Shown one piece after another: positions 1 through 64,000 of a DNA stretch of 64,000 nucleotides. Position numbers and translations under genes: made by a program. Source of the DNA: Vicinamibacterales bacterium (GTDB lineage Bacteria > Acidobacteriota > Vicinamibacteria > Vicinamibacterales > 2-12-FULL-66-21); contig DATFFM010000073.1 of NCBI GenBank assembly GCA_035250005.1, forward strand, positions 3,215-67,214, given 5' to 3'. The notes under the pieces were generated by a model. That model saw only the letters and a list, made by a program, of their open reading frames with translations. It was not told the DNA's origin and did no database searches. Numbering within the stretch: position 1 is the first letter of the stretch; the number at the start of each line of letters is the position of its first letter.

Positions 1-2
1 AC

Positions 3-107
3 TCGTGGTTCGCCCTCAGATACCTGCTCGGCTTCGAGAACGTCCGAAACTACGACGGCTCCTGGACAGAATGGGGCAATCTTGTCAACGTGCCCATAGA
101 AAGGTAA
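3..107 (+). CDS. rhodanese-domain sulfurtransferase, C-terminal fragment (5' part outside window)
   Basis: Frame open from the window edge reads [34 protein letters not shown], the typical C-terminal tail of thiosulfate/3-mercaptopyruvate sulfurtransferases. TAA 105-107 abuts the next ATG. Confidence 0.6.
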
Positions 108-554
108 ATGGTCTATCCCGCGAAGCTTCAGGCCGTCGTCGACATGTTCGCAATGTTCGATCCGGGCGACCGGACGAACATGCTGCTGGGCTATGCCGAC
201 CAGTTCCACGAGGTGCCGCGCGAGGTCGCGTCCCGGCCGTTCGACACGTCGCACCAGATCCCGCAGTGTGAGTCGGACGCCTACGCCTGGGCGATGCAGC
301 AGCCCGACGGCACGTTGAAGCTGTGGTTCGCCGTCGAGAACCCGTCGGGCGTGTCGGCCAAGGCGCTGGCGGCGATTCTCGACAAGACGCTTTCGGGGCT
401 CATGCCGGAGGAGATCGCGCAGGTGGATGCCGCGGTCGTCGAGAAGCTGTTCAGGCAGAACATCTCGATGGGCAAAGGGATGGGGCTGATGTCGATGGTG
501 GAAGCGGTGCGGTCGCTCGCGAAGGCGGCCGGCAGGGGCCGTTCAACCGGATAG
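108..554 (+). CDS. sufE: SufE-like cysteine desulfuration (sulfur acceptor) protein
   Basis: 148-aa ORF with SufE/CsdE-like sequence, including the acceptor-Cys context HQIPQCESDAYAW. ATG 108 directly follows the rhodanese stop (TAAATG), a common rhodanese-SufE pairing. Confidence 0.8.
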   Translation: MVYPAKLQAVVDMFAMFDPGDRTNMLLGYADQFHEVPREVASRPFDTSHQIPQCESDAYAWAMQQPDGTLKLWFAVENPSGVSAKALAAILDKTLSGLMPEEIAQVDAAVVEKLFRQNISMGKGMGLMSMVEAVRSLAKAAGRGRSTG

Positions 555-1334
555 CCGGGAGAGCGCGATCCCCGCCGCGACCGTGACATTGAGCGAGTCG
601 ACGTCGGGCGCGATCGGAATCCTGACCCTGATGTCGGCGGCCCGAAGCGCCGCTTCGCTCAAACCGCGCCCCTCGGCTCCGACCAGTACGACGAGTGGGC
701 CATGACCCTCGCCGGCGAAGCCATCGAGCGAGACGGCGTCGGCCGCGGGAGTCAGGGCAACGATCCTGAAACCGATCGCCTTGAAGGCCTCGAGGGCAGA
801 CGGCCACGGGCGGACGCGCGCAAAGGGCAACTGCAGCACCGCGCCCATCGACGTCCGCACCGCCTTGCGATAGAACGGGTCGCCGGTGGCGGGATCGAGC
901 AGCAGGCCGGCGGCGCCGAACGCCCACGCGACACGAAACAGCCCGCCGACATTGTCCGGGTTCCCTACCCCTTCGATCGCGAGGAGCAGCTTCGCCCCCG
1001 CGAACCGTCCCGCCACCGCATCGTCATCTTCCGCCGGACGCCGGGCGAGTGCCAGACAGCCGCGGTGAAAATCGATGCCGGTGACCTGGTTGAGGATGTC
1101 CGGACCGGCCAGATACACCGGCGCATCGGTGTCGATCGCCGCGCCGAAGTCCCGGAGCGCGGCGGGTGTCAGCAGAATCGACTGGAGCGGGAAGCGGCCG
1201 GCGGCGAGCAGGCGCCGTACCACGAGCCTCCCCTCGGCAACAAAGAGGCCATGAGCGTGCAGCCAGGCGTGATCGCCGACGTGGGCGTAGTCGGCGATCC
1301 CCGGATCGCCGTGGCCCGCAACCGGCACGATCAC
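543..1334 (-). CDS. TrmH/SpoU family RNA 2'-O-methyltransferase
   Basis: The last 263 aa of ORF 543..2243 carry SpoU motifs (LLAIEGVGNPDNVGGLFRVAWAFG, VVLVGAEGRGLS, IRIPIAPDVDSLNVTVAAGIAL). GTG 1334 lies 2 nt after the upstream gene's stop. The longer Arg/Pro-rich extension overlaps two other genes and was discarded. Confidence 0.8.
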   Translation of the reverse strand: MIVPVAGHGDPGIADYAHVGDHAWLHAHGLFVAEGRLVVRRLLAAGRFPLQSILLTPAALRDFGAAIDTDAPVYLAGPDILNQVTGIDFHRGCLALARRPAEDDDAVAGRFAGAKLLLAIEGVGNPDNVGGLFRVAWAFGAAGLLLDPATGDPFYRKAVRTSMGAVLQLPFARVRPWPSALEAFKAIGFRIVALTPAADAVSLDGFAGEGHGPLVVLVGAEGRGLSEAALRAADIRVRIPIAPDVDSLNVTVAAGIALSRLSG

Positions 1335-1336
1335 CG

Positions 1337-1930
1337 CTACTCTCGAACCACCGAGCGCCGGCTGCGATGGCTGTCGATGACGTGCTGGCCGAGACGCTTG
1401 CTCAGGAACACCTTGGACTCGTCGTTCTTGACCGGGTGGGGCACGAAGCGGATGACGTCGAACTGGAGCTGCGCGAGCGCGCTCCGCATCTCGTAGAACC
1501 GGTTTTTGGTTTTGACGACGATCTCGTCGAAGCCGTTCTCGATCGCCCAGACCTCCTGCTCCTCGGTCAGCGCGCGGAAGTGCCCCTGGCCGCGCCAGTC
1601 CTTCCGGGTGCCGCCGATCCACTGGTACAGCACGCGGCGGCCATCGAACTCCACCACGTCTTCGAGCTGGAGGACCAGATCGGCGAGCTTGGGATCGCTT
1701 TCCCCCGTCCGCAGCTCGTGCGCCACCTTGAAAGACACCGGGACGATGGAACCGGGATCCGAAGGCAACGGGGCCTCCGCCATCAGGATCTGGTGGTCGC
1801 GGCTGTCGAGGCGCTGGATCACTTCCGCGGCGGTCTTCTTTCGCGGAAAGTCGAGGAAATACTCCTCGATGTACTGAATCTCGAGCGCCCCTTGCTGCAG
1901 GGAGTACTGTTTGATCAGGTATTCGTTCAC
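1337..1930 (-). CDS. GNAT-family N-acetyltransferase (probable)
   Basis: 197-aa ATG-initiated ORF with ordinary (non-GC-skewed) composition and a GNAT-like core (YQWIGGTRKDWRGQGHFRALTEEQEVWAIENGFDEIVVKTKN). Confidence 0.65.
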   Translation of the reverse strand: MNEYLIKQYSLQQGALEIQYIEEYFLDFPRKKTAAEVIQRLDSRDHQILMAEAPLPSDPGSIVPVSFKVAHELRTGESDPKLADLVLQLEDVVEFDGRRVLYQWIGGTRKDWRGQGHFRALTEEQEVWAIENGFDEIVVKTKNRFYEMRSALAQLQFDVIRFVPHPVKNDESKVFLSKRLGQHVIDSHRSRRSVVRE

Positions 1931-1947
1931 AGAAGAGCGAATTATAA

Positions 1948-1996
1948 CGTGCTGCGTGCTTCGTGCTGCCGTGTTCGTGCTGCCTGCGACGTGCCG
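1948..1996. repeat. degenerate heptamer tandem array (CGTGCTG)x7
   Basis: Consecutive 7-nt units: cgtgctg cgtgctt cgtgctg ccgtgtt cgtgctg cctgcga cgtgccg. It fills the gap between the acylase stop (2002) and the GNAT start (1930), both on the minus strand. Confidence 0.8.
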
Positions 1997-2001
1997 GGCA
2001 A

Positions 2002-4185
2002 TCAGGGCTTATACGACCGCAGCAGGTTCGCCTGAATGTCCGCTTCCGAGTACCAGGCGCGGCGCAGCTTGTGCTCCGCGAACAGTTGCAGCTGATCGCT
2101 GCTGTGGGGCGACTCGGGCCGGGTGGTCTGGCCGTACGCCAGAATGGACCACGCGTGACCGGGCTTCGAAAAGTCGACGAGCAGCACCCACCCATCCCCG
2201 AAGCCGACCGGGGTGTCGCGGCCGGGGACGTGGCCGGCCACACGCACGCTGGCGCCGGACCCTTCGACCGGCGCTGACGCTGGAATGGCGGTAAACGTCA
2301 GAACGCGAAAGGTTCCGTACGTGCCGGTCGCGCCGTCGCCCGGCAGGTCGAGCGATCCCGCACGAAACCGATTGACCTCCCCCCACGCCACACGTTCTGA
2401 TCCGTACTGCTCGCGGACCGAACGGACCGCCGCGGCCAGCTGGGCAACGGCCGCGGCCGGATCGGCGATCCCGAACGGCGTCTTCGCCGGGTTCGACGAC
2501 TGCCACGGCGTCGCAAACGGCGGACGGACGGCGCCGGAATAGAGCTCCCAGAACCGCTGGAACAGCAGGGCGCCGCGGCTCCCGGCAGAGACGTGGTCGT
2601 CCCACGCCGCCAGCGCATCGGCCCCCGCCCGGGCTTCCTCCGGTGCGTCGGAGACCGCGCGCACCGCCTCGATCACGTCACGCTTCACGCGCTCGGCAAG
2701 CAGCATCCGGGTGGAGTACTTGACATCGATGACATCGTCGACCGAGTACCGCTCCTTCGCCTCGAGCAGGTCGAGGGCGAGCTGCGGGCGAAGCGCAAGC
2801 GGGCCGCGCTCGAACTGGGCGGGGAACTTCGACATGTCGATCGGGTCGCGAAGCGACACGAACTGCGGCGGGTTGTTCGCGTTCTGGACGTATCCACCAG
2901 GCGGGTTGAGCAGTCGCGGGAAGTCGTCGATCGAATGAAAGCGCGACCAGAGATCGGCGCTGGTAGTCGCGTCGAGGTCGAGCCGGTAGTCGCGCCCCTC
3001 GTCGCGGACGGGTACGCGGCCGTTCCAGTAATACTGGATGTTGCCGTCGGCATCCGCATAGGTGAAATTGGAGGTCGGGACATAGTTGCGCCGCATCTCG
3101 GTCATCCAGTCCCTCAGGTTCCGCGTCTTGCTCAGGACGTAGAACCCCTCGAAGTACTGGAAGGCATCGAGGCGCGCGGACTTCACGGCAAACGCCAGGC
3201 CGGCGGTGCGATACACGACCGGTCCAACATGCGACGACCAGAACGTGCGCGCTTCCGTACGCACCGAGCCGTCCTCGCTGCGAACCTGCACCGTCGCATC
3301 ACGGCGCTCGAGCGGCATCGACCGGCCGTCGAACACATAGTGATCGGGCCGCTGCGGATCCAGCTTCAGCGCAAACACATCGTCCAGGTCCGGGGCATTG
3401 TTGGTGGTGACGAATCCCAGCCGGTCGTTGAACCCCGCGCGCAGCACCGGAATCCCGACCAGCGTCGAGCCGTAGAAGTCGATTTTGCCGGGCACGCGCA
3501 CGTGCGCCTCCCAGTACAGGGAGGACCATTGCAGATGAGGGTTCCCGAGCAGGATCGGCTTGCCGGTGGTCGTGCGCGAACCGGCGAGCGCGAACGCGTT
3601 GGATCCGGGCGCCTCGTCGGTCCAGGAGGCCTCCTCGTCCGTCCTCGTCGCCCCCTCGTACTTTTCACGAAGCCGACGAACCAGCGCCGGGCCTCCCAGG
3701 GAGCTCGCCGCACCCGCGCGCGTGTTCGCGAGCACGTCGGCGGCCGTCAACTCGGGCATCCAGGCGGGCAGATCGGCGCGATGCACGCGGACGTACCGGT
3801 TCACGCCGGCGGCATACGCGCCGATGATGCGCCGATACAACGGCGTGATGGTGTCGAGGGCGGCCCGGGAAGCCGCGAGATTGTCGAACTGGGCCATCGC
3901 CAGGTCGTTCGACAGGCCGGTCTCGCCGAAGTTGAGCGCTTCTTCGCCGCGCGCGCTGAGGTACCGGCGGCCGATCTCGGCGGCGTGGTCCTCGGCCTGT
4001 GCGTAGCCGAAGCCAAAGGCGGCGGCTTCCTCCGTGTCGGCCAGGATGTGCGGGATGCCGTAGGTGTCGCGCCGGATCGTCACCTGCTGGGCAAGGATGT
4101 CCGCCGACGGCAGTTCGGGCCGCTTCGGAACGCAGGCGAAACTGACCGCCAGAAGGGAGACGACGAGCAGACGACGAGGACGCAT
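2002..4185 (-). CDS. penicillin acylase / acyl-homoserine-lactone acylase family Ntn-hydrolase (lipoprotein signal)
   Basis: Signal plus lipobox MRPRRLLVVSLLAVSFAC. Nucleophile context APGSNAFALAGSRTTTGKPILLGNPHLQW, typical of the penicillin amidase family. Size is about 727 aa. Start taken at ATG 4185 (Met17 of ORF 2002..4233). Confidence 0.9.
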   Translation of the reverse strand: MRPRRLLVVSLLAVSFACVPKRPELPSADILAQQVTIRRDTYGIPHILADTEEAAAFGFGYAQAEDHAAEIGRRYLSARGEEALNFGETGLSNDLAMAQFDNLAASRAALDTITPLYRRIIGAYAAGVNRYVRVHRADLPAWMPELTAADVLANTRAGAASSLGGPALVRRLREKYEGATRTDEEASWTDEAPGSNAFALAGSRTTTGKPILLGNPHLQWSSLYWEAHVRVPGKIDFYGSTLVGIPVLRAGFNDRLGFVTTNNAPDLDDVFALKLDPQRPDHYVFDGRSMPLERRDATVQVRSEDGSVRTEARTFWSSHVGPVVYRTAGLAFAVKSARLDAFQYFEGFYVLSKTRNLRDWMTEMRRNYVPTSNFTYADADGNIQYYWNGRVPVRDEGRDYRLDLDATTSADLWSRFHSIDDFPRLLNPPGGYVQNANNPPQFVSLRDPIDMSKFPAQFERGPLALRPQLALDLLEAKERYSVDDVIDVKYSTRMLLAERVKRDVIEAVRAVSDAPEEARAGADALAAWDDHVSAGSRGALLFQRFWELYSGAVRPPFATPWQSSNPAKTPFGIADPAAAVAQLAAAVRSVREQYGSERVAWGEVNRFRAGSLDLPGDGATGTYGTFRVLTFTAIPASAPVEGSGASVRVAGHVPGRDTPVGFGDGWVLLVDFSKPGHAWSILAYGQTTRPESPHSSDQLQLFAEHKLRRAWYSEADIQANLLRSYKP

Positions 4186-4239
4186 GCCGCAGAGTGTAAC
4201 GGAGGCCTGGCCATCGTGTGTCCGCTGATCCATCTCCAG

Positions 4240-6663
4240 CTAGTCCGCCCGCAGGGCGACGATCGGATCCACGCGCGCGGCGCGCCTCGCCGGGACATAG
4301 GCGGCAGCAAGTGAGACGACCGCGAGCAGACCGGCGACCGCCACGAACGTCGCCGGGTCATGGGGGCTGGTGTCGAACAGCAGCTGCGCGACCAGCCACT
4401 CGGTCAGGAGAAACGCCGCGACGACGCCGATGAGCACGCCGCCGGAGGCCATGACCATCGCCTCGCGGACGATGAGGCCGAGCACGGCACGCTGTCGGGC
4501 CCCGAGCGCCATGCGAATACCGATCTCGCGTGTCCGCTGCGCCACCGCGTAGGAGAGCACGCCGAAGATCCCGATGGCGGCGAGCGTCAGCGCCACGCCG
4601 GCGAAAACCGCCAGCAGCGTCATGTAGAAGCGCGGCTGGGAAATCGAGCGCGCGACCAGCTCCTCGAGCGTGCGGACGTTGGCCACCGGCAGGTTGCCAT
4701 CCAGGGAATAGACCGCGCGGCGCGCCGGCTCGGCGACGCTGCCGGCCGGCACCGCGGTCTTCAGGACGAGACTCATGCCCTGAACCGGCCACTGGCGGTA
4801 CGCCAGATAGATCTGCGGGGGATCGGGCTCGTCGAGACCGGCATCCTTGATGTCACCGATGACGCCCACCACCTCTCCGCCGGCGCGGGGTCGGTTCGGC
4901 CCGCGTCCCCAGCCAAGCGTGATCTTCTTTCCGAGCGGGTCCTCATTGCGGAAGTACTGCTTCGCCGCCGCCTCCGTGATCAAGACGACCGGGGGTGTGT
5001 TGGAGCGGTCGTCCTCGGAAAAGAAGCGCCCCTTTCTCAGCGGAATACCGATGGTCTGAAAGTACTGCGGGGTTGCGACGCGCACCTGCATGGCGGGCTG
5101 CTGCGACGGCGGCACGGGCGGGCGTCCGGCCACTTCGAACGTCAGGACGATGCTGCTGCCGCTGAGCGGCAGCGACAGGACGGCCGCGGCGGCTTCGACG
5201 CCGGGGATGGCTTCGAGGCGCGGCAACAGGGCGTCAAAGAACGCCACCTGCTGGGCCTCCTCCGTGTAGCGGGCGTCCGGCAGTGACACCTCGAAGGTGA
5301 GTGCCTCCTGGACGCGAAAGCCGGGATCGACCGACGCCAGTCTGCTGAAACTGCGGATCAGCAGTCCGGCGCCTGCCAGCAGGGTCACCGCAAGCGCGAC
5401 CTCCGCAACCACCAGCGTCGTCCGCATGCGGGCGCCGCCGCGGGTGGTGAGCGCGCCGCGCGCGCCTTCCTTCAGCGTCGTTGAGATCCCGCTGCGCGTG
5501 GACTGGAATGCCGGAACCGCTCCGAACAGCAGACCGGTGATCAGCGCCAGGCCCATGGTGAAGCCGATCACCTCGACATCGACGCGCACTTCGCCAAGCC
5601 GCGGGACGCCCTGCGGCTCGAGCGCAATGAGCGCCTCGACGCCCCAGACCGCCAGCAGGAGGCCGAGCGCGCCCCCAACCAGGCTGAGGATCAGGCTTTC
5701 GGTCAGGAGTTGCCGGATCAGCCGCCAGCGGCCGGCGCCGAGGGCGGCGCGAACCGCGATCTCGCTCTCGCGGGAGGCCGCGCGCGCGAGCAGCAGATTC
5801 GCCACGTTCACGCAGGCGATCAGCAGCACGAACCCGACCGCGCCGAGCAGGATCCAGAAGGCGGTGCGCAGGTCGCCGACCATTGCTTCGTGGAGCGACA
5901 CCGCCGAGATGTCGACTCCCTCATTGCTGTCGGGATACTGTTTCGCCAGCTGTCGCCCGATCGTCTCGATCTCGGCGCGTACCTGCTCGACCGACACGCC
6001 CGGCCGGGTCCGGCCAACCGCCTGGAGGTACCAGGCGCCGCGCTGGGTCGTGGTCAGATTCTCCGAGTACTCCAGCGGCGTCCAGATCGCGCGCGCGGCG
6101 GGGAACGAGAACCTGTCCGGCATGACGCCAACGATTTCGTGCGCGACGCCGTCGAGGGTCAGGCGCTTGCCGACCGCCGCCGGATCGCCGCCGAACCGCT
6201 GCTGCCAGAGGGCGTAGCTGAGAATCGCGACGTGCGTCTTGCCCGGCTCGTTCTCGTCGGCACGAAAAGTCCGCCCGAGGTGCGCCGCCACGCCGAGCAG
6301 GTCGAAGAGGGAGGCACTGACCTCGGCGCCGTCCAGCCGGACAGGCTCCCCCCGGCCGGTCAGAATAGTGCGGCTCCGCGTGTAGGCTGCCGCGTCCCGG
6401 AGCGTGGTATTCAGCTTCCGGACGTCGGTGAAGTTCGGCCCCGACAACGGTGCGCGCCGCCCTTCGGAGAGATGGTAGAGGCCGACGATCTGGTGCGGAT
6501 CCTTATACGGCAGAGGCTGCAGCAGAACGGCATTGACGACGCTGAAGATCGCCGTGTTGGCCCCGATGCCGAGAGCCAGGGTGAGCAGGGCGACGACGGT
6601 GAAGGCCGGGCTCTTGATCAGCCGGCGGAAGGCATATCGAATATCGTGTCCGAGCGTGTCCAT
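4240..6663 (-). CDS. MacB/FtsX-type duplicated permease, ADOP-like (paralog 1, no prefix domain)
   Basis: Starts [41 protein letters not shown]. Two MacB-periplasmic plus FtsX modules, each with an RTREIG(I/V)R(M/A)ALGA loop. C-terminal [17 protein letters not shown]. Upstream part of ORF 4240..7002 rejected. Confidence 0.9.
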
Positions 6664-6832
6664 TGAATCCCCTGTCGCGGTGACGGCGAAGCCTGACCGG
6701 TGAGCCAACCGCGTGCCGACTGGCAGGAGCGGAGAAAAACCGCTATTTTCAGGTACTTTTCCATGGAAGATGACGCGTGGCTGGCGACCTGACGTCCGCG
6801 TCTGGTCACCGGCAATCCCGGAAACGAACAGC

Positions 6833-7399
6833 ATGACTTCACTGCCCGACGACCTGCAGAAACTGCTCGACGCCATGAACGCAGCCGATGACGCCGCCGA
6901 CGCGCTCGCGTCCCGGGTGACCGACGAGGAGTTCTTCTGGCGCCCCGACGAGAAGCGCTGGAGTATCGCGCTCTGCCTGGACCACCTCGCGGTCGCGAAC
7001 ACGGTCTACGGCCAGGCGATCCGCGAAGCGGTGGACCACGCGCGTGCGCGCGGCTGGACGCGCAGGGACCCGGCCGCGCCCGGTTTCTTCGGGCGGATGT
7101 TCGTGGCGTCGCTCGAGCCCCCGCCGAAGCGTCGGAGCTCGGCGCCGGGCAAGATCAAGCCGCGGCCGGTCACGAGCCGCGAAACGCTCCTGCGGGCGTA
7201 TCACCACGCACACGACGAGATCCGGCGGGTGATCAGGGATGCGGCGACGATCGACGTCAATCGCGCGACGTTCCGCAACCCGTTCATCGGGCTGGTCAGG
7301 GTCAGGGTGTCGACCGCATTCAACGTGATCGCCGCGCACGATCGGCGGCACCTGTGGCAGGCGGAGCAGGTGGAGAAGGCTCTGCGCTCGCGGGTGTAG
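6833..7399 (+). CDS. DinB-family (DinB_2-like) protein
   Basis: 188-aa protein with DinB-like helices and conserved His positions ([15 protein letters not shown] ... [16 protein letters not shown]). ATG 6833 chosen inside ORF 6713..7399. Confidence 0.75.
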
Positions 7400-7404
7400 C
7401 GTGC

Positions 7405-7433
7405 TTGCACTCCAGTAACGATTCGTGTTATAT
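7405..7433 (+). promoter_or_regulatory. candidate sigma70-type promoter with imperfect palindrome upstream of padR-1
   Basis: TTGCAC (7405-7410) - 17 nt - TTATAT (7428-7433). The spacer holds TAACGAtTCGTgTTA. GAGG lies 6 nt before ATG 7460. AT-rich patch in GC-rich DNA. Confidence 0.4.
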
Positions 7434-7459
7434 CCAACTTCGTCATAACGAGGTTCGAT

Positions 7460-7819
7460 ATGCCAAGAGACCTGGAGTCGGAGGTGCAGGCGCTATTGCC
7501 GCTGGCGCCGGCCTTTCTACATATCCTCATTGCCCTCGGCGAGGGGGAGCGGCACGGCTACAGCATCATGCAGGAGGTCGCCGACCGCACGTCAGGCCGC
7601 GTCCGGATGAGCCCCGGCACGCTCTACGGTTCGATCAAACGTATGCTCGCCGACGGCCTGATCGAGGAGCTGACCACCGGCACCGCCGGAGCCGACGAGC
7701 GACGCCGGTTCTACCGGCTCACCAAGTTCGGACGGCGGGTTGCGGCTGCCGAGGCCGACCGGCTCTCGTCTCTGCTGTTGCAGGCGCGGGCCTCCGGGCT
7801 CGTGCCGAAGCGGTCCTGA
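7460..7819 (+). CDS. PadR-family transcriptional regulator (module 1)
   Basis: 119 aa. Winged-helix PadR signature FLHILIALGEGERHGYSIMQEV...GTLYGSIKRMLADGLIEE...RRFYRLTKFG. Confidence 0.9.
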   Translation: MPRDLESEVQALLPLAPAFLHILIALGEGERHGYSIMQEVADRTSGRVRMSPGTLYGSIKRMLADGLIEELTTGTAGADERRRFYRLTKFGRRVAAAEADRLSSLLLQARASGLVPKRS

Positions 7820-7823
7820 AGCC

Positions 7824-10412
7824 ATGCCGCAGCCCCCCATCGTCGAGCGCCTCTACCGACTGCTGCTGCGCTGTTATCCCGGCGAGTTCCGCGACGACTA
7901 CGAGCGCGAGATGATGCGCGCCTTCAGGGAGCGCCTGGCGCACGATCGAGCGCTCGGCCCGGGCGCCGTGCTCCGCCTCGGTCTGCAGCTCCTGGTCGAC
8001 GCCGTCGTGCGCGCACCGCGGGAGCACCTCGACGTCCTTCGTCAGGACGGCAGGTACACCCTGCGCTCGCTCCGGAGTGCGCCGGTGTTCGCGATCACCG
8101 CGGTCGCGACCCTTGCGCTCGGTGTCGGGGCCAACACGGCCATCTTCTCTATCGTGCATGCCGTGGCGTTGAGACCGCTTCCGTACGAGGCCTCGGATCG
8201 CCTGGTGCGGATCTGGGAACGAAACGATTCACTGTCGATCCCCGATTTTGCGGTGTCGATGCCGAACTTCATCTCATGGCGCGAGCGCGCGACGACGGTC
8301 GACATCGTCGGCTGGCGCGGCGGGAGCGTGACGCTCCGCGGTCCTGGTGATCCGGTACGGGTTCAGTCGGTCAACGTGTCCCCCGATTTCTTCCGGTTGC
8401 TCGGGGTTACGCCGCTTGCCGGCCGCGTGCTGGTCGAGGCCGACACCGCTGCAAACGCCGGCAATCCGGCCCTGATCCGCGATTCGCTGTGGCGCGGTTA
8501 TTTCGGTGGGAGCCCGAACGTAGTCGGCAGCACGGTCACGATCGCCGGCCAGCCTTACACGATCGTCGGCGTCATTCCCGGGAGCAGCATCCCGCTCAGT
8601 GCGGAATTCTTCATGCCGCTGCGCTTCGATCCGACGACGGAAACGCGCGGCAACCGCATCGCCAACGTGATGGGCCGGCTGAAGCCCGGGTTCACGTTTG
8701 CTCAGGGGGAACAGGAGGTCCAGGCGATTGCCAGTCAACTGGAGTCGGAGTTCCCGGACTCCAACCGCAGATGGTCCATCACGATGACCTCGGTCTATGA
8801 CTGGCTGATCCCGGAAGAGACGCGGCGCGCGCTCTACGTTCTGCTCGGGGCCGTGGGCTGTGTGCTGCTCATCGCGTGCGCGAACGTGGCGAATCTGATG
8901 CTGGCGCGGACCGCCGCGCGCAGACGGGAGATGGCCGTCCGGCTGGCGATCGGTGCGGCGCGGCGCCGGCTCGTCAGGCAGGTCCTGACCGAATCGATGC
9001 TGCTGACCGCCCTCGGCGGAGCCGCCGGAATCCTGCTCGCGTACTGGGCCGTGCCGGTGATCCGGCAGTGGTTGCCGGAGACGCTCACCCGCGCCGATGA
9101 GGTGACAGTCAGCGCGCCGGTTCTCCTGTTTTCGTTCGGCGTCTGCATGCTGACCGGGCTCGCGTTTGCCGTGCTGCCGGCACTCGCGAGCTCCCGCGGG
9201 CATGTCACCGACTTCCTGAAAGAGGGCGGGCGCGGCAGCTCGGCGGCCGGCGCGACCCCCCGGCAGCTTCTCGCCGGGGCACAAGTCGCGCTCGCGACAC
9301 TCCTGCTGGTCGGCGCCGGCCTGTTCATCCAGAGCCTGCAACGACTGCAGCGCGTGGAGCTCGGCTTCGATCCACGCGGCATCACCACCGCGATGATGGG
9401 CGTACAAGGTGAACGGTTCGCGACGCAGGGCGGCCCCTGGAACCTCTTCTACCGGCCGCTGCTCGAACGTCTCGCCGCAGCGCCCGGCGTGGAGGGTGTG
9501 GCACTCTCCAGCGGCGCACCGTTTGGTGGAGGCAATACCGGCATGCCGATCAACGCCGTCGGCGACTCGCTGATGGGCGAGGCGGCGCTGCAGACCGACT
9601 GGCGGATGGTCAATCCGGACTACTTCAAGACCATGCGCATCCCCCTGCTGCGCGGCCGCTATTTCCGGCCCGGCGCCACCGACGAAAACGAGTTGATCGT
9701 CGCGGCGACGATGGCCAGGCGGATGTGGGGAGACGCCGATCCGATCGGCCGCCAGATCTCGGCGGGACCGAACGGCATCTGGACGGTGATCGGCGTCGTC
9801 GGCGACGTCCGGAACCTGGACCTCTCGCTCGCGCCGGCGCCGACGATGTACCTGTCGACGACCCGTTTCGTGTGGCCGACGATGACAGTCATCGTTCGCG
9901 CGGGCGAAGGGGCTCAGCCGGCAGCGCTGCTCCGCAACGCCGTTCGCGAACTGGATCCGCAGCTGGCGGTCTTCAACGTCCGTGAGATGGAGGCGCTGAT
10001 CGACGACAGCGCGGCCCAGCCACGGCTCAGTGCGTCGGTCGTGGGGCTGTTCGCCGGGATCGCCGCGGTGCTGGCCGCGATCGGCATCTACGGCGTGCTG
10101 GCGTATCTCGTGTCGCAGCGGACGCAGGAAATCGGCATCCGCATGGCGCTGGGCGCGAGCCGGCCCGCCGTGCTTCGACTTTTTCTCGGGCGCGGTCTGG
10201 TGCTCACGGCCGGCGGCCTGGTCGCAGGAGTCGCGGGGTCGCTCGCGATCTCGCGATGGGTGGGATCGCTGTTGTTCGACGTCCAGGCCAAAGATCCCTG
10301 GACCATTGCCATCGCCGGCAGTACGGTCGCGGCGGTGGCCCTGATCGCAGGCTACATTCCGGCCCGCCGCGCCACCAGGGTCGATCCGCTCACTGCGCTC
10401 CGGGCCGAGTAG
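7824..10412 (+). CDS. ADOP-like duplicated permease with N-terminal prefix domain (paralog 2)
   Basis: ATG 7824 lies 4 nt after the padR stop. About 70-aa extension MPQPPIVERLYRLLLRCYPGEFRDDYEREMMRAF... precedes [35 protein letters not shown]. Two FtsX modules. C-terminal PARRATRVDPLTALRAE. Confidence 0.9.
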   Translation: MPQPPIVERLYRLLLRCYPGEFRDDYEREMMRAFRERLAHDRALGPGAVLRLGLQLLVDAVVRAPREHLDVLRQDGRYTLRSLRSAPVFAITAVATLALGVGANTAIFSIVHAVALRPLPYEASDRLVRIWERNDSLSIPDFAVSMPNFISWRERATTVDIVGWRGGSVTLRGPGDPVRVQSVNVSPDFFRLLGVTPLAGRVLVEADTAANAGNPALIRDSLWRGYFGGSPNVVGSTVTIAGQPYTIVGVIPGSSIPLSAEFFMPLRFDPTTETRGNRIANVMGRLKPGFTFAQGEQEVQAIASQLESEFPDSNRRWSITMTSVYDWLIPEETRRALYVLLGAVGCVLLIACANVANLMLARTAARRREMAVRLAIGAARRRLVRQVLTESMLLTALGGAAGILLAYWAVPVIRQWLPETLTRADEVTVSAPVLLFSFGVCMLTGLAFAVLPALASSRGHVTDFLKEGGRGSSAAGATPRQLLAGAQVALATLLLVGAGLFIQSLQRLQRVELGFDPRGITTAMMGVQGERFATQGGPWNLFYRPLLERLAAAPGVEGVALSSGAPFGGGNTGMPINAVGDSLMGEAALQTDWRMVNPDYFKTMRIPLLRGRYFRPGATDENELIVAATMARRMWGDADPIGRQISAGPNGIWTVIGVVGDVRNLDLSLAPAPTMYLSTTRFVWPTMTVIVRAGEGAQPAALLRNAVRELDPQLAVFNVREMEALIDDSAAQPRLSASVVGLFAGIAAVLAAIGIYGVLAYLVSQRTQEIGIRMALGASRPAVLRLFLGRGLVLTAGGLVAGVAGSLAISRWVGSLLFDVQAKDPWTIAIAGSTVAAVALIAGYIPARRATRVDPLTALRAE

Positions 10413-10950
10413 TCACAAGGGGAGCCCTCCATCGAGGGTTCACCGCCGCATAGATGATCTGGTCCTTCGGCAGCCCGAACTTGACGCTGCTCGATCGGAG
10501 GACTCCTTCGCGCAGGTAACCGGCCTTCTCCAGTACTCGGATCGAACCGGGATTGTCGGCGAAGGGCAGCGCGAAGAGCCGAAGGAAGTTGAGCTCGGCA
10601 AAGGCATGCGCGGTCACCAGAACGAGCGCCTCCGAGACGATGCCGCGGCCCCAGAGGGTTTCGCCGAGCCAATAGCCGATCTCTGCCGAGTAGCGCTCGA
10701 CGTCGCGGCCAGCCACGTATCCGATCCCCCCCACCGCCGCGCCATTCACGTCGATCGCGAGGTTGCTCGGATCGGCCGACGCCGCCGCATGCTTCAGGAA
10801 CTCGCTGGCGTCCTTATGGGTATAGGGATGTGGAAACCGATCGCGAAGGCACTTCGCGACGTTGATGTTGTCGGCGTGCTCGACGAGCGAGGCCGCGTCT
10901 GACTTCAGCCACGGCCTGACGCAGCACCGCTCCCCTTCGAGTCTCAGCAC
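10390..10950 (-). CDS. GNAT-family N-acetyltransferase (RimJ/RimL-like)
   Basis: 186 aa. Motif IGYWLGETLWGRGIVSEALVLVTAHAF...NPGSIRVLEKAGYLREG. The 3' end overlaps the convergent permease by 23 nt. Confidence 0.85.
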   Translation of the reverse strand: MLRLEGERCCVRPWLKSDAASLVEHADNINVAKCLRDRFPHPYTHKDASEFLKHAAASADPSNLAIDVNGAAVGGIGYVAGRDVERYSAEIGYWLGETLWGRGIVSEALVLVTAHAFAELNFLRLFALPFADNPGSIRVLEKAGYLREGVLRSSSVKFGLPKDQIIYAAVNPRWRAPLVTTRPGAQ

Positions 10951-10957
10951 GCGTCCC

Positions 10958-11662
10958 CTAGAACAGCGCGCGGCCGGAGTGGCGCAGCCATCGTTCGGCC
11001 TCGCGGTACGCCGGGCACGCCCGTTCGACCAGGGCCCAGAACCGCACCCCGTGGTTCTGCTGTCTGAGGTGCATCAGTTCGTGGATCAGCACGTAATCGC
11101 AGATGGCTGGCGGCATCTGGACGAGCCGGAAATTGAGCGCGACCGCCCCGGACCGGGAGCACGACCCCCAGCGTGACCGCTGGTTCCGGATCGTCACCTT
11201 CTGAACCTGGAGGCCATGCTGAGTGGCAAGCTCCCGCAGCCGCGGAATCAGGCACTCGGCCGCAACCGCGCAGAGATCCCGTTCGATGTCCGGCCTGACA
11301 TCGGCGGCGTGCTTCACCCGTACTCGGCGATCCGCATAGCACGCGATCGGGCCGTTGCCGGTCTCTTCGACTGTGATGATGTGCGGCTCGCCGAACAGGC
11401 TGACGACACTGCCCTGCGTCCAGCACACGGGCGCCCGCTCCCGGCGGACTCGGGCGCGCTCGCGCGCAATCCAGGCGAGGTGCCGGCCGATGAAGACGAT
11501 CGCCTGGACACGCGAACCGCCGCGCGGAATCGTGACCCGCAGCGTGCCGTCAGGCCGGACGCGAAGGATGTATCGGCGAGCCTTCCGGACGCGGACGAAC
11601 TCCACCCCGTCGGCAGAAGGCGGAGGCGGCTCTGATCTCAGGAATGGCAGATCGAGTTGCAC
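10958..11662 (-). CDS. YgjP-like (DUF45/M48-related) zinc metallopeptidase
   Basis: 234 aa. Contains QKVTIRNQRSRWGSCSRSGAVALNFRLVQMPPAICDYVLIHELMHLRQQNHGVRFW, with an HExxH motif. Confidence 0.85.
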   Translation of the reverse strand: MQLDLPFLRSEPPPPSADGVEFVRVRKARRYILRVRPDGTLRVTIPRGGSRVQAIVFIGRHLAWIARERARVRRERAPVCWTQGSVVSLFGEPHIITVEETGNGPIACYADRRVRVKHAADVRPDIERDLCAVAAECLIPRLRELATQHGLQVQKVTIRNQRSRWGSCSRSGAVALNFRLVQMPPAICDYVLIHELMHLRQQNHGVRFWALVERACPAYREAERWLRHSGRALF

Positions 11663-11689
11663 GAGCTGCCGAAATCATAACAGCAAGTC

Positions 11690-14110
11690 TCAGTCGTTCC
11701 TCAACGCCACGATCGGGTCGACCGCCATCGCACGGCGGGCCGGAAGGTAGCTGGCGAGCGCCGCGATGATCGTCAGGAACAGAGCCACACCGCCGAAGCT
11801 CACCGGATCGGTCGGCGTGACGTTATAGAGGATCGACTGGATGATCCACGTGACCGCGGCCGCACCGACGAGGCCGCCGGCGATCCCCCACGCCGCGAGA
11901 CGCAATCCCTGCCCGACGATGAGCCGAAGGACGTCATGGCGCCCGGCGCCGAGCGCCAGCCGCACGCCGATCTCCTGGACGCGCTGCGACACCGAATACG
12001 ACAGCACACCGTAGACGCCGATCGATGCCAGCACGAGCGCGATGAAACCAAACGTCGCGAACATCGATCCAAACAGCCCGTACTGCCAGTAACTGAGGCG
12101 CCGCAGCTCTTCGACCGTCGTGACCGCGAACATCGGCAAGGTCGGATCCGAGAGGCGCAGCTGCTCGCGAACCGCCGACGTGATCTGCGCCGGGTCGCCC
12201 GCCACGCGGATCGTCAGCCCGGTGTTCAGCGTCGTCTCAAATGGATACGGCACGTAGGCGGCCGGCTCCTGCGGCTCCGTGTCACCGCCTTGCCGGTGCC
12301 GGAAATCGGCAACGATACCGATGACGGTGAACCAGTCCTGCGTGGAGCCATCCACCAGATGGAACCGGCGGCCGACCGGATCGGACCCGGGCCAGAGGCG
12401 CTGGGCCATCGCCTGATTGACCAGCGCCACGGGCGTACGGGTGGCCCCCTCTGCATTGGACATGTCCCGGCCGGCGACCAGCGCCACGTCGAGCGTCTGG
12501 CGCATGTGGGGGGTCACGCCGATCAGCTCGATTCCGGGTTCCCGGCCGGGTTCGACGGCGTTCCCCTCGACGATCACCCGCCCGCCACCGCCGCCGGCGC
12601 CCATCGGCACGAAGTTGGAGGCAAAGGCGGCCTGCACGCCGGGCAGCGACTCCACCCGGCGGACGATATCTTCCACTCGCCGCGCCTTGGCTTCGGCCGG
12701 TTCGTAGGCCGCGCCCGGCAGGTAGAACCGCATCGACATCAGCGGGCCGGTGTCGAAACCAACGGCCGCCCCCTGAAGGTTGAGAAAGCTGCGCACGAAC
12801 AGCGACGCGCCCACCAGCAGCACGAGCGACAAGGCGACCTCGCTGATGACGAGCGTGTTGCGCAGGCGCGCCCTGGAACCGCCGGCATGACCCCGGCCAC
12901 CGTCCTTCAGGCTGCTCTGCAGGTTCGTGCGCAGAGCCTGCATCGCCGGCGCGAGGCCGAAGACCAGTCCGGTGAGCAGCGAGATCGCGGTCGTGTACGC
13001 CAGCGACCGGGCGTTGAGGCTCCAGCTGATGAAGTACGGCACCTGGTCGGGAGGCATCGCCCCGTCGACCAGCCGGACACCGATCCACGCAATGGCCGCA
13101 CCGAGCGGCCCGCTGATGCACCCGATCATCACGGCCTCGGTCAGGAGCTGCCGGACGATCCGCCACCGGCCGGCGCCGAGCGCCAGCCGGATCGAGATCT
13201 CACGCTGCCGCACCGAGGCCCGTGCGAGAAGCAGGTTCGCGACGTTCGCGCATGCGATCAGGAGCACCAGCGTCACGGCGCCCATCATCGTCAGGAGCAC
13301 GAGCTCGACCTGTTGGGGCAGCATCCATTCGCCGAGCGTGCGCGTCGTGACGCTCCAGCCGGCGTTCTCGCGCGGATACGCGGTCGCCAGACGGGCCGCA
13401 ATGCCCGAGAGCTCGCTCTCGGCCTGCTGCTGCGAGACGCCCGGCTTGAGCCGCGCGAAGACGGAATGGATGGCTCCACGGGCGTCGCGCGGGGTGGCGT
13501 CCTGGTAGGGCGCGATCGTCACCCACAGCCGCTCGTTCTCGGGGAAGAGAAAACGTTCGGGCATTACGCCGATGATCGTGTGGGGTTTGCCGTTGACCAT
13601 GATGGCGCGGCCGACGATCGCCGCGTCCTTCTGGTAGCGCAGTTCCCAGAGCTCGTGGCTGAGGAGCACGACCGGTTCGGCCCCCGGCTTGTCGTCATCC
13701 GGCATGAAATCGCGTCCAGCGACCGGACGCATGCCGAGCAGGCCGAACAGATTCCAGCTGACCGTGGCGCCCGAAAAGCGTTCCGGCTCGCCTCTGCCGT
13801 CCGAGATCGTGAGGCTGCGGTTGGCAAACGCGGCGATCGATGCGATGGTCGAGGAGGAGTCGCGGATGTCCTTGAAGTCGGCGTACGAGAGCGTCCCCCT
13901 GGAAATGCGCTGCTCGTGATTGCGCGCATGCACCACGATGATGCGTTCCGGTTCCGGATATGGATACGGGCGCAGGATGACGCCGTCGATCACGCTGAAG
14001 ATCGTGGCATTGACGCCGATGCCCAGGGCCAGGCAGGCCACCGCAACCGCAGTGAAACCCGGACTTTTGACGAGTGAACGGAAGGCGTACCGAACGTCCT
14101 GCCTCAGCAT
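11690..14110 (-). CDS. ADOP-like duplicated permease (paralog 3, no prefix)
   Basis: 806 aa. Starts MLRQDVRYAFRSLVKSPGFTAVAVACLALGIGVNATIFS. Two FtsX modules (QREISIRLALGA, VQEIGVRLALGA). C-terminal [17 protein letters not shown]. Confidence 0.9.
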   Translation of the reverse strand: MLRQDVRYAFRSLVKSPGFTAVAVACLALGIGVNATIFSVIDGVILRPYPYPEPERIIVVHARNHEQRISRGTLSYADFKDIRDSSSTIASIAAFANRSLTISDGRGEPERFSGATVSWNLFGLLGMRPVAGRDFMPDDDKPGAEPVVLLSHELWELRYQKDAAIVGRAIMVNGKPHTIIGVMPERFLFPENERLWVTIAPYQDATPRDARGAIHSVFARLKPGVSQQQAESELSGIAARLATAYPRENAGWSVTTRTLGEWMLPQQVELVLLTMMGAVTLVLLIACANVANLLLARASVRQREISIRLALGAGRWRIVRQLLTEAVMIGCISGPLGAAIAWIGVRLVDGAMPPDQVPYFISWSLNARSLAYTTAISLLTGLVFGLAPAMQALRTNLQSSLKDGGRGHAGGSRARLRNTLVISEVALSLVLLVGASLFVRSFLNLQGAAVGFDTGPLMSMRFYLPGAAYEPAEAKARRVEDIVRRVESLPGVQAAFASNFVPMGAGGGGGRVIVEGNAVEPGREPGIELIGVTPHMRQTLDVALVAGRDMSNAEGATRTPVALVNQAMAQRLWPGSDPVGRRFHLVDGSTQDWFTVIGIVADFRHRQGGDTEPQEPAAYVPYPFETTLNTGLTIRVAGDPAQITSAVREQLRLSDPTLPMFAVTTVEELRRLSYWQYGLFGSMFATFGFIALVLASIGVYGVLSYSVSQRVQEIGVRLALGAGRHDVLRLIVGQGLRLAAWGIAGGLVGAAAVTWIIQSILYNVTPTDPVSFGGVALFLTIIAALASYLPARRAMAVDPIVALRND

Positions 14111-14157
14111 GATGGGTTATACGTCCGCGACGGATGGGGGGTTCACTGGGCGCCTAC

Positions 14158-14243
14158 ACTCCAAACCTCAAACTTCAAACTCCAAACCTCCAAACTCCGA
14201 ATTGAATCTCGTTTTGGAGTTTGAGGTTTGGAGTTTGAAGTTG
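14158..14243. repeat. heptamer-built imperfect palindrome (ACTCCAA family); probable terminator hairpin
   Basis: Left arm 14171-14198 (aacttcaaactccaaacctccaaactcc) pairs with right arm 14214-14242 (ttggagtttgaggtttggagtttgaagtt), about 27 bp with one bulge. Both arms are made of 7-nt units. It sits between two minus-strand genes. Confidence 0.8.
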
Positions 14244-14250
14244 ATCCGGG

Positions 14251-14679
14251 TCAGAAGCGAAACAGCGGACGGCCGGCGGGGAGCCCGGGCCAGGGGATCG
14301 ACGCCAGGATCGCGAGCAGCGCCAGGCCGTAGAAGATCGCGGCCACTCGCGCCTTGCGGTCGTCTCGCGCCTTCCGCACCCGGGCGCGCCCGACGTGCGC
14401 GAGAGCGGTGCCGATCAGTACACCGAAGACGTGCTCGACCGCGAAGAATCGAAGCTGCGGAACCTTCATCGCCCCGCCGAAGTCGTCCAGTGCGGCGCCG
14501 GTAACCGGGCTCAGCGCGAAATACAGCAGGAGGCCGACCAGCAGTTGAACGTCGAGCAGAATAGTGAACCACTTGCCGGCCCGCTCGTCGCGCGAGCCCC
14601 CCCGAACGACGGCAATCAGACCAGCCGCGAGGACGGCCCAGCGCAGCCAGGAGTGGACGAGCAGGGTGAGTCCGTACAT
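14251..14679 (-). CDS. hypothetical integral membrane protein
   Basis: 142-aa ORF with 4 clear hydrophobic helices (LLVHSWLRWAVLAAGLIAVV, ILLDVQLLVGLLLYFAL, HVFGVLIGTALAHV, AIFYGLALLAILASI). No family recognised. Confidence 0.55.
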   Translation of the reverse strand: MYGLTLLVHSWLRWAVLAAGLIAVVRGGSRDERAGKWFTILLDVQLLVGLLLYFALSPVTGAALDDFGGAMKVPQLRFFAVEHVFGVLIGTALAHVGRARVRKARDDRKARVAAIFYGLALLAILASIPWPGLPAGRPLFRF

Positions 14680-14684
14680 CGCGG

Positions 14685-15317
14685 CTACTCCGATCCACCA
14701 TCGGCCCGACCGTCAGGTCGGGCGTCTGCCTGACGGCCGAGAATCAGCAGCAGCTCACGGACAGTCGACCGGCCGGCGTCGTCGGTGTACCACTTCGCCA
14801 TCTGCTCGTGCAGGTCGTCGGAGCTCAGCATCGGCTTCTGGGCGATGAACCACTTCTGAAGCTCCGCCGGACGCTCGACCCAGGCCCCGATGAAACTGGC
14901 CTGTTCGTCAAGGACGGCAATCGTCGGAGTCGCGAGCCGGCCGTCGGGGGTCAGATGCGCGGCCTGCACACGGCGGCCCTCGCGGCGTCCGATGACGCGC
15001 AGCTCCAGCTTCTCGGGAACGGCGGCCGCGAGCTTCGCGATATACGGCACTGCCCAGGCCGAGTCGCTGCAGCGGTCCTCGGCGATCACCAGGATCCGGC
15101 GGCGGCCCGGCAGGGCTCGCGCCTCCGTCAACGCGGCCGCATCGATGGCCGCGTTCGCAAACCTCGATCGCCATTGATCCTGACGGGCTCTGACGTTCTC
15201 GAGAAACTCGTGGAAGGGCGTCGCCTTCCCCCAGAGCGCCGCGTAGTCGATCTGCACCGTCTCCAGGGCAGACCCCAGAAGCAGGACGGTCAAGCCGGAC
15301 CCAAGCAATCCGTTCAT
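14685..15317 (-). CDS. thioredoxin-fold protein with CxxS motif (Thioredoxin_9-like), signal peptide
   Basis: Start at ATG 15317 (MNGLLGSGLTVLLLGSALE). ILVIAEDRCSDSAWAVPYIAKL resembles the WCGDC site of thioredoxin-like proteins, but only the first Cys is retained. Confidence 0.65.
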   Translation of the reverse strand: MNGLLGSGLTVLLLGSALETVQIDYAALWGKATPFHEFLENVRARQDQWRSRFANAAIDAAALTEARALPGRRRILVIAEDRCSDSAWAVPYIAKLAAAVPEKLELRVIGRREGRRVQAAHLTPDGRLATPTIAVLDEQASFIGAWVERPAELQKWFIAQKPMLSSDDLHEQMAKWYTDDAGRSTVRELLLILGRQADARPDGRADGGSE

Positions 15318-15425
15318 GACCGAGAGTATAGTCGGCTCGACCTCAGACGGCTCGGGTTCGGCATTTAACGTCCAGCATTCGGCGTTTTCACGGAACTTCC
15401 AATCGCCTCCGGTGTCCAGTACGCC

Positions 15426-16190
15426 ATGCTCGAAGCCAGGCATCTCGGGAAGTTCTATTCAGGCATCCCGGCCGTGAAGGACGTCAACTTCACGCTGCGC
15501 GCCGGGGACGTTCTCGGCCTGCTCGGGCCGAACGGCTCAGGCAAGTCGACGACGGTGTCGATGCTCACCGGGTTGCTGGAGCCAACCACGGGACAGGTGC
15601 TGTTGAATGGGGACAGCATCCGGCAGGCGCCGCTCGAATACAAGGCGAAGATCGGCTACGTCCCCGAAGAAGCCCACCTTTATACCTACCTGACCGGCCC
15701 CGAGTACCTGGAGCTCGTCGGGCAGCTGCGTGGTCTTGCGCCGCGGGTGCTGGCCGAAAAGATCCAGGCCTTCATGCACATCTTCGGCCTCGAAGAAGAC
15801 CGCTACGCGCAGATGTCGGCGTACTCGAAAGGGATGCGGCAGAAGATCCTCATCGCGGCGGCGCTGCTGCACGATCCCGAGATCATCATTCTGGACGAGC
15901 CGAACTCCGGCCTCGATGTCACTTCGACATTGATTCTGCGCAGCCTGGTGCAGGAGCTCTCGGCCGCGGGCAAGCTGATCGTCTACAGCTCCCACGTGCT
16001 CGAGATCGTCGAACGAGTCGCCACCGACGTGCTGATCCTCCATGAGTCGAAAGTCGTCGCGCACGACTCGGTCTCGCGGCTTCGCGACCTGATGGCGCTG
16101 CCGTCGCTCGAGCAGGTGTTTCGAAAGGTCGTGATCGCCGAGGATGTCGATCAGATCGCGCGCGACGTCGTCGGGGTGATGAAGCTGTGA
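15426..16190 (+). CDS. ABC transporter ATP-binding protein (ABC-2 type)
   Basis: Walker A GPNGSGKST, signature YSKGMRQK, Walker B IIILDEP, H-loop SSHVLE. 254 aa. Confidence 0.9.
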   Translation: MLEARHLGKFYSGIPAVKDVNFTLRAGDVLGLLGPNGSGKSTTVSMLTGLLEPTTGQVLLNGDSIRQAPLEYKAKIGYVPEEAHLYTYLTGPEYLELVGQLRGLAPRVLAEKIQAFMHIFGLEEDRYAQMSAYSKGMRQKILIAAALLHDPEIIILDEPNSGLDVTSTLILRSLVQELSAAGKLIVYSSHVLEIVERVATDVLILHESKVVAHDSVSRLRDLMALPSLEQVFRKVVIAEDVDQIARDVVGVMKL

Positions 16191-17896
16191 CGCCCGAAGC
16201 GCAACAGACCCGGCTGCTGGCGCGGACGTTCTTTTCGCGCCTGTTCGAGACCGACCTCATGACCAGCAGCCACGGTCAGGTGCAGCTCGTCATCTCGGTC
16301 ATCGTGTTCCTCGCCGCCCCGGCATTGATCCTGCCCATCCTCGTCTCGAAGAAGTACTTCCGAATCAGGGATCCCGACCTGCTGCTCGCCGCGATGGCGC
16401 AGGACCGGACGATGGCGCTGCTGCTGGCGACGGTCGCGACCGCCATGATCACGCTGGTGCTCTGGGAGAACGTCTTTCCGGACCAGCGCGACAGCCGCCA
16501 CCTGGGCGTGCTCCCGATCAGGCAGCGGTCGTTCGTCCTGGCGAGGATGATCGCGATGGTTGCACTTTTCGTCATGTTGTTCCTCGGCACGACGGCGCTG
16601 GCCGCGGTCACGTTCGGCCTGACCGGTAGCATGTTCCACGCGTCAGGCGGCTTCTTTCGGATCGCGTTCGCCCACTTCATCGCGGTGGCCGGCGCGGAAG
16701 CGTTCGTCTTCTTCAGCCTGGTCATGCTGCAGTGCGCCCTGATGAGCATCGCGGGACCCGGCCTCGCCCATCGATTCGCCGTCGTCCTGCAGGTCGTGTT
16801 CGTCGTCACGGTGCTGCAGACCCCATTGCTGCTGCCCGGGCGTGAGGCTTTCCTCGCCGGCGGCGGCGGTGCGCCGCCGTGGTCGCAGGCGGCAACCGTC
16901 TGGGCACTGCCGCCCATGTGGTTTCTGGCCTTGTTCGAGTTCCTCGCACGGGGCGGTTATCCAGGAACCCGTGGGCTCGCGACGCTTGCGGCGATCGCCG
17001 GAGGCGGCACTCCGATCCTGGCGCTGGCGTTCTACGCCGCAAGCTACGGCCGCTTGACACGGCTGGCGATAGAAGGACGGCCGCTCCCGAAGGGACGCTC
17101 GACGCCCCTCCTGGCACGGGGCGTCTCGGCGGCGGTACGCGCGACCACGTCCGTGCCGGTTACGGCTGCCGTCTGCGCCTTTACGCTTCGAACGCTGGCA
17201 CGCAGCCGCCAGCATCGCATGCTCCTCGCCGGATGGATCGGCGTGGCGACGGCGTTCATCATTTCGTCGATCCTGCCGGTGGCCGTCCGGGTCGGGTGGA
17301 GTGCGTTCGAAAGACCTCACGCCGCCGTACTCGTCGGCCCGCTCATCCTTTCCGCACTGACGATCACCGGGATGCGGATGTTGTTCGCGCTCCCGGTCGA
17401 GATCCGTGCGAACTGGACGTTCCGGCTCCGGGAACCGGTAACGGTGTCGGAGGCCGTGAACGGGGCCGAGGCGGCGCTGGTCATCTGCGGCGTCCTGCCC
17501 GCGGTCGTATTGGCGCTCGTCTCTGCCGGATGGCTCTGGGGCATCACGGCCGGGCTGATGCACGCCGTGTTCTGCGGCGTGATGGCGATGACCGCCGTTC
17601 AGTTCCTGATGCGCGGCGTCGACAAGATCCCGTTCACGTGTACGTATTTTCCAGGCAAGGCACAGATCGGCAAGTTCTGGCCCCTCTATCTCACCGCCTT
17701 CACGACATTCACCTATTCGGCGGCCTTCTCCGAAGTGGCGTTGCTCGAGTCTCCCGTCGGGTACGGCGCCGCTGTCGTGGTTCTCGGACTGACGGGGGGC
17801 GCGCTCGCCTGGAGCCGGCGGCGCGATACGGCGCTGCTGCCCAACCTGCGATTCGAGGAAGAGCCCATGGACGGCTTGACGGTCATGTCCTTCTGA
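16187..17896 (+). CDS. large polytopic membrane protein, putative permease partner of the ABC ATPase
   Basis: 569-aa ORF whose start overlaps the ATPase stop (ATGA at 16187-16190). At least 10 hydrophobic segments. No conserved motif recognised by eye. Confidence 0.65.
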   Translation: MTPEAQQTRLLARTFFSRLFETDLMTSSHGQVQLVISVIVFLAAPALILPILVSKKYFRIRDPDLLLAAMAQDRTMALLLATVATAMITLVLWENVFPDQRDSRHLGVLPIRQRSFVLARMIAMVALFVMLFLGTTALAAVTFGLTGSMFHASGGFFRIAFAHFIAVAGAEAFVFFSLVMLQCALMSIAGPGLAHRFAVVLQVVFVVTVLQTPLLLPGREAFLAGGGGAPPWSQAATVWALPPMWFLALFEFLARGGYPGTRGLATLAAIAGGGTPILALAFYAASYGRLTRLAIEGRPLPKGRSTPLLARGVSAAVRATTSVPVTAAVCAFTLRTLARSRQHRMLLAGWIGVATAFIISSILPVAVRVGWSAFERPHAAVLVGPLILSALTITGMRMLFALPVEIRANWTFRLREPVTVSEAVNGAEAALVICGVLPAVVLALVSAGWLWGITAGLMHAVFCGVMAMTAVQFLMRGVDKIPFTCTYFPGKAQIGKFWPLYLTAFTTFTYSAAFSEVALLESPVGYGAAVVVLGLTGGALAWSRRRDTALLPNLRFEEEPMDGLTVMSF

Positions 17897-17904
17897 CGTT
17901 GGTC

Positions 17905-17945
17905 AACTCCCAAACTCCAAACTCCAAACTCCAAACTCCAAATGC
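17905..17945. repeat. heptamer tandem array (AAACTCC)n, same family and orientation as the left arm of 14158-14243
   Basis: aactccc aaactcc aaactcc aaactcc aaactcc aaatgcc, directly after the stop of the 569-aa membrane protein. Confidence 0.85.
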
Positions 17946-17983
17946 CCAGCTTCAAACGGCCAGGTTGAGACGAAAGCTGCGTG

Positions 17984-18013
17984 TTGACGCTAGTATCACT
18001 TTGATACTAGTAT
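17984..18013 (+). promoter_or_regulatory. candidate promoter plus perfect 9-3-9 palindromic operator upstream of padR-2
   Basis: TTGACG (17984-17989) - 18 nt - TAGTAT (18008-18013). CTAGTATCA-ctt-TGATACTAG (17990-18010) spans the spacer and the -10. Only 6 nt separate the -10 from ATG 18020, so the mRNA is probably leaderless. Confidence 0.5.
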
Positions 18014-18019
18014 CCCCGC

Positions 18020-18385
18020 ATGGCCAAGGCTTCCCCCCGGTACAATACCGAACAGCATCTCCCACTGAAACCGCTGGTCTTCCAGGTACTCCTTGCGCTG
18101 GCCGAGGGTGAGCGCCATGGGTGGAGTCTCGTGCGCGACGTCCAGCAGCGCGGCGGCTTCGGCCGGCTGATGCCGGGCAATTTCTACCGCACGCTGCGGT
18201 CCATGCTCGCGGACGGCTTCATCGAAGAGTGCCCGTCACGCCCGGCGGCGACCGACGACGACGAGCGCCGACGCTACTTCCGGCTGACGGCACTCGGTGA
18301 ACAGGTCGCGATCGCGGAAGCGAAGCGCCTGGAGGCTGCCGTGCTCGAGGCGCGCGCCCGAAAACTCCTGACGCGGCGGGGATGA
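18020..18385 (+). CDS. PadR-family transcriptional regulator (module 2)
   Basis: 121 aa. [23 protein letters not shown]...[18 protein letters not shown]...[10 protein letters not shown]. Confidence 0.9.
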
Positions 18386-21051
18386 TGACAGCGCTCGAAC
18401 GGCTGCTGTACCGGATCCTGCTGCTCGCGTTTCCGCGACGCATTCGCCGGGACTTCGGCGCCGACATGGCTGTGATGTTCGAGAAGCAACTGATCGAGAC
18501 CCGACCGGCGGGAGCGGGGCGTGCGCGCATCTGGGCGGCCGCCATCGTTGACGCGCTCGCCAATGGCGCCGCCGAACGCAGCCGGCCGCTGCAGGCGGCG
18601 GCGCTGGCTCTGCCCCGGGAAACCAGGCGATGGAGGTGGTGGATGTACGCAATTCGTCAGGACGTTCAGTACGCGATTCGGCTTCTCGCCAAGCAGCCGG
18701 GGATCACCATCATCGCGGTGCTGACCCTCGCGCTGGGGATCGGCGCCAACACCGCCATCTTCTCCGCCGTCAACGCTGTTCTGCTGCGGCCGTTGCCCTA
18801 CCCGGAGCCCGATCGCGTGATGATGCTGTGGGAGAAGCGGCCGGCCGAAGGGGTGTTCGACAACGTCGTGTCGCCGGCCGACTTCCTCGACTGGGCGCAG
18901 ATGCAGGGGGCCTTCGAGTCCCTCGCGGCGATCGTTCCGGTCGCAACCGACCTGACGGGCACGGGGGATCCGGTCCGCGTGTTCACCGGTGCGGTCTCGC
19001 CGTCGTTCTTCGATGTTTTCGGCACCCGGCCCATGCTCGGCCGGACGTTCAGGGAAGACGAAACGGTCCCGGGCAAACACCGGGTCCTGATCGTCGGGCA
19101 TCGCCTGTGGCAGGAGCGCTTCGGCTCCGATCGCGCGATCGTGGGCAGGACGATCGCGCTCAGCGGCGTGCCTCACGAGGTGGTCGGGGTGCTGCCGCCC
19201 ACGTTCGAGTTCCCCGACGACGAACTGGAGCTGTGGGTGCCGCTGACGTTTGCCGCCGGGGCCCAGCCGTCCCGCACGAGCCATTACCTCAACGTCTACG
19301 GACGGCTGAAGCCGGGCGTGACGCTCGAACAGGCCCGGATCGAGATGGATCGCATCGGCACGCAGCTGCAGCAGCAGTACCCGGATGCGAACCGGGCCCA
19401 CGGCGCGCATGTCACCTCGATGGCGGCGCAATTGAAGACGCCGGTCCGGTCTCCGCTCCTGCTTCTTCTCACCGCCGTCGGGCTGGTGCTCCTGATCGCG
19501 TGCGTCAATGTGGCGAACCTGCTGCTCGCGAAAGCGGCAGCGAGACGCCGCGAGATGGCGGTGCGTGCCGCCGTCGGCGCGGCGCGCGGCCGGCTTGCGG
19601 GTCAGATGATCACCGAGTCGGTCGTGCTCGCCCTGGTCGGCGGTACCGCCGGCCTGCTCGTGGCGTGGTGGGCGATCGGCGCACTCCGTCAGCTCGCGCC
19701 GGCCGGCATGCCGATCCTCGGTCTCGACCACTTTGCCCTCGAACCGCGAGTGCTCGCATTCACCTTCGTGGTCTCGCTGCTGACTGGGCTGGTATTCGGC
19801 GTGCTTCCGGCGTGGCATCTGGCGAGTCAGGACGTCAGCCAGACGCTCAGAGACGCAGGACGCAGCGCCGGCAGCGTGCGGCGGGGCCTCCGGGTGGCGC
19901 TGGTGGTCTCAGAGATCGCCCTGGCGTCACTGCTGCTGGTCGCCGCGGGGCTGACGGTTCGCAGCTTCCAGTCGCTGCTCGATACCGATGCAGGATTCCG
20001 GAGCGACGGCGTGCTCACGTTCAACATCACCTTGCCACAGTCGCGTTACGCGACCACCGAGGCACAACTCGCGGCCTTCGAGCGCGTCGGAGAACAGCTG
20101 AAAGTGCTTCCGGGTGTCGTCGTAGTGGGCGCGACCAGTTTCCTCCCACTCTCGGGGGCCGACGCGCGCCGCGGCGTGGGCATCGAAGGCCGGGAGCCGA
20201 CCCCTGATACGCCAACGCGCGCCCATCCCCGGCCGGTGACGCCCGACTACTTCCGTGCAATCGGGATCACCGTCAAGGAAGGACGAGGTTTCACGAAGAG
20301 CGACGACGCGAACGCTCCGCTGGTCGTGGTCGTCAACGAAACCATGGCACGCCGCTACTGGCCCGGCGTCTCACCGGTCGGAAAGCGCCTGACACTCGCA
20401 GGCGGCGACGTCTGGCGCGAAGTCGTCGGTGTCATCGCCGATGTCCGGCACTGGGGCCTCGATCAGGTCGTCAATCCCGAGATGTACTTTCCCCACGTGC
20501 AGCTGCCCTTCTCGTCGACCATGACCTTCGTCGTGCAGACCAGGACCGACCCCGCGTCGCTGGCAGCCGCAGCCCGGGAGCAGGTCAGGCTCATCGACCC
20601 GAATCTGCCGCTGTCGAAGGTACGAGGCATGAACGAGGTCGCCGCGCTGTCGATGGCGTCGCGGCGAGGCGGCATGCTCCTGCTGTCGGTTTTCGGCCTG
20701 CTGGCGCTGACCCTTGCGGCCGCGGGGATCTATGGAGTGATGTCCCACCTCGTCGCGCTCCGGCGCGCCGAGATCGGCATCCGCATGACGCTCGGCGCCC
20801 GGCCGTCCACAGTGATGAGTCTGGTGCTCAAGGAAGGCTTGCTTCAGACAGCCGCCGGTCTGACGATCGGCGTGGTGGGCGGGGTCCTGGCGATGAGAAC
20901 GTTCCGGGCGATGCTGTTCGAGGTGGAACCGGCGGACCCGCTCACGCTCGGAACCGTGACGATCCTTCTGCTTGCAACCGCCGCACTCGCCTGCATCGTA
21001 CCGGCACGGCGTGCCATGCGCGTGGATCCGGTAGAGGCGCTGCGCAGCTAG
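18382..21051 (+). CDS. ADOP-like duplicated permease with N-terminal prefix domain (paralog 4)
   Basis: ATG overlaps the padR stop (ATGA 18382-18385). About 90-aa extension [33 protein letters not shown]... comes before [39 protein letters not shown]-terminal [16 protein letters not shown]. Confidence 0.9.
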
Positions 21052-21063
21052 GAGCAGTGCCCC

Positions 21064-21909
21064 TCAGGGCGTCCGCGGCTGTTTCGACACAGCTTCGAGA
21101 AAGCGGTCCACCGTGGGCCAGTACTCGGGGCGGGCTGCGTACATCTCGTTGTGGCCCGCCCCCTTCAGCGAGGCAAAGGTCTTCTGCGGACTTCCCGCGC
21201 CCTCGAAAACCTTCCGGCCCGCCGCGAAGGGGATCAGCGTGTCGGCGTCGCCGTGCACGACGAGAAGCGGCCCATCGTAGCTCTCGAGATGCGTCGCGGT
21301 CGAGAACGTGTAGGTCGAGAAAACGCTCAGGCCCAGCATCAGGGGATTGCCGGCAAAGAGAAAGCGCGCGCTGGGAAACGCGCTTTCGAGGATGAGCGCG
21401 TCAGGGGGCGACTGGGCGGCGGCGTAGGCGGCCACGACTGATCCGAGAGAGCGACCCCAGTAGATCGTCGGCGTCCGGTCACGACGAAGATGTTTCGCGA
21501 AGTGGGCGGTCACCGCGTCCGCATCGCGATAGATGCCCTTCTCCGACGGGCTGCCGCCGCTCCCGCCGTAGCCCCGATAGTCGACCGCGAGGACGCTGAA
21601 GCCCCGGCGCCGGATGTCGGCGAACACGTCCAGCCACATCGACAGATTCCCGCCGTTGCCGTGCCAGTAGATGACCCGCCCGCGCGGCGAGGGATGCTCC
21701 AGCCACCATCCGTGCAGGGTGACACCGTCGGACGTGACGATCTGGAGTTCGGAGAAGGGGAGGCCGGCGGAGGCCGGCGTTTCCTGAACGCCGCGCGACG
21801 GGAAGAAGGCCATCCGGGGCTGCATCCAGCGGACCAGCACCCAGAGCGCCGCGATGAACAGGAAGGCCAGCCACGCCAGGCGCATGATTCGAGGATAGCG
21901 CGCCATCAA
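21064..21909 (-). CDS. alpha/beta hydrolase (membrane-anchored)
   Basis: 281 aa. N-terminal TM helix, HGNGGN oxyanion region, nucleophile elbow GRSLGS, later HGDADTLIP and GAGHNE (catalytic Asp/His contexts). Confidence 0.85.
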   Translation of the reverse strand: MMARYPRIMRLAWLAFLFIAALWVLVRWMQPRMAFFPSRGVQETPASAGLPFSELQIVTSDGVTLHGWWLEHPSPRGRVIYWHGNGGNLSMWLDVFADIRRRGFSVLAVDYRGYGGSGGSPSEKGIYRDADAVTAHFAKHLRRDRTPTIYWGRSLGSVVAAYAAAQSPPDALILESAFPSARFLFAGNPLMLGLSVFSTYTFSTATHLESYDGPLLVVHGDADTLIPFAAGRKVFEGAGSPQKTFASLKGAGHNEMYAARPEYWPTVDRFLEAVSKQPRTP

Positions 21910-21938
21910 TCTGGAGCGCTCGACTCACCCGAAGTCGC

Positions 21939-21980
21939 GGCATTCGGCATTCAGCGTTCAGCGTTCAGCGTTCAGCATTG
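21939..21980. repeat. heptamer tandem array (GGCATTC)2(AGCGTTC)3 AGCATTG
   Basis: Six consecutive 7-nt units between the amidohydrolase stop (21996) and the alpha/beta-hydrolase start (21909). Confidence 0.85.
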
Positions 21981-21995
21981 ACATCCGGCAATCCC

Positions 21996-23666
21996 CTACC
22001 GGCTGCTCGTCGTCTTCGCCCCCCGTGTCCGCTTCTGCTTCTCCACCATCGCCGCGACGTCCGCGAGCAGCTGCTTGGCGTCGTAGACGATGCCGTCCTT
22101 GATCGTGTACTTCACGCCGCCGACCCGCTCGACCTGGCGGGTGGTGTCGTTCAGCTTCAGGTGACCGTTGCCGTACAGCACCTTGAAGTTGCGCAGCGGG
22201 TTCTGATCCACGATCACCATGTCGGCCAGCATCCCCGAACGCACGACTCCAAACTCGGGCGCCCTGCCCTTGGGCTCCTCGAGCGTGAGTGCGCCGTTCA
22301 TCGTCGCCGCCTGGATCACCTCGAGGGGATGGAAGCCGGCTTCCTGCAGCATCTCGAGCTCGTTGATGTAGCCGAAGCCGTAGGTCTGGTAGATGAAGCC
22401 GGAGTCGGAGCCGGTCGTGACCCTGCCGCCCATCTTCTTGTAATCGTTCATCAGCCTGAACCACACCTGATAGAAGTTGCGCCAGGCGACTTCATCCTCG
22501 GTCGTCCAGTCGAACCAGTAGGATCCGTGAGAGCTGCGGCTCGGCGTGTAGAAGTCCATCAGCGATGGCAGCGTGTACTTGTCGTGCCAGTCGGCGTTGC
22601 GGAACGCGGCGACGTGGCGGCCGGCCGAGTAGATCGTGAGAGTCGGATCGAACACGGTGCCGAGCTTCAAATGTTCCTCGAGATACGCCTTCCACTCGGG
22701 GCTGCCCGGCGGATGGATCTTGTCCCAGAGGCGGGCGACCTGGCCGAAGCGCCACTGCTCGTCGTTCGCGTTCATCTCGACCGGCCAGGGCTGAACGACG
22801 TGGTCCTTCAACAGCGACTCGAAGTGGCCGTAGAAATGGGTGACCGTGCCGAGGCCGAGGCGGGCCGCCTTGATCGCGTTCATGTGCGCCACGCCGCTTT
22901 GCTGGAGGTGCGCCGTCGATCCCAGGCGATTCGCCTGCGCAGCCGCCAGCAGAGCCTTCATGATCTCCGGGCGATCGGCGCCGAGCTTCAGGCCGTCGAT
23001 GCCGTTCTTCGCCGCCCACTCGACGTAGGCCGTGGCCTTCTCGGGCGTATCGATGGCTCCCTGATCCCAGCCGCTGCCCGGGCGCTGATAGTTGTAGATG
23101 CGCGGCGCCACGATCTCGTTCTTCGCGCTGCGTTCCTTCTCCCTGACTGACACCGCGTTCGGGCCGAGCGACACACCCCGTACTGTCGTGACTCCATGGG
23201 CGAGCCAGAGCTTGTAGGCGTACTCCGCCTCTTCATTCTTCGGCGCGCCGCCAGCGTGCACGTGCATGTCCACGAAGCCGGGCATCAGGTACATCCCGGT
23301 CGCATCGATCTCGTGGTCGGCCTGGGGCCCGCGGTTCTGCCGCATCGGCAGGCCGGGCGTGCCGGCGCTGCGAACCGCGGTGATGCGGTTGCCCTGGACG
23401 ACGACGTCCATCGGACCGGCGGGAGGAGCCCCGGAGCCGTCGATCACCATGACGCCCCGGATGACGAGGGTCTTGAAGGGGCCTTTGCCTTCGTCCGGAC
23501 GCCGGTCCGGCGCGCCCTTGAGACTTTCCCGCTGCTGCGGCTGATCGGCCGCGGGTCGCGGCGTCTGAGGCTGCTGGGCCGCCACGACATGCGAACCGAT
23601 GCGGTAGAAAGCCAGCGCGAACAGCGCCAGCACGACCGCGTACTTGATGATCCTTGAACGGCGCAT
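21996..23666 (-). CDS. amidohydrolase-family metallo-hydrolase (secreted/anchored)
   Basis: 556 aa. N-terminal hydrophobic anchor, then LVIRGVMVIDGSG...GNRI...MPGFVDMHVHAGG (HxH metal site). Strong SD GGGAGG 6 nt upstream of ATG 23666. Confidence 0.85.
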   Translation of the reverse strand: MRRSRIIKYAVVLALFALAFYRIGSHVVAAQQPQTPRPAADQPQQRESLKGAPDRRPDEGKGPFKTLVIRGVMVIDGSGAPPAGPMDVVVQGNRITAVRSAGTPGLPMRQNRGPQADHEIDATGMYLMPGFVDMHVHAGGAPKNEEAEYAYKLWLAHGVTTVRGVSLGPNAVSVREKERSAKNEIVAPRIYNYQRPGSGWDQGAIDTPEKATAYVEWAAKNGIDGLKLGADRPEIMKALLAAAQANRLGSTAHLQQSGVAHMNAIKAARLGLGTVTHFYGHFESLLKDHVVQPWPVEMNANDEQWRFGQVARLWDKIHPPGSPEWKAYLEEHLKLGTVFDPTLTIYSAGRHVAAFRNADWHDKYTLPSLMDFYTPSRSSHGSYWFDWTTEDEVAWRNFYQVWFRLMNDYKKMGGRVTTGSDSGFIYQTYGFGYINELEMLQEAGFHPLEVIQAATMNGALTLEEPKGRAPEFGVVRSGMLADMVIVDQNPLRNFKVLYGNGHLKLNDTTRQVERVGGVKYTIKDGIVYDAKQLLADVAAMVEKQKRTRGAKTTSSR

Positions 23667-23693
23667 CGTAATCCTCCCGAAGGGCAGATCTTA

Positions 23694-23728
23694 ATGCATC
23701 CAGCGTTCAGCGTTCAGCGTTCAGCCTT
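23694..23728. repeat. heptamer tandem array ATGCATC(CAGCGTT)3 CAGCCTT, direct copy of the 21939-21980 family
   Basis: Same unit and orientation as 21953-21973. It supplies the TGA stop (23721-23723, minus strand) of the PAP2 gene. Confidence 0.85.
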
Positions 23729-24494
23729 TCCCCAGGACCATCCAGACCAGGCCCGCCACGGCCCAGCCGGCGAGAGCGTCGACGGCGTAGTGATAGCGGC
23801 CCAGGACCGCCCCGGCCGAGACCGCCATCGCCGCGACCGCCATCGCCGCCGGAATCGGCGCCGGCGCGTCCGCGAGCAGCAGCGCTGCCGCCAGGGCCTC
23901 GGCCGCGTGGCCGCTCGGCACCGTATTGACACCGATGCTGGTCTGCCCGAGGAGCTTCAGGTTCAGCGCGCGAAAACCGGAGTGCCAGGGCTCACACGCC
24001 TCGATACCCCGGGGCGGCCGCGTCTGGATCCACGGCAGCATGGCGAAGCAGATGTAGTCGGTGACGAGAACCACGGTCCAGAAGTGCGCCGCGTCTGGAT
24101 CCGGGCCCCAGGCCAGATGCAGGACGAGGGCGACCGGGACAAGCGGATACACACCGGCGTAAGCGAGCTCCAGAAGCTCGCAGATCGAACGAGGCATGCG
24201 CCGGACGAGCGGCGGTATCTTCAGACGCGCGTCGATGACGCCCAGAGCACGCTCGACGCGGGGCATCGGCGCCACCCACAACAGGCCGCTGGCCCAGTAC
24301 GCCACCAGCAGCAGGATCGGCGGCAGCAGAACATCCCGCAGCCAGAACGTCGTCGTCGCGGCAGTAATTGCGGTGAGGATCAGACCCGCGGCGGCCGCCG
24401 CCACCGCGCTCCTGCGGGCGTGCCGCGGCAGCCCGGGCAGCAGCAGCGCCACCGCGGCAACGTAGGCGAAATAGAGGATGCTGGCCGGGATCAT
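23721..24494 (-). CDS. PAP2-family phosphatase, integral membrane
   Basis: 257 aa, multi-TM. PAP2 motifs PSGHAAEA and GRYHYAVDALAG. Confidence 0.8.
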   Translation of the reverse strand: MIPASILYFAYVAAVALLLPGLPRHARRSAVAAAAAGLILTAITAATTTFWLRDVLLPPILLLVAYWASGLLWVAPMPRVERALGVIDARLKIPPLVRRMPRSICELLELAYAGVYPLVPVALVLHLAWGPDPDAAHFWTVVLVTDYICFAMLPWIQTRPPRGIEACEPWHSGFRALNLKLLGQTSIGVNTVPSGHAAEALAAALLLADAPAPIPAAMAVAAMAVSAGAVLGRYHYAVDALAGWAVAGLVWMVLGKG

Positions 24495-24577
24495 CAGCGC
24501 AGGGGCGCAACCTCCCGCCGCCGGGCGGAAGTTCGCCGTACAGAGTACTGCGTGAATTCGCGCCCGGCGGGCTCAGG

Positions 24578-24973
24578 CTAGCGTGTGATACGCAAGGTCG
24601 CGCGGTAATCTTCCGGCCGGATCGTCGTCGCGCTGAAGGGATACGGCGCCAGCTGCACGAGCTCGAGCGTGAAGGCGTCGTACTTCACCGGCTGGAGATT
24701 GCCGGTCTCGAAGGTCACGTCCTGCCGGCCACGGGGCCCGGCCAGCTGCACGCGCACCGTCGCGCTGCCCCCGAGGACGCACAGGGCATCCGCGGGGCAC
24801 CGGTTGTCACCCACGACGCCGGCAAACGTCACCGTGAGGGAGGCGCCGCCGACCGGCCGGGACTCGCCCGGGGCGAGCGTCAGTTCCTGGTCGACCGGCG
24901 CGGGCGCGGCTGGGCTCTCCAGGAAACAGCCCGTCGCCGCGAAGAGACAGAAAACAGCAAGGCAGAAGCGCAT
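24578..24973 (-). CDS. hypothetical lipoprotein
   Basis: MRFCLAVFCLFAATGC lipobox at ATG 24973. About 131 aa, beta-rich, two Cys pairs. No family recognised. Confidence 0.55.
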   Translation of the reverse strand: MRFCLAVFCLFAATGCFLESPAAPAPVDQELTLAPGESRPVGGASLTVTFAGVVGDNRCPADALCVLGGSATVRVQLAGPRGRQDVTFETGNLQPVKYDAFTLELVQLAPYPFSATTIRPEDYRATLRITR

Positions 24974-25009
24974 GTCCACGGACCCTGCCAAAATTGTACC
25001 GAGATCCGT

Positions 25010-27502
25010 CTATTCCTCCCGCAGCGCCACCATCGGGTCCAGCCGTGACGCGCGCAGAGCGGGCAGGCCGCACGCGATGGCCGCGACCACGAGGAAGCCG
25101 GCGGCCATCGCGGCAAAGGTTGCGGGATCGGTCGGCTCGACGCCGACCAGCATGGTGCGCAGGACGCCGGTCAGCAGCAGCGCCGCCGCCACGCCCAGGA
25201 CGATGCCGGCGGCGCTCAGCCGCAGGCCCTGTACGACCATCATTCGGAAGATGCGCCCGTGCTCGGCGCCGAACGCCATGCGGACGCCGATCTCCGCTGT
25301 CCGTTGCCGCACCGTCGTCGAGAGGACGCTGTAGAGACCGACGGCCGCGAGCAACAGCGCGACGCCGGCAAAGATCGCGATCAGCACGAGCGTGAACTTC
25401 GTCTGTGCCCGCGCCCCGGCCACGTACGCCATCATCGGCTGCACTTCGATCGCCCCGGTCCGCGGATTCAGCTCGCTCACCAGCGCCCGGACGGCGCCGG
25501 CCAGTGCCGACGGATCACCGGACGCTCGTACCGCCCACCGGTTCGCCGGGCCATGGTTGAAGTAGCCGTCCGCGACAAACATGGCCTCACGCCCATCTCT
25601 CGCGAGCGACGCGTGACGCTGGTGGTCGACGACGCCGATGACCTCGTAGCGCTGCGGCTCCTGCGTGTTGATCCGGGCGACGATCGTTTTGCCGACGGCG
25701 CTCTGCCCCGGATACGCCTTGGCCGCAAGCAGCCGATCGATGATCAGGTACCGTGAGTCGGGCCGGTTATCCGCCTCGGTGTACTCCCGTCCTTCGATGA
25801 TCCGCGTGCGCATCGCCGTGAAGTATCCCGGCAGCACCACGTGCGTCGTCGCCTGCCCGAACTTCGACGGATCGCTGAGGGCCGCTTCCGTCCCCCAGCG
25901 GGCATTCGCCTCGCGTCCGTCCAGCGGGAGCGGGTTCGCCGCCGTCGCGTCGATGACACCGGGCATCGCCTTGAGCCGCTCGCGCATGTTGCGCATGAAT
26001 GCCTGACGCGCAGCAGGGTCCGGCAGGCGAAGGTTCGGAGTCGAGAACGTCAGGACGCCGCGAGGGTCGTAGCCCGGCTCGGCACGCTGCAGGGCGACGA
26101 AGCTGCGGATCATCAGGCCGGCGCCCACCAACAGGACGAACGACAGAGCGACTTCGGCCGTCACGACCGCCGCCCGCACCCAGCCGCCGGCCGACAGGTT
26201 GCCGGACCGGCCGGCCCTCCGCAGCAGATCCATGACGTCGGGGCTGGAGGCACGGACCGCGGGCACGAGGCCGAACAGCACGACCGACAGGAGCCCGGCC
26301 ACCGCGGCGAACGACACGACCGTCGGATCCACGCCGACGTCGCCGAGCCGCGGGAGATTCTCCGGTCCGAGCGCCACCAGCACGCGCACGCCGGCCCACG
26401 CGAACAGCAGGCCGACGCCGATCGCGGCGGCGCCGAGGAGCAGGCTCTCGGTCAACAGCTGCCTGAGCAGTCGACCACGCGTCCCCCCGAGCGCCGCGCG
26501 GACGGCGAGCTCGCGCTCACGGGCGGCGGCGCGAACGAGCAGGAGGTTGGCGACGTTGGCGCACGCAATCAGCAGCACGAACGTCACCGCACCCATGAGC
26601 GCCAGGATCACGGGACGAACCTCGCGAACGAGGTCTTCGTGCATCGGCTCGATCCGGAAGTTCATGCCGGCCGTGTGCTTGATCGGGAACCGCGAGCGCA
26701 GGTCGGCCGCCAGGGCATCGACTTCCCGCTGCGCCGATGCGATCGTCGCGTCGTCTCTCAGGCGCGCGATCACGCGGAGGAAAACGTTGATGCGCGAGCC
26801 GGCGGCAAAATCCAGGGTGAGCGGCGTCCAGACATCCGGCGCCGGCTCCACGTTGATGTCCGGCGGGTACAGCAGCTCGAAACCGGGTTCGAGCACGCCG
26901 ATGACCTCGAACGGCTGCTCGCCGAGGCGCACCACCGTCCCGACCACGGCCGGATCGCCGCCGAATCGGCGCTGCCAGAACGCGTGGCTGATGATGGTCC
27001 GCGGCGGCGGCGGAGGGGTTGCTGCAGCTGCGGGCGCCCCCTGTGGGCCGGTTTGCTGGGGCGGGGGTGGCGTGCCGTCGGCATCGCTGAAGTCGGATCC
27101 GACTGCCATCCGTGCACCGAGCACCCGGAAAAGGTTCGGCGTCGCGCCGCCGGTGCTGACCTGCTCGGCCTCGGATCGCCCCGGCGTCACGAAGACCTGC
27201 CGGCCCGTGACCAGTGCGGCAGTCCCCGAGAACGACTGCGCGGTGGTCCGCAAGTCGTGGAAGTCTGCCGGAGGCCAGGGAAAGTCCTCGACGTTGCGGG
27301 CCCGCATGTCGTTGGCGATGTGGACCAGACGCTCGGGCCGCTCGTACGGCAACGGCCGCAGCAGCACGGCATGGACGACGCTGAAAATCGCCGCCGCGAC
27401 ACCGATGCCTAGCCCGAGAGTGAGAATGGCAGTCAGGGTGAAGGCGGGCTTCTTGACGAACATCCGCAGGGCGTAACCGATGTCGCCGAGGAAGGTGCGC
27501 AT
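25010..27502 (-). CDS. ADOP-like duplicated permease (paralog 5, no prefix)
   Basis: Start ATG 27502: MRTFLGDIGYALRMFVKKPAFTLTAILTLGLGIGVAAAIFS. Two FtsX modules (ERELAVRAALGG, TAEIGVRMAFGA). C-terminal PALRASRLDPMVALREE. Confidence 0.9.
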   Translation of the reverse strand: MRTFLGDIGYALRMFVKKPAFTLTAILTLGLGIGVAAAIFSVVHAVLLRPLPYERPERLVHIANDMRARNVEDFPWPPADFHDLRTTAQSFSGTAALVTGRQVFVTPGRSEAEQVSTGGATPNLFRVLGARMAVGSDFSDADGTPPPPQQTGPQGAPAAAATPPPPPRTIISHAFWQRRFGGDPAVVGTVVRLGEQPFEVIGVLEPGFELLYPPDINVEPAPDVWTPLTLDFAAGSRINVFLRVIARLRDDATIASAQREVDALAADLRSRFPIKHTAGMNFRIEPMHEDLVREVRPVILALMGAVTFVLLIACANVANLLLVRAAARERELAVRAALGGTRGRLLRQLLTESLLLGAAAIGVGLLFAWAGVRVLVALGPENLPRLGDVGVDPTVVSFAAVAGLLSVVLFGLVPAVRASSPDVMDLLRRAGRSGNLSAGGWVRAAVVTAEVALSFVLLVGAGLMIRSFVALQRAEPGYDPRGVLTFSTPNLRLPDPAARQAFMRNMRERLKAMPGVIDATAANPLPLDGREANARWGTEAALSDPSKFGQATTHVVLPGYFTAMRTRIIEGREYTEADNRPDSRYLIIDRLLAAKAYPGQSAVGKTIVARINTQEPQRYEVIGVVDHQRHASLARDGREAMFVADGYFNHGPANRWAVRASGDPSALAGAVRALVSELNPRTGAIEVQPMMAYVAGARAQTKFTLVLIAIFAGVALLLAAVGLYSVLSTTVRQRTAEIGVRMAFGAEHGRIFRMMVVQGLRLSAAGIVLGVAAALLLTGVLRTMLVGVEPTDPATFAAMAAGFLVVAAIACGLPALRASRLDPMVALREE

Positions 27503-27536
27503 GGTCCGATTTGACACCTTGGTCCGATCTTTGACA
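27503..27536 (-). promoter_or_regulatory. direct repeat GGTCCGAT(n)TTGACA x2 abutting the start codon of permease paralog 5
   Basis: ggtccgatttgaca (27503-27516), cctt, ggtccgatctttgaca (27521-27536). On the coding strand this reads TGTCAAAgATCGGACC-AAGG-TGTCAAATCGGACC-ATG. Confidence 0.35.
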
Positions 27537-27583
27537 AGCGCGTTGGGACGAAACGGACGCCGGGCGGGCACGTCGGACGTGAC

Positions 27584-29980
27584 TCATCGAATCTGCCGGA
27601 CGCGGAGCGCGTCCATGGCCCAGACGCCGCGGCCGTACGTCGAGATCACGATCACGTTGTCGCGCGGATGCACCACGAGGTCCGACACCTGCGTCGAGGG
27701 CAGGTTGCCGCCCAGCACCTGCCACCGCTTCCCGCCGTCGGTGGTGATGAACGCCCCGAAGTCGTTACCCACGTAAAGCGTGTTCGGGTTGGACGGATCC
27801 TCGCGGATCACGTTCACCGGACCGGCGGGAATGTCGCCGGTGATGCTCGTGAAGGTCTTCCCGCCGTCTGTGGACCTGTAGATGTAGGCCGCGAAGTCAT
27901 CGTCTTCGCGGCCGCGCTGGGTGATGTAGACCGTATTGTCGGCATGCTGCGACGGGACGACGCGCGAATACCACTTGCGCGACGGAACACGCGAGGTCAG
28001 ATCCGTCCATGTCTTTCCGGCGTCGGTCGTCACGTGCAGCCTGCCGTCGTCCGTCCCGGCGTAGATCAACCCCTTCACCCGGGTTGATTCCTCGAGCGTG
28101 GTGATGGTCTGGTACGGGATCTCGCTGGAGCTCTTCGGCAGCATCTGCGCCGGGTCGTTCGCGGTGAGGTCGGGGCTGATCTTCTCCCAGGTATCTCCCC
28201 GGTTCGTGGACCGGAAGACGAACTGGTAGCCGAGGTACACGGTGTTCGGATCGTGCGGCGAGAGCACCACCGGCGCCATCCACTGGGCGCGCAATCCGTC
28301 CTCCTTCGGCCTGATGCTGGCCGTGCGTCGTGGCGCGTCCGGCGGCGGTTGCGGCGCCGGCTGGCCGGCCTCTCCCCGGCGCGCGCGCGGAGGCGGAGGC
28401 ACGCTGAGATCGGTCCGCGTGAAGTTGCCGTAGAAACCGTGCGAATACACCAGGTTCGGATTCTTCGGGTCGACGGCGTGATGTGATCCTTCGCCGCCAA
28501 TGCCCGGTTGAGACTCCCACGCGACGGCGGGTATCCGGTCGCGCTGGCTCAAATCCACTCTGCCGCGGCGGCTGCCGATGTCCTGAATCGAGCCGTAGGC
28601 CCAGGCCGGCGCGCTCTGATCGACGACGATGTTGTAGAACTGGGCGCCGCCGGCCGCGACGGCGAACTTCCAGGTCTTGCCCCCATCCGCACTCGAATAG
28701 AAGCCGCCGTCGTTCGCGCTGTAGATCACCTGCGTGTTGGCGGGATCGATCCACAGCCCGTGGTGGTCGCTGTGAATGGTCCGCGAGTTTGCGAACGCGG
28801 CGAAGGTCTTGCCGCCATCCTTTGACACATTGAGGCCGATGCCGAGGCTGAAGACGGTGTTCTCGTCGGCCGGGTCGACGCGGATCTGTCCAAAAACCCA
28901 GCCGTAGGTGCCCGAGTGGCGCGTCATGAACTCATTCGAGTCGCTGACCTTTCGCCAGGTCGCGCCGGCGTCCTCGGTACGGTAGATCTCGGCCGCCTTG
29001 ATGCGCGCTTCGTAGATCAACCGGTCATAGGCATCCTGCTCGCCTTCCTGCGGCGGGCGGCCGGGCTCGTAATTGTCGACGAAGGCATAAAGCACTTTGG
29101 GGTTCGACCGGGCGATGTCGATGCCGATCCGGCCGCGGTGTTCGGGCGCCGGCAGGCCCGCGCTCGCCTCCGTCCATGTCTTACCGCCGTCGGTCGTCTT
29201 GAAGACGCCCCCCTCGTTGTAACCGGGCTCCACCCGCGGATCGCTCCACTTGCGCCGAATGCGCTGCCACATGGAGACGTAGAGAACCTCGGGATTCGAC
29301 GGGTCCATCACCATGTCCCAGGCGCCCGTGCGCGGGCTCTTGTAGAAGATCCTGTTCCAGGTCCGGCCGCCGTCGGTGGTCTTGAAGACGCCCCGATTCT
29401 CGTTGTCGGTCCATTCGTGGCCCGACGCGGCGACGTACACGATCTCGGGACTGGTGGGGTGCACCAGAATCCGGCCGATAGTTTGCGTGTCGGTCAGCCC
29501 CATGTGCGTGAAGGTCCGGCCGCCGTCCGTGGATTTGTAGAGGCCGACACCGGCCATCGACGCGCGAAAGATGTTCGCTTCGCCGGTCCCGACCCAGAGA
29601 GTGTCGGGGCTGGACGGGGCCACGGCGATGTCGCCGATGCTCGTGGACGGCATGTGGTCGAAAATGGCCTGCCAGGTCGTGCCGTCATCGTCTGTCTTCC
29701 AGAGGCCGCTCGTCGCATACGCTGCGTAGATCCTGCGGCCGGACGGCCGATCGGCGACGGCAATGTCGGTGGCGCGGCCGCTGATGTTCGTAGGCCCGAG
29801 GTACTGCCATGGAACCTGGCGGTACTGCGACGACTGCGCCATCGACCGGTAGGTCTCGTACGCCTTGCGCAGGAACTCGGCGTCGGCTTTGGCCGGCGCC
29901 TGCGCGCCAAGCCCGGCAACGAGCCCGGCTGCCACCGCCGTCAGAACCAGATAACGAGCCATCACGAGCTTCGATCGCAT
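27584..29980 (-). CDS. BNR/Asp-box repeat beta-propeller protein (sortilin/VPS10-like glycosidase-like exoprotein)
   Basis: 798 aa with signal peptide. At least 10 Asp-box motifs (TDDDGTTW, STDGGRTF, TTDGGRTW, TTDGGKTW, TEDAGATW, SKDGGKTF, SADGGKTW, TTDAGKTW, STDGGKTF, TTDGGKRW). Confidence 0.85.
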   Translation of the reverse strand: MRSKLVMARYLVLTAVAAGLVAGLGAQAPAKADAEFLRKAYETYRSMAQSSQYRQVPWQYLGPTNISGRATDIAVADRPSGRRIYAAYATSGLWKTDDDGTTWQAIFDHMPSTSIGDIAVAPSSPDTLWVGTGEANIFRASMAGVGLYKSTDGGRTFTHMGLTDTQTIGRILVHPTSPEIVYVAASGHEWTDNENRGVFKTTDGGRTWNRIFYKSPRTGAWDMVMDPSNPEVLYVSMWQRIRRKWSDPRVEPGYNEGGVFKTTDGGKTWTEASAGLPAPEHRGRIGIDIARSNPKVLYAFVDNYEPGRPPQEGEQDAYDRLIYEARIKAAEIYRTEDAGATWRKVSDSNEFMTRHSGTYGWVFGQIRVDPADENTVFSLGIGLNVSKDGGKTFAAFANSRTIHSDHHGLWIDPANTQVIYSANDGGFYSSADGGKTWKFAVAAGGAQFYNIVVDQSAPAWAYGSIQDIGSRRGRVDLSQRDRIPAVAWESQPGIGGEGSHHAVDPKNPNLVYSHGFYGNFTRTDLSVPPPPRARRGEAGQPAPQPPPDAPRRTASIRPKEDGLRAQWMAPVVLSPHDPNTVYLGYQFVFRSTNRGDTWEKISPDLTANDPAQMLPKSSSEIPYQTITTLEESTRVKGLIYAGTDDGRLHVTTDAGKTWTDLTSRVPSRKWYSRVVPSQHADNTVYITQRGREDDDFAAYIYRSTDGGKTFTSITGDIPAGPVNVIREDPSNPNTLYVGNDFGAFITTDGGKRWQVLGGNLPSTQVSDLVVHPRDNVIVISTYGRGVWAMDALRVRQIR

Positions 29981-30034
29981 TCACCCTCCCGGCGAGTAGA
30001 TACAAGAGCCGATCTTATCAAGCATGCTTATGGA

Positions 30035-30673
30035 ATGATCCGGCTCGCGGTCTTCGATCTCGACGGAACGCTCGTGGACTCGAGGCGCGACCTGGCCGAT
30101 GCTGCGAACGCGCTCGTGATCGAGCTCGGTGGCGCGGCGATTCCGGAACGCGCGATCGGCGACATGGTAGGCGAAGGCGCGGCCGTCCTCGTTCGGCGCG
30201 TGCTCACGGAAGCAGGCCTGAAAGCAGACGTCCACGACGCGCTCCCGCGCTTTCTCGCGCTCTACGACGCCCGCCTCTTCGATCACACCCGTCCGTACGA
30301 TGGCATCGTCGAGACGCTCGAAACGCTGCGGGCGCGGCTGCCGCTGGCCGTCCTCACGAACAAGCCGCAGGCGGCGACCGACCGGATGCTCGAAGGCCTC
30401 GGCCTCGCCCGATTCTTCCGGGCTGCGATCGGTGGGGATACCGCACTGGGACGCAAACCGGATCCGGCGGGCCTGATCGAGCTCGCCGGTCGCGCCGGAG
30501 TCGATGCCGGATCGACCGTTCTCGTCGGGGACTCCCCGATCGACCTCGAGACCGCGCGCAGGGCCGGCACCCGGGTCGTCATCGCCCGCTATGGCTTCGG
30601 TTATCGGGACGTCGAGCTGCGCTCGGGGGAGGTCGGGATCGCGGATCCTCGGGCACTGGCCGACCTTTTCTGA
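30035..30673 (+). CDS. gph: HAD-superfamily phosphatase, phosphoglycolate phosphatase-like
   Basis: MIRLAVFDLDGTLVDS (DxDGT motif I), LAVLTNK (motif II), GRKPDP, VLVGDSPIDLETARRAG (motif IV). ATG 30035 lies inside ORF 28916..30673. Confidence 0.8.
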   Translation: MIRLAVFDLDGTLVDSRRDLADAANALVIELGGAAIPERAIGDMVGEGAAVLVRRVLTEAGLKADVHDALPRFLALYDARLFDHTRPYDGIVETLETLRARLPLAVLTNKPQAATDRMLEGLGLARFFRAAIGGDTALGRKPDPAGLIELAGRAGVDAGSTVLVGDSPIDLETARRAGTRVVIARYGFGYRDVELRSGEVGIADPRALADLF

Positions 30674-30692
30674 CGGCGCGCGAGCCCGGCCA

Positions 30693-32228
30693 TCACCGTT
30701 CGTACGATTCGCGGCGTGCGGACGGCGACTGCTTGATCAGGAACCGGTCCGGCGCCTCCCAGAACGCGCGGCGCAGACCGGCAAGGCTGTCGGCGCCGCC
30801 GTAGCTGATCGACGAGCACAGGTGTTTGATCATCTCGCGCAGGATCGTGCGCGCGGATCCCCGGGCCGGCACGCTGATCTCCATCCCCTCGGCGCCGATG
30901 GCCTCGAGCTCGACGCGGTCGGCGTCCTCCACATCCAGCCGGTCGCGAATCGCTTCGAGCGACGCCATGCCACGCAGCACCTTGAACGGAACCTTCACGG
31001 TCTTCTGCGATTCGGCAATCAGCACCGACTTGTGGACGACTTCGCCGGGCGCCTCTTCGGTACCAGCGAAAGCGCTGCCGAGCATCGCACAATCGCCGCC
31101 AAGCACCAGCGCCTGCGCCAGCGCGCCGTGGCGCTTGATGCCGCCATCGGCGATCACGCCGACCTTCGAGCCCGCGATGGCCATCCGGCACTCCACCAGC
31201 GCCTGGACCTGAGGCACGCCAAAGCTCGTCGTGATCCGGGTCGTGCAGCCGCCGCCGGGGCCGATCCCGACCTTGATGCCGTCGGCACCGAGGTCGATCA
31301 GAAAGCGTGCACCTTCCGCGGTCGCGACGTTACCGGCGATCAGCTCGAAATCCCCGATCCGCTTGCGAAACTCCTCGATCGCGCGCTGCATGACCGCGGA
31401 ATGCCCGTGCGCGATGTCGATCACCAGAACGTCCACCTCCGCACGAATCAGCTCTGCCGCCCGCTCGAGGTAGTCGCCGGTGGCGCCGATGGCGGCGCCG
31501 ACCATCAGGCGTCCCTGCCCGTCGCGGGTTGCAAACGGCAGCTGCTTCTGACGCGCGATGTCTTTCGCGGTGATCAGACCAATCAGCCGGCCGTCGTCAT
31601 CCACGAGCGGCAATTTCTTGATCTTCCGCTCGACCATCACGCGCTCCGCGTCGTCCAGCGCCAGCGCCCCGCGATGAACGATGAGCGCGTCGAGGGGCGT
31701 CATCCGCTCCGCCACGCGCGCGTTCGCTCGCTCGACGAATCGCATGTCGCGCTGGGTGAGGAGCCCCTTCAACCTGCCCGCGCCATCGACGACGACGAGC
31801 GTGCCGACGCGGGATCGATTCATGAGGGCGGCCGCTTCGTCGAGCGGGGCCTCGGGCGCAACCGAGTAGGGATCGCCGATGACGCCGTGCTGCGCACGCT
31901 TGACCTTCTCGACCTCGCGCACCTGCGGCTCGATCTCCCCGGGCCGGAAGCCGCGATCGATGATGCCGATGCCCCCTTCTTCCGCCTGCACGATCGCCAT
32001 CGGCGCCCGCGTGACGGTGTCCATGTTCGCGGAGACGATCGGGCGGTTCAGCGCGATCCGCCGCGAGAGCCGGCACGAAAGGTCGATCACCGACGGATCA
32101 CGCCGAAAGACGATGCTCCGCTGTGGCGCGAAGATGAAGTCGTCGAACGTGCAGCCGCGCGTGAGCTCGAGCAGAGCGCGGGCCGACTTCTCGCTGAGCA
32201 CTGGAAACCCGGCCGCATCCTTCGCCAT
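30693..32228 (-). CDS. guaB: IMP dehydrogenase family protein with CBS pair
   Basis: [18 protein letters not shown], two CBS-like segments, [14 protein letters not shown] catalytic-Cys loop, [25 protein letters not shown] 32228 preferred over the TTG at 32234. Confidence 0.75.
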
Positions 32229-32285
32229 GACCAATCATGTTACTTCCGCTGGAGCTGTTGGACTGTGTTGACCCGGTGACGAGCC

Positions 32286-32924
32286 GTGGCTGAAGATGCA
32301 GTGGTGCCGCTCAAGGACCTCGAACGAACGCTCCGCGTGAAACTCGCCGAAACGCTCCCCGGCGTCGAGGCGCAGATGCGGTTCGCGCCGGCGCTTGCGG
32401 GCACGGGATGGAGGGCCGGGCACTTCCCCGAGGATTCGCGCGCCGCCGCAGCCCTGCTGTTGATCTATCCAGGGGCCGCCGGCCCGGCGATTCCGCTGAC
32501 CGTGCGCGCGAGCGGCCTCGCGCGTCACGCGGGTCAGATCAGCCTGCCGGGCGGCGCCGTGGATCCGGGTGAGACCCTGGCCGAAGCGGCCCTGCGCGAG
32601 GCGCATGAAGAGATCGGGATCCACCCGTCAAGCGTGCAGATCCTTGGCGAGCTCACGCCCGTCCACGTGCTGGTCAGCGGCTTCACGCTTCACCCGGTCG
32701 TGGGCGTATCGCACAGCCGCCCTTCGTTCGAGCCCGCCGCAGGTGAGGTCGCCGAGATCCTCGAACTGTCGCTCGACCATATCCGGGACGCATCGAGCAT
32801 CCGGCGCGGGACGCGCCTCCGGGAAGGCGTGGCCGTCGAGTATCCGTATTTCGACCTTTTCGGCCACCAGGTCTGGGGGGCCACGGCGATGGTCCTGGGA
32901 GAGTTTGTGTGTCTGATCGGTTGA
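32286..32924 (+). CDS. NUDIX hydrolase (CoA pyrophosphatase-like)
   Basis: Nudix box LPGGAVDPGETLAEAALREAHEEIGI. GTG start. 212 aa. Confidence 0.8.
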   Translation: MAEDAVVPLKDLERTLRVKLAETLPGVEAQMRFAPALAGTGWRAGHFPEDSRAAAALLLIYPGAAGPAIPLTVRASGLARHAGQISLPGGAVDPGETLAEAALREAHEEIGIHPSSVQILGELTPVHVLVSGFTLHPVVGVSHSRPSFEPAAGEVAEILELSLDHIRDASSIRRGTRLREGVAVEYPYFDLFGHQVWGATAMVLGEFVCLIG

Positions 32925-32970
32925 TCGGTCGATCAGCCGATCGGTCGATCAGCCGATCACCCGATCACCC
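32915..32970. repeat. octamer tandem array: seven GATC sites at exact 8-nt spacing
   Basis: GATCGGTT GATCGGTC GATCAGCC GATCGGTC GATCAGCC GATCACCC GATCACCC. GATC begins at 32915, 923, 931, 939, 947, 955 and 963. The array spans both convergent stop codons (32922-24 and 32965-67) and contains nested palindromes (TGATCGgtCGATCA, CCGATCGG). Confidence 0.85.
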
Positions 32971-34320
32971 GGTCTTGCGTACTGCAAAGAGGTGCTTGTC
33001 GCCCCTGATGTAGATCGTGTCGTGCGCGAACGCCAGCGACGCCCACACGGGCTCGCCAACCGAGTTGGTGTGCAGGACTTCGTGCCTGGGTCCCGCCTTG
33101 ATCACGAACGTGTCCCCCTCCTCGCTGGTCTGAAGGATCCGGTCTCCAAACGCCACGAGAGATGACCGGAACGTCGCGGCAACAGGTGGCCGCCCGCCTT
33201 CGTAGACGACGACGCCGGTCTTCGCGTCGAGGCACGTCAGGATGCCGCCGTCGCTCATGAGGTACAGATAGTCGCCGTAGAGGATGGGTGACGCCGTATA
33301 GGCGGTGCCCTTCTGGTATCGCCACACGACCCGGTCGGTGCCGGTGATATCCCCCTCACCGCCGGGCCGGATCGCCAGTGCGCGCTTGGCGGCGCTCCCG
33401 GCACTCAAATAGACCAGGCCATGGCCGGCGACTGCGCTGGGAATAGGGTGGCTCTGGACGCCCGGTGCGCGCCACAACTCTTTTCCGGTTCTCGGGTCGT
33501 ACGCCGCCACATGCTCGGCCCCGGAGGCAATCAACTCGGTCCGCGATCCCGCCCGCACGATCAGCGGCGTCGCCCAGCTTCGCCTCGTCGTCCGCTCCGT
33601 CCGCCACACCTGTTTACCGGTCTTTCGATCGAGCGCGACGATCGCCGACCCGGCGCCCATCTCCTGATCGCACTGCAGGATCAGCAGGTCTTCCCAGATG
33701 ACCGGCGACGTGCCGGGCCCCATGCCGGCCTTCGCGATGTTGCCGACCGAGGCCTTCCACACAGGCTTGCCGCTGAACTCGTACGCATAGATGCCGGCGG
33801 CTTCGAAGAACGCGTAGAGCACCTTGCCGTCCGTGGCCACTGTGGACGATGCGTAGGTGTTGCTCCTGTGACGGTTGTCGTACATCAGGCCGTCGTACGC
33901 GGTCTGCTGCCACAGCAGCTTGCCGGTGCGCGAGTCGTACGCCAGCACCTTCAGGGTGTGCCTGTAGTCGACCGCTTCGCTGTCGGGATGCAGGTATCCC
34001 GGCTTCAGGTTGAAATCAAGATGATCCGGAGCGGTGTGGCCGGGAACGTGCGCCCCCTTGATGGACGTCGTAAGAAACAGGTAGTTGCCCCAGATGACCG
34101 GGGACGAATGGCCGCGGCCTTCGACCGGAACCTTCCAGGCGATGTTCTTGTCAGGGGACCACTCCGCGGGGTACGAAGTGGCCTTCGCGATGCCGAGCCC
34201 GTCCGGGCCGCGCCACTGCGGCCAGTTGTCATCGGACGCGGCCGAGGAAGGCAGCGAGGCGATCGCCACGACGCCCGCGGCCGCAAGTATGGCTGAGAGG
34301 GCCCGCTCCCGACTGATCAT
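32965..34320 (-). CDS. PQQ-like beta-propeller repeat protein (BamB-like fold), secreted
   Basis: MISRERALSAILAAAGVVAIASLPSSAA signal, then DDNWPQWRGPDGLG and repeated blade motifs. Start at ATG 34320, with 34335 as an alternative. The rest of ORF 32965..34755 was rejected. Confidence 0.8.
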   Translation of the reverse strand: MISRERALSAILAAAGVVAIASLPSSAASDDNWPQWRGPDGLGIAKATSYPAEWSPDKNIAWKVPVEGRGHSSPVIWGNYLFLTTSIKGAHVPGHTAPDHLDFNLKPGYLHPDSEAVDYRHTLKVLAYDSRTGKLLWQQTAYDGLMYDNRHRSNTYASSTVATDGKVLYAFFEAAGIYAYEFSGKPVWKASVGNIAKAGMGPGTSPVIWEDLLILQCDQEMGAGSAIVALDRKTGKQVWRTERTTRRSWATPLIVRAGSRTELIASGAEHVAAYDPRTGKELWRAPGVQSHPIPSAVAGHGLVYLSAGSAAKRALAIRPGGEGDITGTDRVVWRYQKGTAYTASPILYGDYLYLMSDGGILTCLDAKTGVVVYEGGRPPVAATFRSSLVAFGDRILQTSEEGDTFVIKAGPRHEVLHTNSVGEPVWASLAFAHDTIYIRGDKHLFAVRKTG

Positions 34321-35488
34321 GATGCCCGGTAGCATACACTCCCAGACCGTGCGTGTCCGCTTCGGTCTCCTGCCGCTCATCGCCACGGCGGCGCTGGCGT
34401 CAGGGTGCGCGCCGGCTCGTGTCGGCGAGCTGCCGGCGGCACCCGACGTTTTCTCATTGGCTGGCGAGTTCGTGGTCCCGAAGGGATCGCGGCCGCTCCC
34501 GCGCGGTCCGTTCGGTGGCCTTTCCGGCCTCGCCCCGCTGCGCGACGGCCGCGAGCTGCTGGCGATCTGCGACGACCGCGAGAACCACCGCGTCTTTCGC
34601 CTGAGGCTCACGGGCGAGTCGCCCCGGTTCACAGTCGAGACGGTGGGCAGCATCCCGCTCGAACCGGCCCCCGGGCTGCCGGCGAAGCTCGATTCCGAGG
34701 GCATTACGCTGACCGAGAACGGGCACATGCTCGTCAGCTCTGAAGGGATCGGCAACGAGGAACCGCGGCTGCCGCCGGCAATCGTCGAGTATTCCCCCGA
34801 CGGACGCTACATCCGGCAGCTGCCGATCCCTGCCAGCTTTGCGCCCAACGCGAATGGACCGCTCACGACCGGTGTGCGGTCGAACGCGGGGCTCGAAAGC
34901 CTCACCGTGACGCCAGACTTCGAACGGCTGTTCACGGCGAGCGAGCTGCCACTGGCTCAGGATGGCGAGGCGGACGCGTTTGCTCCAGGCGGGCGCGCGC
35001 GTCTGATCGAGTACACCCGGCGCAACGGCACGTACCACCCGGCGCGCCAGTTCGTGTACGAGATCGAGGCTCTCGAGAAACCGCAGTACCCCACGCGTTT
35101 CGCGGTCAACGGGCTGGTCGAACTGCTGGCGCTGGATCGCACGGCGCTGCTCGCGCTCGAACGCGGATATGTCGAGTCGGCGGACGGGAAATCCTCGATG
35201 AACCGGATCCAGCTGTTCCGGATCGACATCAGCGGGGCGTCGGACGTGGCCGGCCGGCTCACGCTCCGCGGCGCGAACGACGTCGTTGCGGTCCGCAAGA
35301 CGCTGCTGACCGACGTGAATGCCCTCCCCGGCCTGTCCCCGGCCCTCCGAAACCTGGACAACTTCGAGGGCATGGCCTGGGGACCGGCCGGGCGGGACGG
35401 CCGGCGCCCGCTGGTGATGGTGAGCGATGACAATTTCAACGACCATCAAATGACCGCATTCCTCTTTTTCCGGCCGGGACAGCGCTGA
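34319..35488 (+). CDS. phytase-like esterase-family lipoprotein
   Basis: Lipobox LIATAALASGC. Motifs DSEGITLTENGHMLVSSEG, NAGLESLTV, NFEGMAWGP, VMVSDDNFN. The start is ambiguous: ATG 34319/34322 or GTG 34349. Confidence 0.65.
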   Translation: MMPGSIHSQTVRVRFGLLPLIATAALASGCAPARVGELPAAPDVFSLAGEFVVPKGSRPLPRGPFGGLSGLAPLRDGRELLAICDDRENHRVFRLRLTGESPRFTVETVGSIPLEPAPGLPAKLDSEGITLTENGHMLVSSEGIGNEEPRLPPAIVEYSPDGRYIRQLPIPASFAPNANGPLTTGVRSNAGLESLTVTPDFERLFTASELPLAQDGEADAFAPGGRARLIEYTRRNGTYHPARQFVYEIEALEKPQYPTRFAVNGLVELLALDRTALLALERGYVESADGKSSMNRIQLFRIDISGASDVAGRLTLRGANDVVAVRKTLLTDVNALPGLSPALRNLDNFEGMAWGPAGRDGRRPLVMVSDDNFNDHQMTAFLFFRPGQR

Positions 35489-35511
35489 AGCGGATTGGAT
35501 AGAATCAACGG

Positions 35512-36018
35512 ATGAATCCACGCGTTCTCGAAGCCATCAACCGGCAGATCAACTCCGAGCTCAGCGCCTCCTACGCCTACCTCGCCATGTCGGCGTACTG
35601 CGAGTGCCAGAAATTCACCGGCGCTGCCCGCTGGCTGCGGCTCCAGAGCCAGGAAGAGCACATGCACGCCATGAAGCTCTTCGACTTCGTTCTGGCACGC
35701 GATCGCAGCGTCGAGCTGCTCGCGATCGACCAGCCGAAGTCGGACTTCACGAGCGTCGCCGACGTTTTCGAACGCGCCCTGGCCCAGGAGCAGGAAGTCA
35801 GCCGTCAGATCGACGCGCTCTACGAGACCGCGTTCACCGAGAAGGCGTTCTCCGCGGTCGCCGAGCTGCAGTGGTTTTTGACCGAGCAGGTGGAAGAGGA
35901 GAAGACGGCGCGCGAGATCGTGGCCAAGTTCAAGATGGTCGGCAGCGACCCCGCGTCACTGCTCGATCTCGACCGCGAGCTCGGCACCCGCTCGATGGCC
36001 GAAAAACCGACCTCATGA
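35512..36018 (+). CDS. ftn: ferritin (non-haem, Ftn type)
   Basis: 168 aa. LNRQINSELSASYAYLAMSAY...QEEHMHAMKLFDF...ALAQEQEVSRQI ferroxidase-centre residues. Confidence 0.9.
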   Translation: MNPRVLEAINRQINSELSASYAYLAMSAYCECQKFTGAARWLRLQSQEEHMHAMKLFDFVLARDRSVELLAIDQPKSDFTSVADVFERALAQEQEVSRQIDALYETAFTEKAFSAVAELQWFLTEQVEEEKTAREIVAKFKMVGSDPASLLDLDRELGTRSMAEKPTS

Positions 36019-36058
36019 TGAAACGCCGGCCTGCAAGGCCCGCGCGAAAGGCTGGACT

Positions 36059-37756
<1,698 letters not shown>

Positions 37757-37757
37757 G

Positions 37758-39782
37758 TCACGACTTCTCCCTGGGTTCCTCCAGGTACGTGTACCCGTGC
37801 AGCCCCTCTTCGTAGAACTCGAGGAGGCGGCCTGATTCCTCATAGGTGATCCGGCCTTCGCGGACGGCGTGCTCGACGTCGTGGCGCAGCTTGCGGACCA
37901 GCATCTCGGAGTCGAACTCCACGTAGTCCAGCACCTCCTTGACCGTGTCCCCCTTGATGACATGGTCGAGGACGACGTTGCCGCGCTCGTCGAGGCTGAC
38001 GTGCACGGCGTGCGTATCGCCGAACAGGTTGTGCAGGTCGCCGAGGATCTCCTGGTAGGCGCCGACGAGAAAGACGCCGAGGTAGTACGGATCGCCGTTC
38101 ACAGTGTGCAGCGGCAGCGTGCGCTTGACGTCGCGGCGGTCGATGAACTGGTCGATCTTGCCGTCCGAGTCGCAGGTGATGTCGCCGAGCACGGCGTGGT
38201 GCGTCGGCACCGTGTTGAGGCGGTGGATCGGCATCACCGGAAAGAGCTGCTTGATCGCCCAGCTGTCCGGGCACGACTGGAAGAGCGAGAAGTTGCAGAA
38301 GTACGTATCCGCCATCGCATCGTCGAGCCCCTGCAGATCTTCGGGGATGTCGTCCATCGTGGCGACGATCTTCTTCAACTTGACCAGGATGGCCCAGTAC
38401 AGGTTCTCGGCCTGACAGCGTTGCTCGAGCGGCAGGTAGCCGCCGCTGAACAGATTCAGCGCCATGTCGAGCGCCTGCTGGGCGTCGTGATAGCTCTCGA
38501 GCGCGTTCCGCGGGCTCAGGTTCTGGTAGGTTTCGAGCAGATCGATGACCGGCTGCTCCGCCTCCTCCGGCTTGATCGAGTCGGGGATCTTCTCCTCGCC
38601 GAACGCCGAGACGCCGAGCACGTTGAAGATGAGCACGCTGTGATACGCGACGATCGCGCGGCCGCTCTCCGACACGATGGTCGGGTGCTTCACGCCTTCG
38701 TCGTTGCACACCGTCTGGATGTGGTAGACGACGTCGTTGGCGTACTCCTCGATCGTGTAGTTGACGCTCGACTCGAAGTTCGTCTGGGACCCGTCGTAGT
38801 CGACGCCAAGCCCGCCGCCCACGTCGAGGTACTCGAGACCGGCGCCCGCCTGTACGAGCTCCGTGTAGACGCGGGCCGCCTCGTTGAGCGCCCCCTTGAC
38901 GATCCGGATGTTCGGGATCTGGCTGCCGAGGTGGAAGTGCAGCAGCTTGAAGCAGTCCTCCATGCCTCGCGACTTCAGCTCCTCGAGCCCGCGGAGGACT
39001 TCGGCGACGGTCAGGCCGAACTTCGAACGGTAGCCTCCTGACCCCTGCCACCGGCCCCCGCCGCGGGCGGCCAGCTTGACCCGCATGCCGATCTGCGGCC
39101 GGACCCCGACCCGCCCGGCGTATTTCAGGATCAGCCCCAGCTCGGTGTACTTCTCCACCACCGGGATCACCGTCCGACCGATCTTCTGGGCCAGCATCGC
39201 CATCTCGATGAACTCGGCATCCTTGAAACCGTTGCAGATGATCGGGGTGTCGTTATACGCCTGGGCGGCGACCGCGAGCAGCTCGGGCTTCGAACCCGCC
39301 TCCAGGCCGAACCCGTACTCACGGCCGAAATCGAGCACTTCCTCGACCACCTGGCGCTGCTGGTTGACCTTGATCGGGTACACGCAGACGTACCGGCCTT
39401 CGTAGCCGTGCTGCGTGATCGCGGATTTGAACGCGTTGTGGATGTCGCCGACGCGATGCCGAAGGATGTCCTTGAACCGGATCAGCACCGGCAGGCCGAT
39501 CCCGCGCAGCAGCAGGTGGTCGGTCAGCTGCTTGAGGTCGATCGACTGGGCGGGGTCTTTCGTGGGATGAACCACGACGTGACCGGACGGGGAGATGGAA
39601 AAATACCCCTTTCCCCACCGGTCGATCTCGTACAGCTCGCTGGCGTCGGTGACGGTAAACACCTCTCCTGCCTGCCAGTTGCGGTGCCCTCGGGTTGTCG
39701 GGGTGCTCACGGGAATCAATGATACACGCCAAGTCCAGAGTCGCAGCAGGCAACTCCGGTTGTTCGGTTTCGAAATCCACAT
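37758..39782 (-). CDS. speA: biosynthetic arginine decarboxylase
   Basis: ASELYEIDRWGKGYFSI N-terminus, PLP-Lys context VYPIKVNQQRQVVEEV, DVGGGLGVDYDGS, ITCDSDGKI. The true start is probably internal (GTG 39710 or 39662). The first ~25-40 residues of the ORF look non-native. Confidence 0.85.
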   Translation of the reverse strand: MWISKPNNRSCLLRLWTWRVSLIPVSTPTTRGHRNWQAGEVFTVTDASELYEIDRWGKGYFSISPSGHVVVHPTKDPAQSIDLKQLTDHLLLRGIGLPVLIRFKDILRHRVGDIHNAFKSAITQHGYEGRYVCVYPIKVNQQRQVVEEVLDFGREYGFGLEAGSKPELLAVAAQAYNDTPIICNGFKDAEFIEMAMLAQKIGRTVIPVVEKYTELGLILKYAGRVGVRPQIGMRVKLAARGGGRWQGSGGYRSKFGLTVAEVLRGLEELKSRGMEDCFKLLHFHLGSQIPNIRIVKGALNEAARVYTELVQAGAGLEYLDVGGGLGVDYDGSQTNFESSVNYTIEEYANDVVYHIQTVCNDEGVKHPTIVSESGRAIVAYHSVLIFNVLGVSAFGEEKIPDSIKPEEAEQPVIDLLETYQNLSPRNALESYHDAQQALDMALNLFSGGYLPLEQRCQAENLYWAILVKLKKIVATMDDIPEDLQGLDDAMADTYFCNFSLFQSCPDSWAIKQLFPVMPIHRLNTVPTHHAVLGDITCDSDGKIDQFIDRRDVKRTLPLHTVNGDPYYLGVFLVGAYQEILGDLHNLFGDTHAVHVSLDERGNVVLDHVIKGDTVKEVLDYVEFDSEMLVRKLRHDVEHAVREGRITYEESGRLLEFYEEGLHGYTYLEEPREKS

Positions 39783-40020
39783 GCCCGGATCCGGAACGGC
39801 ATCGGGCGCCGCCGCTCAGCACATCCTCGGGGGACGAGCGGCGGCGAACGCGTGACAGACACCGGTCTGCGATTGATGAAGGGTGAAATCGCGGGTTGCG
39901 TTCCCGCCGCTGAAGGTTGGCGGGGCGAATGCAATGGTCCAGGCGCACGAATCAAGGGCGACGAAATGTCCGTCCGTTACGTCTAACGGTTGCAAACAAC
40001 GCCCGGAGCGTGCGACATCC

Positions 40021-41247
40021 ATGAGACCACCCACCGAACAGCAGCTCGATCTGAGCGGAGCCGGCGTCGACCTGCCGCTCCGCGTCCGGCCGCGTTACGG
40101 CGTGCCCTGGTCGCTGGTTCTGCTCGTCGCCACCCTGCTCGGCTTCGTCTCGTCGATGCTGGCCTGGCAGCTGACCATGGCGTTCGAACGGACCGGAACC
40201 TACTTCCGGTGGCTCGTCGTCCTCAACTGCGCCTACTGGTACACGTGGGCCGCCTTCACGCCGACGATCGTCTGGCTGTCACAGCGCTTCCGCTTCGAGC
40301 GCACGGGGCTGCTGCGCGCGCTCGCGGTGCACCTGCCGGCCGTCCTGCTGTTCTCCCTGCTGCACATCGGCGCCATGCAGGCGGCGCAGTGGTGGCTGGT
40401 GACCTCCGACGGCGGCGAGTTCTCCTGGTGGCCGCAGGCCCAACGCGCCGCGCTGCTCAACCTCGACTGGGAAATGATGACCTACTGGGCGATCGTGGGC
40501 CTCAGTCACGCGCTGCTCTACTACCGCGAGTCGCGCGACCGGGAGCTGCGCGCCTCCCAGCTCGAAACGCGCCTGGTGGAATCGCAGCTCAAGACGCTGC
40601 AGCAGCAGCTGCATCCACACTTTCTCTTCAACACGCTCAACTCGATCTCGTGCCTGATGCACCGCGACGTGGCCGCCGCCGACCGCACGCTCGTGCGCCT
40701 GAGCGACCTCCTCCGGCTCACGCTCGAGCGCCTCGGGGAACAGGAAGTCACGCTCGAAGAGGAGCTCGACTTTCTCCGCAAGTACCTCGACATCGAACGC
40801 ACCCGGTTCGCGGACCGGCTGGTCGTCCGCTTCGACGTCTGCGCCGACACCCTGCCGGCGCTGGTGCCCACCCTCCTGCTCCAGCCGCTCGTGGAAAACG
40901 CCATCAAGCACGGAGTGGCGCGAAAGACCGGCGCCGGCCACATCGACGTGACCGCGCGGCGCGAGAACGACAAGCTCTGGATCGAGATCCGCGACGACGG
41001 CGTCGGGCTCTCCGAGGATGCGCTGACCGCCCTGCACAAGGGCATCGGCATCTCGACGACGCGCGCGCGGTTGCAGCACCAGTTCGGCGCCGACTACCGC
41101 TTCGAGTTCCACCGCCTGCCGCAGGGCGTTGCGGTCATCGTGGCGGTGCCCTGGCGCGTGAAGGCGCCGGCGCAGATTCGGGAAGCGGGAGAAACGTCGA
41201 CCATTCACGGGGCCCGGAGGATCCGGGAAGTCCGCGCCGCAGGATGA
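40021..41247 (+). CDS. LytS/YehU-type sensor histidine kinase
   Basis: About 5 N-terminal TM helices. His_kinase box LKTLQQQLHPHFLFNTLNSISCLM, N-box LLLQPLVENAIKHG, G-box IRDDGVGL. ATG 40021 chosen inside ORF 39883..41247. Confidence 0.85.
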   Translation: MRPPTEQQLDLSGAGVDLPLRVRPRYGVPWSLVLLVATLLGFVSSMLAWQLTMAFERTGTYFRWLVVLNCAYWYTWAAFTPTIVWLSQRFRFERTGLLRALAVHLPAVLLFSLLHIGAMQAAQWWLVTSDGGEFSWWPQAQRAALLNLDWEMMTYWAIVGLSHALLYYRESRDRELRASQLETRLVESQLKTLQQQLHPHFLFNTLNSISCLMHRDVAAADRTLVRLSDLLRLTLERLGEQEVTLEEELDFLRKYLDIERTRFADRLVVRFDVCADTLPALVPTLLLQPLVENAIKHGVARKTGAGHIDVTARRENDKLWIEIRDDGVGLSEDALTALHKGIGISTTRARLQHQFGADYRFEFHRLPQGVAVIVAVPWRVKAPAQIREAGETSTIHGARRIREVRAAG

Positions 41248-41268
41248 CGGCGCCGTGGGGTACATGAG

Positions 41269-42039
41269 ATGAAGAAGATTCGAACGCTCGTTGTCGATGA
41301 CGAACCACTGGCACGTGAACGGCTCGTGAACCTGCTGTCGGCGGAGCCCGACATCGAGGTGGTCGGGCAGTGCCGCGACGGGGAGGAAGCCGTCACCGCC
41401 ATCACCGACCACACGCCCGACCTGGTCTTTCTGGACGTGCAGATGCCGGCGATGAACGGCTTCGAGGTCATCGAGGCGGTCGGCACCGAGCGGATGCCGC
41501 TGGTGATCTTCGTCACCGCCTTCGACCAGCATGCCCTCAAGGCCTTCCAGGTGCGGGCGCTCGATTACGTCCTCAAGCCGTTCGACCGGGAGCGCTTCCA
41601 GGAGGCGCTGCAGCGCGCCCGCGCCCAGATCCAGCGTGACGAAACCGGCGACCTCGGCCGGCGCCTGCTGGCGCTCGTCAAGGACCTCCGGCGGGACCAG
41701 CCGAAGACCGATCGGCTCGTCGTCAAGTCGGGCGGGCGGCTCTTCTTCCTGCGCACCGACGAGATCGACTGGATCGAGGCCTCCGGCAACTATGTCCGGC
41801 TGCACGTCGGCACTACCACGCACCTGCTGCGCGAAACCATGAACGCGATCGAAGGCCGCCTCGATGCCGAGAAGTTCTTCCGCATTCATCGGTCGCGGAT
41901 CGTGAACATGGAGCGGATCCAGGAGATGCAGCCCTGGCTGAACGGCGAGTACGCCGTGCTGCTGCGAACCGGCACCCGCCTGACCCTCAGCCGCGGCTAC
42001 CGCGAAAAGCTGCAGGAACGGCTGGCGCGGTCCGTCTAG
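41269..42039 (+). CDS. LytTR-family response regulator
   Basis: Receiver (LVVDDEPLARE, DLVFLDVQMPAMNG, VIFVTA, KP) plus LytTR domain (LFFLRTDEIDWIEASGNYVRLH...FFRIHRSRIVNM). Confidence 0.9.
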   Translation: MKKIRTLVVDDEPLARERLVNLLSAEPDIEVVGQCRDGEEAVTAITDHTPDLVFLDVQMPAMNGFEVIEAVGTERMPLVIFVTAFDQHALKAFQVRALDYVLKPFDRERFQEALQRARAQIQRDETGDLGRRLLALVKDLRRDQPKTDRLVVKSGGRLFFLRTDEIDWIEASGNYVRLHVGTTTHLLRETMNAIEGRLDAEKFFRIHRSRIVNMERIQEMQPWLNGEYAVLLRTGTRLTLSRGYREKLQERLARSV

Positions 42040-42181
42040 GCGCGAACCATCGGCAATGACAGAAGTGTGATCGGGGGTTGAGAGTCGGCACCCGGTCACA
42101 CGGCGCCGTGCGGGAAACCTCAGCAAAAAGCGGAACAGACCCCGGCATTACAGTTGCGTAAGCGCGGCGCGGCATCCACAC

Positions 42182-42595
42182 ATGCAGCCGCAAATGACGT
42201 GGCGTCGATCCGTCGCCGTCACCGAAAAGCCCGCGCGCGAGGCCGCCAGGAGCCCCGTGATCCTGGTGGTCACGAGTGATGCCGGTCTGCGCGAGGCGTC
42301 CGCGCGCGCGATCGGCGGTCAGGGCTTCACCGTCGTCACCGCAGCGCATGCGGGGCACGCGGTGCTCGCCTGCCTGAAAGCCGGGCAGGTCGATCTGCTG
42401 ATCACGGAGCTGTCGATGGACGATGTGTCGGGGCCGGCGCTGGCAGCGCGGTTGCGGCGCCATTGCCCGAAGATGGAGACGGTTTACTTCGCCAATACCG
42501 GCACGCCCGAGTGCCGCGGGGTGCTGGTCCGCCCGTTCACCCGCGACGATCTTCTGTCGGCCCTCGCCGTGACGAGAGTCGCCGCGGCCGGTTAG
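42182..42595 (+). CDS. stand-alone receiver-like domain lacking canonical phospho-acceptor residues (pseudo-receiver)
   Basis: 137 aa aligning to CheY-like receivers: ILVVTSDAGL (DD replaced by TS), DLLITELSMDDVSG (acceptor Asp replaced by Glu), VLVRPFT (Lys replaced by Arg). Confidence 0.6.
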   Translation: MQPQMTWRRSVAVTEKPAREAARSPVILVVTSDAGLREASARAIGGQGFTVVTAAHAGHAVLACLKAGQVDLLITELSMDDVSGPALAARLRRHCPKMETVYFANTGTPECRGVLVRPFTRDDLLSALAVTRVAAAG

Positions 42596-43335
42596 CCCTG
42601 TTTCGGCATTCGGAAGATCGAGTCCTCCAGCGGGACGTTGAACTCGATCTTCTCGTATTTCAGTACGTTCACCTGGTTGCCGTTCACGAACTGCGTAATC
42701 GTGAGCGGGATCGTGCGCCCCTCGATCGTCTTGTAATCCGAGAACCGCAGCTCCATCTTCATCGGCCGGCCGGCGTCTTCGACGTCGACGATGACCATCC
42801 TTGCCTCGAGGTAGGTGGTCGGGTCGATATAGAAGTGCAGGGCCGGTCCGGCCTTCGGCGTGACCACCAGGTGGTGCAGCTTGCGGCCGTCTTCGGCGAG
42901 CGGCTCGCCGAGCGCGATCTTCGTTCCCTTCTCCTTGTAGTCCAGCAGCGGCGAATCGATCTGTGAGAGCTGCTTCAGCGTCTCGGTCTGCGGGCCGGGG
43001 GGCAGCGCCTGGGGCGGTGTGGTCCCGACCGCCATCCAGAGGGTTTCACCATCGAAGGCGCGGATCATTTTCTGGCCGGCCATGTCCATCTCGTTGCGGA
43101 ACGAATAGGGCCGCTTGGTCGAGGCGGTAAAGCTGATCTCCGCTCCCTGCATGGTGCCCTTGCCGCTGGCGCGCACGCTGGTGGTCGCCTTGAGGGTCGC
43201 GACGCCTCCTTTGGCCTCGATATTCTTCGCGACGATCTCGTCGGCCGTTTGCGCGTGAACGGCGGGGGCGGCCGCCAGCAGCGCGGCCGCAAGAATGGCG
43301 GCGCGAGGAAATGAGGGTCGCATCAAGGCCTCCAT
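42592..43335 (-). CDS. LolA-like outer-membrane lipoprotein-sorting family protein (secreted)
   Basis: Signal AILAAALLAAAPAVHAQ, then TADEIVAKNIEAKGG..., typical of this Acidobacteria/Bacteroidetes family. 247 aa. The 3' end overlaps the convergent pseudo-receiver by 4 nt. Confidence 0.55.
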   Translation of the reverse strand: MEALMRPSFPRAAILAAALLAAAPAVHAQTADEIVAKNIEAKGGVATLKATTSVRASGKGTMQGAEISFTASTKRPYSFRNEMDMAGQKMIRAFDGETLWMAVGTTPPQALPPGPQTETLKQLSQIDSPLLDYKEKGTKIALGEPLAEDGRKLHHLVVTPKAGPALHFYIDPTTYLEARMVIVDVEDAGRPMKMELRFSDYKTIEGRTIPLTITQFVNGNQVNVLKYEKIEFNVPLEDSIFRMPKQG

Positions 43336-43363
43336 GCTTCACGATTGTACAGTCGGTACACGG

Positions 43364-43392
43364 AAAAGCGCGGGGACTGGGCCCCGCGCTTT
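43364..43392 (-). terminator. rho-independent terminator after the glsB/yeaQ-like gene
   Basis: aaaaGCGCGGGGactgggCCCCGCGCttt: an 8-bp GC stem, and on the minus strand it is followed by TTTT. It lies 21 nt downstream of the stop at 43413. Confidence 0.6.
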
Positions 43393-43412
43393 CGCCCGTC
43401 GCTTCAGCTTCG

Positions 43413-43664
43413 CTAGACTCGTCGGCGCACCATCATTCGGTAAATCGCCAGCAGAATGATGGCGCCGAGGATCGAAATGATCCACCCCGCGCTCTCATTC
43501 TCCCCGTAGAAGCCCATCGTGCGACCGATGAAACCGCCGAGCAGGGCGCCCGCGATCCCGAGCAGAATCGTCACGATGAAACCGCCGGGGTCACGGCCGG
43601 GCATCAACAGTTTGGCGATGATGCCGATCACGAGACCGAACAGAATCCACGACAGAATCCCCAT
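43413..43664 (-). CDS. GlsB/YeaQ/YmgE-family stress-response membrane protein
   Basis: 83 aa: MGILSWILFGLVIGIIAKLLMPGRDPGGFIVTILLGIAGALLGGFIG. SD GGAGGG lies 6 nt before ATG 43664. The longer ORF 43413..43955 was rejected. Confidence 0.85.
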   Translation of the reverse strand: MGILSWILFGLVIGIIAKLLMPGRDPGGFIVTILLGIAGALLGGFIGRTMGFYGENESAGWIISILGAIILLAIYRMMVRRRV

Positions 43665-43752
43665 CTTCGTCCCTCCGGAAGTCCTCTGGATGCAAGGCGA
43701 CGACCAGCGGCCACGGATGAGGCGGCGCGCGGCGGGGTATAGTGCCGCAATC

Positions 43753-44664
43753 ATGCAGCTGCTGCTCTGGTTCGCTCTGGCGCTGGCCGCGGACGCGCAG
43801 GGCGGGGGGAAACCGTCACCCATGCAGACACAGGCCATCGAAGCGGCGATTCGCGGTTTTGACGGCGTGGTCGGCGTGGCGGCGAAGAACCTCGCAACCG
43901 GCGAAGAGCTTGTCGTAAATGGCGACATGCCGTTTCCCACGGCAAGCACGATCAAGACAGCGGTGATGCTGGAAGCCTGGCATCAGGCCGCCGACGGCGT
44001 CTTGTCGCTGGACACGGTCCTGACGCTGCGGGAGAGCGACAAAGTTGGCGGATCGGGAGTGTTGAACGGCCTCTCGGACGGTCTTGCGCTGAAGGTCCGC
44101 GATCTGGTGCACCTCATGATCGTGCTGAGCGACAACACCGCGACGAACATGCTGGTGAACCGGCTCGGAACGAAGAACATCGACGAGCGCCTGGTGGCGT
44201 ACGGGCTGACCCGGACGAAGATCTTCAGGCCGACGTTCCGTGACGGGAAACCCGACGTGTTCCCGGAGCTGGAACGCGAATTCGGCCTGGGGATGTCGAC
44301 CCCGCGGGAGATGGCCGCGCTGATGGCGCTGATCGCCGACGGCCGCGCCGTCAGCGCCGAGGCGTCGGCCGCGATGCTTGCGACGCTGCGGCGGCAGCAG
44401 GATCGCGCGATGATCCCGCGGCTCCTGCCCGGCTCTCTGCAGGTGGGGAACAAGACCGGCATCGACTCCGAAAAGCTCGCCGACGCTCGCGGCCGGCGGG
44501 GGGGCATCCGCGCCGATGCCGCGATCGTGGTCGGCGAAAAGGTTCGCTACGTCATCGCGATCTTCGTCCGGCGCGCGCGGGATACGCGAAGTGGCGTGGA
44601 CAACGAGGCCGTGCTGCTCGGGGCGAAGCTCTCACGGATGGTGTACGACCACTTTTCCAGATAA
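43753..44664 (+). CDS. class A beta-lactamase-fold serine hydrolase
   Basis: Signal MQLLLWFALALAADAQ. SxxK (ASTIKT), SDN (LSDNTATN) and KTG (NKTGID) motifs. An alternative start is ATG 43717. Confidence 0.8.
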   Translation: MQLLLWFALALAADAQGGGKPSPMQTQAIEAAIRGFDGVVGVAAKNLATGEELVVNGDMPFPTASTIKTAVMLEAWHQAADGVLSLDTVLTLRESDKVGGSGVLNGLSDGLALKVRDLVHLMIVLSDNTATNMLVNRLGTKNIDERLVAYGLTRTKIFRPTFRDGKPDVFPELEREFGLGMSTPREMAALMALIADGRAVSAEASAAMLATLRRQQDRAMIPRLLPGSLQVGNKTGIDSEKLADARGRRGGIRADAAIVVGEKVRYVIAIFVRRARDTRSGVDNEAVLLGAKLSRMVYDHFSR

Positions 44665-44672
44665 GCGCGTGT

Positions 44673-45173
44673 TCAGAAGAGCCGGCATCGTTCGTGGCGC
44701 AGCAGCCACTCTTTTCTCTGCAGCCCCCCGCCGTACCCCGTCAACGTGCCGTTCGAGCCGATGATCCGGTGGCAGGGCACGACGACGGCGACGGGGTTTG
44801 CGCCGTTGGCGGCGCCGACGGCCCGTACTGCGGCCGGTGCTCCGATCGTCGAGGCGATCTCCGAGTACGACGCCGTGCGCCCGGCGTGAACGTCACGCAG
44901 CGCCTGCCAGACGCGCTGCTGAAACGGCGTGCCGTTCAACTCGACCTCGACCGTCTCCAGCACATCGAACTGCCCCGAGAAATATTTCGCGAGCGCGGTG
45001 GCGGCCCCGGCCGGATCCCGGCGGCGCTCGATGGTCTCGCCCGGATACCAGCGCTGCAGCGTCGCGCGCGCGGGCGCTTCACGGGCGCCGAAATGAAGCA
45101 GACACAAACGGCCATCCTTCGCTGCCAGGGTCAGCGCGTCGATGGGCGTGTGGACGACGGCGATCTCGATCAA
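44673..45173 (-). CDS. ogt: methylated-DNA--protein-cysteine methyltransferase
   Basis: TPFQQRVWQALRDV...SYSEIA...AVGAANGANPVAVVVPCHRIIGSNG (PCHR active site). Confidence 0.9.
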   Translation of the reverse strand: MIEIAVVHTPIDALTLAAKDGRLCLLHFGAREAPARATLQRWYPGETIERRRDPAGAATALAKYFSGQFDVLETVEVELNGTPFQQRVWQALRDVHAGRTASYSEIASTIGAPAAVRAVGAANGANPVAVVVPCHRIIGSNGTLTGYGGGLQRKEWLLRHERCRLF

Positions 45174-45210
45174 TCGCGCTCATTATGCGCGAAATCGGAG
45201 GCGATTCGGA

Positions 45211-45834
45211 TCAGGCGCTGACGGTGCGCCGGCTGGTGAAGAGGGAGGGGGCCCGGTGGCGCACGGCCTGAAGAATGCGCACACCCGGGGTCGCGCCGGT
45301 TCCGACGGTGCTGGTCGGAAAGTAGAGCAGCGCGGCAACGCCGACCGACGAGAGAAAACCCGCGCCGAACACGCTCGTACCGAAGAGACCCAGGCCGGCG
45401 ATGCAGAGCAGATCCACCGCGGCCGCCACGGCACGGGGAGCGTAAATGACCCGGAAAGGCGAATTGGTATTCGCTGAGGGGCGCGGCTTGCGGCGCTCGC
45501 GGCCTGCCGGCAGCAGTTCCGCGTCGGTCCCCTCATGCCGATGGCCGATCAGCTCCGCCTGCGCCTCCACGATGCGGCCGCCGCGACGGTCGCCGATCGG
45601 GAACTGGCGGCAGAATTCGTTGACCACATCGTCGGCGTCGAGGCCGATGGCGCGTGCGTAGTCGCGGACGAAGGCGCGCGCGAAGATGCCGGATGGCCAC
45701 CGGGAAAAGTCGTTGTTCTCGAGACCGACCCAGAGGTCCTTGCTCACCTTCGTGTACGACGCAAGCTCGTCGAGGGTGATCCCTCGTTTCTCGCGCTCCT
45801 CACGGAGGCTGGGTCCGAAGTCTTCGCCGGCCAT
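45211..45834 (-). CDS. RodZ-like HTH domain protein with C-terminal membrane segment
   Basis: MAGEDFGPSLREEREKRGITLDELASYTKVSKDLWVGLENNDFSRWP (HTH_25-like), followed by hydrophobic AVAAAVDLLCIAGLGLFGTSVFGAGFL. ATG 45834 preferred over GTG 45888. Confidence 0.65.
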   Translation of the reverse strand: MAGEDFGPSLREEREKRGITLDELASYTKVSKDLWVGLENNDFSRWPSGIFARAFVRDYARAIGLDADDVVNEFCRQFPIGDRRGGRIVEAQAELIGHRHEGTDAELLPAGRERRKPRPSANTNSPFRVIYAPRAVAAAVDLLCIAGLGLFGTSVFGAGFLSSVGVAALLYFPTSTVGTGATPGVRILQAVRHRAPSLFTSRRTVSA

Positions 45835-45944
45835 CAGGATTTGGAGACTGAGCAAGTCCCGGGCCCGGGTGGGGGACCGGAATTCCACGGAATCCGGGAT
45901 TCATCGGCTCCATCCGCTTTCGGTTCTGTAATCCGCGCACCGAA

Positions 45945-47060
45945 ATGTCAGCAATCGCCGCGTCCTATACTGGCCGGGTGCGCACGCGGTGCCTCTCGTT
46001 TCATGCGGCATATCGCTGCCGGCACAGCGGCGAGTGCTGCCGGGCCGGCTGGGATATCGAGGTCGAGCCGGCGGTCGTCGAGGCGGTCCGCTCGGGGCGG
46101 GTCCGTCCGCAGCTCTCGACTCCGGTGCCGTTCGTGGCCGGCGCGGGCCCGGCCAGGCCGGGCGGGGAATCCCGTTTCGCGCTGGCTCGCACCACCTCCG
46201 GCGACTGCGGCTTTCATCATCACGCCCGCTGCTCCCTCCAGGAAGCCGGGACGGAGGCGCTGCTGCCGTCAGCCTGCCGGCACTTTCCACGCGTCTTCCT
46301 TCGAGACGCGCGCGGATGCCTGATGACTCTCAGTCATTTCTGTCCCACTGCCGCCTCCTTGCTGCTCGACGGGAGCGAAGTCAGCATCGTGGACGCTCGA
46401 CCGCCGCTCGCGCTCGAGGAACCGGTCGAGGGGCTGGACGCGCGGGGCGCCCTCCCGCCTCTCGTCCGGCCCGGCATGCTCGCCGACACCGCCGGGTACG
46501 CCGCGTGGGAGGAGGCGGTCGTGCAGACGTTCCTCAAACCGGCGGATGCGGAAACGGCGCTGGTTTCGATCGACCATGCGACCGAACGAGTGCGCGGCTG
46601 GACTCCGGCAGATGCGCCGCTGTCCGGCCTGGTGGCGGAGGCGTTTGCAGCTCCGCTGGCACCTGCAGGCCGTGCGCCGCTGTCACCAGCCTTCGCGATC
46701 GTGAGAGAGCTGACCGGTCCGCATCCTCTGATGGAGGTGCCGGCAGGGTTCGGTCGCGGATGGGACCGGATTCAGCGCGATGCCGGGGACGTGCTGCGGG
46801 GGCCGGTCGCCCGGTATCTGGCGGCCTGCGCATTCGGCAACTGGATCGCCTACCGGGGCCAGGGTCTGCGGACCGTGGCCGCCTGGCTGCGCGGCTGTCA
46901 CGACGTACTGCGGGTGCAGCTCGTTCGACATCTCCACGATAGGCGCGGCGGCATCGATGCGGCCGCGCTCGTCTATCCCATCCGGATGGCGGACTACATC
47001 ATGGTTCACACCGTGGATTCGCTGGCGTTCGGCCGCACAGCCATCGCCCTCGAGCGGTGA
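45945..47060 (+). CDS. Cys-cluster (CxxCxxCC-type) protein resembling FliB lysine-N-methylase / YkgJ family
   Basis: N-terminal FHAAYRCRHSGECCRAGWDIEVE matches the C-x-G-x-CC-x-GW-x-I-x-V pattern of FliB-like proteins. Further Cys residues occur at CGFHHHARC and CRHFP. 371 aa. Confidence 0.5.
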   Translation: MSAIAASYTGRVRTRCLSFHAAYRCRHSGECCRAGWDIEVEPAVVEAVRSGRVRPQLSTPVPFVAGAGPARPGGESRFALARTTSGDCGFHHHARCSLQEAGTEALLPSACRHFPRVFLRDARGCLMTLSHFCPTAASLLLDGSEVSIVDARPPLALEEPVEGLDARGALPPLVRPGMLADTAGYAAWEEAVVQTFLKPADAETALVSIDHATERVRGWTPADAPLSGLVAEAFAAPLAPAGRAPLSPAFAIVRELTGPHPLMEVPAGFGRGWDRIQRDAGDVLRGPVARYLAACAFGNWIAYRGQGLRTVAAWLRGCHDVLRVQLVRHLHDRRGGIDAAALVYPIRMADYIMVHTVDSLAFGRTAIALER

Positions 47061-47065
47061 GCCGA

Positions 47066-48310
47066 ATGAAGACCTCGGCTCTCGAGCGGTTCCTGCGGTA
47101 CGTCACGATCGACACCCGTGCTGACGATTCGTCCGCGGCGTCGCCCAGCACACCCGGGCAGCTCGTGCTGATGGAGCTGCTGGCGTCGGAACTGCGCGCG
47201 CTCGGCCTGGACGACGTCGTCGTGGACGGCCACGGCTATCTGATGGCCTCCGTGCCGGCGACGTCAGCGAATCCGGACGTCCCCGTCATCGGCTTCATCG
47301 CCCACGTCGACACGTCGCCGGAGATGAGCGGCGCCGGGGTGCGTCCGATCGTGCACCGGCACTACGACGGCCGCGACATCGTACTGCCGGATGACCCGTC
47401 GGCCGTTTTGCGGGCGAGCGAGGATCCGGCGCTCGCGGCGCGCATCGGCGACGACATCGTGACCGCGTCTGGCACGACGCTCCTGGGGGCGGATGACAAG
47501 GCGGGGGTCGCCGAAATCATGGCGGCGGTCGAGTATCTCGTCGCGCATCCCGAGCTCGCCCATGGCAAGGTACGGATCGCGTTTACCCCCGACGAGGAGA
47601 TCGGTCGCGGCGCGGACCACTTCGATGTCGAACGCTTCGGCGCGACCTGTGCCTATACGCTCGACGGCGGGAGCCGGGGCGAGCTCGAGCTCGAAAGCTT
47701 TTCGGCGGACCTGTTCACCGTCACCTTCAAGGGCTTCAACACGCATCCCGGCTACGCGAAGGGACGGATGGTGAATTCGATCCGGGTTGCCGCCGACTTC
47801 ATCGCCTCCCTGCCGCGCTGGGAAATGACGCCGGAGACGACCGCCGGCGACGAAGGCTACGTTCACCCGTACGATCTCAGAGCGAGCGTCGACGAAACGA
47901 CCGTGAAGGTCCTCATCCGGGATTTCATCACCGGCGAGCTGGGAACGAAGCGGGCGCTGCTCGAACACCTCGCGCGCGAGGCCGCGGCCGCGGTGCCGGG
48001 ATGCCGGGTCGAGACCACCCTCACCGCTCAGTACCGGAACATGCGAGAAGTCCTCGATCGCCATCCGGCGGTGATCGAGCGCGCTCGCGCCGCGATGCGG
48101 CGGGCGGGGATCGAGCCGGTCGAGAATCCGATTCGGGGAGGCACCGACGGATCCCGCCTCTCCTTCATGGGCCTGCCGACGCCGAACCTGTTTGCCGGGG
48201 AACACAACTTCCATTCGCGCCTCGAGTGGGTGTCGGGGCAGGACATGGACAAGGCCGTCGAAGTCATCGTCGAGCTCTGCCGGATGTGGGAGTTGACAGA
48301 TGACAACTAA
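47066..48310 (+). CDS. pepT: peptidase T (tripeptide aminopeptidase, M20B)
   Basis: MKTSALERFLRYVTIDT, IGFIAHVDTSPE, LGADDKAGVAEIM, FTPDEEIGRGA, GGTDGS. ATG 47066 preferred over the overlapping GTG 47057. Confidence 0.9.
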   Translation: MKTSALERFLRYVTIDTRADDSSAASPSTPGQLVLMELLASELRALGLDDVVVDGHGYLMASVPATSANPDVPVIGFIAHVDTSPEMSGAGVRPIVHRHYDGRDIVLPDDPSAVLRASEDPALAARIGDDIVTASGTTLLGADDKAGVAEIMAAVEYLVAHPELAHGKVRIAFTPDEEIGRGADHFDVERFGATCAYTLDGGSRGELELESFSADLFTVTFKGFNTHPGYAKGRMVNSIRVAADFIASLPRWEMTPETTAGDEGYVHPYDLRASVDETTVKVLIRDFITGELGTKRALLEHLAREAAAAVPGCRVETTLTAQYRNMREVLDRHPAVIERARAAMRRAGIEPVENPIRGGTDGSRLSFMGLPTPNLFAGEHNFHSRLEWVSGQDMDKAVEVIVELCRMWELTDDN

Positions 48311-48325
48311 TAAATTAGTACTAAT
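48293..48325 (+). promoter_or_regulatory. candidate promoter and AT-rich palindromic operator upstream of blaI-like gene
   Basis: TTGACA (48293-48298) - 17 nt - TAGTAC (48316-48321). Perfect palindrome ACTAATaaATTAGT (48306-48319) plus a third ACTAAT half-site (48320-48325). Only 7 nt and no SD before ATG 48329. Confidence 0.5.
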
Positions 48326-48328
48326 GCC

Positions 48329-48706
48329 ATGCGACGCCCCCACCCGACCCTGACCCCGCAGGAACTGGCGATCATGAAGGTCATCTGGCGGCTCGAGAGC
48401 GCCACCGTACGGGACGTGTACGAGGCGCTTCGCGCCGAGCGCACGATCGCCTACACGACGGTGATGACGATGATGCGGATCCTGGAAGAGAAGGGCTATC
48501 TCCTCAAGGCGTCGGCCGACCGGGCCCACGTCTACACGCCGGCGAAACCGCGGCAGCAGGTCATGGGCGCCATGGTCCGCGACTTCGTCGACCGCGTGTT
48601 CGACGGCGCGCCGAATTCTCTGCTGCTCCACCTCGCCAGAGACAACAAGCTCACGCAGAAGCAGCGTCGGATCGTCCAGAAGCTCGTCGAAGACATCGAG
48701 GAGTGA
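48329..48706 (+). CDS. BlaI/MecI/CopY-family transcriptional repressor
   Basis: 125 aa. LTPQELAIMKVIWRLESATVRDVYEAL...IAYTTVMTMMRILEEKGYL winged helix. Confidence 0.9.
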   Translation: MRRPHPTLTPQELAIMKVIWRLESATVRDVYEALRAERTIAYTTVMTMMRILEEKGYLLKASADRAHVYTPAKPRQQVMGAMVRDFVDRVFDGAPNSLLLHLARDNKLTQKQRRIVQKLVEDIEE

Positions 48707-48708
48707 TC

Positions 48709-50763
48709 ATGGAACTACTGACCCCTGGCAACATCGCCGCTTACAGTGCCCAGGTCCTCTCGATCGTCGCGCTCGCCAGCGTGATGTGGTGGCTGCTGCG
48801 CATCGACGTCGCGCCGGTGAGATATGGCTACTGGCGTGTGATCCTGCTCGTGTGCCTCCTGCTGCCCCTGCTTCAGGGCCGGCAGATGCCCTCGGCCCCG
48901 GAGACAGAGTCCGTCGCTCGAGCAGAAACGGAGATTGGCGTTGCCGCCATCGAGGCAGCCGCCGTCGCCGCTCGCCTCGACTGGACGTCGATGATCCTGC
49001 CGCTTCTGGCCGCCGGCGCAGGTGCGCGGTTTCTGTGGATCGCCTTCAGCCTGATCCGGCTCCGACGTCTCCGCCGCGCCGGCCATCGCGCTCCCGAGTC
49101 GGAGATCCACGCCGAGCTGCGGGGCCTCATCGGCACCCGGTGCGAGATCCGTTACGTGGCGCGGCTCCGCCAGCCGGTGACCTTCGGCTTCTGGCATCCG
49201 GTCATCCTCCTGCCCGCCGGCCTCGCGAACCGCAGCTCGGACATCCAGCGCGCCGTCCTCAGCCACGAGCTCTTTCATGTGAAGCGGCGCGACTGGGGCT
49301 GGCTCGTCGCGGAGGAGCTCGTCTGCGCCCTGCTCTGGTTCAATCCCGCCGTGTGGTGGGTGGTCTCGCGCGTACAGCTGGCGCGCGAGGTCGTCGTCGA
49401 CGAACTGGCGGTGCTCGCGACCGGGCGGCGGCGCGCCTACGTCGAGGCGCTGATGACGTTCGCCGACCAGACATCCCTCGCGCCGGTTGCCGCCTTCGGC
49501 AGCCGTCGTCAGTTGTTCAACCGGATCGTGTCGCTCTCAAAGGAGGCGGTGATGTCTTCGCATCGGCTCGTATTCACCTGCGGCGTGATGGCGGCGGCCC
49601 TGGCAGCGGGCAGCTGGCAGGCGGTCAGCGCGTTTCCGTTGACTGCCGCCCCTCAAGTGCAGGTGGTCCGGCAGAACACCCCGGGGCCGCTCGAGCAGCG
49701 GGCGAAGCCGGTGACGCCCGAGAATCCCGTGCCTCGCCGGGTCAACTACGAGGCGCCGATGTACCCGTTCGAAGCCCAGGCCGCGGGTGCGACTGGCACC
49801 GTGACGCTGATGATCACCCTCGACGAGCTGGGACGGGTGGCTGAAGCGAGGCGGATCCGGCTTTCGCTGTCGTCGACGAACCCTCAGGTGAGACTGACGT
49901 TCAGCGGCAGCAATCCGGAAGACGAACAGCGCTTCGTAGTGAACCGGAGCCCCCAGCAATCGGATGCCGTGCGGGCCATTGCCGAAGCCTTCACCGACGC
50001 CGCCGTGCGCGCCGTTCAACAGTGGCGGTACGACCCGCCCGCCGCCGGGCCGATTTCGTTTCCGGTTGCGATCAACTTCTCCGGTGACGGAGACCGGACC
50101 ACGGCCATCCAGGGCACGGCGGCCAGAAGCGCCGACACCAACTCGACCTGGACCGAGGGGGCGCTTCGCATCGGCGGCAACATCAAGACGCCGAAGAAGC
50201 TCCGCGACGTCCGCCCGGTCTATCCCCCTATCGCACAGGCAGCGAACGTCAGCGGGGTAGTGATCATCGAGGTTCGTGTCGGCCCGGAAGGCTTTGTCGA
50301 AGATGCGCGCGTCCTGCGGTCCGTCCCCCTCCTCGATCAGGCCGCGCTCGACGCCGTCCTGCAGTGGCGTTTCGCGCCGACGCTGCTGAATGGCAGCCCG
50401 GTGCCGGTGATCATGACGGTGACGGTCAATTTCACCCTGCAGTCCGACGACGCCGTGCGCGTCAGCCCGGATCCGCCAGTCGTGAAGGTGGCCGCTGGGA
50501 CGCTGCAGGGGCGCCGTGGGCCGACGTTGATCAAGCACGTCCACCCCAGCTACACGAGCGAAGCAATGAGAGCGGGCATCCAGGGCATCGTCGAAGTCGA
50601 AGCCACGATCGGGACGGAGGGGAAGGTCGTGGACGCACGTGTAATCCGCGGCCTGCCGATGCTCGACGAATCCGCGCTCGCGACGGTCCGCCAATGGGAG
50701 TTCACGCGGCCGGCGGAACCGGTCAGGGTAACCATCGAGCTCGCGTTTTCGCTGCGACGGTAG
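48709..50763 (+). CDS. BlaR1-like M56 metallopeptidase sensor fused to three TonB C-terminal domains
   Basis: GAGGAG lies 5 nt before ATG 48709. TM helices plus HELFHVKRRDW (HExxH). Three TonB_C-like units: YPFEAQAAGATGTVTLMITLD..., VYPPIAQAANVSGVVIIEVRVGPEGFVEDARVLRSVPLLDQAALDAVLQWRF..., YTSEAMRAGIQGIVEVEATIGTEGKVVDARVIRGLPMLDESALATVRQWEF. Confidence 0.85.
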   Translation: MELLTPGNIAAYSAQVLSIVALASVMWWLLRIDVAPVRYGYWRVILLVCLLLPLLQGRQMPSAPETESVARAETEIGVAAIEAAAVAARLDWTSMILPLLAAGAGARFLWIAFSLIRLRRLRRAGHRAPESEIHAELRGLIGTRCEIRYVARLRQPVTFGFWHPVILLPAGLANRSSDIQRAVLSHELFHVKRRDWGWLVAEELVCALLWFNPAVWWVVSRVQLAREVVVDELAVLATGRRRAYVEALMTFADQTSLAPVAAFGSRRQLFNRIVSLSKEAVMSSHRLVFTCGVMAAALAAGSWQAVSAFPLTAAPQVQVVRQNTPGPLEQRAKPVTPENPVPRRVNYEAPMYPFEAQAAGATGTVTLMITLDELGRVAEARRIRLSLSSTNPQVRLTFSGSNPEDEQRFVVNRSPQQSDAVRAIAEAFTDAAVRAVQQWRYDPPAAGPISFPVAINFSGDGDRTTAIQGTAARSADTNSTWTEGALRIGGNIKTPKKLRDVRPVYPPIAQAANVSGVVIIEVRVGPEGFVEDARVLRSVPLLDQAALDAVLQWRFAPTLLNGSPVPVIMTVTVNFTLQSDDAVRVSPDPPVVKVAAGTLQGRRGPTLIKHVHPSYTSEAMRAGIQGIVEVEATIGTEGKVVDARVIRGLPMLDESALATVRQWEFTRPAEPVRVTIELAFSLRR

Positions 50764-50768
50764 TGGGA

Positions 50769-51512
50769 CTACAGCCCAAACTCCGCCACCACCGGGCCGT
50801 GGTCGCTCGTGCCGACGTCGCGCTGGACCTTGCAGCTCTCGATGCGCGCGTAGAGTGACTCGGCGGCGAGCACGTAGTCGAGCCGCCAGCCGATGTTCCG
50901 CTCGCGCATGTTGCGCCACGGCGCCCACCACGTGAACATCTGGTCGTTGTCGGGTTCGAGCGCGCGGCCAACGTCGACGAGGCCATGGCCGATGATCCGT
51001 TCGAGCTGGGCCCGCTCTTCCGGGAGCTGACCGATCGCGCGCGGCTTGCGCTCCTTGGGGTGTACGTCCATCTCGGTCCGCGCGATGTTCAGGTCCCCGC
51101 AGATGACGAGCGGCGCGCCGCGGGCGTCGGCGGCGAACTGTTCGAGAGCCGACAGAAAACGCATCTTCGCCGGGAAATCCTTTCCGCCGTTCGGCACGTA
51201 GACCGACGCAATCGTGGCAGGCGGCAGGCGGACGAGTACGATCCGGTGCTCATAATCGAAGGCCGGATGCTCGAACGGCGGACGCTCCGGCGACAGGGCC
51301 TTGCTCACATGCAGCCCCACGCCCGAATACCCTTTCGTGCCGTGCCAGTAACACCAGTAGCCTTCGATCTCGCACAGCCACACCGGTAACTGCTCGAGAG
51401 ATGCCTTGATCTCCTGCAGGCAGACGACATCCGGCCGCTCGGCATCGATCCACTCCTGCAGCTGGGTCTGCCGCGCCCGGATCCCGTTTACGTTCCAGGT
51501 CCCGATCTTCAT
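50769..51512 (-). CDS. xth: exodeoxyribonuclease III
   Basis: MKIGTWNVNGIRAR...DVVCLQEIK...GDLNIA...SDHGPV hallmark motifs. 247 aa. Confidence 0.9.
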   Translation of the reverse strand: MKIGTWNVNGIRARQTQLQEWIDAERPDVVCLQEIKASLEQLPVWLCEIEGYWCYWHGTKGYSGVGLHVSKALSPERPPFEHPAFDYEHRIVLVRLPPATIASVYVPNGGKDFPAKMRFLSALEQFAADARGAPLVICGDLNIARTEMDVHPKERKPRAIGQLPEERAQLERIIGHGLVDVGRALEPDNDQMFTWWAPWRNMRERNIGWRLDYVLAAESLYARIESCKVQRDVGTSDHGPVVAEFGL

Positions 51513-51582
51513 CGCTGAGCTTTCCCTACGGCACCGCTCTTGCCATTACCCGGACATAGCGAAAGTGTGAGGAGATCCGTAG

Positions 51583-52143
51583 ATGAAAACATTCTTCAAA
51601 ATGTCCTTTCTTGCAATCGCCGTGGCCTTTTTGCCGGCCATGGCAGAGGCGCAGGGGCGCACGCCCAGGACCGACTCGGCAGCGGTCGGCGGGGATGTGG
51701 GCATCTTTCGTCCCAGCGAGGATGCCCTCGACCCAGCGCTCAGCCTCGATGGCTTCTACGAGTATTACCTCTCGCCGCGGACGAGCGTGCGGCTCGGGGT
51801 TGGCTGGACGAATCCGGAGTTCGACTCCGATCCCGAGGAGTCTCTCCGATACGTCCGCGTCGGCGGCGATCTCATTTACAACTGGGAAGGCGGCGCCATC
51901 CATCCATTTGCCGGAGCCGGTCTCGGGCTCTACATCCTCCAGCCCAGGGAGAACGGCAACGACATCGCCGATTCGGAATCGAAGCTGGGAGGCGTGCTGC
52001 TCGGAGGCGTCGAGCTCTTCACGAGCAACACCGTATCGGTGAAGGGTGAAGTGAGCTATCACCTGATCTCGAACGTAGACAACTTCGGGCCGCGCAATCC
52101 CGACGGCTTGAAGCTCACGATCGGTTTGAAGAAGTACTTCTGA
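51583..52143 (+). CDS. small outer-membrane beta-barrel protein (OmpW/OmpA-like porin family)
   Basis: Signal MKTFFKMSFLAIAVAFLPAMAEAQ, alternating beta-strand pattern, C-terminal ...LKLTIGLKKYF (terminal Phe). SD GAGGAG upstream. Confidence 0.75.
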   Translation: MKTFFKMSFLAIAVAFLPAMAEAQGRTPRTDSAAVGGDVGIFRPSEDALDPALSLDGFYEYYLSPRTSVRLGVGWTNPEFDSDPEESLRYVRVGGDLIYNWEGGAIHPFAGAGLGLYILQPRENGNDIADSESKLGGVLLGGVELFTSNTVSVKGEVSYHLISNVDNFGPRNPDGLKLTIGLKKYF

Positions 52144-52189
52144 CGATCCCGGTGGGCTCGAGCCGCTTCACACACTGATAGGCAGCTCC

Positions 52190-53296
52190 ATGTCGCTCGA
52201 GTCCACCCTCCTCTGGACGCTGATTGGCGCCGCCGGCGTGGTCGCCGGGAGCTATCTGCTGTACGGCTTGTGGCAGGCGGTGGGCTCCTGGCGCATCCGG
52301 CGCGCCGGCCCGAGACCGCTCACCTCGGTCGAGCACGTGTTGTGGCGGGACCCCGGCGAGGTCGGCCGTCTCGATCTCGCCGACGGCCCTGGCGGCGCCG
52401 CGGGACGGCCGGCCCCCCCGTTCCGGTTTCTCGAGGAACACCTCGGCGGCTCACAGCCGTGCCTCTCTGTCATCGACGGCCGCGGCCGGCGGTGGCGCGT
52501 CAAGTGGGGCAACGAGGTGAACTCCGAGACGTTCGCGGTCCGCATCGCGTGGGCATGCGGGTATTTCGCCGAAACGACCTACTTCCTGGCCGAGGGCAAG
52601 ATCGACGGTGCGACCGGCCTCCAGCGCGCCCTCTCGTGCGTCGACGCCCAGGGCCGGTTCGAATCCGCCCGGTTCGAACTCGACGACGCTTCGGTGAAGA
52701 AGCTGTTCGAGGAACACAGCTGGGCCTGGAACGACAACCCGTTTCTCGGTTCTCCCGAGCTGCAGGGGCTCAAAATCGTCAACATGCTGCTCTCGAACTG
52801 GGACACGAAAGACCGCCGCGACGTCGCGCGCGGCTCGAACACCGCCATCTTCGAGCACGCAACCCCGCACGGGCGCGAAGCGCGCTATCTGATCACCGAC
52901 TGGGGAGGATCGATGGGCAGCTGGGGGGCCAACATCATCACGCGCGGCCGCTGGAACGCCGCTGCGTTTGCCGCGCAGACGCCGCAATTCGTCGGTTCGG
53001 CCGACGACGGCGTCGTGAGGTTCGGCTACATCGGCCAGCGCACCGAGGACCTCGCGTCCGGGATCACGCCGCGCGATGTGCGCTGGCTGTGCCGATACCT
53101 GCGGCAGATCTCCGACGATCAGCTCGACGCCGCGCTGCAGGCGAGCGGCGCCACCGGGCCGGAGCGCGAACAGTTCAGGGCATCGCTCCGGAACCGCATC
53201 AACCAGCTGCTGGGCGTGAGCGCCCCGTCGGCGTCGCGTGCCAGGGATCCTCGGGCCACGGATGCTTCGGATATCTCCGCTGCAGCTCCTTTCTGA
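52190..53296 (+). CDS. hypothetical membrane-anchored protein, possibly kinase-like fold
   Basis: 368 aa with an N-terminal TM helix. Conserved-looking blocks RRWRVKWGNEVNSETFAVRIAWACGYF and IVNMLLSNWDTKDRRD...YLITDWGGSMG. No family recognised with confidence. Confidence 0.55.
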   Translation: MSLESTLLWTLIGAAGVVAGSYLLYGLWQAVGSWRIRRAGPRPLTSVEHVLWRDPGEVGRLDLADGPGGAAGRPAPPFRFLEEHLGGSQPCLSVIDGRGRRWRVKWGNEVNSETFAVRIAWACGYFAETTYFLAEGKIDGATGLQRALSCVDAQGRFESARFELDDASVKKLFEEHSWAWNDNPFLGSPELQGLKIVNMLLSNWDTKDRRDVARGSNTAIFEHATPHGREARYLITDWGGSMGSWGANIITRGRWNAAAFAAQTPQFVGSADDGVVRFGYIGQRTEDLASGITPRDVRWLCRYLRQISDDQLDAALQASGATGPEREQFRASLRNRINQLLGVSAPSASRARDPRATDASDISAAAPF

Positions 53297-55550
53297 CCAC
53301 GGGGTAGGTCGTGTTCCAGAAGCTCTTCAAATCCCGCGTCGTCTGCACCGGACGACCGTTGGGTGCGAGCAGCAGGATCAAGAGGGGCTCCTGCTTCGGA
53401 CCGATGAGCGGAGTGGTGGCCAGGCCGAAAAGCTCCTGAAGCTTGATGGACAGCGCCACCGATCCATCGCCACGGTATTCGAGTGCATGTGTGCGCCCGC
53501 TGGGCGCCGTGAAACGTGCCGGCGCCAGCGCGTCGAGACGCTGTCTCGTGCTCCAGTCGAGACCGTCGGCCAGCCGGATCTCGCTGACCCTGCCTCGGCC
53601 CGCGGCCGCCTGGAGCGCGAGGGCACGGAGGTCGAAGTCGATTCCGGCGAACCGAAGCCGCTGCACGAGGGCGGCATCCTCGCCGGCCAGTGGACGGGCC
53701 ATGAACGCCTCCGCCAGGTGCTGGGCCGCGACTGCCGGATCCGCCGTGGCCTGGCGTTCCCTCAGGACGAGAGCGCCGTACATTTCCAGCTGCCGGGATC
53801 GAAACACGCCGCTCGCTTCGTTCACCTCATGCACCTCACGGACTGTCGTGGGTGCGAGCCATTCCTTTTCGACCACGCTTGCAATCCGGATCCTGGCCTC
53901 GGATGGGTCGCCGCGGCGCCCACTCTGGACGTCCAGCGCCAGCACGAATTCGCCGTCATGAACGCCGCTCTCGGGCCCGATCACGGCACCGTGGCCGCTT
54001 GAAAGCAGTACACGCCGCTCGCGTGGCGCGCGCCGCTTTGCCACCCGGTCGGGATACCCGGCCACCAGTGCCCGCCGAAGCGCGACCTCGCCGATGCGCG
54101 GCCGGGCGCCCCCGAACGACCGCTGCAGCTCCCGCGCGTTTCTGGCAACGTGGGGCGGCAGCTGGCTCTCGATGCCCGCCAGCAGGTCGCACGTGGTTGC
54201 CGGCGGATGATGCGGAAGAAGCTGCCGGTCCGCGAGCATCGCGCAGGCGATCGCCGCTTCGAGCGCACCGCCGGCTTCGATGAGAATGCGCGCGAGCCTC
54301 GGATGCACGGCCAGCCGCGCCATCCTGCGGCCCAGGTCGGTCAAGGTGTTCTCGACTGCTCCGAGCGCGGTGAGCAGCCCGATTGCGGCGTCGACCGCAT
54401 CGGCTGACGGCGGATCGAACCACTCGAGCGTGCGCGGATCACCGCCCCAGGCCAGCAGGTCCAGCACCGGGCCGGAGAGGTCGATGCGCGCGATGTCGGG
54501 CTCGCGGTGAGGTCTGAGCCGGTCGCTCTCGTCCCATAGCCGCAGCACGATGCCGGGACCGAGCCGCCCCGCACGGCCGGCCCGCTGGTCGGCTGAATCA
54601 CGAGAGATCCGCTCCAGGTCGAGGCTGTCTACGCCGCGATCCGCGTCATAGCGCGCCACTTTGTGCTGGCCTGAGTCGATGACGGCACTCACTCCAGGAA
54701 CCGTCAGCGATGTCTCGGCGATGTTCGTCGCCACAATGATGCGGCGCCGGGCGGAGGGCGCGAGCGCCGCATCCTGCGCCTCTCCCGGCAGCGAACCGTG
54801 AAGCTCGACGACGTCGGTTTCGGCCGGCATGCCGGCGCGGATCTCTGCTGCTGCCCGCCGGACTTCGGATGCGCCCGGCATGAAACACAGAATCTGTCCG
54901 GGCGTGCGCGCCACGGCTTCGCGGGCCGCGTCCGCGACCGGCAGCCCCGGGTGGTACCCCACGTCGATCGAATGCAGGCTACCGGGAATCTGGAACACCG
55001 GGCAGCCGTTGAGATAGCCGGCGGCGCGCTCGGCGTCGAGGGTCGCCGACATCACGACGATCCTCAGGTCCGCGCGTGCCAGCCACGCCTGTTTGGACAG
55101 CGCGATCCCCAGATCGGCGTGGATGCTGCGCTCGTGAAATTCATCCAGAACGATGGTGCTGAAGTCGGACAGCAACGGATCCTGCTGGAGCCGTGCGGTG
55201 AGAATGCCTTCGGTCGCCAGCAGCAGCCGCGTGTCGCGGGAGAACTCCCGCTCGAACCGCACGTGCCACCCGACCTCCCGGCCGACCGTCCAACCCTGTT
55301 CGTCCGCGATTCGTCGCGCGATCGCGCGCGCGGCGATTCGCCGCGGCTGCAGGAGGATGACCGAGCCGTCCCCCGCCAGCGCCGCAGGCACGCGGGTCGT
55401 TTTGCCCGCGCCCGGCGCCGCCACGACGACGGCAGCTCGGTTCCGCCGTACGCCGTCAAGGATCGAAGGGAGGTGAGGATCTATGGGCAGCGCCGAAAGC
55501 ACGAGCCCATCGTACCGCCGGTGAACACCATCAGTCCTGTCGAAGCGCAA
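53199..55550 (-). CDS. hrpB: ATP-dependent RNA helicase HrpB
   Basis: APGAGKTT (motif I), DEFHERS (DEAH-type II), SATL, TNIAETSLT, QRAGRAGR, C-terminal RRYPKHPWPEDP. The start is uncertain: TTG 55550 (20-nt overlap with the upstream gene) or GTG 55502. Confidence 0.9.
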   Translation of the reverse strand: MRFDRTDGVHRRYDGLVLSALPIDPHLPSILDGVRRNRAAVVVAAPGAGKTTRVPAALAGDGSVILLQPRRIAARAIARRIADEQGWTVGREVGWHVRFEREFSRDTRLLLATEGILTARLQQDPLLSDFSTIVLDEFHERSIHADLGIALSKQAWLARADLRIVVMSATLDAERAAGYLNGCPVFQIPGSLHSIDVGYHPGLPVADAAREAVARTPGQILCFMPGASEVRRAAAEIRAGMPAETDVVELHGSLPGEAQDAALAPSARRRIIVATNIAETSLTVPGVSAVIDSGQHKVARYDADRGVDSLDLERISRDSADQRAGRAGRLGPGIVLRLWDESDRLRPHREPDIARIDLSGPVLDLLAWGGDPRTLEWFDPPSADAVDAAIGLLTALGAVENTLTDLGRRMARLAVHPRLARILIEAGGALEAAIACAMLADRQLLPHHPPATTCDLLAGIESQLPPHVARNARELQRSFGGARPRIGEVALRRALVAGYPDRVAKRRAPRERRVLLSSGHGAVIGPESGVHDGEFVLALDVQSGRRGDPSEARIRIASVVEKEWLAPTTVREVHEVNEASGVFRSRQLEMYGALVLRERQATADPAVAAQHLAEAFMARPLAGEDAALVQRLRFAGIDFDLRALALQAAAGRGRVSEIRLADGLDWSTRQRLDALAPARFTAPSGRTHALEYRGDGSVALSIKLQELFGLATTPLIGPKQEPLLILLLAPNGRPVQTTRDLKSFWNTTYPVVRKELQRRYPKHPWPEDPWHATPTGRSRPAAG

Positions 55551-58191
55551 CCACCGGATCGACCCGCAGCGCCCTCCTGACCGGAATGGCGTGCGCAGCG
55601 AGGGCTACCGTTGCCAGAAGGGCCGCCGCGGCGGTGAAGGTGAGGAGATCGGCGGTGCTGACGCCGTACACGAGCGAGCCGAGATAGCGGGTCGATGCGA
55701 AGGCCGCAATCAGGCCGGTGACGAGCCCGACGCCGACCAGGGCCGCCCCCTGCGACAGCACGAGGCGGAGGACGTGGATTGGCCGGGCGCCGAGCGCGAC
55801 GCGGACTCCAACCTCACGGGTCCGCTGCGACACTCCGTGCGACAGCACGCCATAGAGGCCGATCGCCGCCAGCAACAGGGCCGTCGCGGCAAAACCACCG
55901 AGAAGCCGCATGACGAAGACTCGCTGGGCAGCGGACTTGGCGACCAGTGCCTCGAGCGTCGCGACCTCGTAAACCGGCACGGTCGGATCGAGCTCGCGTA
56001 CGACCGCCCGGACGGGTCCGGCAAGCGCCCCGGCATCGTCTGTCGCAGATCTCACGGCCGTCACGAGATACGAATCGGCGAACTGGGCCTGCGGCGTATA
56101 CACCGCCGGCACCGGGGGCGCCGTCAGGTCGTCGTGATGCAGGTCCGCCACGATGCCGACGACGGTTCGCCACGGGCCTTCCGACGCGCCGCCCAGGCGG
56201 ACGACGCTACCGACCGCCTCCGCGTCTCCAAAGACCGATCGGGCGGTCGACTCCGAGATTACGATGACCGGCTGTGCCGCGGCGGTGTCGGTCTCGTTGA
56301 AGAACCGGCCCGCCCGCAGCGGAATCCCCATGACACGCAGGTAATCCGGCGTCACCCCGTATCGCTGGATGCAGGGGTCCTCCGCGGTGTTCGGCTTCAT
56401 CCGCCCCTTCGCATGAAAGCCACGGCAGTCGAAGTTCCCGCCGAACGGGACCTGCCCGGCCAGCGCGACGCTCTCGACACCCGGCAGCGACCGGACGCGC
56501 TCGAGCAGGCGATTCTGAAATGCCACCACCGCGGGGTCCTCGGCGTAGGCGGTTCCGACCAGCGACAGCTGCAGCGTGAGCACGCGGGCCGGCTCGAAGC
56601 CGGGGTCCACGCGGGTGAGCGCCACGACGGTTCGAAGCATCACACCGGCCCCGGCGAGCAGCACGAGCGCCAGCGACAGGTTCGCAACGACGAGGATCGA
56701 ACGGGGGCGGGAGGCGCCGCCAACACTGCCGCGGCCGTCCACGGCCAATGCCGGCTGAAGACCCGATCCGGATCCCCGCCAGGCCGGAAGCAGCCCGAAC
56801 AGCAGCGTCGTCAGCAGCGTCACAGCGCCGGTGAACGCCAGCACGCGTCCGTCGACGGCCATGCGATCGACTCTCGGGAGCGAGACGGGCACGAAGGCGC
56901 TGAGGCTGCCGACGGCGAGCACAGCCAACCCGACCCCGAGAGCGGCGCCGCCAAAACCGAGGAGCGCGCTTTCGGTGAGGAGCTGGCGAATGATGCGGCC
57001 GCGGCTTGCGCCCAGCGCGCCGCGGAGCACGAGTTCACGGCGTCTCGCGAGCGCGCGTGAAAGCAGCAGGTTGGCGACGTTGGCGCAGGCGATCAGCAGC
57101 ACAAACCCGACGGCCGCCAGAAGAATCTGGATCGCCGGCCGCACGGCCCCGGTGATGGCGTCGCTCATGGGGATGACGGCGATGCCCCCCTCGGCATAGT
57201 CGGCGGGGTGCTGCTGTCGGAGCTGCGCGCGGATGGCGTTCATCTCGGCCGTGACTTCCGCCATCGAGACGCCGGGCGCGACCCGCGCCAGTGCTCGCAG
57301 ATGCCTGCAGCTGCGGCAGGCATCGCGGAAGGCGAGGTCGTAGCCTAAGGGGGCCCACAGCTGCGCCGGCTGGTAGTAGTTCCCTTCGATCAGTGGTTCG
57401 AAGGAGGCCGGCATTACTCCGACCACTCGGTACTCGCGGTCGTTCATGACCACCGTGCGGCCGACGATCGAGGGGTCCGCGCCGAATCGGCGCCGCCACA
57501 AGGAATCACTCAGCAGCAGCACGCGCCAGTGATCCGGACGGTCCTCGTCTGCCGTGAAGGATCGGCCAAGCGCCGGCCGCACGCCGAGCATGTCGAAGTA
57601 GTTCCAGCTGACGCGAACGGCAGGCAGCCGCTCGGCCTCCCCATTGACCACGAGCGTCGGCAGCCACGAACGCATCAGGGAGAACTGCTCGACGGTGCGG
57701 CTCCTGGCACGCCAGTCCATGACGGTCGCAAACCCCACGCTGGACGGAAGCCCCTCCGGGCCGGCGCCGCCGACGCTCACCAGTCGCTCGGGTTCGGCGT
57801 ACGGCAGCGGCTGCAGGAGAACGGCATCGACGATGGTGAAGATGGCCGTGTTCGCGCCGATTCCCAGCGCCAGGGTCAGCAGCGCGGCGATGGTGAAGCC
57901 GGGCGTGCGCTTGAACGTGCGCAGCGCGTACCGAATATCCTGGATCACCGACTCCATGGCCGGGATGGAGCGCTGGTCGGCGTACGCTTCGAGCACCTGG
58001 GTCTCCCCCCCGACCCGCACCCGCGCTTCCCGGCGTGCCGTGTCTGGGTCCAGGCCCTGCTTGCGCAGGTCGCGCTCCAGCATCTCCCGGTGAAACTCGA
58101 CTTCGGCCCGGACGTCGTCGTCCGCGGCGCGTGCCTGGCGCGTCACCAGTGCCCATGTCCTCGCCAGTGCGGTTCGAATCCTCGCCATCAT
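55531..58191 (-). CDS. ADOP-like duplicated permease with type-2 N-terminal prefix domain (paralog 6)
   Basis: ATG 58191 overlaps the padR-3 stop (ATGA). About 75-aa extension MMARIRTALARTW...DDDVRAEVEFHREMLERDLRKQGLDPDTARREARVRVGG precedes [38 protein letters not shown]-terminal PVRRALRVDPVVALRQD. Confidence 0.9.
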   Translation of the reverse strand: MMARIRTALARTWALVTRQARAADDDVRAEVEFHREMLERDLRKQGLDPDTARREARVRVGGETQVLEAYADQRSIPAMESVIQDIRYALRTFKRTPGFTIAALLTLALGIGANTAIFTIVDAVLLQPLPYAEPERLVSVGGAGPEGLPSSVGFATVMDWRARSRTVEQFSLMRSWLPTLVVNGEAERLPAVRVSWNYFDMLGVRPALGRSFTADEDRPDHWRVLLLSDSLWRRRFGADPSIVGRTVVMNDREYRVVGVMPASFEPLIEGNYYQPAQLWAPLGYDLAFRDACRSCRHLRALARVAPGVSMAEVTAEMNAIRAQLRQQHPADYAEGGIAVIPMSDAITGAVRPAIQILLAAVGFVLLIACANVANLLLSRALARRRELVLRGALGASRGRIIRQLLTESALLGFGGAALGVGLAVLAVGSLSAFVPVSLPRVDRMAVDGRVLAFTGAVTLLTTLLFGLLPAWRGSGSGLQPALAVDGRGSVGGASRPRSILVVANLSLALVLLAGAGVMLRTVVALTRVDPGFEPARVLTLQLSLVGTAYAEDPAVVAFQNRLLERVRSLPGVESVALAGQVPFGGNFDCRGFHAKGRMKPNTAEDPCIQRYGVTPDYLRVMGIPLRAGRFFNETDTAAAQPVIVISESTARSVFGDAEAVGSVVRLGGASEGPWRTVVGIVADLHHDDLTAPPVPAVYTPQAQFADSYLVTAVRSATDDAGALAGPVRAVVRELDPTVPVYEVATLEALVAKSAAQRVFVMRLLGGFAATALLLAAIGLYGVLSHGVSQRTREVGVRVALGARPIHVLRLVLSQGAALVGVGLVTGLIAAFASTRYLGSLVYGVSTADLLTFTAAAALLATVALAAHAIPVRRALRVDPVVALRQD

Positions 58192-58529
58192 GCCCCCTCG
58201 GATCCAAGTACCCGGCCCATGACACCGACGATGCGCTGCCAGTCTTCCGCCTCGCGCGCCAGCTGCTTCTTCCCGGCCCTGGTGAGCGTGTAGAAGCGGG
58301 CGCGGCGGTTGTTCTCCGACGTCCCCCACTTCGACGAGATCCATCCCCGCTGCTCGAGTCGAAGCAGGGCAGGATAGAGCGTGCCCTGGTTGAGCTGCAG
58401 CAGGTTCTCGGATACCTGCTGGATCCGCTGGGCGATGCCGTAGCCGTGCATCGAACCGAGCGTGTCGAGCGTTTTGAGGACCATCAGGTCCAGCGTGCCC
58501 TGCAGAACATCCGACCGGGGCTGTGTCAC
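58188..58529 (-). CDS. PadR-family transcriptional regulator (module 3)
   Basis: GTG 58529 preceded by AGGAGG (58541-58536) with a 6-nt spacer. LQGTLDLMVLKTLDTLGSMHGYGIAQRI...GTLYPALLRLEQRGWI...RRARFYTLTRAG. Confidence 0.9.
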   Translation of the reverse strand: MTQPRSDVLQGTLDLMVLKTLDTLGSMHGYGIAQRIQQVSENLLQLNQGTLYPALLRLEQRGWISSKWGTSENNRRARFYTLTRAGKKQLAREAEDWQRIVGVMGRVLGSEGA

Positions 58530-58577
58530 GTGTGCCCTCCTGCTCCTGTTGATCTTCAACAGAAGCCTGCCGTCGCT

Positions 58578-58596
58578 CATGTTGGACGTCAACATG
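58578..58596. promoter_or_regulatory. 7-5-7 inverted repeat, candidate PadR operator in divergent intergenic region
   Basis: CATGTTG-gacgt-CAACATG contains ATGT-N9-ACAT, close to the ATGT-N8-ACAT type reported for PadR operators. It lies between padR-3 (start 58529, minus strand) and permease paralog 7 (start 58676, plus strand). Confidence 0.5.
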
Positions 58597-58675
58597 AGCG
58601 GAAAGGTTGCGGGCACCCCGCACGATTTCTTTGTTCCGACGAACGCGGAGTGGCCGAAACACGTCAAACTGGCCT

Positions 58676-61141
58676 ATGGACCGTCTCGTTCAGGACCTTC
58701 GCTTCGCCGTCCGCGTGCTCCTGAGGGATCGCGCCTTCTCCATCACGACCCTGCTGACGCTCACCGTGTGCATCGGCGCCAATGCGGCGATCTTTGCCGT
58801 GGTCAACTCGGTGCTCCTTCGGCCGCTCCCCGTGCCGGATGCGGACCGGCTCATGCTCCTCTACAACAGCTATCCGAAGGCCGGGGTCGTGCGGGCCAGC
58901 TCCGGCGTGCCGGACTATTACGACCGGCTCCGCGAGACCGACGCATTCGAAGAGCTGGCGCTCTATCAGCAGCGTGGGATGACGATCGGGAGCCAGGGCA
59001 GTGTCGAGCGCGTGAGCGCCATGGCGGCCCGGCCGTCGCTCTTCCGCATGCTGCGCGCAGGTGCGGCCAGAGGGCGCCTCTTCTCGGAGGACGACGGGGA
59101 ACTTGGAAAGGAACGCAAGGTCGTTCTGAGCCACGCGCTCTGGCAGCGGGTGTTTGGCGGCCGCGACTCGGCGATCGGGCAGGACCTTCGGATCAACGGC
59201 GTCCCTTACCAGATCGTCGGGGTGATGCCCGAGAGGTTCCACTTCATGTCGGCCGACATCACGCTCTGGATCCCGCTCGCCTTCAACGCGGAACAGCGTT
59301 CGGATGACGCGCGCCACAGCAACAGCTGGACGATGGTCGGGCGGTTGAGGCCCGGCGCCGGCGTGCAGCAGGCGCAGCAGCAGATCGACGCGCTGAACGC
59401 CCGGAACCTCGAACGCTTCGCCAACATGAAAGAGATCCTGGTGAACGCCGGCTTCCATACGGTGGTGACGCCGCTCCAGGAAGAGATGGTGCGCGAAGTC
59501 CGGCGCACGCTGCTCCTGCTGTGGGGCGGCGTGCTGTTCGTGCTGGCGATCGGGGCGGTGAACATCACCAACCTGGTGCTGATCCGCTCGACCGCGCGCC
59601 TGCGGGAGCTGGCGACACGGCACGCGCTCGGCGCCGGCCTCGGCCGGCTGACCCGACAGCTGCTGACGGAAACGGTCCTGCTGACGGTGGCCGGCGGCGC
59701 TCTCGGCGCGGTGGCAGGCTACTGGGGCATGACCCTGCTCACGGAACTCGGCATCGACTCCCTGCCGCGCAGCGCGGAGATCCGGATGGACGGCACCGTG
59801 GTCGCCTTCACCATGGCACTGGCGCTCGCGGTTGGCGTGCTGGTCGGCCTCGTCCCCGTGTTGAATGTGCGAAGGATGAATCTCAGCCAGGCGTTTCGCG
59901 AAGAGAGCCGCAGCGGCACGAGCGGCCGGGGCGCGCGAGCCGTCCGGCGCCTGCTGGTCGCCAGTCAGGTGGCCTTTGCCTTCATGCTGCTGGTCGGCGC
60001 CGGGCTGCTGTTTGCGAGCTTCGAGCGCGTGCTCGGCGTCCACCCCGGGTTCGAAGCCGACGGGCTCCTGACGGCGCGCGTCTCGCCGCCGGCGTCCCGT
60101 TATGCCGACGACCCGCAGACGCAGGCTTTTGCCGACCGCTTCCTGCAGTCGATTCGGGCGCTGCCCGGCGTCCAGGCCGCCGGGATCACGTCGGTGATCC
60201 CGTTCGGCGGCGACTTCGACGACAGCGTCATCCTCGCCGAGGGATATCAGATGGCCCCCGGCGAGTCGCTGATCTCTCCGTACCAGGTATCCGCCACGCC
60301 GGGGTACATGGAAGCGCTGAAGGTCCCTCTGAAGAGCGGGCGGTTTTTCACCGACGGCGATACGCCGACCTCCCCGCGCGTGGTGATCGTCGACGAAACG
60401 CTGGCGAAGAAATTCTGGCCGGGCCAGGACCCGGTCGGCCGGCGGATGTTCAAGCCCCAGAACCCGGACGACTTCACGAGGCCAGGTGCGAACACCCAAT
60501 GGATCACGGTCGTCGGGGTCGTCGGCGAGACCAGGATGGCAGGTCTGGTCACGTCGGAGACCCGGGTCGGCACCTATTACTTCCCCACCACGCAGGACGG
60601 CCTGCGTACCATGACGCTCGCGATTCGCACCAGCGGGGATCCCCCGTCGATCACCGGAGCGGTCCGCCAGGCCCTGGCCGCAATCGACCCGGAGCTGCCG
60701 CTCTACAGCGTGCGGACGATGCGGGCCAGGATCGATGAAACGCTGATGGATCGCCGCACGCCGATGCTGCTCGCGGTCGTGTTCGGCATCGTCGCGCTGC
60801 TGCTCGCGGCGATGGGTCTCTACGGCGTGCTCGCCTACCAGGTCGCGCAGCGGCGGAAGGAGATCGGGATCCGGATGGCGCTCGGCAGCGAACCGTCCCG
60901 GATCTTCAGCCTGGTCCTGCGCGAAGGCATCACGCTGCTGGGGATCGGCCTGGCCGCCGGCATCGGGGGCGCGCTGGCGATCCGCCGTGCGATGGAGTCG
61001 CAGCTCTACGGCGTCAGCGCCATGGATCCGCTGGTTCTCGCCAGCGTCGCCGGCGTGCTCGGCCTGGTTGCGCTCGTGGCGTGCGCCGTGCCGGCACGGC
61101 GCGCGTCCCGGATCGACCCGATGACGGCGCTCGCGGAGTGA
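58676..61141 (+). CDS. ADOP-like duplicated permease (paralog 7, no prefix)
   Basis: ATG 58676: MDRLVQDLRFAVRVLLRDRAFSITTLLTLTVCIGANAAIFA. Two FtsX modules ([24 protein letters not shown]). C-terminal PARRASRIDPMTALAE. Confidence 0.9.
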   Translation: MDRLVQDLRFAVRVLLRDRAFSITTLLTLTVCIGANAAIFAVVNSVLLRPLPVPDADRLMLLYNSYPKAGVVRASSGVPDYYDRLRETDAFEELALYQQRGMTIGSQGSVERVSAMAARPSLFRMLRAGAARGRLFSEDDGELGKERKVVLSHALWQRVFGGRDSAIGQDLRINGVPYQIVGVMPERFHFMSADITLWIPLAFNAEQRSDDARHSNSWTMVGRLRPGAGVQQAQQQIDALNARNLERFANMKEILVNAGFHTVVTPLQEEMVREVRRTLLLLWGGVLFVLAIGAVNITNLVLIRSTARLRELATRHALGAGLGRLTRQLLTETVLLTVAGGALGAVAGYWGMTLLTELGIDSLPRSAEIRMDGTVVAFTMALALAVGVLVGLVPVLNVRRMNLSQAFREESRSGTSGRGARAVRRLLVASQVAFAFMLLVGAGLLFASFERVLGVHPGFEADGLLTARVSPPASRYADDPQTQAFADRFLQSIRALPGVQAAGITSVIPFGGDFDDSVILAEGYQMAPGESLISPYQVSATPGYMEALKVPLKSGRFFTDGDTPTSPRVVIVDETLAKKFWPGQDPVGRRMFKPQNPDDFTRPGANTQWITVVGVVGETRMAGLVTSETRVGTYYFPTTQDGLRTMTLAIRTSGDPPSITGAVRQALAAIDPELPLYSVRTMRARIDETLMDRRTPMLLAVVFGIVALLLAAMGLYGVLAYQVAQRRKEIGIRMALGSEPSRIFSLVLREGITLLGIGLAAGIGGALAIRRAMESQLYGVSAMDPLVLASVAGVLGLVALVACAVPARRASRIDPMTALAE

Positions 61142-61212
61142 ATCCCTGATCCCTAATCCCTAATCCCTAATCGATCAGGGATCAGGGATCAGGGATTAGG
61201 GATTAGGGATTT
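61141..61212. repeat. heptamer-built 64-nt palindrome / G-quadruplex motif between convergent genes
   Basis: (AATCCCT/GATCCCT)4-atcgat-(CAGGGAT)3(TAGGGAT)2. Positions 61141-61172 pair with 61173-61204 (32 pairs, 3 mismatches, 1 G-T). Five G3 runs with 4-nt loops at 61178-61208, and four C3 runs at 61144-61167. It touches the permease stop and contains the glnS stop. Confidence 0.85.
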
Positions 61213-62886
61213 CCTTGCTCCACTATCCTTCAGCGTGACCGTGCGGTTGAGCACCAGTTTCCCGTCGCGCGTGTCGGGATCGACGCAGAAGTAGCCGATC
61301 CGCTCGAACTGAAAACGGTCCCCCGGCTGCGCGGCGGCGGCGCTGGGCTCGAGCCTGGCGGTCCGCACCTTCAGCGACTGTGGATTCAGATCCTCGCGAT
61401 AATCGCGGTCGGCCCCGGGCTGCTCGACGCTGAACAATCGGTCGTAGAGGCGGACTTCGGCCTCGAGCGCCGTCTTCGCCGCGACCCAGTGGAGCGTCGC
61501 CTTGACCTTACGTCCGTCGGGGGCATCGCCGCCGCGGGTCGCGGGATCGTAGCTGCAGCGCAGCTCGGCGATCCCCCCGCTCGCGTCTTTGACGATGCTC
61601 GTGCAGGTGACGAAATAGGCGCCGCGCAGCCTGACCTCGCGCCCGGGGGCCAGGCGGAAGAACTTCCGGGGCGGATCCTCCCTGAAGTCATCGCGCTCGA
61701 TATACAGCTCGCGCGAAAACGGCACGCGGCGAGTGCCCGCGCCGGGATCCTCCGGATTGTTGACGACCTCGAACTCCTCGGTCAGATCCTCCGGATAATT
61801 CTCGAGCACCACGCGAATCGGGTCGAGGACGGCCATCACGCGCGGCGCGCGCTTGTTGAGATCCTCGCGGACGGCGTGTTCCAGCAGCGCCACGTCCACC
61901 AGGTTCTCGCGCTTCGCCACGCCGATGCGGTCGCAGAAGTTGCGAATGGCCTCGGGGGTGTACCCGCGCCGGCGCATCCCGACGATCGTCGGCATCCTCG
62001 GGTCGTCCCACGACGCGACGTGCCCCTCCTGCACCAGCTCGAGCAGCCGGCGCTTGCTCATGACCGTGTAGGTCAGGTTGAGGCGCGCGAATTCGATCTG
62101 CCGCGGACGTGCCGGCACCGGCAAATTCTCGACCAGCCAGTCGTAGAGCGGCCGGTGGGCTTCGAACTCGAGCGTGCACAGCGAGTGCGTGATGTGCTCG
62201 ATCGCATCGGACGGGGGGTGGGCGAAGTCATACAGCGGGTAAATGCACCAGGCATCGCCTGTACGGTGGTGGTGGGCGCGACGGATCCGATAGAGCAGCG
62301 GATCGCGCATGTTGATGTTCGGCGAGGCCATGTCGATCCTGGCCCGCAGCACCAGCGCGCCGTCCTCGAACTCGCCGGCGCGCATCCGGGTGAACAGGTC
62401 CAGGTTCTCCTCGACGGTCCGGTCGCGGTACGGGCTGTTCGTGCCGGGCTCGGTCAAGGTGCCGCGGGACGAGCGGATCTCGTCGGCCGTCAGACTGTCG
62501 ACGTAGGCGCGGCCGTCGCGGATCAGGTGGACGGCATACTGGTACAGCTGCTCGAAATAGTCGGACGCGAAATGAAGGTCGGTCCACTCGAACCCGAGCC
62601 ATCGCACGTCGTCCTTGATCGCCTCGACGTACTCGACCTCCTCCGTCGTCGGATTGGTGTCGTCGAAGCGAAGGTTGCAGCTGCCGCCGAACTCGCGCGC
62701 CACGCCGAAGTTCAGGCAGATCGACTTGGCGTGCCCGATGTGGAGATAGCCGTTTGGCTCGGGGGGGAATCGTGTCGCCACTCGTCCCTGATGCTTCCCC
62801 GCGGCGCGATCTTCGGTGATGATTGAGCGGATGAAGTCGAGGCCCGGCGCGGGGTCGCGCGTTGCTTCTGTCGCGGTGTCGTTCAT
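61189..62886 (-). CDS. glnS: glutamine--tRNA ligase
   Basis: [17 protein letters not shown] (HIGH), VMSKRRL (KMSKS-type), class I GlnRS body and anticodon-binding domains. 565 aa. The last residues KSLIPNP* are encoded by the heptamer repeat. Confidence 0.92.
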
Positions 62887-62926
62887 GGCCGTAAAAGCTG
62901 ATTATACGTGCTCGCGGAGGTGGTTC

Positions 62927-63472
62927 ATGTCTGGTCGCTTCTCGTCGGTCAGCCTCCTGGTGGTGCTCACGATCGTCTGGATCGCCTCGGGGCTACGGCC
63001 CTTTCACGCGGAACCGCGAGCCCAGCATCCCGACACGCTCGCGGCGCTTCTGGTCGAAGTGAAGGGGCTGCGCGCCGCAATGGAAGAAATGGCGTCGGCG
63101 GGCCCGAGGGTGCAGCTCGCATTCGGGCGGCTGCAGCTGCACGAGCAGCGGATCAACGGGCTCGTGCGCCGCCTCGACGTCGTTCGCGAGAAGATCCGGC
63201 CCGCCATGCAGGAGGCGGAGCAGCTCCGCTCGCAGCTGGTGCGGTTCGAGGCGGTCGCAAAGTCGACGGCGCCGGAGTTCCTGGACGAGCGGAAGAGCAT
63301 CGAGAGCGAGTTGCCCGGGCTGAGAAAAGCCTCCGCCAGGGCCGCCTACGACCTGCAGCAGCTCCAGAACGAGGAGACCTCACTCGCCAGCGATATCGCG
63401 CTCGAGCAGGGTCGCTGGGTCGACGTCAATCAGCGGCTCGAGGAGCTCGAGCGCGCCTTGATCCGAAAGTAA
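62927..63472 (+). CDS. hypothetical membrane-anchored coiled-coil protein
   Basis: GGAGG lies 6 nt before ATG 62927. N-terminal helix SVSLLVVLTIVWIASGL, then heptad-rich Ala/Glu/Leu/Arg/Gln sequence. 181 aa. Confidence 0.6.
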   Translation: MSGRFSSVSLLVVLTIVWIASGLRPFHAEPRAQHPDTLAALLVEVKGLRAAMEEMASAGPRVQLAFGRLQLHEQRINGLVRRLDVVREKIRPAMQEAEQLRSQLVRFEAVAKSTAPEFLDERKSIESELPGLRKASARAAYDLQQLQNEETSLASDIALEQGRWVDVNQRLEELERALIRK

Positions 63473-63481
63473 GGAGTTGTC

Positions 63482-64000
63482 ATGCGTCGTAGTGCTGCTG
63501 TCTCGGCTGCCGCTCTCGCATTGTTCACGATGGCGATCGCCACCGCCCCGGATCGGGGCGCCATCGCCGTCGCCGCCACGGCTCCTCGTCCCGGTGTCGA
63601 CTGGCCGCAGTTTCGTGGGATTGCCGCCAGGGGGATCGCCGAGGGCTTCTCGCTGCCCACCACCTGGAATGCCGCGGACAACACCAATGTCGTCTGGAAG
63701 ACGCCGGTTCCCGGCCTCGGGCTGTCGAGCCCGGTGGTCTGGGGCAATGACCTCTTCATCTCGACCTCGATCAGCGGAAAGACCGACGCGGGTTTGAGGG
63801 TGGGTCTCTACGGCGACATCGCTTCCGTTCAGGACGACACGGCGCACGAGTGGCGCGTTTACGCGCTCGACAAGAAGACCGGCAAGATCAACTGGCAGCA
63901 GACGGCCTACAAGGGGGTGCCGAAAGTCAAACGACATACGAAATCGAGCCACGCCAACTCCACGCTCGCCACGGACGGCGAGAGGATCATCGCCTTCTTC
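63482..64000 (+). CDS. PQQ-like beta-propeller repeat protein, N-terminal part (continues beyond window)
   Basis: Own translation: AAGGAG 5 nt before ATG 63482, then MRRSAAVSAAALALFTMAIATAP...VDWPQFRGIAARGIAEG...VVWKTPVPGLGLSSPVVWGNDLFISTSI...YALDKKTGKINWQQ. It is a paralog of 32965-34320. The frame is open to the window end. Confidence 0.75.
   Translation, partial: MRRSAAVSAAALALFTMAIATAPDRGAIAVAATAPRPGVDWPQFRGIAARGIAEGFSLPTTWNAADNTNVVWKTPVPGLGLSSPVVWGNDLFISTSISGKTDAGLRVGLYGDIASVQDDTAHEWRVYALDKKTGKINWQQTAYKGVPKVKRHTKSSHANSTLATDGERIIAFF

Follow-up and report, generated by a model that had tools for sequence, protein, structure and literature searches.

Heptamer tandem arrays at gene 3' ends in a Vicinamibacterales genome and their turnover among relatives

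Seven tandem arrays and their neighboring genes

The window analyzed here is a stretch of 64,000 nt from a metagenome-assembled genome of Vicinamibacterales (Acidobacteriota). By our own gene map only 3289 of the 64,000 nt are intergenic (5.1%). A sequence-only reading had placed seven short tandem arrays in this stretch; all were detected by TRF and the sequence was read at each. They are listed here as A1 to A7.

A1, 1948..1996 (TRF about 1947/1948-1994), minus strand: degenerate direct array of a CGTGCTG unit, about 6-7 units, 74-82% matches (TRF)
A2, 14158..14243, no strand assigned: palindromic array, unit ACTCCAA (TRF 14158-14198, plus an inverted part at 14213-14242)
A3, 17905..17957, plus strand: direct array, (AACTCCA)x5.3 at 17905-17942 with 96% matches (TRF), then decayed units to 17957
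A4, 21939..21980 (TRF 21940-21979), minus strand: direct array, GCRTTCA x5.7 (TRF)
A5, 23694..23728 (TRF 23701-23725), minus strand: direct array, CAGCGTT x3.6, 100% matches (TRF)
A6, 32915..32970 (TRF 32915-32971), no strand assigned: 8-nt units, (GATCNNNN)x7, forming a self-complementary 16-nt super-unit
A7, 61141..61212, no strand assigned: palindromic array, (RATCCCT)x5 / (GATYAGG)x6 (TRF 61141-61172 for AATCCCT, plus an inverted part at 61173-61210 for GATCAGG)

A1 is situated between the stop codon of a penicillin-amidase gene (2002-2004; labeled by a Pfam search), from which it is separated by 5 nt, and the GTG start (1930) of a 197-aa ORF. In the sense of the upstream amidase gene it reads (CAGCACG)n. 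It had been read as (CGTGCTG)7; the array is present, but its units are degenerate. A TATAAT hexamer (1941-1946, minus strand) adjoins A1, 10 nt upstream of the GTG start. A2 lies 7 nt from the stop (14251-14253) of a 142-aa ORF; on its other side, 47 nt separate it from the start of an ADOP-type permease gene (duplicated MacB/FtsX). Its arms are (AACTYCA)x4.5 and a mirrored (TGRAGTT)x6, and when read from the sequence the order of variant units is mirrored between them. A3 begins 8 nt from the stop (17894-17896) of a 569-aa ORF and is followed by a PadR promoter/operator, with a promoter-like site at 17984-18013; in the 50 nt after the stop the sense strand of A3 is 8% G.

Read in the same sense as the amidohydrolase gene upstream of it, A4 is (ACGCTGA)x4 + (ATGCCGA)x2 and begins 15 nt from the stop of that gene (21996-21998). 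A5, likewise read with the PAP2 gene upstream of it, is (CTGAACG)x3.6, and the TGA stop of the PAP2 gene (23721-23723) is inside a repeat unit. These two arrays are 1.7 kb apart and have 29 of 30 nt in common. A6 and A7 each occupy the entire spacer of a convergent gene pair. A6 separates the NUDIX and PQQ-propeller genes and contains both of their stops (32922-32924 and 32965-32967); with 7 GATC sites in 56 nt it is also the densest GATC cluster of the window, which has 637 GATC sites against 457 expected. A7 separates an ADOP-type permease gene, whose stop (61139-61141) abuts it, from the GlnRS gene, whose stop (61189-61191) and last seven codons (KSLIPNP) are inside the array. On the plus strand, the 61173-61212 arm of A7 carries six GGG tracts with 4-nt loops in GGGATCA/GGGATTA units; G-tracts are absent from the other arrays.

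The term palindrome, used for some of the arrays when they were first noticed, is correct for A2, A6 and A7; the other four are direct. Predicted hairpins reach -54.8 kcal/mol (z -6.8) for A2, z -4.4 and -5.5 for A6, and -59 and -61 kcal/mol (z -8.2 and -8.5) for A7. In RNA predictions A1 is less structured than its shuffles (z +1.7), and A3 (z +1.3) and A4 (z +2.4) are likewise unstructured. None of the arrays is a CRISPR array of 23-50 nt repeats with unique spacers, as had been noted from the outset, since the units are 7-8 nt long, contiguous and without spacers by both TRF and sequence.

Period, density and placement

The window was scanned for strict self-matches at periods 4-12, with 40 first-order Markov simulations as the null. 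Period 7 was the sole period to pass, with 5 arrays in the window, while the simulations gave 0.0 strict arrays (n=40). By TRF, six of the seven loci have 3.6-5.7 copies per array or arm at period 7. A6 has a period of 8/16, not 7. A wider census added the syntenic relatives and 80 further bacterial genomes to the window, 1.49 Mb in all, and counted 33 arrays of period 7, 10 of period 8, 6 of period 9 and 1 of period 6. The window is dense in such loci, holding 7 per 64 kb versus approximately 1 per 87 kb in the 80-genome sample.

Every array is located in the intergenic ~5% of the window, within 15 nt of a stop codon. Five stops touch arrays, four inside units (23721, 32922, 32965 and 61189) and one abutting (61139). 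The proposal that the arrays are confined to gene junctions and often touch stops is upheld, as all seven are intergenic and five stops are abutted or engulfed. Among spacers of at least 15 nt, arrays fill 7 of the 20 that contain a gene 3' end versus none of the 8 divergent ones; 13 of 18 codirectional spacers of this size have no array. The only period-7 signal within coding sequence of the window is weak (49602-49630, TRF score 35). Period and placement at gene 3' ends are common to the arrays, which form one class as had been suggested, with the exception in period already noted for A6. Outside the window, 80 GlnRS loci and the syntenic relatives L083-L086 together gave 22 heptamer arrays in intergenic DNA, 14 of which were within 26 nt of a stop, compared with 21.6% of random intergenic segments (p = 2.6e-5).

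Two narrower accounts of this placement were considered. Arrays could serve as three-frame stop 'safety nets', yet a sense-strand stop codon occurs in only four or five of the seven units and in neither A1 nor A3, and this was dropped as a general explanation. A specific link to the 3' end of glnS, though striking in the strict scan, is weak once counted at TRF level, where such an array occurs in 4 of 80 other genomes versus 16 of approximately 1300 gene ends (p = 0.025).

Variation among assemblies and related genomes

Arrays A1-A5 were recovered in three contigs (L001, L002 and L207) belonging to two ENA assemblies other than that of the window, at 99.9-100% identity and without indels. A1 has the same sequence in L207, a contig that reaches 2.1 kb beyond the window, A2 is identical in L001, and A3 is the same in L001. 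The A3 locus of L002 aligns at 99.9% without indels, yet array bases differ (83% versus 96% matches by TRF). The agreement of A1-A5 with these contigs rules out an assembly artefact. No copy-number variation was seen among the three assemblies of the same population, a small sample of short-read assemblies, and instability is visible between lineages only.

Between lineages it is extensive. The syntenic relatives of the window have 86-93% protein identity to it. At orthologous junctions, L083-L086, L209 and L210 vary as to whether an array is present, and in its unit, copy number and arm arrangement. At the A4 junction (J4), which holds ACGCTGA/ATGCCGA in the window, L085 carries (ATGCGGA)x4 and L084 carries ATGCCGA with an inverted arm, while L083 and L086 have no array. 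The A2 junction (J2) is a palindrome in the window and a direct x3.5 array in L085; in L086 the unit is another one, (CTTCCGG)x7, similar to the gene's final codons. The A3 junction (J3) is direct in the window and a hairpin in L085. Folding is accordingly not conserved per junction, with J2, J3 and J4 alternating between hairpin and unstructured forms among relatives. The earlier description of the arrays as slippage-prone is true in this evolutionary sense, copy number, unit and arm arrangement all varying among syntenic relatives.

At two further junctions relatives have little or nothing of the array. At the A5 junction (J5), L083 and L084 carry a single 'CTGAAYG' copy at the stop codon versus x3.6 in the window; the A5 array grew out of this stop-codon heptamer. 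At the A7 junction, which has the strongest predicted hairpin in the window, the spacers of relatives are 0-5 nt long and no hairpin is present. L209 retains a two-unit remnant with the stop codons abutting, and L210 has no array, a 5-nt spacer and a canonical GlnRS tail; the C-terminus of GlnRS in relatives is ...SWA[KR]IA[AN]R.

Relation to described heptamer repeats

The arrays belong to a repeat class that has already been described, the heptameric simple sequence repeats (SSRs) of Xanthomonas, Nostoc and Beggiatoaceae (PMC4692102, PMC4679880). Our literature search found no paper describing heptameric SSRs in Vicinamibacterales or Acidobacteriota, and the window represents a new lineage for this kind of repeat. 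Heptameric long SSRs (Mrazek, Guo & Shah 2007), in the account summarised in PMC4692102, show an intergenic excess in large, GC-rich genomes of non-pathogens, with period 7 outnumbering the other periods between 4 and 11, and polymerase slippage was proposed as their origin. The window arrays resemble them in having head-to-tail 7-nt units, an excess of period 7, non-coding locations and variability between related genomes; they differ from long SSRs as summarised there in their Acidobacteriota host and their high density.

The quadruplex-forming repeats GGGAATC of Xanthomonas and GGGGAYT of Nostoc (Rehm et al. 2015) are intergenic and overlap a stop or lie no more than 50 bp from one, with aligned ORFs preferred and divergent ones rare; each genome has 70-75 convergent inverted pairs, and length and sequence vary between close species (PMC4692102). 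Proximity to or overlap with stops, the absence from all 8 divergent spacers, and the inverted pairs A2 and A7 are all reminiscent of these repeats. Only the A7 arm (GGGATYA) has the G3N4 layout of the Xanthomonas repeats, with at least four G3 tracts and short loops, which would be G4-competent. However, its GGGATCA/GGGATTA units are neither GGGAATC nor GGGGA(C/T)T, the other window arrays are without G-tracts, and where Xanthomonas has one dominant unit genome-wide the window has at least five unrelated ones. TAACTGA repeats (MacGregor 2015) are abundant, intergenic and present in 2-6 copies in marine Beggiatoaceae, cyanobacteria and Bacteroidetes, mostly in forward orientation a few nt upstream of start codons; they have no known mechanism of spread, and RNA-binding proteins were proposed as their partners (PMC4679880). 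The window arrays, by contrast, abut stops instead of starts and have other units.

Two further comparisons involve transcript hairpins. In Haemophilus influenzae the (ATCTTTC)n array of hmw is a phase-variable 5'-UTR element of 11 or more copies that is hypervariable within populations and controls an adhesin through RNase III (PMC12721329). A2 and A7 similarly combine a heptamer array with a complementary arm and a predicted long RNA hairpin, but the window arrays are at gene 3' ends, have 3.6-6 copies and housekeeping neighbors, and show no indels in three assemblies. REP/BIME elements are also short, located at gene 3' ends and between convergent genes, and form hairpins in transcripts. 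REPs, however, are dispersed copies of one conserved imperfect palindrome, unlike tandem arrays of differing units, four of the seven being incapable of forming a hairpin.

Origin of the arrays

We favor, with moderate confidence, the view that the arrays are heptameric SSRs (one octameric) produced by slippage and template switching and tolerated just 3' of genes. They originated in place. Slipped-strand mispairing would expand a short local sequence, often the stop-codon heptamer or the final codons of a gene, and the first unit would retain a working stop codon. Intrastrand template switching could then add an inverted arm, converting a direct array into a long hairpin, and short-range conversion may copy units across neighboring junctions. 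The mirrored arms of A2 and the near-identity of A4 and A5 are signs of such local copying. Arrays would gather just 3' of stops because in a very compact genome this is nearly the only sequence where a change of +/-7 nt spares frame, promoter and RBS. They are probably without a fixed function. Their effects on transcripts would be by-products, not conserved functions, in the form of long double-stranded 3'-UTR stems (A2, A6, A7) and unstructured tracts (A1, A3-A5; of these only A3 is G-poor).

Some observations sit less easily with slippage. The unit AACTCCA recurs at A2 and A3, both in the window and in L085, and the ACGTGCT family is found at A1 and at another junction in L086; the same units at separate junctions are not predicted by pure local birth. 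Among the matches listed, 21 (GGAGTTT)n arrays of metagenome contigs abut a stop, and 19 of these have the unit on the sense strand; so strong an orientation bias speaks for selection or for a transcription- or translation-level mechanism. Slippage alone does not account for a unit of 7 nt in place of 5, 6 or 8, and the uniform copy number in the three assemblies of one population also counts against it.

Alternative explanations

Roles as terminators, attenuators, RNA-protein platforms or recombination sites had been suggested from the sequence and were not supported. Four arrays are less structured than shuffles, and presence and fold vary per junction. Canonical (Rho-independent) terminators are excluded, as no array hairpin is followed by a U-tract and terminator-like sites across the whole window are at shuffle level; a terminator scan reported no array, and all sites it did report were in coding sequence, at shuffle frequency. 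A known RNA family is likewise excluded by the lack of any Rfam match at gathering threshold in the whole window.

A broader form of this idea is that the arrays are functional 3'-end RNA elements. The hairpins of A2, A6 and A7 might be bidirectional factor-dependent terminators, or RNase III or exonuclease-blocking structures that set mRNA stability, and the unstructured direct arrays might let Rho enter or be spacers that insulate adjacent operons. Each array is in putatively transcribed DNA right after a stop, both convergent spacers larger than 12 nt are filled by palindromic arrays with long stems (z -4.4 to -8.5), and the region lacks canonical terminators, so that transcripts must end otherwise. 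The sense strand after A2 and A3 is 8% G and 34-40% C, A3 being unstructured and rut-like with an independent promoter and operator directly downstream, and in H. influenzae RNase III processes the hairpin made by a heptamer array and its complementary arm, a hairpin on which expression depends (PMC12721329). However, A1, A4 and A5 are neither C-rich nor G-poor, and Rho entry was rejected as a general role since sense-strand G-poverty is seen in A2 and A3 only. The missing U-tracts, the switching folds at J2, J3 and J4, the hairpin-free 0-5 nt between the stops of the same convergent pair in L209 and L210, and the many array-free codirectional spacers (13 of 18) also weigh against such elements, and we regard this reading as unlikely.

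Expansion might instead be coupled to transcription or translation termination, seeding arrays at stop codons in a manner common to bacterial phyla. This we consider quite doubtful, although several observations would fit it. Arrays abut stops beyond chance in the 80 GlnRS-locus genomes and L083-L086, stop codons are frequently variants of the unit, and GGAGTTT has a 19:2 sense-strand bias among the matches listed. In H. influenzae, a change in heptamer copy number requires transcription and RNase III (PMC12721329). If such coupling were true, the 7-nt period would reflect a molecular ruler of that machinery.

It is very improbable that the arrays are contingency or 'rheostat' loci, in which a codirectional array would be part of the next gene's promoter or 5' UTR and tune that gene's expression by copy number. 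The precedent is hmw, with its 7-nt unit in a 5' UTR (PMC12721329), and A1, A4 and A5 do come to within 17-34 nt of the following start codon, A1 with the TATAAT hexamer abutting it 10 nt upstream of the GTG. Yet the upstream stop is always closer to the array than the downstream start, two arrays lie between convergent genes and have no downstream gene, and the divergent, promoter-only spacers hold none (0 of 8). With 3.6-6 copies the arrays fall short of the 11 or more of hmw, the neighbors are housekeeping or metabolic genes, and no copy-number polymorphism was found across the three assemblies.

We give scarcely any credence to dispersal, by which a trans-acting mechanism (a mobile element, a reverse transcriptase or a sequence-specific binding protein) would install or favor heptamers at gene ends. 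This would explain units common to different loci, as identical units do occur at different junctions and in different relatives; single units dominate genome-wide elsewhere, GGGAATC in Xanthomonas and TAACTGA in Beggiatoaceae (PMC4692102, PMC4679880), and the strand bias of (GGAGTTT)n is strong. Against it, at least five unrelated units occur within 64 kb, pairs with the same unit are neighbors (1.7 and 3.7 kb apart) in a manner consistent with local conversion, and a local ancestral source is recognizable for the units of J5, of J2 in L086 and of the GlnRS tail. Terminal inverted repeats, target duplications, and transposase or RT genes were not found beside the arrays. AACTCCA was also rejected as a lineage-specific family, as (AACTCCA)3 is present in at least 120 metagenome contigs that span 27-70% GC among the matches listed.

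Least probable of all are structural or binding sites at the DNA level (a G-quadruplex or i-motif at A7, clustered GATC methylation or binding at A6 and A7, recombination hot spots), for although the six GGG tracts of the A7 arm match the G3N4 pattern that forms G4 in vitro in Xanthomonas repeats (PMC4692102), and A6 has its GATC cluster in a window with GATC excess, G-tracts occur only in A7 and GATC richness only in A6 and A7, the other five have neither, and relatives lack arrays at the same junctions.

Implications for annotation and assembly

Annotation of these arrays as CRISPR, terminators or regulatory RNAs should be avoided. They account for unusual C-terminal tails like that of GlnRS in the window, and in metagenome-assembled genomes built from short reads they are places where contigs are likely to break or copy numbers to be wrong. 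The junctions described here offer clear examples of an array born from a stop-codon heptamer and of direct arrays turning into hairpin arrays.

These arrays place a soil Acidobacteriota lineage among the small number of groups in which heptamer repeats are known to abound. The heptanucleotide STRR repeats of the cyanobacteria Calothrix and Nostoc likewise comprise several tandem heptamers per genome, dispersed in intergenic DNA. The window resembles them in its several different intergenic heptamers and differs in phylum and units. Several metagenome contigs carry several unit types side by side, which is not so in the window; one of these contigs (L198), which has a GCGATCGC motif, is presumably cyanobacterial.

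Presence and placement of the arrays

The seven short tandem arrays listed in the sequence-only reading, A1 to A7 in order along the window (1948-1996 through 61141-61212), are all present at the positions given; each is reported by Tandem Repeats Finder and was also read directly. A1-A5 recur at 99.9-100% identity and without indels in contigs from two other ENA assemblies, and the arrays are therefore not assembly artefacts. The arrays share a period of 7, with two corrections: the units of A1 are degenerate, and A6 is built of 8-nt units in a 16-nt super-unit that is self-complementary. A strict self-match scan at periods 4-12 returned five arrays in the window, each of period 7, and none in 40 first-order Markov simulations of it.

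Confinement to gene junctions was borne out, as every array lies in an intergenic spacer adjoining a gene 3' end. The sole coding period-7 signal is weak (49602-49630, Tandem Repeats Finder score 35). Arrays occupy both convergent spacers of at least 15 nt (2/2), 5/18 of the codirectional spacers of that length and 0/8 divergent spacers. Their positions relative to stop codons are as follows.

A1: begins 5 nt from the stop at 2002
A2: begins 7 nt from the stop at 14251
A3: begins 8 nt from the stop at 17894
A4: begins 15 nt from the stop at 21996
Stop codons within repeat units: 23721, 32922, 32965 and 61189
Stop codon abutting a repeat unit: 61139

Intergenic sequence makes up 3289 of 64,000 nt in our own gene map, refined with gene calls, and the genome is very compact. 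On balance, we regard the arrays as heptameric SSRs that slippage, template switching and local conversion would create and reshape in place. They would be tolerated just 3' of stop codons because this is almost the only indel-tolerant sequence in a 95%-coding genome. The sequence-only reading, which had proposed terminators, attenuators, protein platforms or recombination sites, is partly supported overall, though not in these proposed roles.

Turnover at orthologous junctions

A4 and A5 flank an amidohydrolase gene, and homologues of its product gave access to syntenic contigs from four relatives, with protein identities of 93% (L083), 91% (L084), 87% (L085) and 86% (L086). J2-J5 denote the junctions bearing A2-A5 and their orthologues.

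Junction contents in the window and its syntenic relatives
J5 (A5), window: (CTGAACG)x3.6, stop codon included
J5, L083 and L084: one CTGAAYG copy at the stop codon, running directly into the conserved ATGCATTAAGATC anchor in L084 alone
J5, L085 (4675-4745): 11-nt-period array of about 5 CTGTGTTTCYC units, with the conserved anchor on one side and the ribosome-binding site on the other
J4 (A4), window: ACGCTGA/ATGCCGA units
J4, L085: (ATGCGGA)x4
J4, L084: ATGCCGA plus an inverted arm
J4, L083 and L086: no array
J3 (A3), window: five direct AAACTCC units, unstructured
J3, L085: hairpin (z -5.4) made of two units and two inverted ones
J2 (A2), window: palindrome
J2, L085: 3.5 direct units
J2, L086: (CTTCCGG)x7 immediately 3' of TGA

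Since L083 and L084 have a single heptamer copy at the J5 stop codon, A5 expanded in place from the heptamer that held the stop. The CTTCCGG unit of L086 at J2 resembles the final codons of its own gene. L086 also contains a large inverted ACGTGCG/AGCACGT array, of a unit family common to A1, at a junction where the window has a spacer of only 12 nt. Two separate L086 junctions carry a REP-like, GC-rich hairpin element, CCCGCCGTAGCGCG.AGGCGAAGGCGGGCG (9970-10000 and 14405-14440), which is absent at the matching window junctions.

At A7, the repeat arm encodes the final seven codons of GlnRS (KSLIPNP). The GlnRS C-terminus of relatives (P0121-P0240) is conserved as ...KDSWA[KR]IA[AN]R; in the window (61189-61212, minus strand) the repeat-encoded tail replaces it and the conserved Trp is lost. 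Two relatives were compared at this junction. L210 (88% identity) lacks the hairpin; its GlnRS has the canonical tail and its spacer measures 5 nt. In L209 (87% identity) GlnRS ends ...KDTAKSLIR, with AKSLIR encoded on AAATCCCTGATCCGGTAG (2245-2262), a two-unit remnant of the A7 repeat; both stop codons of the convergent pair directly abut. Neither L209 (12.3 kb) nor L210 (10.9 kb) contains a heptamer array. Close relatives dispense with the window's strongest hairpin. Judged from the junctions of L083-L086, L209 and L210, array presence, unit, copy number and fold all shift over 7-14% protein divergence.

Probable copying between neighbouring junctions

A4 and A5 lie 1.7 kb apart with one gene between them and have 29/30 nt in common (21945-21975 and 23697-23727), a tract made up of GCTGAACGCTGAACGCTGAACGCTG followed by R and ATGC. 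In the relatives, the native sequence at the A5 site already contains GCTGAATGC, which together with the shared tract points to conversion between J4 and J5 with homology as the anchor. The two AACTCCA arrays, A2 and A3, are 3.7 kb apart, and this proximity and the A4/A5 tract both point to short-range copying.

Predicted RNA structure

RNA folding predicts long hairpins for A2, A6 and A7, at -38 to -61 kcal/mol and z -4.4 to -8.5. For A1, A3, A4 and A5 it predicts less structure than in shuffled versions of each (z +0.6 to +2.4). The arms of A2 carry variant units in mirror-image order (TTCA, TCCA, CTCA, TCCA), as expected from inverted duplication of an existing array. In the main rival reading the arrays would instead be 3'-end RNA elements: the hairpins would end transcripts or set their stability, and Rho would enter at the G-poor direct arrays. 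Such a role could apply to single arrays, above all A2, A3 and A7; as a general account it is unlikely, weakened by the lack of conservation of both presence and fold. No U-tract follows the A2, A6 or A7 hairpins. Three 20-kb terminator scans (about 94% of the window) reported none of the arrays; the terminator-like sites found there occur at shuffle frequency, all inside genes.

Heptamer arrays in other bacteria

Mrazek et al. (2007; summarized in PMC4692102) reported heptameric SSRs to be over-represented in many bacterial genomes, chiefly large GC-rich ones, and suggested polymerase slippage as their origin. Rehm et al. described repeats of GGGAATC in Xanthomonas and of GGGGAYT in Nostoc that are intergenic, overlap a stop codon or lie within 50 bp of it, favour spacers between aligned ORFs and are rare between divergent ORFs. 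These repeats are transcribed, occur as 70-75 inverted pairs in each genome and differ among close species, with no function identified (PMC4692102). TAACTGA arrays were reported by MacGregor in Beggiatoaceae, cyanobacteria and Bacteroidetes (PMC4679880). The repeat class is already described, and the window adds a new lineage to it; our literature search found no paper on such arrays in Acidobacteriota.

GlnRS-flanking loci of 80 genomes spread across many phyla served as an unbiased sample. Pooled with the window and its syntenic relatives (1.49 Mb), they yielded 33 arrays of at least 3 copies at period 7, 10 at period 8, 6 at period 9 and 1 at period 6. Outside the window, in the 80 loci and L083-L086, 14/22 intergenic heptamer arrays lie no more than 26 nt from a stop codon, against 21.6% of random intergenic segments (p = 2.6e-5). 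In hosts from four unrelated phyla (Chloroflexia, Acidobacteria, Sumerlaeota and Bacteroidales) a heptamer array begins at the glnS stop or directly behind it, each with a different unit.

L018, 11699-11745: array at glnS end, stop within a repeat unit
L027, 1790-1912: array at glnS end, stop within a repeat unit
L030, 2458-2503: array at glnS end, stop within a repeat unit
L072, 6955-7013: array at glnS end

Enrichment at glnS ends is only modest (4/80 versus 16/~1300 other gene ends, p = 0.025).

A metagenome scan for (AACTCCA)3 matched at least 120 contigs, with GC of 27-70% among the matches listed. Among these same matches, arrays abutting the stop codon of an ORF that spans 100 aa or more read GGAGTTT on the sense strand in 19 cases versus AACTCCA in 2, and the stop is often a one-base unit variant, TAGGAGT. 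In the window and in L085 the orientation is the minority one. Several of the listed (GGAGTTT)n arrays (L105-L204) stop a few nt short of the next start codon, where their last GGAG could act as a ribosome-binding site. Behind others lies one more array, built of another heptamer, an arrangement resembling the STRR, which are cyanobacterial heptamer repeats.

In H. influenzae hmw, (ATCTTTC)n and a complementary arm make an RNase III-processed 5'-UTR hairpin, and copy-number change requires transcription and RNase III (PMC12721329). The 7-nt preference, the same units at different loci and the GGAGTTT strand bias go beyond a slippage account and bring a transcription-coupled origin of heptamer arrays into play, which we nevertheless hold to be quite improbable.

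Other features of the window

The window belongs to an uncultured, soil-type acidobacterium. GC content is 64-69% along the entire window, which encodes housekeeping genes such as those for IMP dehydrogenase and GlnRS, has no tRNA genes and gave no Rfam matches at gathering thresholds. At least six paralogous ADOP-type genes for long duplicated MacB_PCD/FtsX permeases lie within the 64 kb, several with a PadR gene upstream. So large a local expansion is striking, and it is typical of Acidobacteriota.

4240-6663: ADOP-type permease gene
7824-10412: ADOP-type permease gene
11690-14110: ADOP-type permease gene
18382-21051: ADOP-type permease gene
25010-27502: ADOP-type permease gene
58607-61141: ADOP-type permease gene

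Directly upstream of the PadR gene in one PadR/permease pair is TTGACG-18-TAGTAT (17984-18015), the sole sequence within the first 20 kb that resembles a promoter. It overlaps a perfect palindrome, ATACTAGTAT..GATACTAGTAT, and is probably the PadR operator; the site is conserved in L085 (10355-10385, minus strand). A perfect TATAAT hexamer stands 10 nt before the GTG start of a 197-aa ORF (1930-1946, minus strand) with no Shine-Dalgarno sequence between them, which suggests a leaderless or near-leaderless mRNA. A1 takes up the position where a -35 element would fall. GATC occurs 637 times in the window versus 457 expected from dinucleotide frequencies, and its densest cluster is A6 (32915-32966), with 7 sites in 56 nt.

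Follow-up and report, generated by a model that had tools for sequence, protein, structure and literature searches.

The padR-1 gene and the ADOP permease gene behind it form one tightly packed operon, and the permease carries an N-terminal prefix of a type (type A) found almost without exception immediately downstream of padR, regardless of which membrane protein bears it. The locus is part of a 64-kb window, the term used here for the whole stretch of DNA that was analysed. Its best explanation, to which we assign a probability of about 0.6, is a self-regulated two-gene signalling cassette that follows the design of the HAAS-PadR dyad and is attached to an ADOP permease. The original prediction for this DNA favoured an envelope-sensing or detoxification module; an envelope-sensing or regulatory function is the best reading available. 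In soil Acidobacteria, Gemmatimonadota and their relatives, ADOP permeases rank with the most expanded gene families; we know of no function for any of them. PadR-plus-prefix cassettes may constitute a signalling class without kinases or proteases, so far a computational proposal, of which this locus is a compact and testable example: the repressor has 119 aa, the candidate operator 19 bp and the candidate partner domain 71 residues.

No experimental study turned up in full-text literature searches on TIGR03433, TIGR03434, the 'permease prefix domain' or PadR together with FtsX and Acidobacteria. The original prediction knew of no experimental description of what the pairing does; the design of the pairing (PadR, prefix and ADOP) is already known from the NCBIfam models TIGR03433, TIGR03434, NF038403 and NF038404 and from the HAAS-PadR proposal (PMC11237479). 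What is new relative to that prediction is that the prefix lies outside those models, forms a large family of its own and also occurs on non-permeases, and that a different operator candidate was found.

Organization of the padR-1 locus

The features of the locus (module 1) are as follows.

7405–7410, + strand: candidate −35 hexamer TTGCAC, a 3/6 match to TTGACA, with no promoter-scan call
7428–7433, + strand: candidate −10 hexamer TTATAT, overlapping the left half of the candidate operator
7429–7447, + strand: candidate PadR operator TATATCCAACTTCGTCATA, an imperfect palindrome of the TATATCC-N5-GGATATA class
7460–7819, + strand: padR-1, an ATG ORF of 119 aa for a short single-domain PadR-family winged-helix regulator
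7820–7823, + strand: spacer between the padR-1 stop and the permease ATG, AGCC (4 nt), read from the sequence
7824–8036, + strand: type-A prefix, residues 1–71, three predicted helices, presumably on the cytoplasmic side
8037–10412, + strand: ADOP core, residues 72–862, TIGR03434, two repeats

The padR-1 stop codon (TGA) is followed by AGCC and then by ATG 7824 of the 862-aa permease ORF (7824–10412, +), and the ORF coordinates thus agree with the predicted distance of 4 nt. The start at ATG 7824 is backed by the orthologues P0014 and P0005, which begin at the same point. The two genes are separated by 1 nt in the orthologous locus L081 and overlap by 4 nt in L089; in 27 of the 31 padR-linked ADOPs the start codon falls between −8 and +31 nt relative to the padR stop. 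The product of padR-1 belongs to the PadR family, scoring 60.3 bits against the Pfam model PF03551 (gathering score 27), and its score of 54.1 bits against TIGR03433 was under the cut-off of 101.8. Rfam and tRNA scans over the 64-kb window gave no matches.

ADOP paralogues in the window

The window holds seven ADOP genes, four of them without padR and three with an upstream padR, and some loci have at least seven in a row. The seven genes are listed here.

4240–6663, − strand: prefix-less ADOP paralogue, no padR, beginning with the motif D(I/V/L)R(Y/F)A
11690–14110, − strand: prefix-less ADOP paralogue, no padR, beginning at the same motif
25010–27502, − strand: prefix-less ADOP paralogue, no padR, beginning at the same motif
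58676–61141, + strand: prefix-less ADOP paralogue, no padR, beginning at the same motif
Start 7824, + strand: module 1 ADOP, upstream padR and prefix present
Start 18382: module 2 ADOP, upstream padR and prefix present
Start 58191, − strand: module 3 ADOP, upstream padR and prefix present

The window ORFs confirm that the four padR-less paralogues open straight away with D(I/V/L)R(Y/F)A, as had been stated. The module 1 permease is a clear ADOP member (TIGR03434, 876.4 bits against a cut-off of 622.3, model positions 1–803), and residues 1–71 are extra because the match spans residues 72–862; the 'about 70' additional residues described previously are therefore 71, and all four padR-less paralogues in the window lack them. 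The prefix motif ERLYR..LL..(Y/F)P..(F/I)R.D(Y/F) does recur in module 2, again as predicted, and a single HMM built jointly from the two prefixes matched both. Module 3 (58580–55531, −) scored above the cut-offs of TIGR03433, TIGR03434 and NF038403 (39 bits for the last). Of the other two PadRs, padR-2 (32.7 bits) failed the TIGR03433 cut-off and padR-3 (150.6 bits) passed it.

The type-A prefix

A search of residues 1–79 against Pfam and NCBIfam at E values up to 10 gave nothing meaningful. A search of this kind, for residues 1–75, was proposed with the original prediction, and neither NF038403 (perm_prefix_1) nor NF038404 (perm_prefix_2) matched these residues at E = 10, so that the suggested 'permease prefix domain' was not recovered; matches to NF038404 were seen only at other loci, above the cut-off in L073 (41 bits) and just below it in L044. 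Among 38 type-A members no recurrent Pfam family was detected, and none (0/38, E ≤ 10) matched HAAS (PF22564), which was matched by three of 24 type-B members (best E 0.001). PDB sequence searches with the type-A and type-B profiles returned only chance matches (ribosomal protein L3 and designed helical repeats), and Foldseek with the prefix-only model found nothing in PDB better than E = 9. The hhalign comparison of type A with type B was not significant (P = 0.016, probability 3 %). Alignments among prefix types A to D were in sensible register, but homology among them is not established because P was only 0.016 to 0.2. Another prefix family, the fourth and termed 'type C', is unmodelled too.

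Judged from these profile searches, the module 1 prefix is a large family of its own that matches no Pfam or NCBIfam model. The family comprises at least 4616 protein clusters at E ≤ 1e-3, always in N-terminal position, and genome annotation currently misses it because at least 4600 clusters are without a model. A word-indexed protein search with the prefix retrieved eight near-identical fragments, and an alignment-based search retrieved short proteins and fragments. The bodies that carry type A are ADOPs and, in addition, membrane proteins of approximately 140–205, 250 and 370–400 aa without a Pfam domain. Conserved positions in the 38-sequence alignment were L14, L15, P19, R23, M30, F34, W53 and D59; the A-P-x-E-H motif at residues 64–68 is frequent in type A, though not invariant, and is missing in module 2. 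In two independent AlphaFold runs helices were modelled at residues 6–15, 20–44 and 46/48–85 with moderate confidence (pLDDT 67–84), and the last of these (46–85) is predicted to run almost straight into the transmembrane helix 87–116. Three apparent PadR-prefix fusion proteins (P0011, P0103 and P0130) were considered as Rosetta-stone evidence and rejected, being read as frameshifted read-through of adjacent genes.

Linkage and co-variation of prefix and padR

The association between prefix and upstream padR was tabulated for 188 ADOP genes drawn from the window and from 80 species. Thirty genes had both, 11 had a prefix without padR, one had padR without a prefix and 146 had neither (odds ratio ~398, Fisher P = 1.7e-24), and the link is not due to chance. 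Four of the 11 exceptions occupied the second or third place in tandem permease arrays that open with a padR-headed member. Of the 147 prefix-less ADOPs, 146 were without padR, which ties PadR to the prefix rather than to ADOPs as such.

Metagenomes were scanned for type A using an 11-sequence subset of the 38-sequence alignment as the query, which gave 80 loci, 77 of them with enough upstream DNA. A padR gene was directly upstream of the prefix in 75 of the 77, ending about −17 to +52 nt from the prefix start, with one at +233. It also adjoined type A in all four genome loci and in seven of eight separate protein context look-ups, which included membrane proteins of 193, 251, 378 and 399 aa without a Pfam domain. 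The module of repressor, prefix and permease is thus real, and the possibility raised at the outset that the prefix would be equally common away from padR does not hold.

The nearest relative of every one of the 36 PadRs compared is associated with the same prefix type, and the clusters obtained were pure; padR-1 falls in a clade found only with type-A prefixes. The closest ADOP-core relatives of prefix-bearing permeases were mostly prefix-less or of another prefix type. PadR clades therefore follow the prefix type and not the permease body: repressor clade and prefix type travel together, and the membrane body is exchangeable. Departures from the pattern include L067, with at least seven tandem 'type C' ADOP genes and no padR, and L088, where a type-A gene is without padR, yet operator-class palindromes are present.

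Promoter and candidate operator

The promoter named in the original prediction, TTGCAC-N17-TTATAT, is present at 7405–7433, but only six of its 12 positions agree with the sigma-70 consensus, and a sigma-70 scan of 6600–10800 called no promoter. Its assignment was made solely by comparison with other loci. In the orthologous locus L081 a perfect TTGACA lies one base upstream of the position aligned to the TTGCAC of the window, TTGACA-spacer-TATAAT stands at the corresponding position of many related loci, and TATATC/TATAAT palindrome elements at related loci double as spacer and −10.

The palindrome previously singled out, TAACGATTCGTGTTA, does sit in the promoter spacer, but it is weaker evidence than TATATCC-N5-CGTCATA at 7429–7447, which is conserved across loci and is the better operator candidate. 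This block is conserved in L081, L070, L090 and L121, and the 64-kb window contains no second match when up to three mismatches are allowed (0.13 expected by chance). Its right half is degenerate in the window (4/7 positions), a repeat finder (seed 6, 7380–7470) detected no inverted repeat, and the candidate came to light solely through cross-locus comparison. The exact form TATCC-N5-GGATA was found solely before type-A modules. As a universal type-A operator this strict form was dropped, as it is not universal and enrichment was obtained only for the looser TATC-N7-G.TA class; TATC-N7-GNTA or its mirror occurred in 25 of 73 upstream regions compared with none of 260 controls. A conserved AT-rich palindrome thus overlaps the promoter before padR.

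The permease core

Pfam identified two MacB_PCD (PF12704) and two FtsX (PF02687) domains in the permease, that is, a duplicated repeat in which each unit has four FtsX-type transmembrane helices and one MacB-like periplasmic domain. The AlphaFold model (mean pLDDT 85) had YbbP of E. coli YbbAP (9ge6) as its best Foldseek match (E = 1.6e-20), followed by MacB, LolCDE and BceAB, and on the basis of the model the permease is classed as a YbbP/MacB-type fused double FtsX protein.

No ORF of the module 1 operon has a Walker A or ABC signature motif, and the permease is an orphan within the 64-kb window. The earlier claim that no ATPase lies nearby is true for module 1; the sole ABC ATPase gene (ABC_tran, 15369–16187) lies at a distance of 5 kb and comes with a membrane partner of its own. 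In the cytoplasmic loop helices between TM2/TM3 and TM6/TM7, residues R366, E369, R373, A375, G377, R766, E769, R773 and G777 are invariant. This motif, which we take to be the NBD-coupling helix of MacB-type permeases, is kept alike in prefix-bearing and prefix-less paralogues, and because it is kept the protein may actively pump with the help of an ATPase from another locus and not be a pure sensor.

Proposed mechanism and alternative explanations

In the proposed mechanism a PadR-1 dimer would bind the palindrome at 7429–7447 and repress its own operon. The prefix would be the partner of PadR-1 and would be cytoplasmic, since MacB-type permeases have their N-terminus on that side of the membrane. 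The trigger would be received by the periplasmic and transmembrane parts of the permease, either through binding or handling of a substrate or by sensing damage to the envelope, and the resulting movement would reach the prefix by way of transmembrane helix 1 and helix 3. In response the prefix would capture or reconfigure PadR-1, leading to derepression and to more permease and repressor. Once the signal is gone, the surplus PadR would silence the operon. This logic is like that of a sigma/anti-sigma pair or of Bce-type flux sensing, without a kinase or protease.

PadR-1 could instead be an ordinary ligand-sensing repressor of an efflux-type permease. The prefix would then make no contact with PadR and would serve within the transporter, for instance in gating, in oligomerisation or as the docking site of an ATPase from another locus. 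LmrR and PadR itself are ligand-sensing repressors that respond to drugs or phenolics. Many PadR regulators sense small molecules directly and control transporters (LadR/mdrL and LftR/lieAB; PMC6624303, PMC4517056), the retained motifs presumed to mediate coupling suggest a working ABC-type machine, the nearest structure (YbbP) works with the ATPase YbbA, and prefix-bearing ADOPs without padR exist, as at L067. A transporter-internal role does not account for the type-A prefix on unrelated small membrane proteins without FtsX, which also lie behind padR; the tracking of prefix type by PadR clades and the near-absence of padR from prefix-less ADOPs point the same way, and we hold this explanation to be unlikely, if one to be kept in view. 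It is more improbable still that the prefix-bearing ADOP is mainly a receptor, with its MacB-type periplasmic domains as the sensor of a relay ending in PadR and with prefix-less ADOPs doing something else. The lack of an ATPase in the operon or nearby would suit a receptor, as would the treatment of fused membrane domains as sensors in the HAAS-PadR proposal (PMC11237479) and the presence of BceAB-type permeases, a known sensing precedent, among the structural matches; the presumed ATPase-coupling helices are nevertheless kept regardless of prefix, and no transporter feature is seen to be lost from the sequences. This reading overlaps in part with the signalling cassette and differs just on whether transport persists.

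The prefix might also be an annotation artefact, with the true start at the ADOP core and an upstream frame open by chance in 67 % GC DNA. High-GC DNA does yield long spurious frames, and ahead of the real start of the prefix-less paralogue at 4240–6663 the frame stays open for 113 codons; in most prefix-less paralogues, however, an in-frame stop occurs among the 30 codons that precede the start, and an artefact is already contradicted by the conservation of the 71 residues at the protein level across thousands of clusters, by a prefix start that consistently adjoins the padR stop and by the helical models, which leaves it with virtually no credit.

As regards the self-regulated cassette, coupling between domain and PadR is suggested indirectly by the co-variation of PadR clade and prefix type, which could also stem from co-inheritance of neighbouring genes without physical contact. 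A further proposal, which we consider doubtful, is that type A is not a diverged HAAS but an independent invention that, with its own PadR clade and TATATC-type operator, makes up a separate, widespread family of kinase-free cassettes. If so, the cassettes would be attachable to different membrane bodies, the ADOP cassette would run MacB-type mechanotransmission in reverse, from a periplasmic event to the cytoplasm and the repressor, and the large 'orphan' ADOP expansions of soil Acidobacteria would gain a sensory role.

Comparison with known systems

To our knowledge, neither YbbP nor MacB has an N-terminal prefix or a PadR partner. The permease shares with E. coli YbbAP (PDB 9ge6, 9ge7) and MacB-type (type VII) ABC transporters the fused double FtsX fold, the MacB-like periplasmic domains and the presumed coupling-helix motif, but it has no accompanying ATPase gene. 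In the Bce system the FtsX-type permease is itself the sensor. The original comparison with BlaI/BlaR1 and BceAB-BceRS is reasonable as an analogy, in that a membrane protein is proposed here to relay an envelope signal to a cytoplasmic DNA-binding protein; module 1 differs in having no protease domain, histidine kinase or response regulator, and PadR is not a BlaI-type repressor.

The HAAS-PadR dyad was defined by comparative genomics in 2024 as a computational proposal (Ravi, Aravind et al., mSystems; PMC11237479), which explicitly includes permeases of the FtsX/MacB-PCD kind among the bodies fused to HAAS and puts forward the mechanism preferred here. Module 1 resembles it in its standalone short PadR gene directly upstream of a membrane protein, in its small, presumably cytoplasmic N-terminal domain with a three-helix core (moderate confidence in the models), in the portability of that domain among different multi-TM bodies and in offering a proposed kinase-free alternative to two-component signalling. 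Unlike HAAS, type A has no PF22564 match, no sequence or profile similarity to DUF1700, DUF1048 or DUF1129 was detected, and there is no significant profile similarity to the HAAS-like type B; the 38-sequence alignment has no conserved GxP, with A-P-x-E-H instead, and helix 3 is modelled without a kink. Compared with the NCBIfam set, gene order and permease family are the same and module 3 is a textbook case, whereas module 1 passes the ADOP model (TIGR03434) only.

The PadR repressors of Listeria are autoregulatory and control membrane proteins (PMC6624303), and induction of LftR targets by an envelope-active antibiotic requires the partner protein LftS (bioRxiv 10.1101/2023.07.27.550809). 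LftR/LftS, LstR/Lmo0421 and LltR resemble module 1 as autorepressing short PadRs co-transcribed with a partner, either the soluble DUF1048 protein LftS or membrane proteins (PMC4517056, PMC6624303), autorepression being proposed for padR-1. Unlike module 1, these are systems of Firmicutes whose partner is a separate soluble protein or is fused to a RodA/FtsW-like protein, not to an ADOP, and no sequence similarity was detected between them and the type-A prefix. The listerial operator (GTAWTAC-N3-ATAC) is partly palindromic and AT-rich, as is the candidate operator described here.

Organization of module 1 and of the ADOP genes in the window

Module 1 comprises padR-1 and a gene for a duplicated MacB/FtsX-type permease (ADOP, TIGR03434), and two further padR-linked ADOPs, modules 2 and 3, are present in the window.

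padR-linked ADOP gene pairs (coordinates, strand, description)
7460-7819, + strand, padR-1: ATG ORF of 119 aa; Pfam PadR, 60 bits
7824-10412, + strand, permease of module 1: ATG ORF of 862 aa; ADOP at residues 72-862
18020-18385 (padR) and 18382-21051 (permease), + strand, module 2: ATGA overlap
58580-58188 (padR) and 58191-55531 (permease), - strand, module 3: ATGA overlap

The layout given in the original prediction, with the padR-1 stop 4 nt ahead of the permease start, was recovered exactly, with the four nucleotides AGCC separating the TGA stop from the ATG at 7824. The permease contained two MacB_PCD and two FtsX stretches (Pfam) and matched TIGR03434 with 876 bits (NCBIfam cut-off 622) from residue 72 onwards, in agreement with the claim of extra N-terminal residues; no NCBIfam model covered residues 1-71. 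All seven ADOP genes in the window exceeded the TIGR03434 cut-off. The three with padR upstream all carried an N-terminal extension (the prefix), whereas the four without padR began at the D(I/V/L)R(Y/F)A motif ahead of transmembrane helix 1, as had been stated for the unlinked paralogs.

Module 1 is preceded by a gene for a DinB_2 protein (6713-7399, + strand). A convergent GNAT acetyltransferase gene (10390-10950, - strand) shares 23 nt with the 3' end of the permease gene; 10958-11662 (- strand) encodes a YgjP-like metallopeptidase. Gene order is conserved between the window and its syntenic ortholog L081 (opposite-strand ADOP, DinB_2, PadR, prefix-ADOP); DinB_2 is thus kept in this locus, and the acetyltransferase is kept in another, L089.

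Association between the prefix and padR

Eighty loci from 80 species of Acidobacteriota, Gemmatimonadota, Verrucomicrobiota and other groups were fetched by ADOP alignment and searched in six frames using purpose-built ADOP, PadR and prefix HMMs. This gave 204 ADOP genes with an intact N-terminus, of which the 188 with at least 800 nt of upstream DNA formed the contingency sample.

Prefix presence and padR directly upstream among 188 ADOP genes
Prefix present, padR directly upstream: 30 of 188
Prefix present, no padR directly upstream: 11 of 188
Prefix absent, padR directly upstream: 1 of 188
Prefix absent, no padR directly upstream: 146 of 188

Tabulating padR adjacency against prefix presence, a check put forward with the original prediction, revealed a strong association (odds ratio ~398, Fisher p = 1.7e-24, n = 188). 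The prefix was not equally frequent in permeases without padR linkage, and the link between the two is therefore considered real. The downstream gene of a linked pair started -8 to +31 nt from the padR stop in 27 of 31 cases. The sole ADOP with padR and without a prefix (L029) had a 32-codon open frame at the expected place, which may be a prefix disrupted by a frameshift. Of the 11 prefix-bearing genes without their own padR, four occupied the second or third position in tandem permease arrays whose first member was padR-linked, six were found in the single locus L067 and one in L070.

L067 is the clearest exception to the rule: at least seven tandem ADOPs (1-21701), each with an unmodelled type C prefix (..IVPRRLRADWRQEWEAELRHRE..), have no padR in front of or between them. 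A minus-strand gene pair upstream of this array resembles, by eye only, a toxin-antitoxin module. One padR headed two to three ADOPs, each with a type B prefix, at L047 10012-17800, L035 3360-8500 and L042 8434-13500 (- strand), where a single repressor may serve several prefix-bearing permeases.

Prefix families

The N-terminal extensions formed four sequence families, designated types A to D. Type B, the commonest (28 cases), corresponds to NCBIfam perm_prefix_1 (NF038403) and type D to perm_prefix_2 (NF038404), while type C had no model in NCBIfam, the one database against which it was scanned. Module 3 is a textbook type B case, with 150 bits for padR-3 on TIGR03433, which it passes, and 39 bits for the prefix of its ADOP on perm_prefix_1; it is divergent from a prefix-less ADOP at 58676-61141. 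Type A was found among the genome loci in modules 1 and 2, L001 and L070. The original prediction had pointed to the permease prefix models as a means of identifying this domain, and type A matched no model in either NCBIfam or Pfam.

When the type A profile was run against 1.84 billion representative proteins, 4,616 clusters were obtained at E <= 1e-3 and 189 at E <= 1e-10, and among the matches listed the match started at the N-terminus in almost every case. The matched proteins were ADOPs of 860-900 aa and also proteins of ~190, 250 and 370-400 aa, in which the prefix was followed by several hydrophobic helices and no Pfam domain was found. Genes for small (~140-250 aa) and medium-sized (~370-400 aa) multi-transmembrane type A proteins lay behind padR, often with a 4-nt overlap; examples of such non-ADOP fusions are the database proteins P0059, P0105, P0123, P0081 and P0085 and the loci L090, L097, L100 and L154. 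Three apparent PadR-prefix fusions from metagenome assemblies (P0011, P0103 and P0130) were rejected because they read as frameshift-derived read-through between neighbouring padR and prefix genes.

Co-variation of PadR and prefix

Context look-ups placed padR directly upstream of type A proteins of 193, 251, 378 and 399 aa. The same was true of two additional ADOPs and the ortholog fragment P0005 (L081), the one exception being a type A ADOP without adjacent padR in the complete genome CP063845.1 (L088). A metagenome scan with the type A alignment gave 80 loci, 77 of them with enough upstream DNA, and a PadR gene ended beside the prefix start in 75 of the 77; four of the 34 complete ORFs were small and lacked the ADOP domain.

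For all 36 aligned PadRs the closest PadR relative was located before the same prefix type, and average-linkage clustering into four groups gave pure A, B, C and D groups, with identities of 45-51 % within and 19-27 % between types. PadRs with a non-ADOP downstream protein fell inside the type A group. The nearest relative of a prefix-bearing ADOP core, in contrast, was usually prefix-less or carried another prefix type. PadR clades thus follow the prefix type but ADOP cores do not, indicating that PadR and prefix behave as a unit joined to different membrane bodies. This co-variation is the strongest argument, indirect and short of proving contact, that PadR and prefix act together.

Promoter and predicted operator

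The TTGCAC-N17-TTATAT promoter originally proposed for module 1 is present at 7405-7433, but it agrees with the consensus at only six of 12 positions and was not reported by a promoter scan. In L081 a perfect TTGACA occurs one base upstream of the position aligned with the TTGCAC of the window, together with a conserved block, TATATCCAA.T..GT.ATAACG, that was also found in L070, L090 and L121. In L001, L084 and L150 the palindrome TATATCC-N5-GGATATA was perfect, either at full length or with one terminal base missing. Exact TATCC-N5-GGATA occurred four times in 89 loci, each time immediately upstream of a type A module, including L088, which lacks its own padR. Within the window, 7429-7447 was the only match to TATATCC-N5-GGATATA with three or fewer mismatches (0.13 expected by chance); its halves are TATATCC (7429-7435) and GTCATA (7442-7447). 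TATC-N7-G.TA or its mirror was present in 25 of 73 type A padR upstream regions compared with none of 260 control windows, and it often took up both the spacer and the -10 element of a TTGACA...TATAAT promoter. Since the conserved block, the palindrome enrichment and the uniqueness in the window all point to 7429-7447, this stretch, which overlaps the -10, is the likely PadR-1 operator as judged from sequence. The palindrome originally placed in the promoter spacer is a weaker operator candidate.

Perfect palindromes were also found at modules 2 and 3.

17990-18010, upstream of padR-2: perfect palindrome CTAGTATCA-N3-TGATACTAG, 10 nt before the ATG
58574-58600, at the padR-3 start: perfect 11-nt inverted repeat CGCTCATGTTG-N5-CAACATGAGCG, containing ATGT-N9-ACAT

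The former is a likely (predicted) operator for module 2. Its half-sites are spaced as TATC-N5-GATA, unlike those of module 1. The region upstream of padR-2 also contains a series of CCAAACT heptamer repeats (17905-17958). In L088 two tandem TATCC-N5-GGATA-like palindromes (2230-2510) lie within a 270-nt gap upstream of the padR-less type A ADOP, which suggests that this gene could be controlled in trans by a PadR encoded elsewhere.

Structure of the prefix and permease

A model of the prefix alone, based on 38 sequences, had three helices (6-15, 20-44 and 48-84; mean pLDDT 69) and no Foldseek match in the PDB. P19, R23, M30, F34, W53 and D59 of the prefix are conserved. The three helices were seen again in the full-length model (mean pLDDT 85, pTM 0.77), in which helix 3 (46-85) ends one residue short of transmembrane helix 1 (87-116). 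The best structural match of the permease was YbbP of Escherichia coli YbbAP (9ge6, E = 1.6e-20), followed by MacB, LolCDE, YtrEF, HrtBA and BceAB. The N-terminus of MacB-type permeases is cytoplasmic, as established from MacB structures, and the prefix is for this reason presumed to be cytoplasmic.

Relationship to known systems and proposed mechanism

HAAS was defined by Ravi, Aravind and co-workers as a three-helix domain, overlapping DUF1700, DUF1129 and DUF1048, which is always found beside a standalone PadR-like gene, usually N-terminal on multi-transmembrane proteins, and is proposed to transmit conformational signals to PadR, offering an alternative to two-component systems (mSystems 2024; PMC11237479). 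Short PadR repressors of Listeria regulate their own expression as well as membrane proteins (PMC6624303); LftR shares a transcript with the DUF1048 protein LftS (PMC4517056), which is required for induction by aurantimycin (bioRxiv 10.1101/2023.07.27.550809). Module 1 resembles the HAAS-PadR dyads in its PadR neighbour, the N-terminal position of the prefix, the varied membrane bodies and the three helices. Pfam HAAS, however, matched none of 38 type A members, compared with weak matches in three of 24 type B members; the type A alignment has no conserved GxP motif, unlike HAAS, and profile-profile comparison did not link it significantly to type B or type C. Because type A fails these sequence tests the prefix was not filed as a HAAS domain, but module 1 probably works like a HAAS-PadR dyad. 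No experimental study of a PadR-ADOP pair was found in a literature search, in line with the original statement that no experimental description was known, and the only two papers in the literature searched that mention ADOPs assign them no function. The finding is real, and its kind has already been described computationally and is known to database curators. The new aspects are a very large unmodelled prefix family and the PadR clade and predicted operator particular to it.

Gene arrangement, domain content, association statistics, co-variation, fold and motif conservation are the observations from which we infer the most likely mechanism (probability about 0.6). PadR-1 would bind DNA at 7429-7447 and repress its own two-gene operon, and the presumably cytoplasmic prefix, in mechanical continuity with transmembrane helix 1, would be its partner. 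Signalling would run from the membrane inwards: at the permease, an event on the periplasmic side or in the membrane would alter the prefix, which would then contact PadR-1, capturing or reconfiguring it so that repression is lifted, and co-produced PadR would reset the system. The main rival, a conventional ligand-sensing PadR that controls a pump and a prefix that serves only the transporter, appears unlikely given that the same prefix occurs on non-transporter proteins behind padR.

Two short helices, one linking TM2 to TM3 (367-375) and the other TM6 to TM7 (767-775), contain R, E, R, A/G and G residues that are invariant in all 21 aligned ADOPs; in MacB-type transporters this segment is the ATPase-coupling helix. 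An ATPase may therefore be encoded elsewhere, and 'orphan' may describe the gene neighbourhood only. The only ABC ATPase in the window (Pfam ABC_tran, 107 bits; within 15369-17896, + strand) directly precedes a 569-aa multi-transmembrane protein that matches nothing in Pfam or NCBIfam; the two neighbouring ORFs have coordinate 16187 in common, and this pair lies just upstream of module 2.

Follow-up and report, generated by a model that had tools for sequence, protein, structure and literature searches.

Few gene families of soil Acidobacteria are as expanded as the ADOP permeases, whose genes (TIGR03434) are usually adjacent to padR genes of the family TIGR03433 (padR_acidobact). In the BlaI/MecI - BlaR1/MecR1 systems, a winged-helix repressor gene is followed by the gene for a membrane sensor that inactivates the repressor, and the pair is autoregulated through a palindromic operator. 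The short PadR proteins LltR, LstR, and LftR of Listeria and LmrR of Lactococcus (with lmrCD) are encoded first in, or beside, membrane-transport operons and autorepress via an inverted repeat [PMC6624303, PMC4534193, PMC3506622]. The Listeria PadR repressors adjoin membrane-protein genes, one of them encoding a DUF1700 protein, and repress their own operons [PMC6624303]. The canonical PadR operator is ATGT-N8-10-ACAT [PMC3506622]. Ravi et al. (mSystems, 2024) proposed a signalling dyad of a HAAS domain and a PadR-like wHTH protein, in which HAAS would relay a membrane signal to PadR, and listed HAAS fusions to FtsX-like TM domains with MacB/PCD in Acidobacterium [PMC11237479]. As for translation, the computational survey of Zheng et al. 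(2011) estimated that 9.7-19.4% of the genes in its three Acidobacteria genomes are leaderless, and in the TAnnnT-led genes of high-GC bacteria, the first T of this element lies 12 nt ahead of the start codon [PMC3160421].

In the present study, we analysed positions 17,984-21,051 of a 64,000-nt stretch of DNA (hereafter, the window) from a Vicinamibacterales bacterium (2-12-FULL-66-21; GCA_035250005.1, contig DATFFM010000073.1, 3,215-67,214 of the forward strand). We consider it probable that the segment is a two-gene operon of padR-2 and a prefixed ADOP permease, which would be transcribed from one promoter with a putative PadR operator as its spacer, autorepressed, leaderless, and translationally coupled, with the prefix relaying a signal to PadR-2. 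Judged from sequence, the layout is kept in about 40 related soil Acidobacteria and is a clean instance of an already known type of switch. All of the sequence details in the earlier note on this DNA (TTGACG, the palindrome, TAGTAT, the ATG at 18020, and the ATGA) were found in their places. The features are as follows.

17984-17989, plus strand: -35 hexamer TTGACG (consensus in orthologues, TTGACA; the consensus base stands at motif positions 0-5 in 34-36 of 36 sequences).
17990-18010, no strand: putative PadR-2 operator, a perfect dyad CTAGTATCA-ctt-TGATACTAG centred at 18000, which takes up the whole 18-nt spacer and extends 3 nt into the -10 hexamer.
18003-18014, no strand: overlapping 12-nt palindrome GATAC-TA-GTATC, which forms with 17986-17997 (GACGCTAGTATC) a pair spaced 17 bp, an alternative register.
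18008-18013, plus strand: -10 hexamer TAGTAT (TAnnnT; all 36 sequences share the T, the A, and the last T, and the three bases in the middle show no conservation).
18020, plus strand: predicted transcription start site, the A of the padR ATG, with 6 nt from the last T of the -10 hexamer to the ATG.
18020-18385, plus strand: padR-2, predicted 121-aa winged-helix repressor of the PadR family (PF03551), short type with a single predicted C-terminal helix.
18382-18387, plus strand: stop/start junction ATGATG, where the padR TGA (18383-18385) overlaps ATG 18382 (as ATGA) or ATG 18385 (as TGATG).
18382-18651, plus strand: N-terminal prefix of the permease, 90 aa, three predicted helices and a linker, with the core YRLLLLAFPxxxRREFGxDMxxxF.
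18652-21051, plus strand: duplicated FtsX/MacB-type permease core of the ADOP family (TIGR03434), two MacB_PCD + FtsX units, ATPase domain absent.

The promoter appears to be of the sigma-70 type, and its 18-nt spacer is occupied by the putative dyad operator. A promoter scan of positions 14000-22000 on both strands gave 17984-18013 as the only sigma-70-like match. Among the orthologous sequences, the -35 hexamer and the TA...T of the -10 hexamer are conserved, and the last T of the latter is T in 36 of 36 although it lies outside the motif by which the loci were selected; these two observations support the promoter. The intergenic flanks around the motif hold less than 0.3 bit per position (36 sequences).

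Between the promoter and padR-2 there is no room for a Shine-Dalgarno (SD) sequence, as had been claimed before: positions 18014-18019 read ccccgc, no SD is present, and the ATG follows directly at 18020. Since an in-frame stop codon (TAG) occupies 18008-18010, this ATG is the first possible start. Comparison of loci bore out the leaderless arrangement that had been proposed. Of 45 sequences, 33 have the start codon 5-9 nt beyond the -10 hexamer, and in 17 of these, the window among them, the distance takes its modal value of 6 nt; in a few orthologues it is 16-31 nt. The first T of TAGTAT lies 12 nt upstream of the ATG, as in the TAnnnT-led genes, which share the lack of an SD and the uninformative middle three bases [PMC3160421]. 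Nothing essential distinguishes padR-2 from those genes, except that its -10 hexamer is also the outer end of an operator arm. From the modal gap of 6 nt, the impossibility of an upstream start, the constant length of the homologues (120-121 aa), and the fit to the published TAnnnT-led genes, we infer that the padR mRNA is leaderless or nearly so. Another promoter in the window shows the identical 6-nt geometry, and taken singly, these promoter and leaderless features are ordinary. The genes for LltR, LstR, LftR, and LmrR differ here, as there are no reports of their being leaderless.

Over residues 23-96, PadR-2 scored 40.4 bits with PF03551, above the Pfam gathering threshold of 27. With about 25 residues (97-121) beyond the Pfam domain, it fits PadR subfamily 2, the LmrR-like proteins of about 110-120 aa; these residues would form the single dimerisation helix that follows the wHTH in that subfamily. 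The nearest solved structures are the PadR proteins 5zqh, 5zhc (Rv3488), and 5dym, and the PDB matches are 102-117 aa long. We found 1744 homologues, the closest of which are 73-88% identical and nearly all 120-121 aa in length. Against TIGR03433, PadR-2 scored 32.7 bits, far below the cut-off of 101.8, and therefore represents a PadR lineage apart from that family; PadR-1, encoded in the same window, is also under the cut-off (54.1 bits). As in the TIGR03433/TIGR03434 pairs, which likewise occur in multiple copies, padR-2 directly precedes an ADOP permease gene on the same strand. The locus differs from such pairs in the low score of PadR-2 and in 90 extra N-terminal residues of the permease beyond the ADOP model, and the definitions of the two families do not extend to the promoter and operator.

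The junction of the two genes had been described as an ATGA overlap. This sequence is present at 18382-18385; however, the exact ATGA was found in only about 15 of 41 loci, and a second ATG makes the start in the window ambiguous. The public gene call (P0230, 888 aa) starts at the second ATG (18385-18387), which gives a 1-nt overlap (TGATG). The bicistronic arrangement itself was corroborated, as in nearly all loci the distance from the padR stop to the ADOP start is between -4 and +13 nt; the tightly fixed stoichiometry that had been proposed for repressor and permease is conjectural.

The dyad consists of CTAGTATCA (17990-17998), ctt (17999-18001), and TGATACTAG (18002-18010), and its 9-nt arms are 100% complementary. 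The window contains 14 centres of perfect inverted repeats (arms of 9 nt, loop length 0-10 nt), as compared with 7.1 +/- 2.5 expected from Markov-1 random sequences; thus, the palindrome by itself is not significant, and its significance comes from conservation. It is the most AT-rich of the 14 (6 of 9 arm bases, in a window of 67% GC). In the window, GTATCA-N3-TGATAC (up to two mismatches) occurs twice against 0.5 expected, which is unconvincing alone.

The motif TTGACACTAGTRTCAnTTTGAYACTAnnnT is present in the window and, among 44 orthologous loci of Vicinamibacterales/Acidobacteriota genomes, in 35 (36 of 45 sequences in all); the PadR proteins of these loci are 55-88% identical to PadR-2. 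Within it, the operator is conserved as CTAGTRTCA-N3-TGAYACTAG. Motif positions 7-8 hold a symmetric TA (T in 35 and A in 32 of 36 sequences) that belongs to neither hexamer, so that dyad symmetry with the TA of the -10 hexamer is its sole explanation. A scan of 302 kb of related loci, allowing up to one mismatch, gave 43 matches, every one of them inside a padR promoter, and no additional regulon members were found around the orthologues. In metagenome contigs with a GC content of at least 0.60, there were 47 exact matches, 32 of which adjoin a PadR gene; matches in high-GC contigs also adjoin hicA-like toxin, ribbon-helix-helix, and uncharacterised genes. Many matches in low-GC metagenome contigs have no adjacent PadR gene. 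We could not connect these matches with PadR-2 and rejected them as members of its regulon. Compared with the canonical PadR operator, (CTA)GTRTCA-N3-TGAYAC(TAG) spans about the same length overall but differs in sequence; no ATGT/ACAT pair was present in GTATCA-N3-TGATAC, whose arm centres are 9-12 bp apart depending on the arm length.

Three loci (L035, L040, and L041) have the operator CTCTCA-ttt-TGAGAC together with a PadR recognition helix NFYR(V/A)LK, whereas the remaining loci combine GTRTCA/TGAYAC with NFYRTLR. Two of the three have a paralogue of the other type in the same genome (L023/L035 and L026/L040). As the change in the half-site tracks the change in the recognition helix, this observation points to the cognate PadR as the protein that binds the putative operator, although the covariation is essentially a single evolutionary event. 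In L010, L024, and L028, the right arm is asymmetric (GAGAG) and the recognition helix is unchanged. The earlier view of the palindrome as an operator is supported by its conservation in the spacer and by the covariation; the dyad alone is not significant in the window.

The register of the operator is ambiguous, since TGAYAC-TA-GTRTCA palindromes 17 bp apart suit the sequences of the main clade about equally well. The same promoter and repressor might be kept while the sites are these 14-bp palindromes, or TTGAYACTAGT direct repeats, 17 bp apart (centred in the window at 17991/92 and 18008/09), so that an array of two or more dimers would form, with the 21-nt palindrome as a by-product of adjacent sites; we regard this as unlikely. 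The window has a 14-nt direct repeat (17984-97 and 18001-14), a perfect GATACTAGTATC (18003-14), and matches of the TA type at both 17985 and 18002. In the main clade, the left TA-type dyad roughly equals the N3 dyad in symmetry. A fourth half-site (TAGTRTCA), 17 bp further upstream, is present in about half of the loci. However, the left half-site is already accounted for by the -35 consensus TTGACA, with which it coincides, conservation of the right TA-type dyad ends at the -10 hexamer (pairs 23/26 to 21/28 are complementary in 8-14 of 45 sequences), and a locus with four half-sites is naturally taken as a pair of N3-type dyads 17 bp apart. Moreover, L035, L040, and L041 retain only the N3 dyad.

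The covariation also bears on the quite improbable case that a different regulator binds the conserved spacer, or that PadR-2 is an activator, and that the association of padR with the promoter is a shared regulon signal. The exact palindromes next to non-PadR genes in high-GC metagenome contigs would fit this case, but the motif occurs nowhere else within the 302 kb around the orthologues, and the operator changes with the PadR recognition helix even between paralogues of one genome. A site between the -35 and -10 hexamers is in the position of a repressor, and the PadR-family proteins studied so far (LmrR, LftR, LltR, and LstR) autorepress [PMC6624303, PMC4534193]. A role of the palindrome as an RNA hairpin is very improbable, whether in terminating or processing transcripts of the ABC-2 operon (15426-17896) or as a 5' structure in a longer padR leader. 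Positions 17975-18030 do fold at -19.6 kcal/mol (z = -2.7), but this energy is modest, no U-tract follows the stem, a terminator scan was blank there, and Rfam gave no match. What is conserved is the -35/-10 hexamers and a DNA dyad, with TAnnnT and its invariant last T; at the variable arm position, the non-complementary combinations G/T (9 loci) and A/C (6 loci) are roughly balanced, so RNA wobble is not preferred. A chance palindrome without function, to which the excess of such repeats in the window (14 against about 7) would lend some colour, is already refuted by the conservation of position and sequence in 36 of 45 loci, despite a PadR identity of only 55-88% and unconserved flanks.

The gene product downstream of the putative autorepressor matched TIGR03434 with 947.3 bits (cut-off 622.3), model positions 1-802 covering residues 91-889, and PF12704 and PF02687 in two stretches each; there was no ABC_tran match. 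The prefix of about 90 aa is thus real, as the ADOP model begins at residue 91, and its proposed homology to the prefix of module 1 was confirmed (28% identity, pairwise E-value of 8e-7). Upstream of padR-2 lies an ABC-2 transporter operon (15426-17896). Its ABC ATPase (15426-16190), of the DrrA/GldA-type ABC-2 group, overlaps by 4 nt the next ORF (16187-17896, 569 aa), for which no family match was obtained. We rejected this ATPase as the missing partner of the orphan permease, because it is not of the FtsE/LolD/MacB type.

An AlphaFold2 model of the prefix predicts helices at residues 4-14, 19-43, and 47-66 (mean pLDDT 62, about 70-75 over the first 40 residues). The conserved residues are Y10, L14, P18, R22, M29, and D57, with the pattern D57...G62.AER66 in helix 3. 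A phmmer scan found the prefix in 109 representative clusters, and in all but four the match starts within the first 20 residues. One apparent PadR-prefix fusion (P0145, prefix at residues 123-188) was rejected as an artefact of a frameshift-ridden assembly. Neither single sequences nor 35 members matched any model of Pfam or NCBIfam. The prefix profile gave only a spurious match in the PDB (E = 2.2), and a Foldseek search of the PDB with the AlphaFold2 model (pLDDT 62) gave nothing under E = 4. At E-values up to 10, none of 35 sequences matched the Pfam families DUF1700, DUF1129, and DUF1048 (PDB 2O3L), and none of 35 members matched perm_prefix_1 of NCBIfam (NF038403, a 59-position model). 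The third padR-linked ADOP in the window carries perm_prefix_1, and alignment of the prefix with this segment by hhalign gave a probability of 0.3%. Of the seven ADOP genes in the window, the three prefixed ones each directly follow one of its three padR genes, and none of the four unprefixed ones does so.

The arrangement is similar to the HAAS dyad in having a standalone PadR-like wHTH gene next to the gene for a membrane protein with a small cytoplasmic N-terminal domain that may be all-alpha; padR-2 lies directly upstream and overlaps. The core of HAAS is three consecutive alpha-helices ahead of the TM region, for which the three helices of the prefix model (mean pLDDT 62) are candidates. 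The prefix differs in having no DUF1700/HAAS-type Pfam match, and the conserved GxP kink motif of HAAS helix 3 is absent among its invariant or near-invariant columns. With BlaI/MecI - BlaR1/MecR1 the locus shares the order of repressor and membrane-protein genes and a palindromic putative operator in the promoter, but its proteins belong to other families; the prefixed ADOP has no protease domain, whereas BlaR1 is a protease. The window itself includes a BlaI-like/BlaR1-like pair (48329-50763), with a 4-nt overlap as at padR-2 and the permease.

In the mechanism that we propose, a PadR-2 dimer would bind CTAGTATCA-N3-TGATACTAG, covering the spacer and the TA of the -10 hexamer and abutting the -35 hexamer. 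RNA polymerase would thereby be shut out, and the operon would repress itself. On derepression, transcription would begin no more than about 3 nt from the A of ATG 18020, so that padR would be translated from a leaderless mRNA that lacks a Shine-Dalgarno site, and the permease would be translated through termination-reinitiation at the overlapping ATGATG. The three-helix prefix, predicted to be cytoplasmic, would occupy the place of the ATPase domain of MacB. It is the most likely partner to relay a periplasmic or membrane signal of the permease to PadR-2, which it may sequester or release; LmrR differs in that it senses drugs directly.

PadR-ADOP pairs, PadR autorepression, signalling pairs of PadR and a helical prefix, and leaderless genes in Acidobacteria have all already been described. 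As each element has a precedent, none of this changes the current understanding. What the locus offers is a precise regulatory unit, a 30-bp promoter/operator with a clear consensus and its cognate predicted repressor of 121 aa, and a pairing of recognition helix and half-site (T58/R60 with GTRTCA, V/A58/K60 with CTCTCA). It also offers a conserved, predicted cytoplasmic domain of 70 residues that is outside Pfam and NCBIfam and, within the window, occurs only where padR precedes the permease; this domain is the obvious place to seek how the 'orphan' permeases signal.

As a more speculative possibility, to which we give rather less than even credence, the prefix may be an uncatalogued PadR-partner domain in the place of the MacB ATPase domain. 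Prefixed ADOPs would then be sensors rather than transporters, PadR and a membrane-anchored anti-repressor would perform one-step transmembrane signalling, and Acidobacteria would hold many insulated paralogues, each with its own operator/helix code. If this is true, the expansion of PadR/ADOP paralogues would resemble that of ECF sigma/anti-sigma pairs, and leaderless translation together with coupling would ensure that each new repressor is produced along with its sensor.

The padR-2 gene and the gene for an ADOP (duplicated permease, TIGR03434) with an N-terminal prefix form a unit, module 2, preceded by a promoter that contains a candidate operator.

Features of module 2
17984-17989, +, -35 hexamer TTGACG, read from the sequence
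17990-18010, palindrome CTAGTATCA-ctt-TGATACTAG, 9-nt arms, 100% complementary
18008-18013, +, -10 hexamer TAGTAT, read from the sequence, then six bases (ccccgc) without SD
18020, +, padR-2 start ATG, the first start codon past the in-frame TAG at 18008-18010
18020-18385, +, padR-2 ORF, a 121-aa PadR protein (PF03551, 40.4 bits)
18382-21051, +, ADOP permease ORF (TIGR03434, 947 bits), matching the model from residue 91, after a 90-aa prefix

Both hexamers, the SD-free 6-nt gap, the ATG and the perfect 21-nt palindrome are present where the earlier note had placed them. By consensus scan, this promoter is the sole sigma-70-like site on either strand of 14000-22000. The start codon is regarded as fixed, because the closest of 1744 PadR-2 homologues (73-88% identical) are nearly all 120-121 aa long. 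With 32.7 bits against a cut-off of 101.8, PadR-2 falls far short of TIGR03433, the model for acidobacterial PadRs.

We scanned one genome per species; Vicinamibacterales and further Acidobacteriota genomes contributed 45 loci, to which two outgroup loci were added. One of the 45, cut at a contig end, was dropped, and the remaining 44 were compared together with the window as 45 sequences. The motif TTGACACTAGTRTCANNNTGAYACTA was matched at 20 or more of its 23 specified positions upstream of padR in 36 of the 45, and at 12 in the two outgroup loci. In the position matrix, TTGACA and the TA of the -10 are essentially invariant, and the T five bases past this TA is T in 36 of 36, though it lies outside the selection motif; the three bases inside TAnnnT show no conservation, the pattern that marks a -10. 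The information content of the flanking intergenic columns is 0.1-0.3 bit. In 33 of the 45 sequences the start codon follows the last T of the -10 after 5-9 nt, and in 17 of them, including the window, after exactly 6 nt; at this distance the canonical +1 position falls on the A of the ATG. This geometry is that published for leaderless genes, whose TAnnnT begins about 12 nt before the start codon (PMC3160421). Leaderless expression is ordinary for this lineage, leaderless genes being estimated at 9.7-19.4% in the three Acidobacteria genomes surveyed (PMC3160421), and the leaderless expression of padR-2 that the earlier note had proposed is a well-supported prediction from geometry. Only one other good promoter match exists in the window: GGGACA-18-TAGAAT (35476-35505), 6 nt ahead of ATG 35512 of a 168-aa ORF, with the leaderless geometry and the 18-nt spacer of padR-2.

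The palindrome alone proves nothing, because such repeats are not rare in the window (67% GC), which contains 14 centres of perfect 9-nt-arm inverted repeats vs 7.1 +/- 2.5 expected. A chance palindrome is a less likely reading. The window holds one exact copy of GTRTCA-N3-TGAYAC; in 302 kb of related loci, all 43 matches with at most one mismatch lie in padR promoters. In metagenomes, a scan for the exact pattern found 120 matches, 47 of them in contigs of GC >=0.60. Among these 47, 32 adjoin a PadR gene (29 padR-2-like, 3 of a more distant PadR lineage), and the others adjoin hicA-like toxin genes, ribbon-helix-helix genes and one uncharacterised gene; no PadR gene was found near the 73 low-GC matches. 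In metagenome contigs of about 65% GC (L084, L089, L115, L126, L143 and L146, with variants in L088, L138 and L152), a HicA-like toxin gene (62-70 aa) begins a few nt downstream of CTAGTATCA-N3-TGATACTAG, which presumably serves there as operator for an unrelated toxin-antitoxin system.

The conserved spacer can be read as three or four alternating half-sites, which fit two registers: the dyad of the earlier note, CTAGTRTCA-N3-TGAYACTAG, centred at 18000, and 14-bp TGAYAC-TA-GTRTCA palindromes at a spacing of 17 bp. For the latter, the window has a 14-nt direct repeat (17984-17997 and 18001-18014) and a perfect GATACTAGTATC at 18003-18014. By complementary-pair counts, the left TA dyad is close to the N3 dyad; however, it shares its left half-site with the -35 consensus, and its right counterpart lacks conservation. 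The TA at motif positions 7-8, a mirror image of the TA of the -10, is conserved and serves no promoter function itself. A register other than N3 is considered less likely. A fourth half-site, present in about half of the loci but not in the window, gives a further N3 dyad that lies 17 bp upstream of the first. The candidate site resembles the canonical PadR operator, ATGT-N8-10-ACAT, in span but not in sequence (PMC3506622).

In three related loci (L035, L040 and L041), the N3 dyad alone survives, as CTCTCA-ttt-TGAGAC, and only the PadRs of these loci have the recognition helix NFYR(V/A)LK instead of NFYRTLR. Two genomes each contain a paralogue pair (L023/L035 in DATEGZ01 and L026/L040 in CAVSQJ01), in which one module combines GTGTCA...TGACGC with NFYRTLR and the other CTCTCA...TGAGAC with NFYR(V/A)LK. 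Co-resident modules therefore diverged in both operator and helix, which suggests that they are insulated from each other. This covariation, though one evolutionary event, is the strongest indication at hand that the site is probably read by the cognate PadR; a regulator other than PadR-2 is less likely. The same grade is given to an RNA hairpin, for which the fold (-19.6 kcal/mol, z = -2.7) speaks, but which has neither a U-tract nor an Rfam match.

The padR-2 stop (TGA, 18383-18385) overlaps ATG 18382 in the sequence ATGATG. The ATGA overlap described in the earlier note is thus present, but the second in-frame ATG, 18385, is equally possible and is used in the public gene call P0230 (888 aa), and only about 15 of 41 loci have ATGA; three or four have a 1-nt overlap and the remainder short gaps. 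The ADOP start lies -4 to +13 nt from the padR stop in nearly all loci, and we found no SD-like sequence at a useful distance before the permease start, where a G-rich stretch encodes a conserved C-terminal R-R-G. Because of this spacing and the lack of an SD-like sequence, the two genes are predicted, with good support, to be co-transcribed and in some way translationally coupled; the tightly fixed stoichiometry of the earlier note is hypothetical. In the window, a BlaI/CopY-like repressor gene (48329-48706) likewise overlaps by 4 nt the next gene (48703-50763), whose product is BlaR1-like with two TonB C-terminal domains; this repressor/membrane-sensor pair has the same junction type.

The window contains seven ADOP genes and three padR genes. 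Each of the three N-terminally extended ADOPs has a padR gene directly upstream, and none of the four without extension does (4240-6660(-), 11690-14110(-), 25010-27571(-) and 58607-61141(+)). The prefix is of one type in modules 1 and 2, as had been claimed (28% identity, pairwise E 8e-7), and their PadRs are 48% identical; the ADOP ending at 55531 has NCBIfam perm_prefix_1. Module 1 (7400-7830) has another layout than module 2: padR-1 (7460-7819) has TTGCAC-17 nt-TTATAT, a 26-nt leader, GAGG 7 nt before the ATG, and short ACGA/TCGT inverted repeats (ACGAtTCGT, TCGTcataACGA) at the expected operator position; its permease ATG (7824) lies 4 nt past the padR-1 stop, without overlap. Module 3 (55531-58673, -) encodes a PadR (MSDGRLLL...QGTLDLMVLKTL...) and then the perm_prefix_1 ADOP. 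A perfect palindrome, CTCATGTTG-N5-CAACATGAG (58576-58598), overlaps candidate padR-3 start codons in the region common to module 3 and the oppositely oriented ADOP 58607-61141, and may be another operator.

A phmmer scan of 1.84 billion representatives found the module 2 prefix in 109 clusters, in all but four of which the match begins within the first 20 residues; full-length members have about 860-900 aa. The consensus is YRLLLLAFPxxxRREFGxDMxxxF...W..A..DA..HG.AER, with Y10, L14, P18, R22, M29 and D57 invariant. AlphaFold2 predicted helices at 4-14, 19-43 and 47-66; a disordered linker leads from there to an amphipathic helix (81-104), which TM1 (106-124) follows. The model is of moderate confidence, with a mean pLDDT of 62 and values of about 70-75 for residues 1-40. 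The prefix precedes TM1, which is flanked by arginines; in MacB, the ATPase domain sits N-terminal to TM1. By the positive-inside rule, this analogy and the MacB alignment, the prefix should be cytoplasmic. It has no Pfam, NCBIfam, PDB-sequence or Foldseek match. The arrangement is exactly the one published for PadR regulators paired with the helical HAAS signalling domain, for which FtsX/MacB-PCD permease fusions are named (PMC11237479). The prefix lacks the GxP motif and fails the HAAS sequence criteria; it is putatively HAAS-like by context.

Around padR-2, the upstream neighbour is a co-directional ABC-2 transporter operon (15426-17896). The window has no divergent membrane-protein gene of the kind (255-257 aa) that shares the padR promoter region in the orthologous loci L081, L097 and L139; in L123, a 628-aa ORF divergent from the padR-2-like gene has an N-terminus (…LLPIAEREEVLADLEAEY…) that resembles a helical prefix motif of another kind. 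Heptanucleotide units in 4-6 tandem copies lie in or at the edges of several inter-ORF gaps (1948-1987; 14158-14198 and 14213-14242; 17905-17957; 21940-21979; 23701-23725; 61141-61210), one array directly upstream of the padR-2 promoter. The units differ (CGTGCTG, ACTCCAA, TTTGGAG, AACTCCA, GCATTCA, CAGCGTT, AATCCCT, GATCAGG), TTTGGAG being the inverted partner of ACTCCAA, 15 nt away. Orthologous loci have other short units in the same place (L008 GATCCCC, L023 ATTGGGn, L035 a unit of about 17 nt). We take the heptamers to resemble the STRR repeats of cyanobacteria.

Most likely, a PadR-2 dimer on the dyad between -35 and -10 would block RNA polymerase, de-repression would yield a leaderless bicistronic mRNA, the permease would be translated through reinitiation at the overlap, and the cytoplasmic prefix would relay the state of the permease to PadR-2. 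Conservation and the precedent of PadR operons that repress themselves in Listeria and Lactococcus (PMC6624303, PMC4534193) support the first three steps; the basis of the relay is co-occurrence only. The unit is well defined and of a kind already known, with nothing to surprise a specialist; the new and useful details are the operator consensus, the covariation of helix and half-site, and an uncatalogued prefix family.
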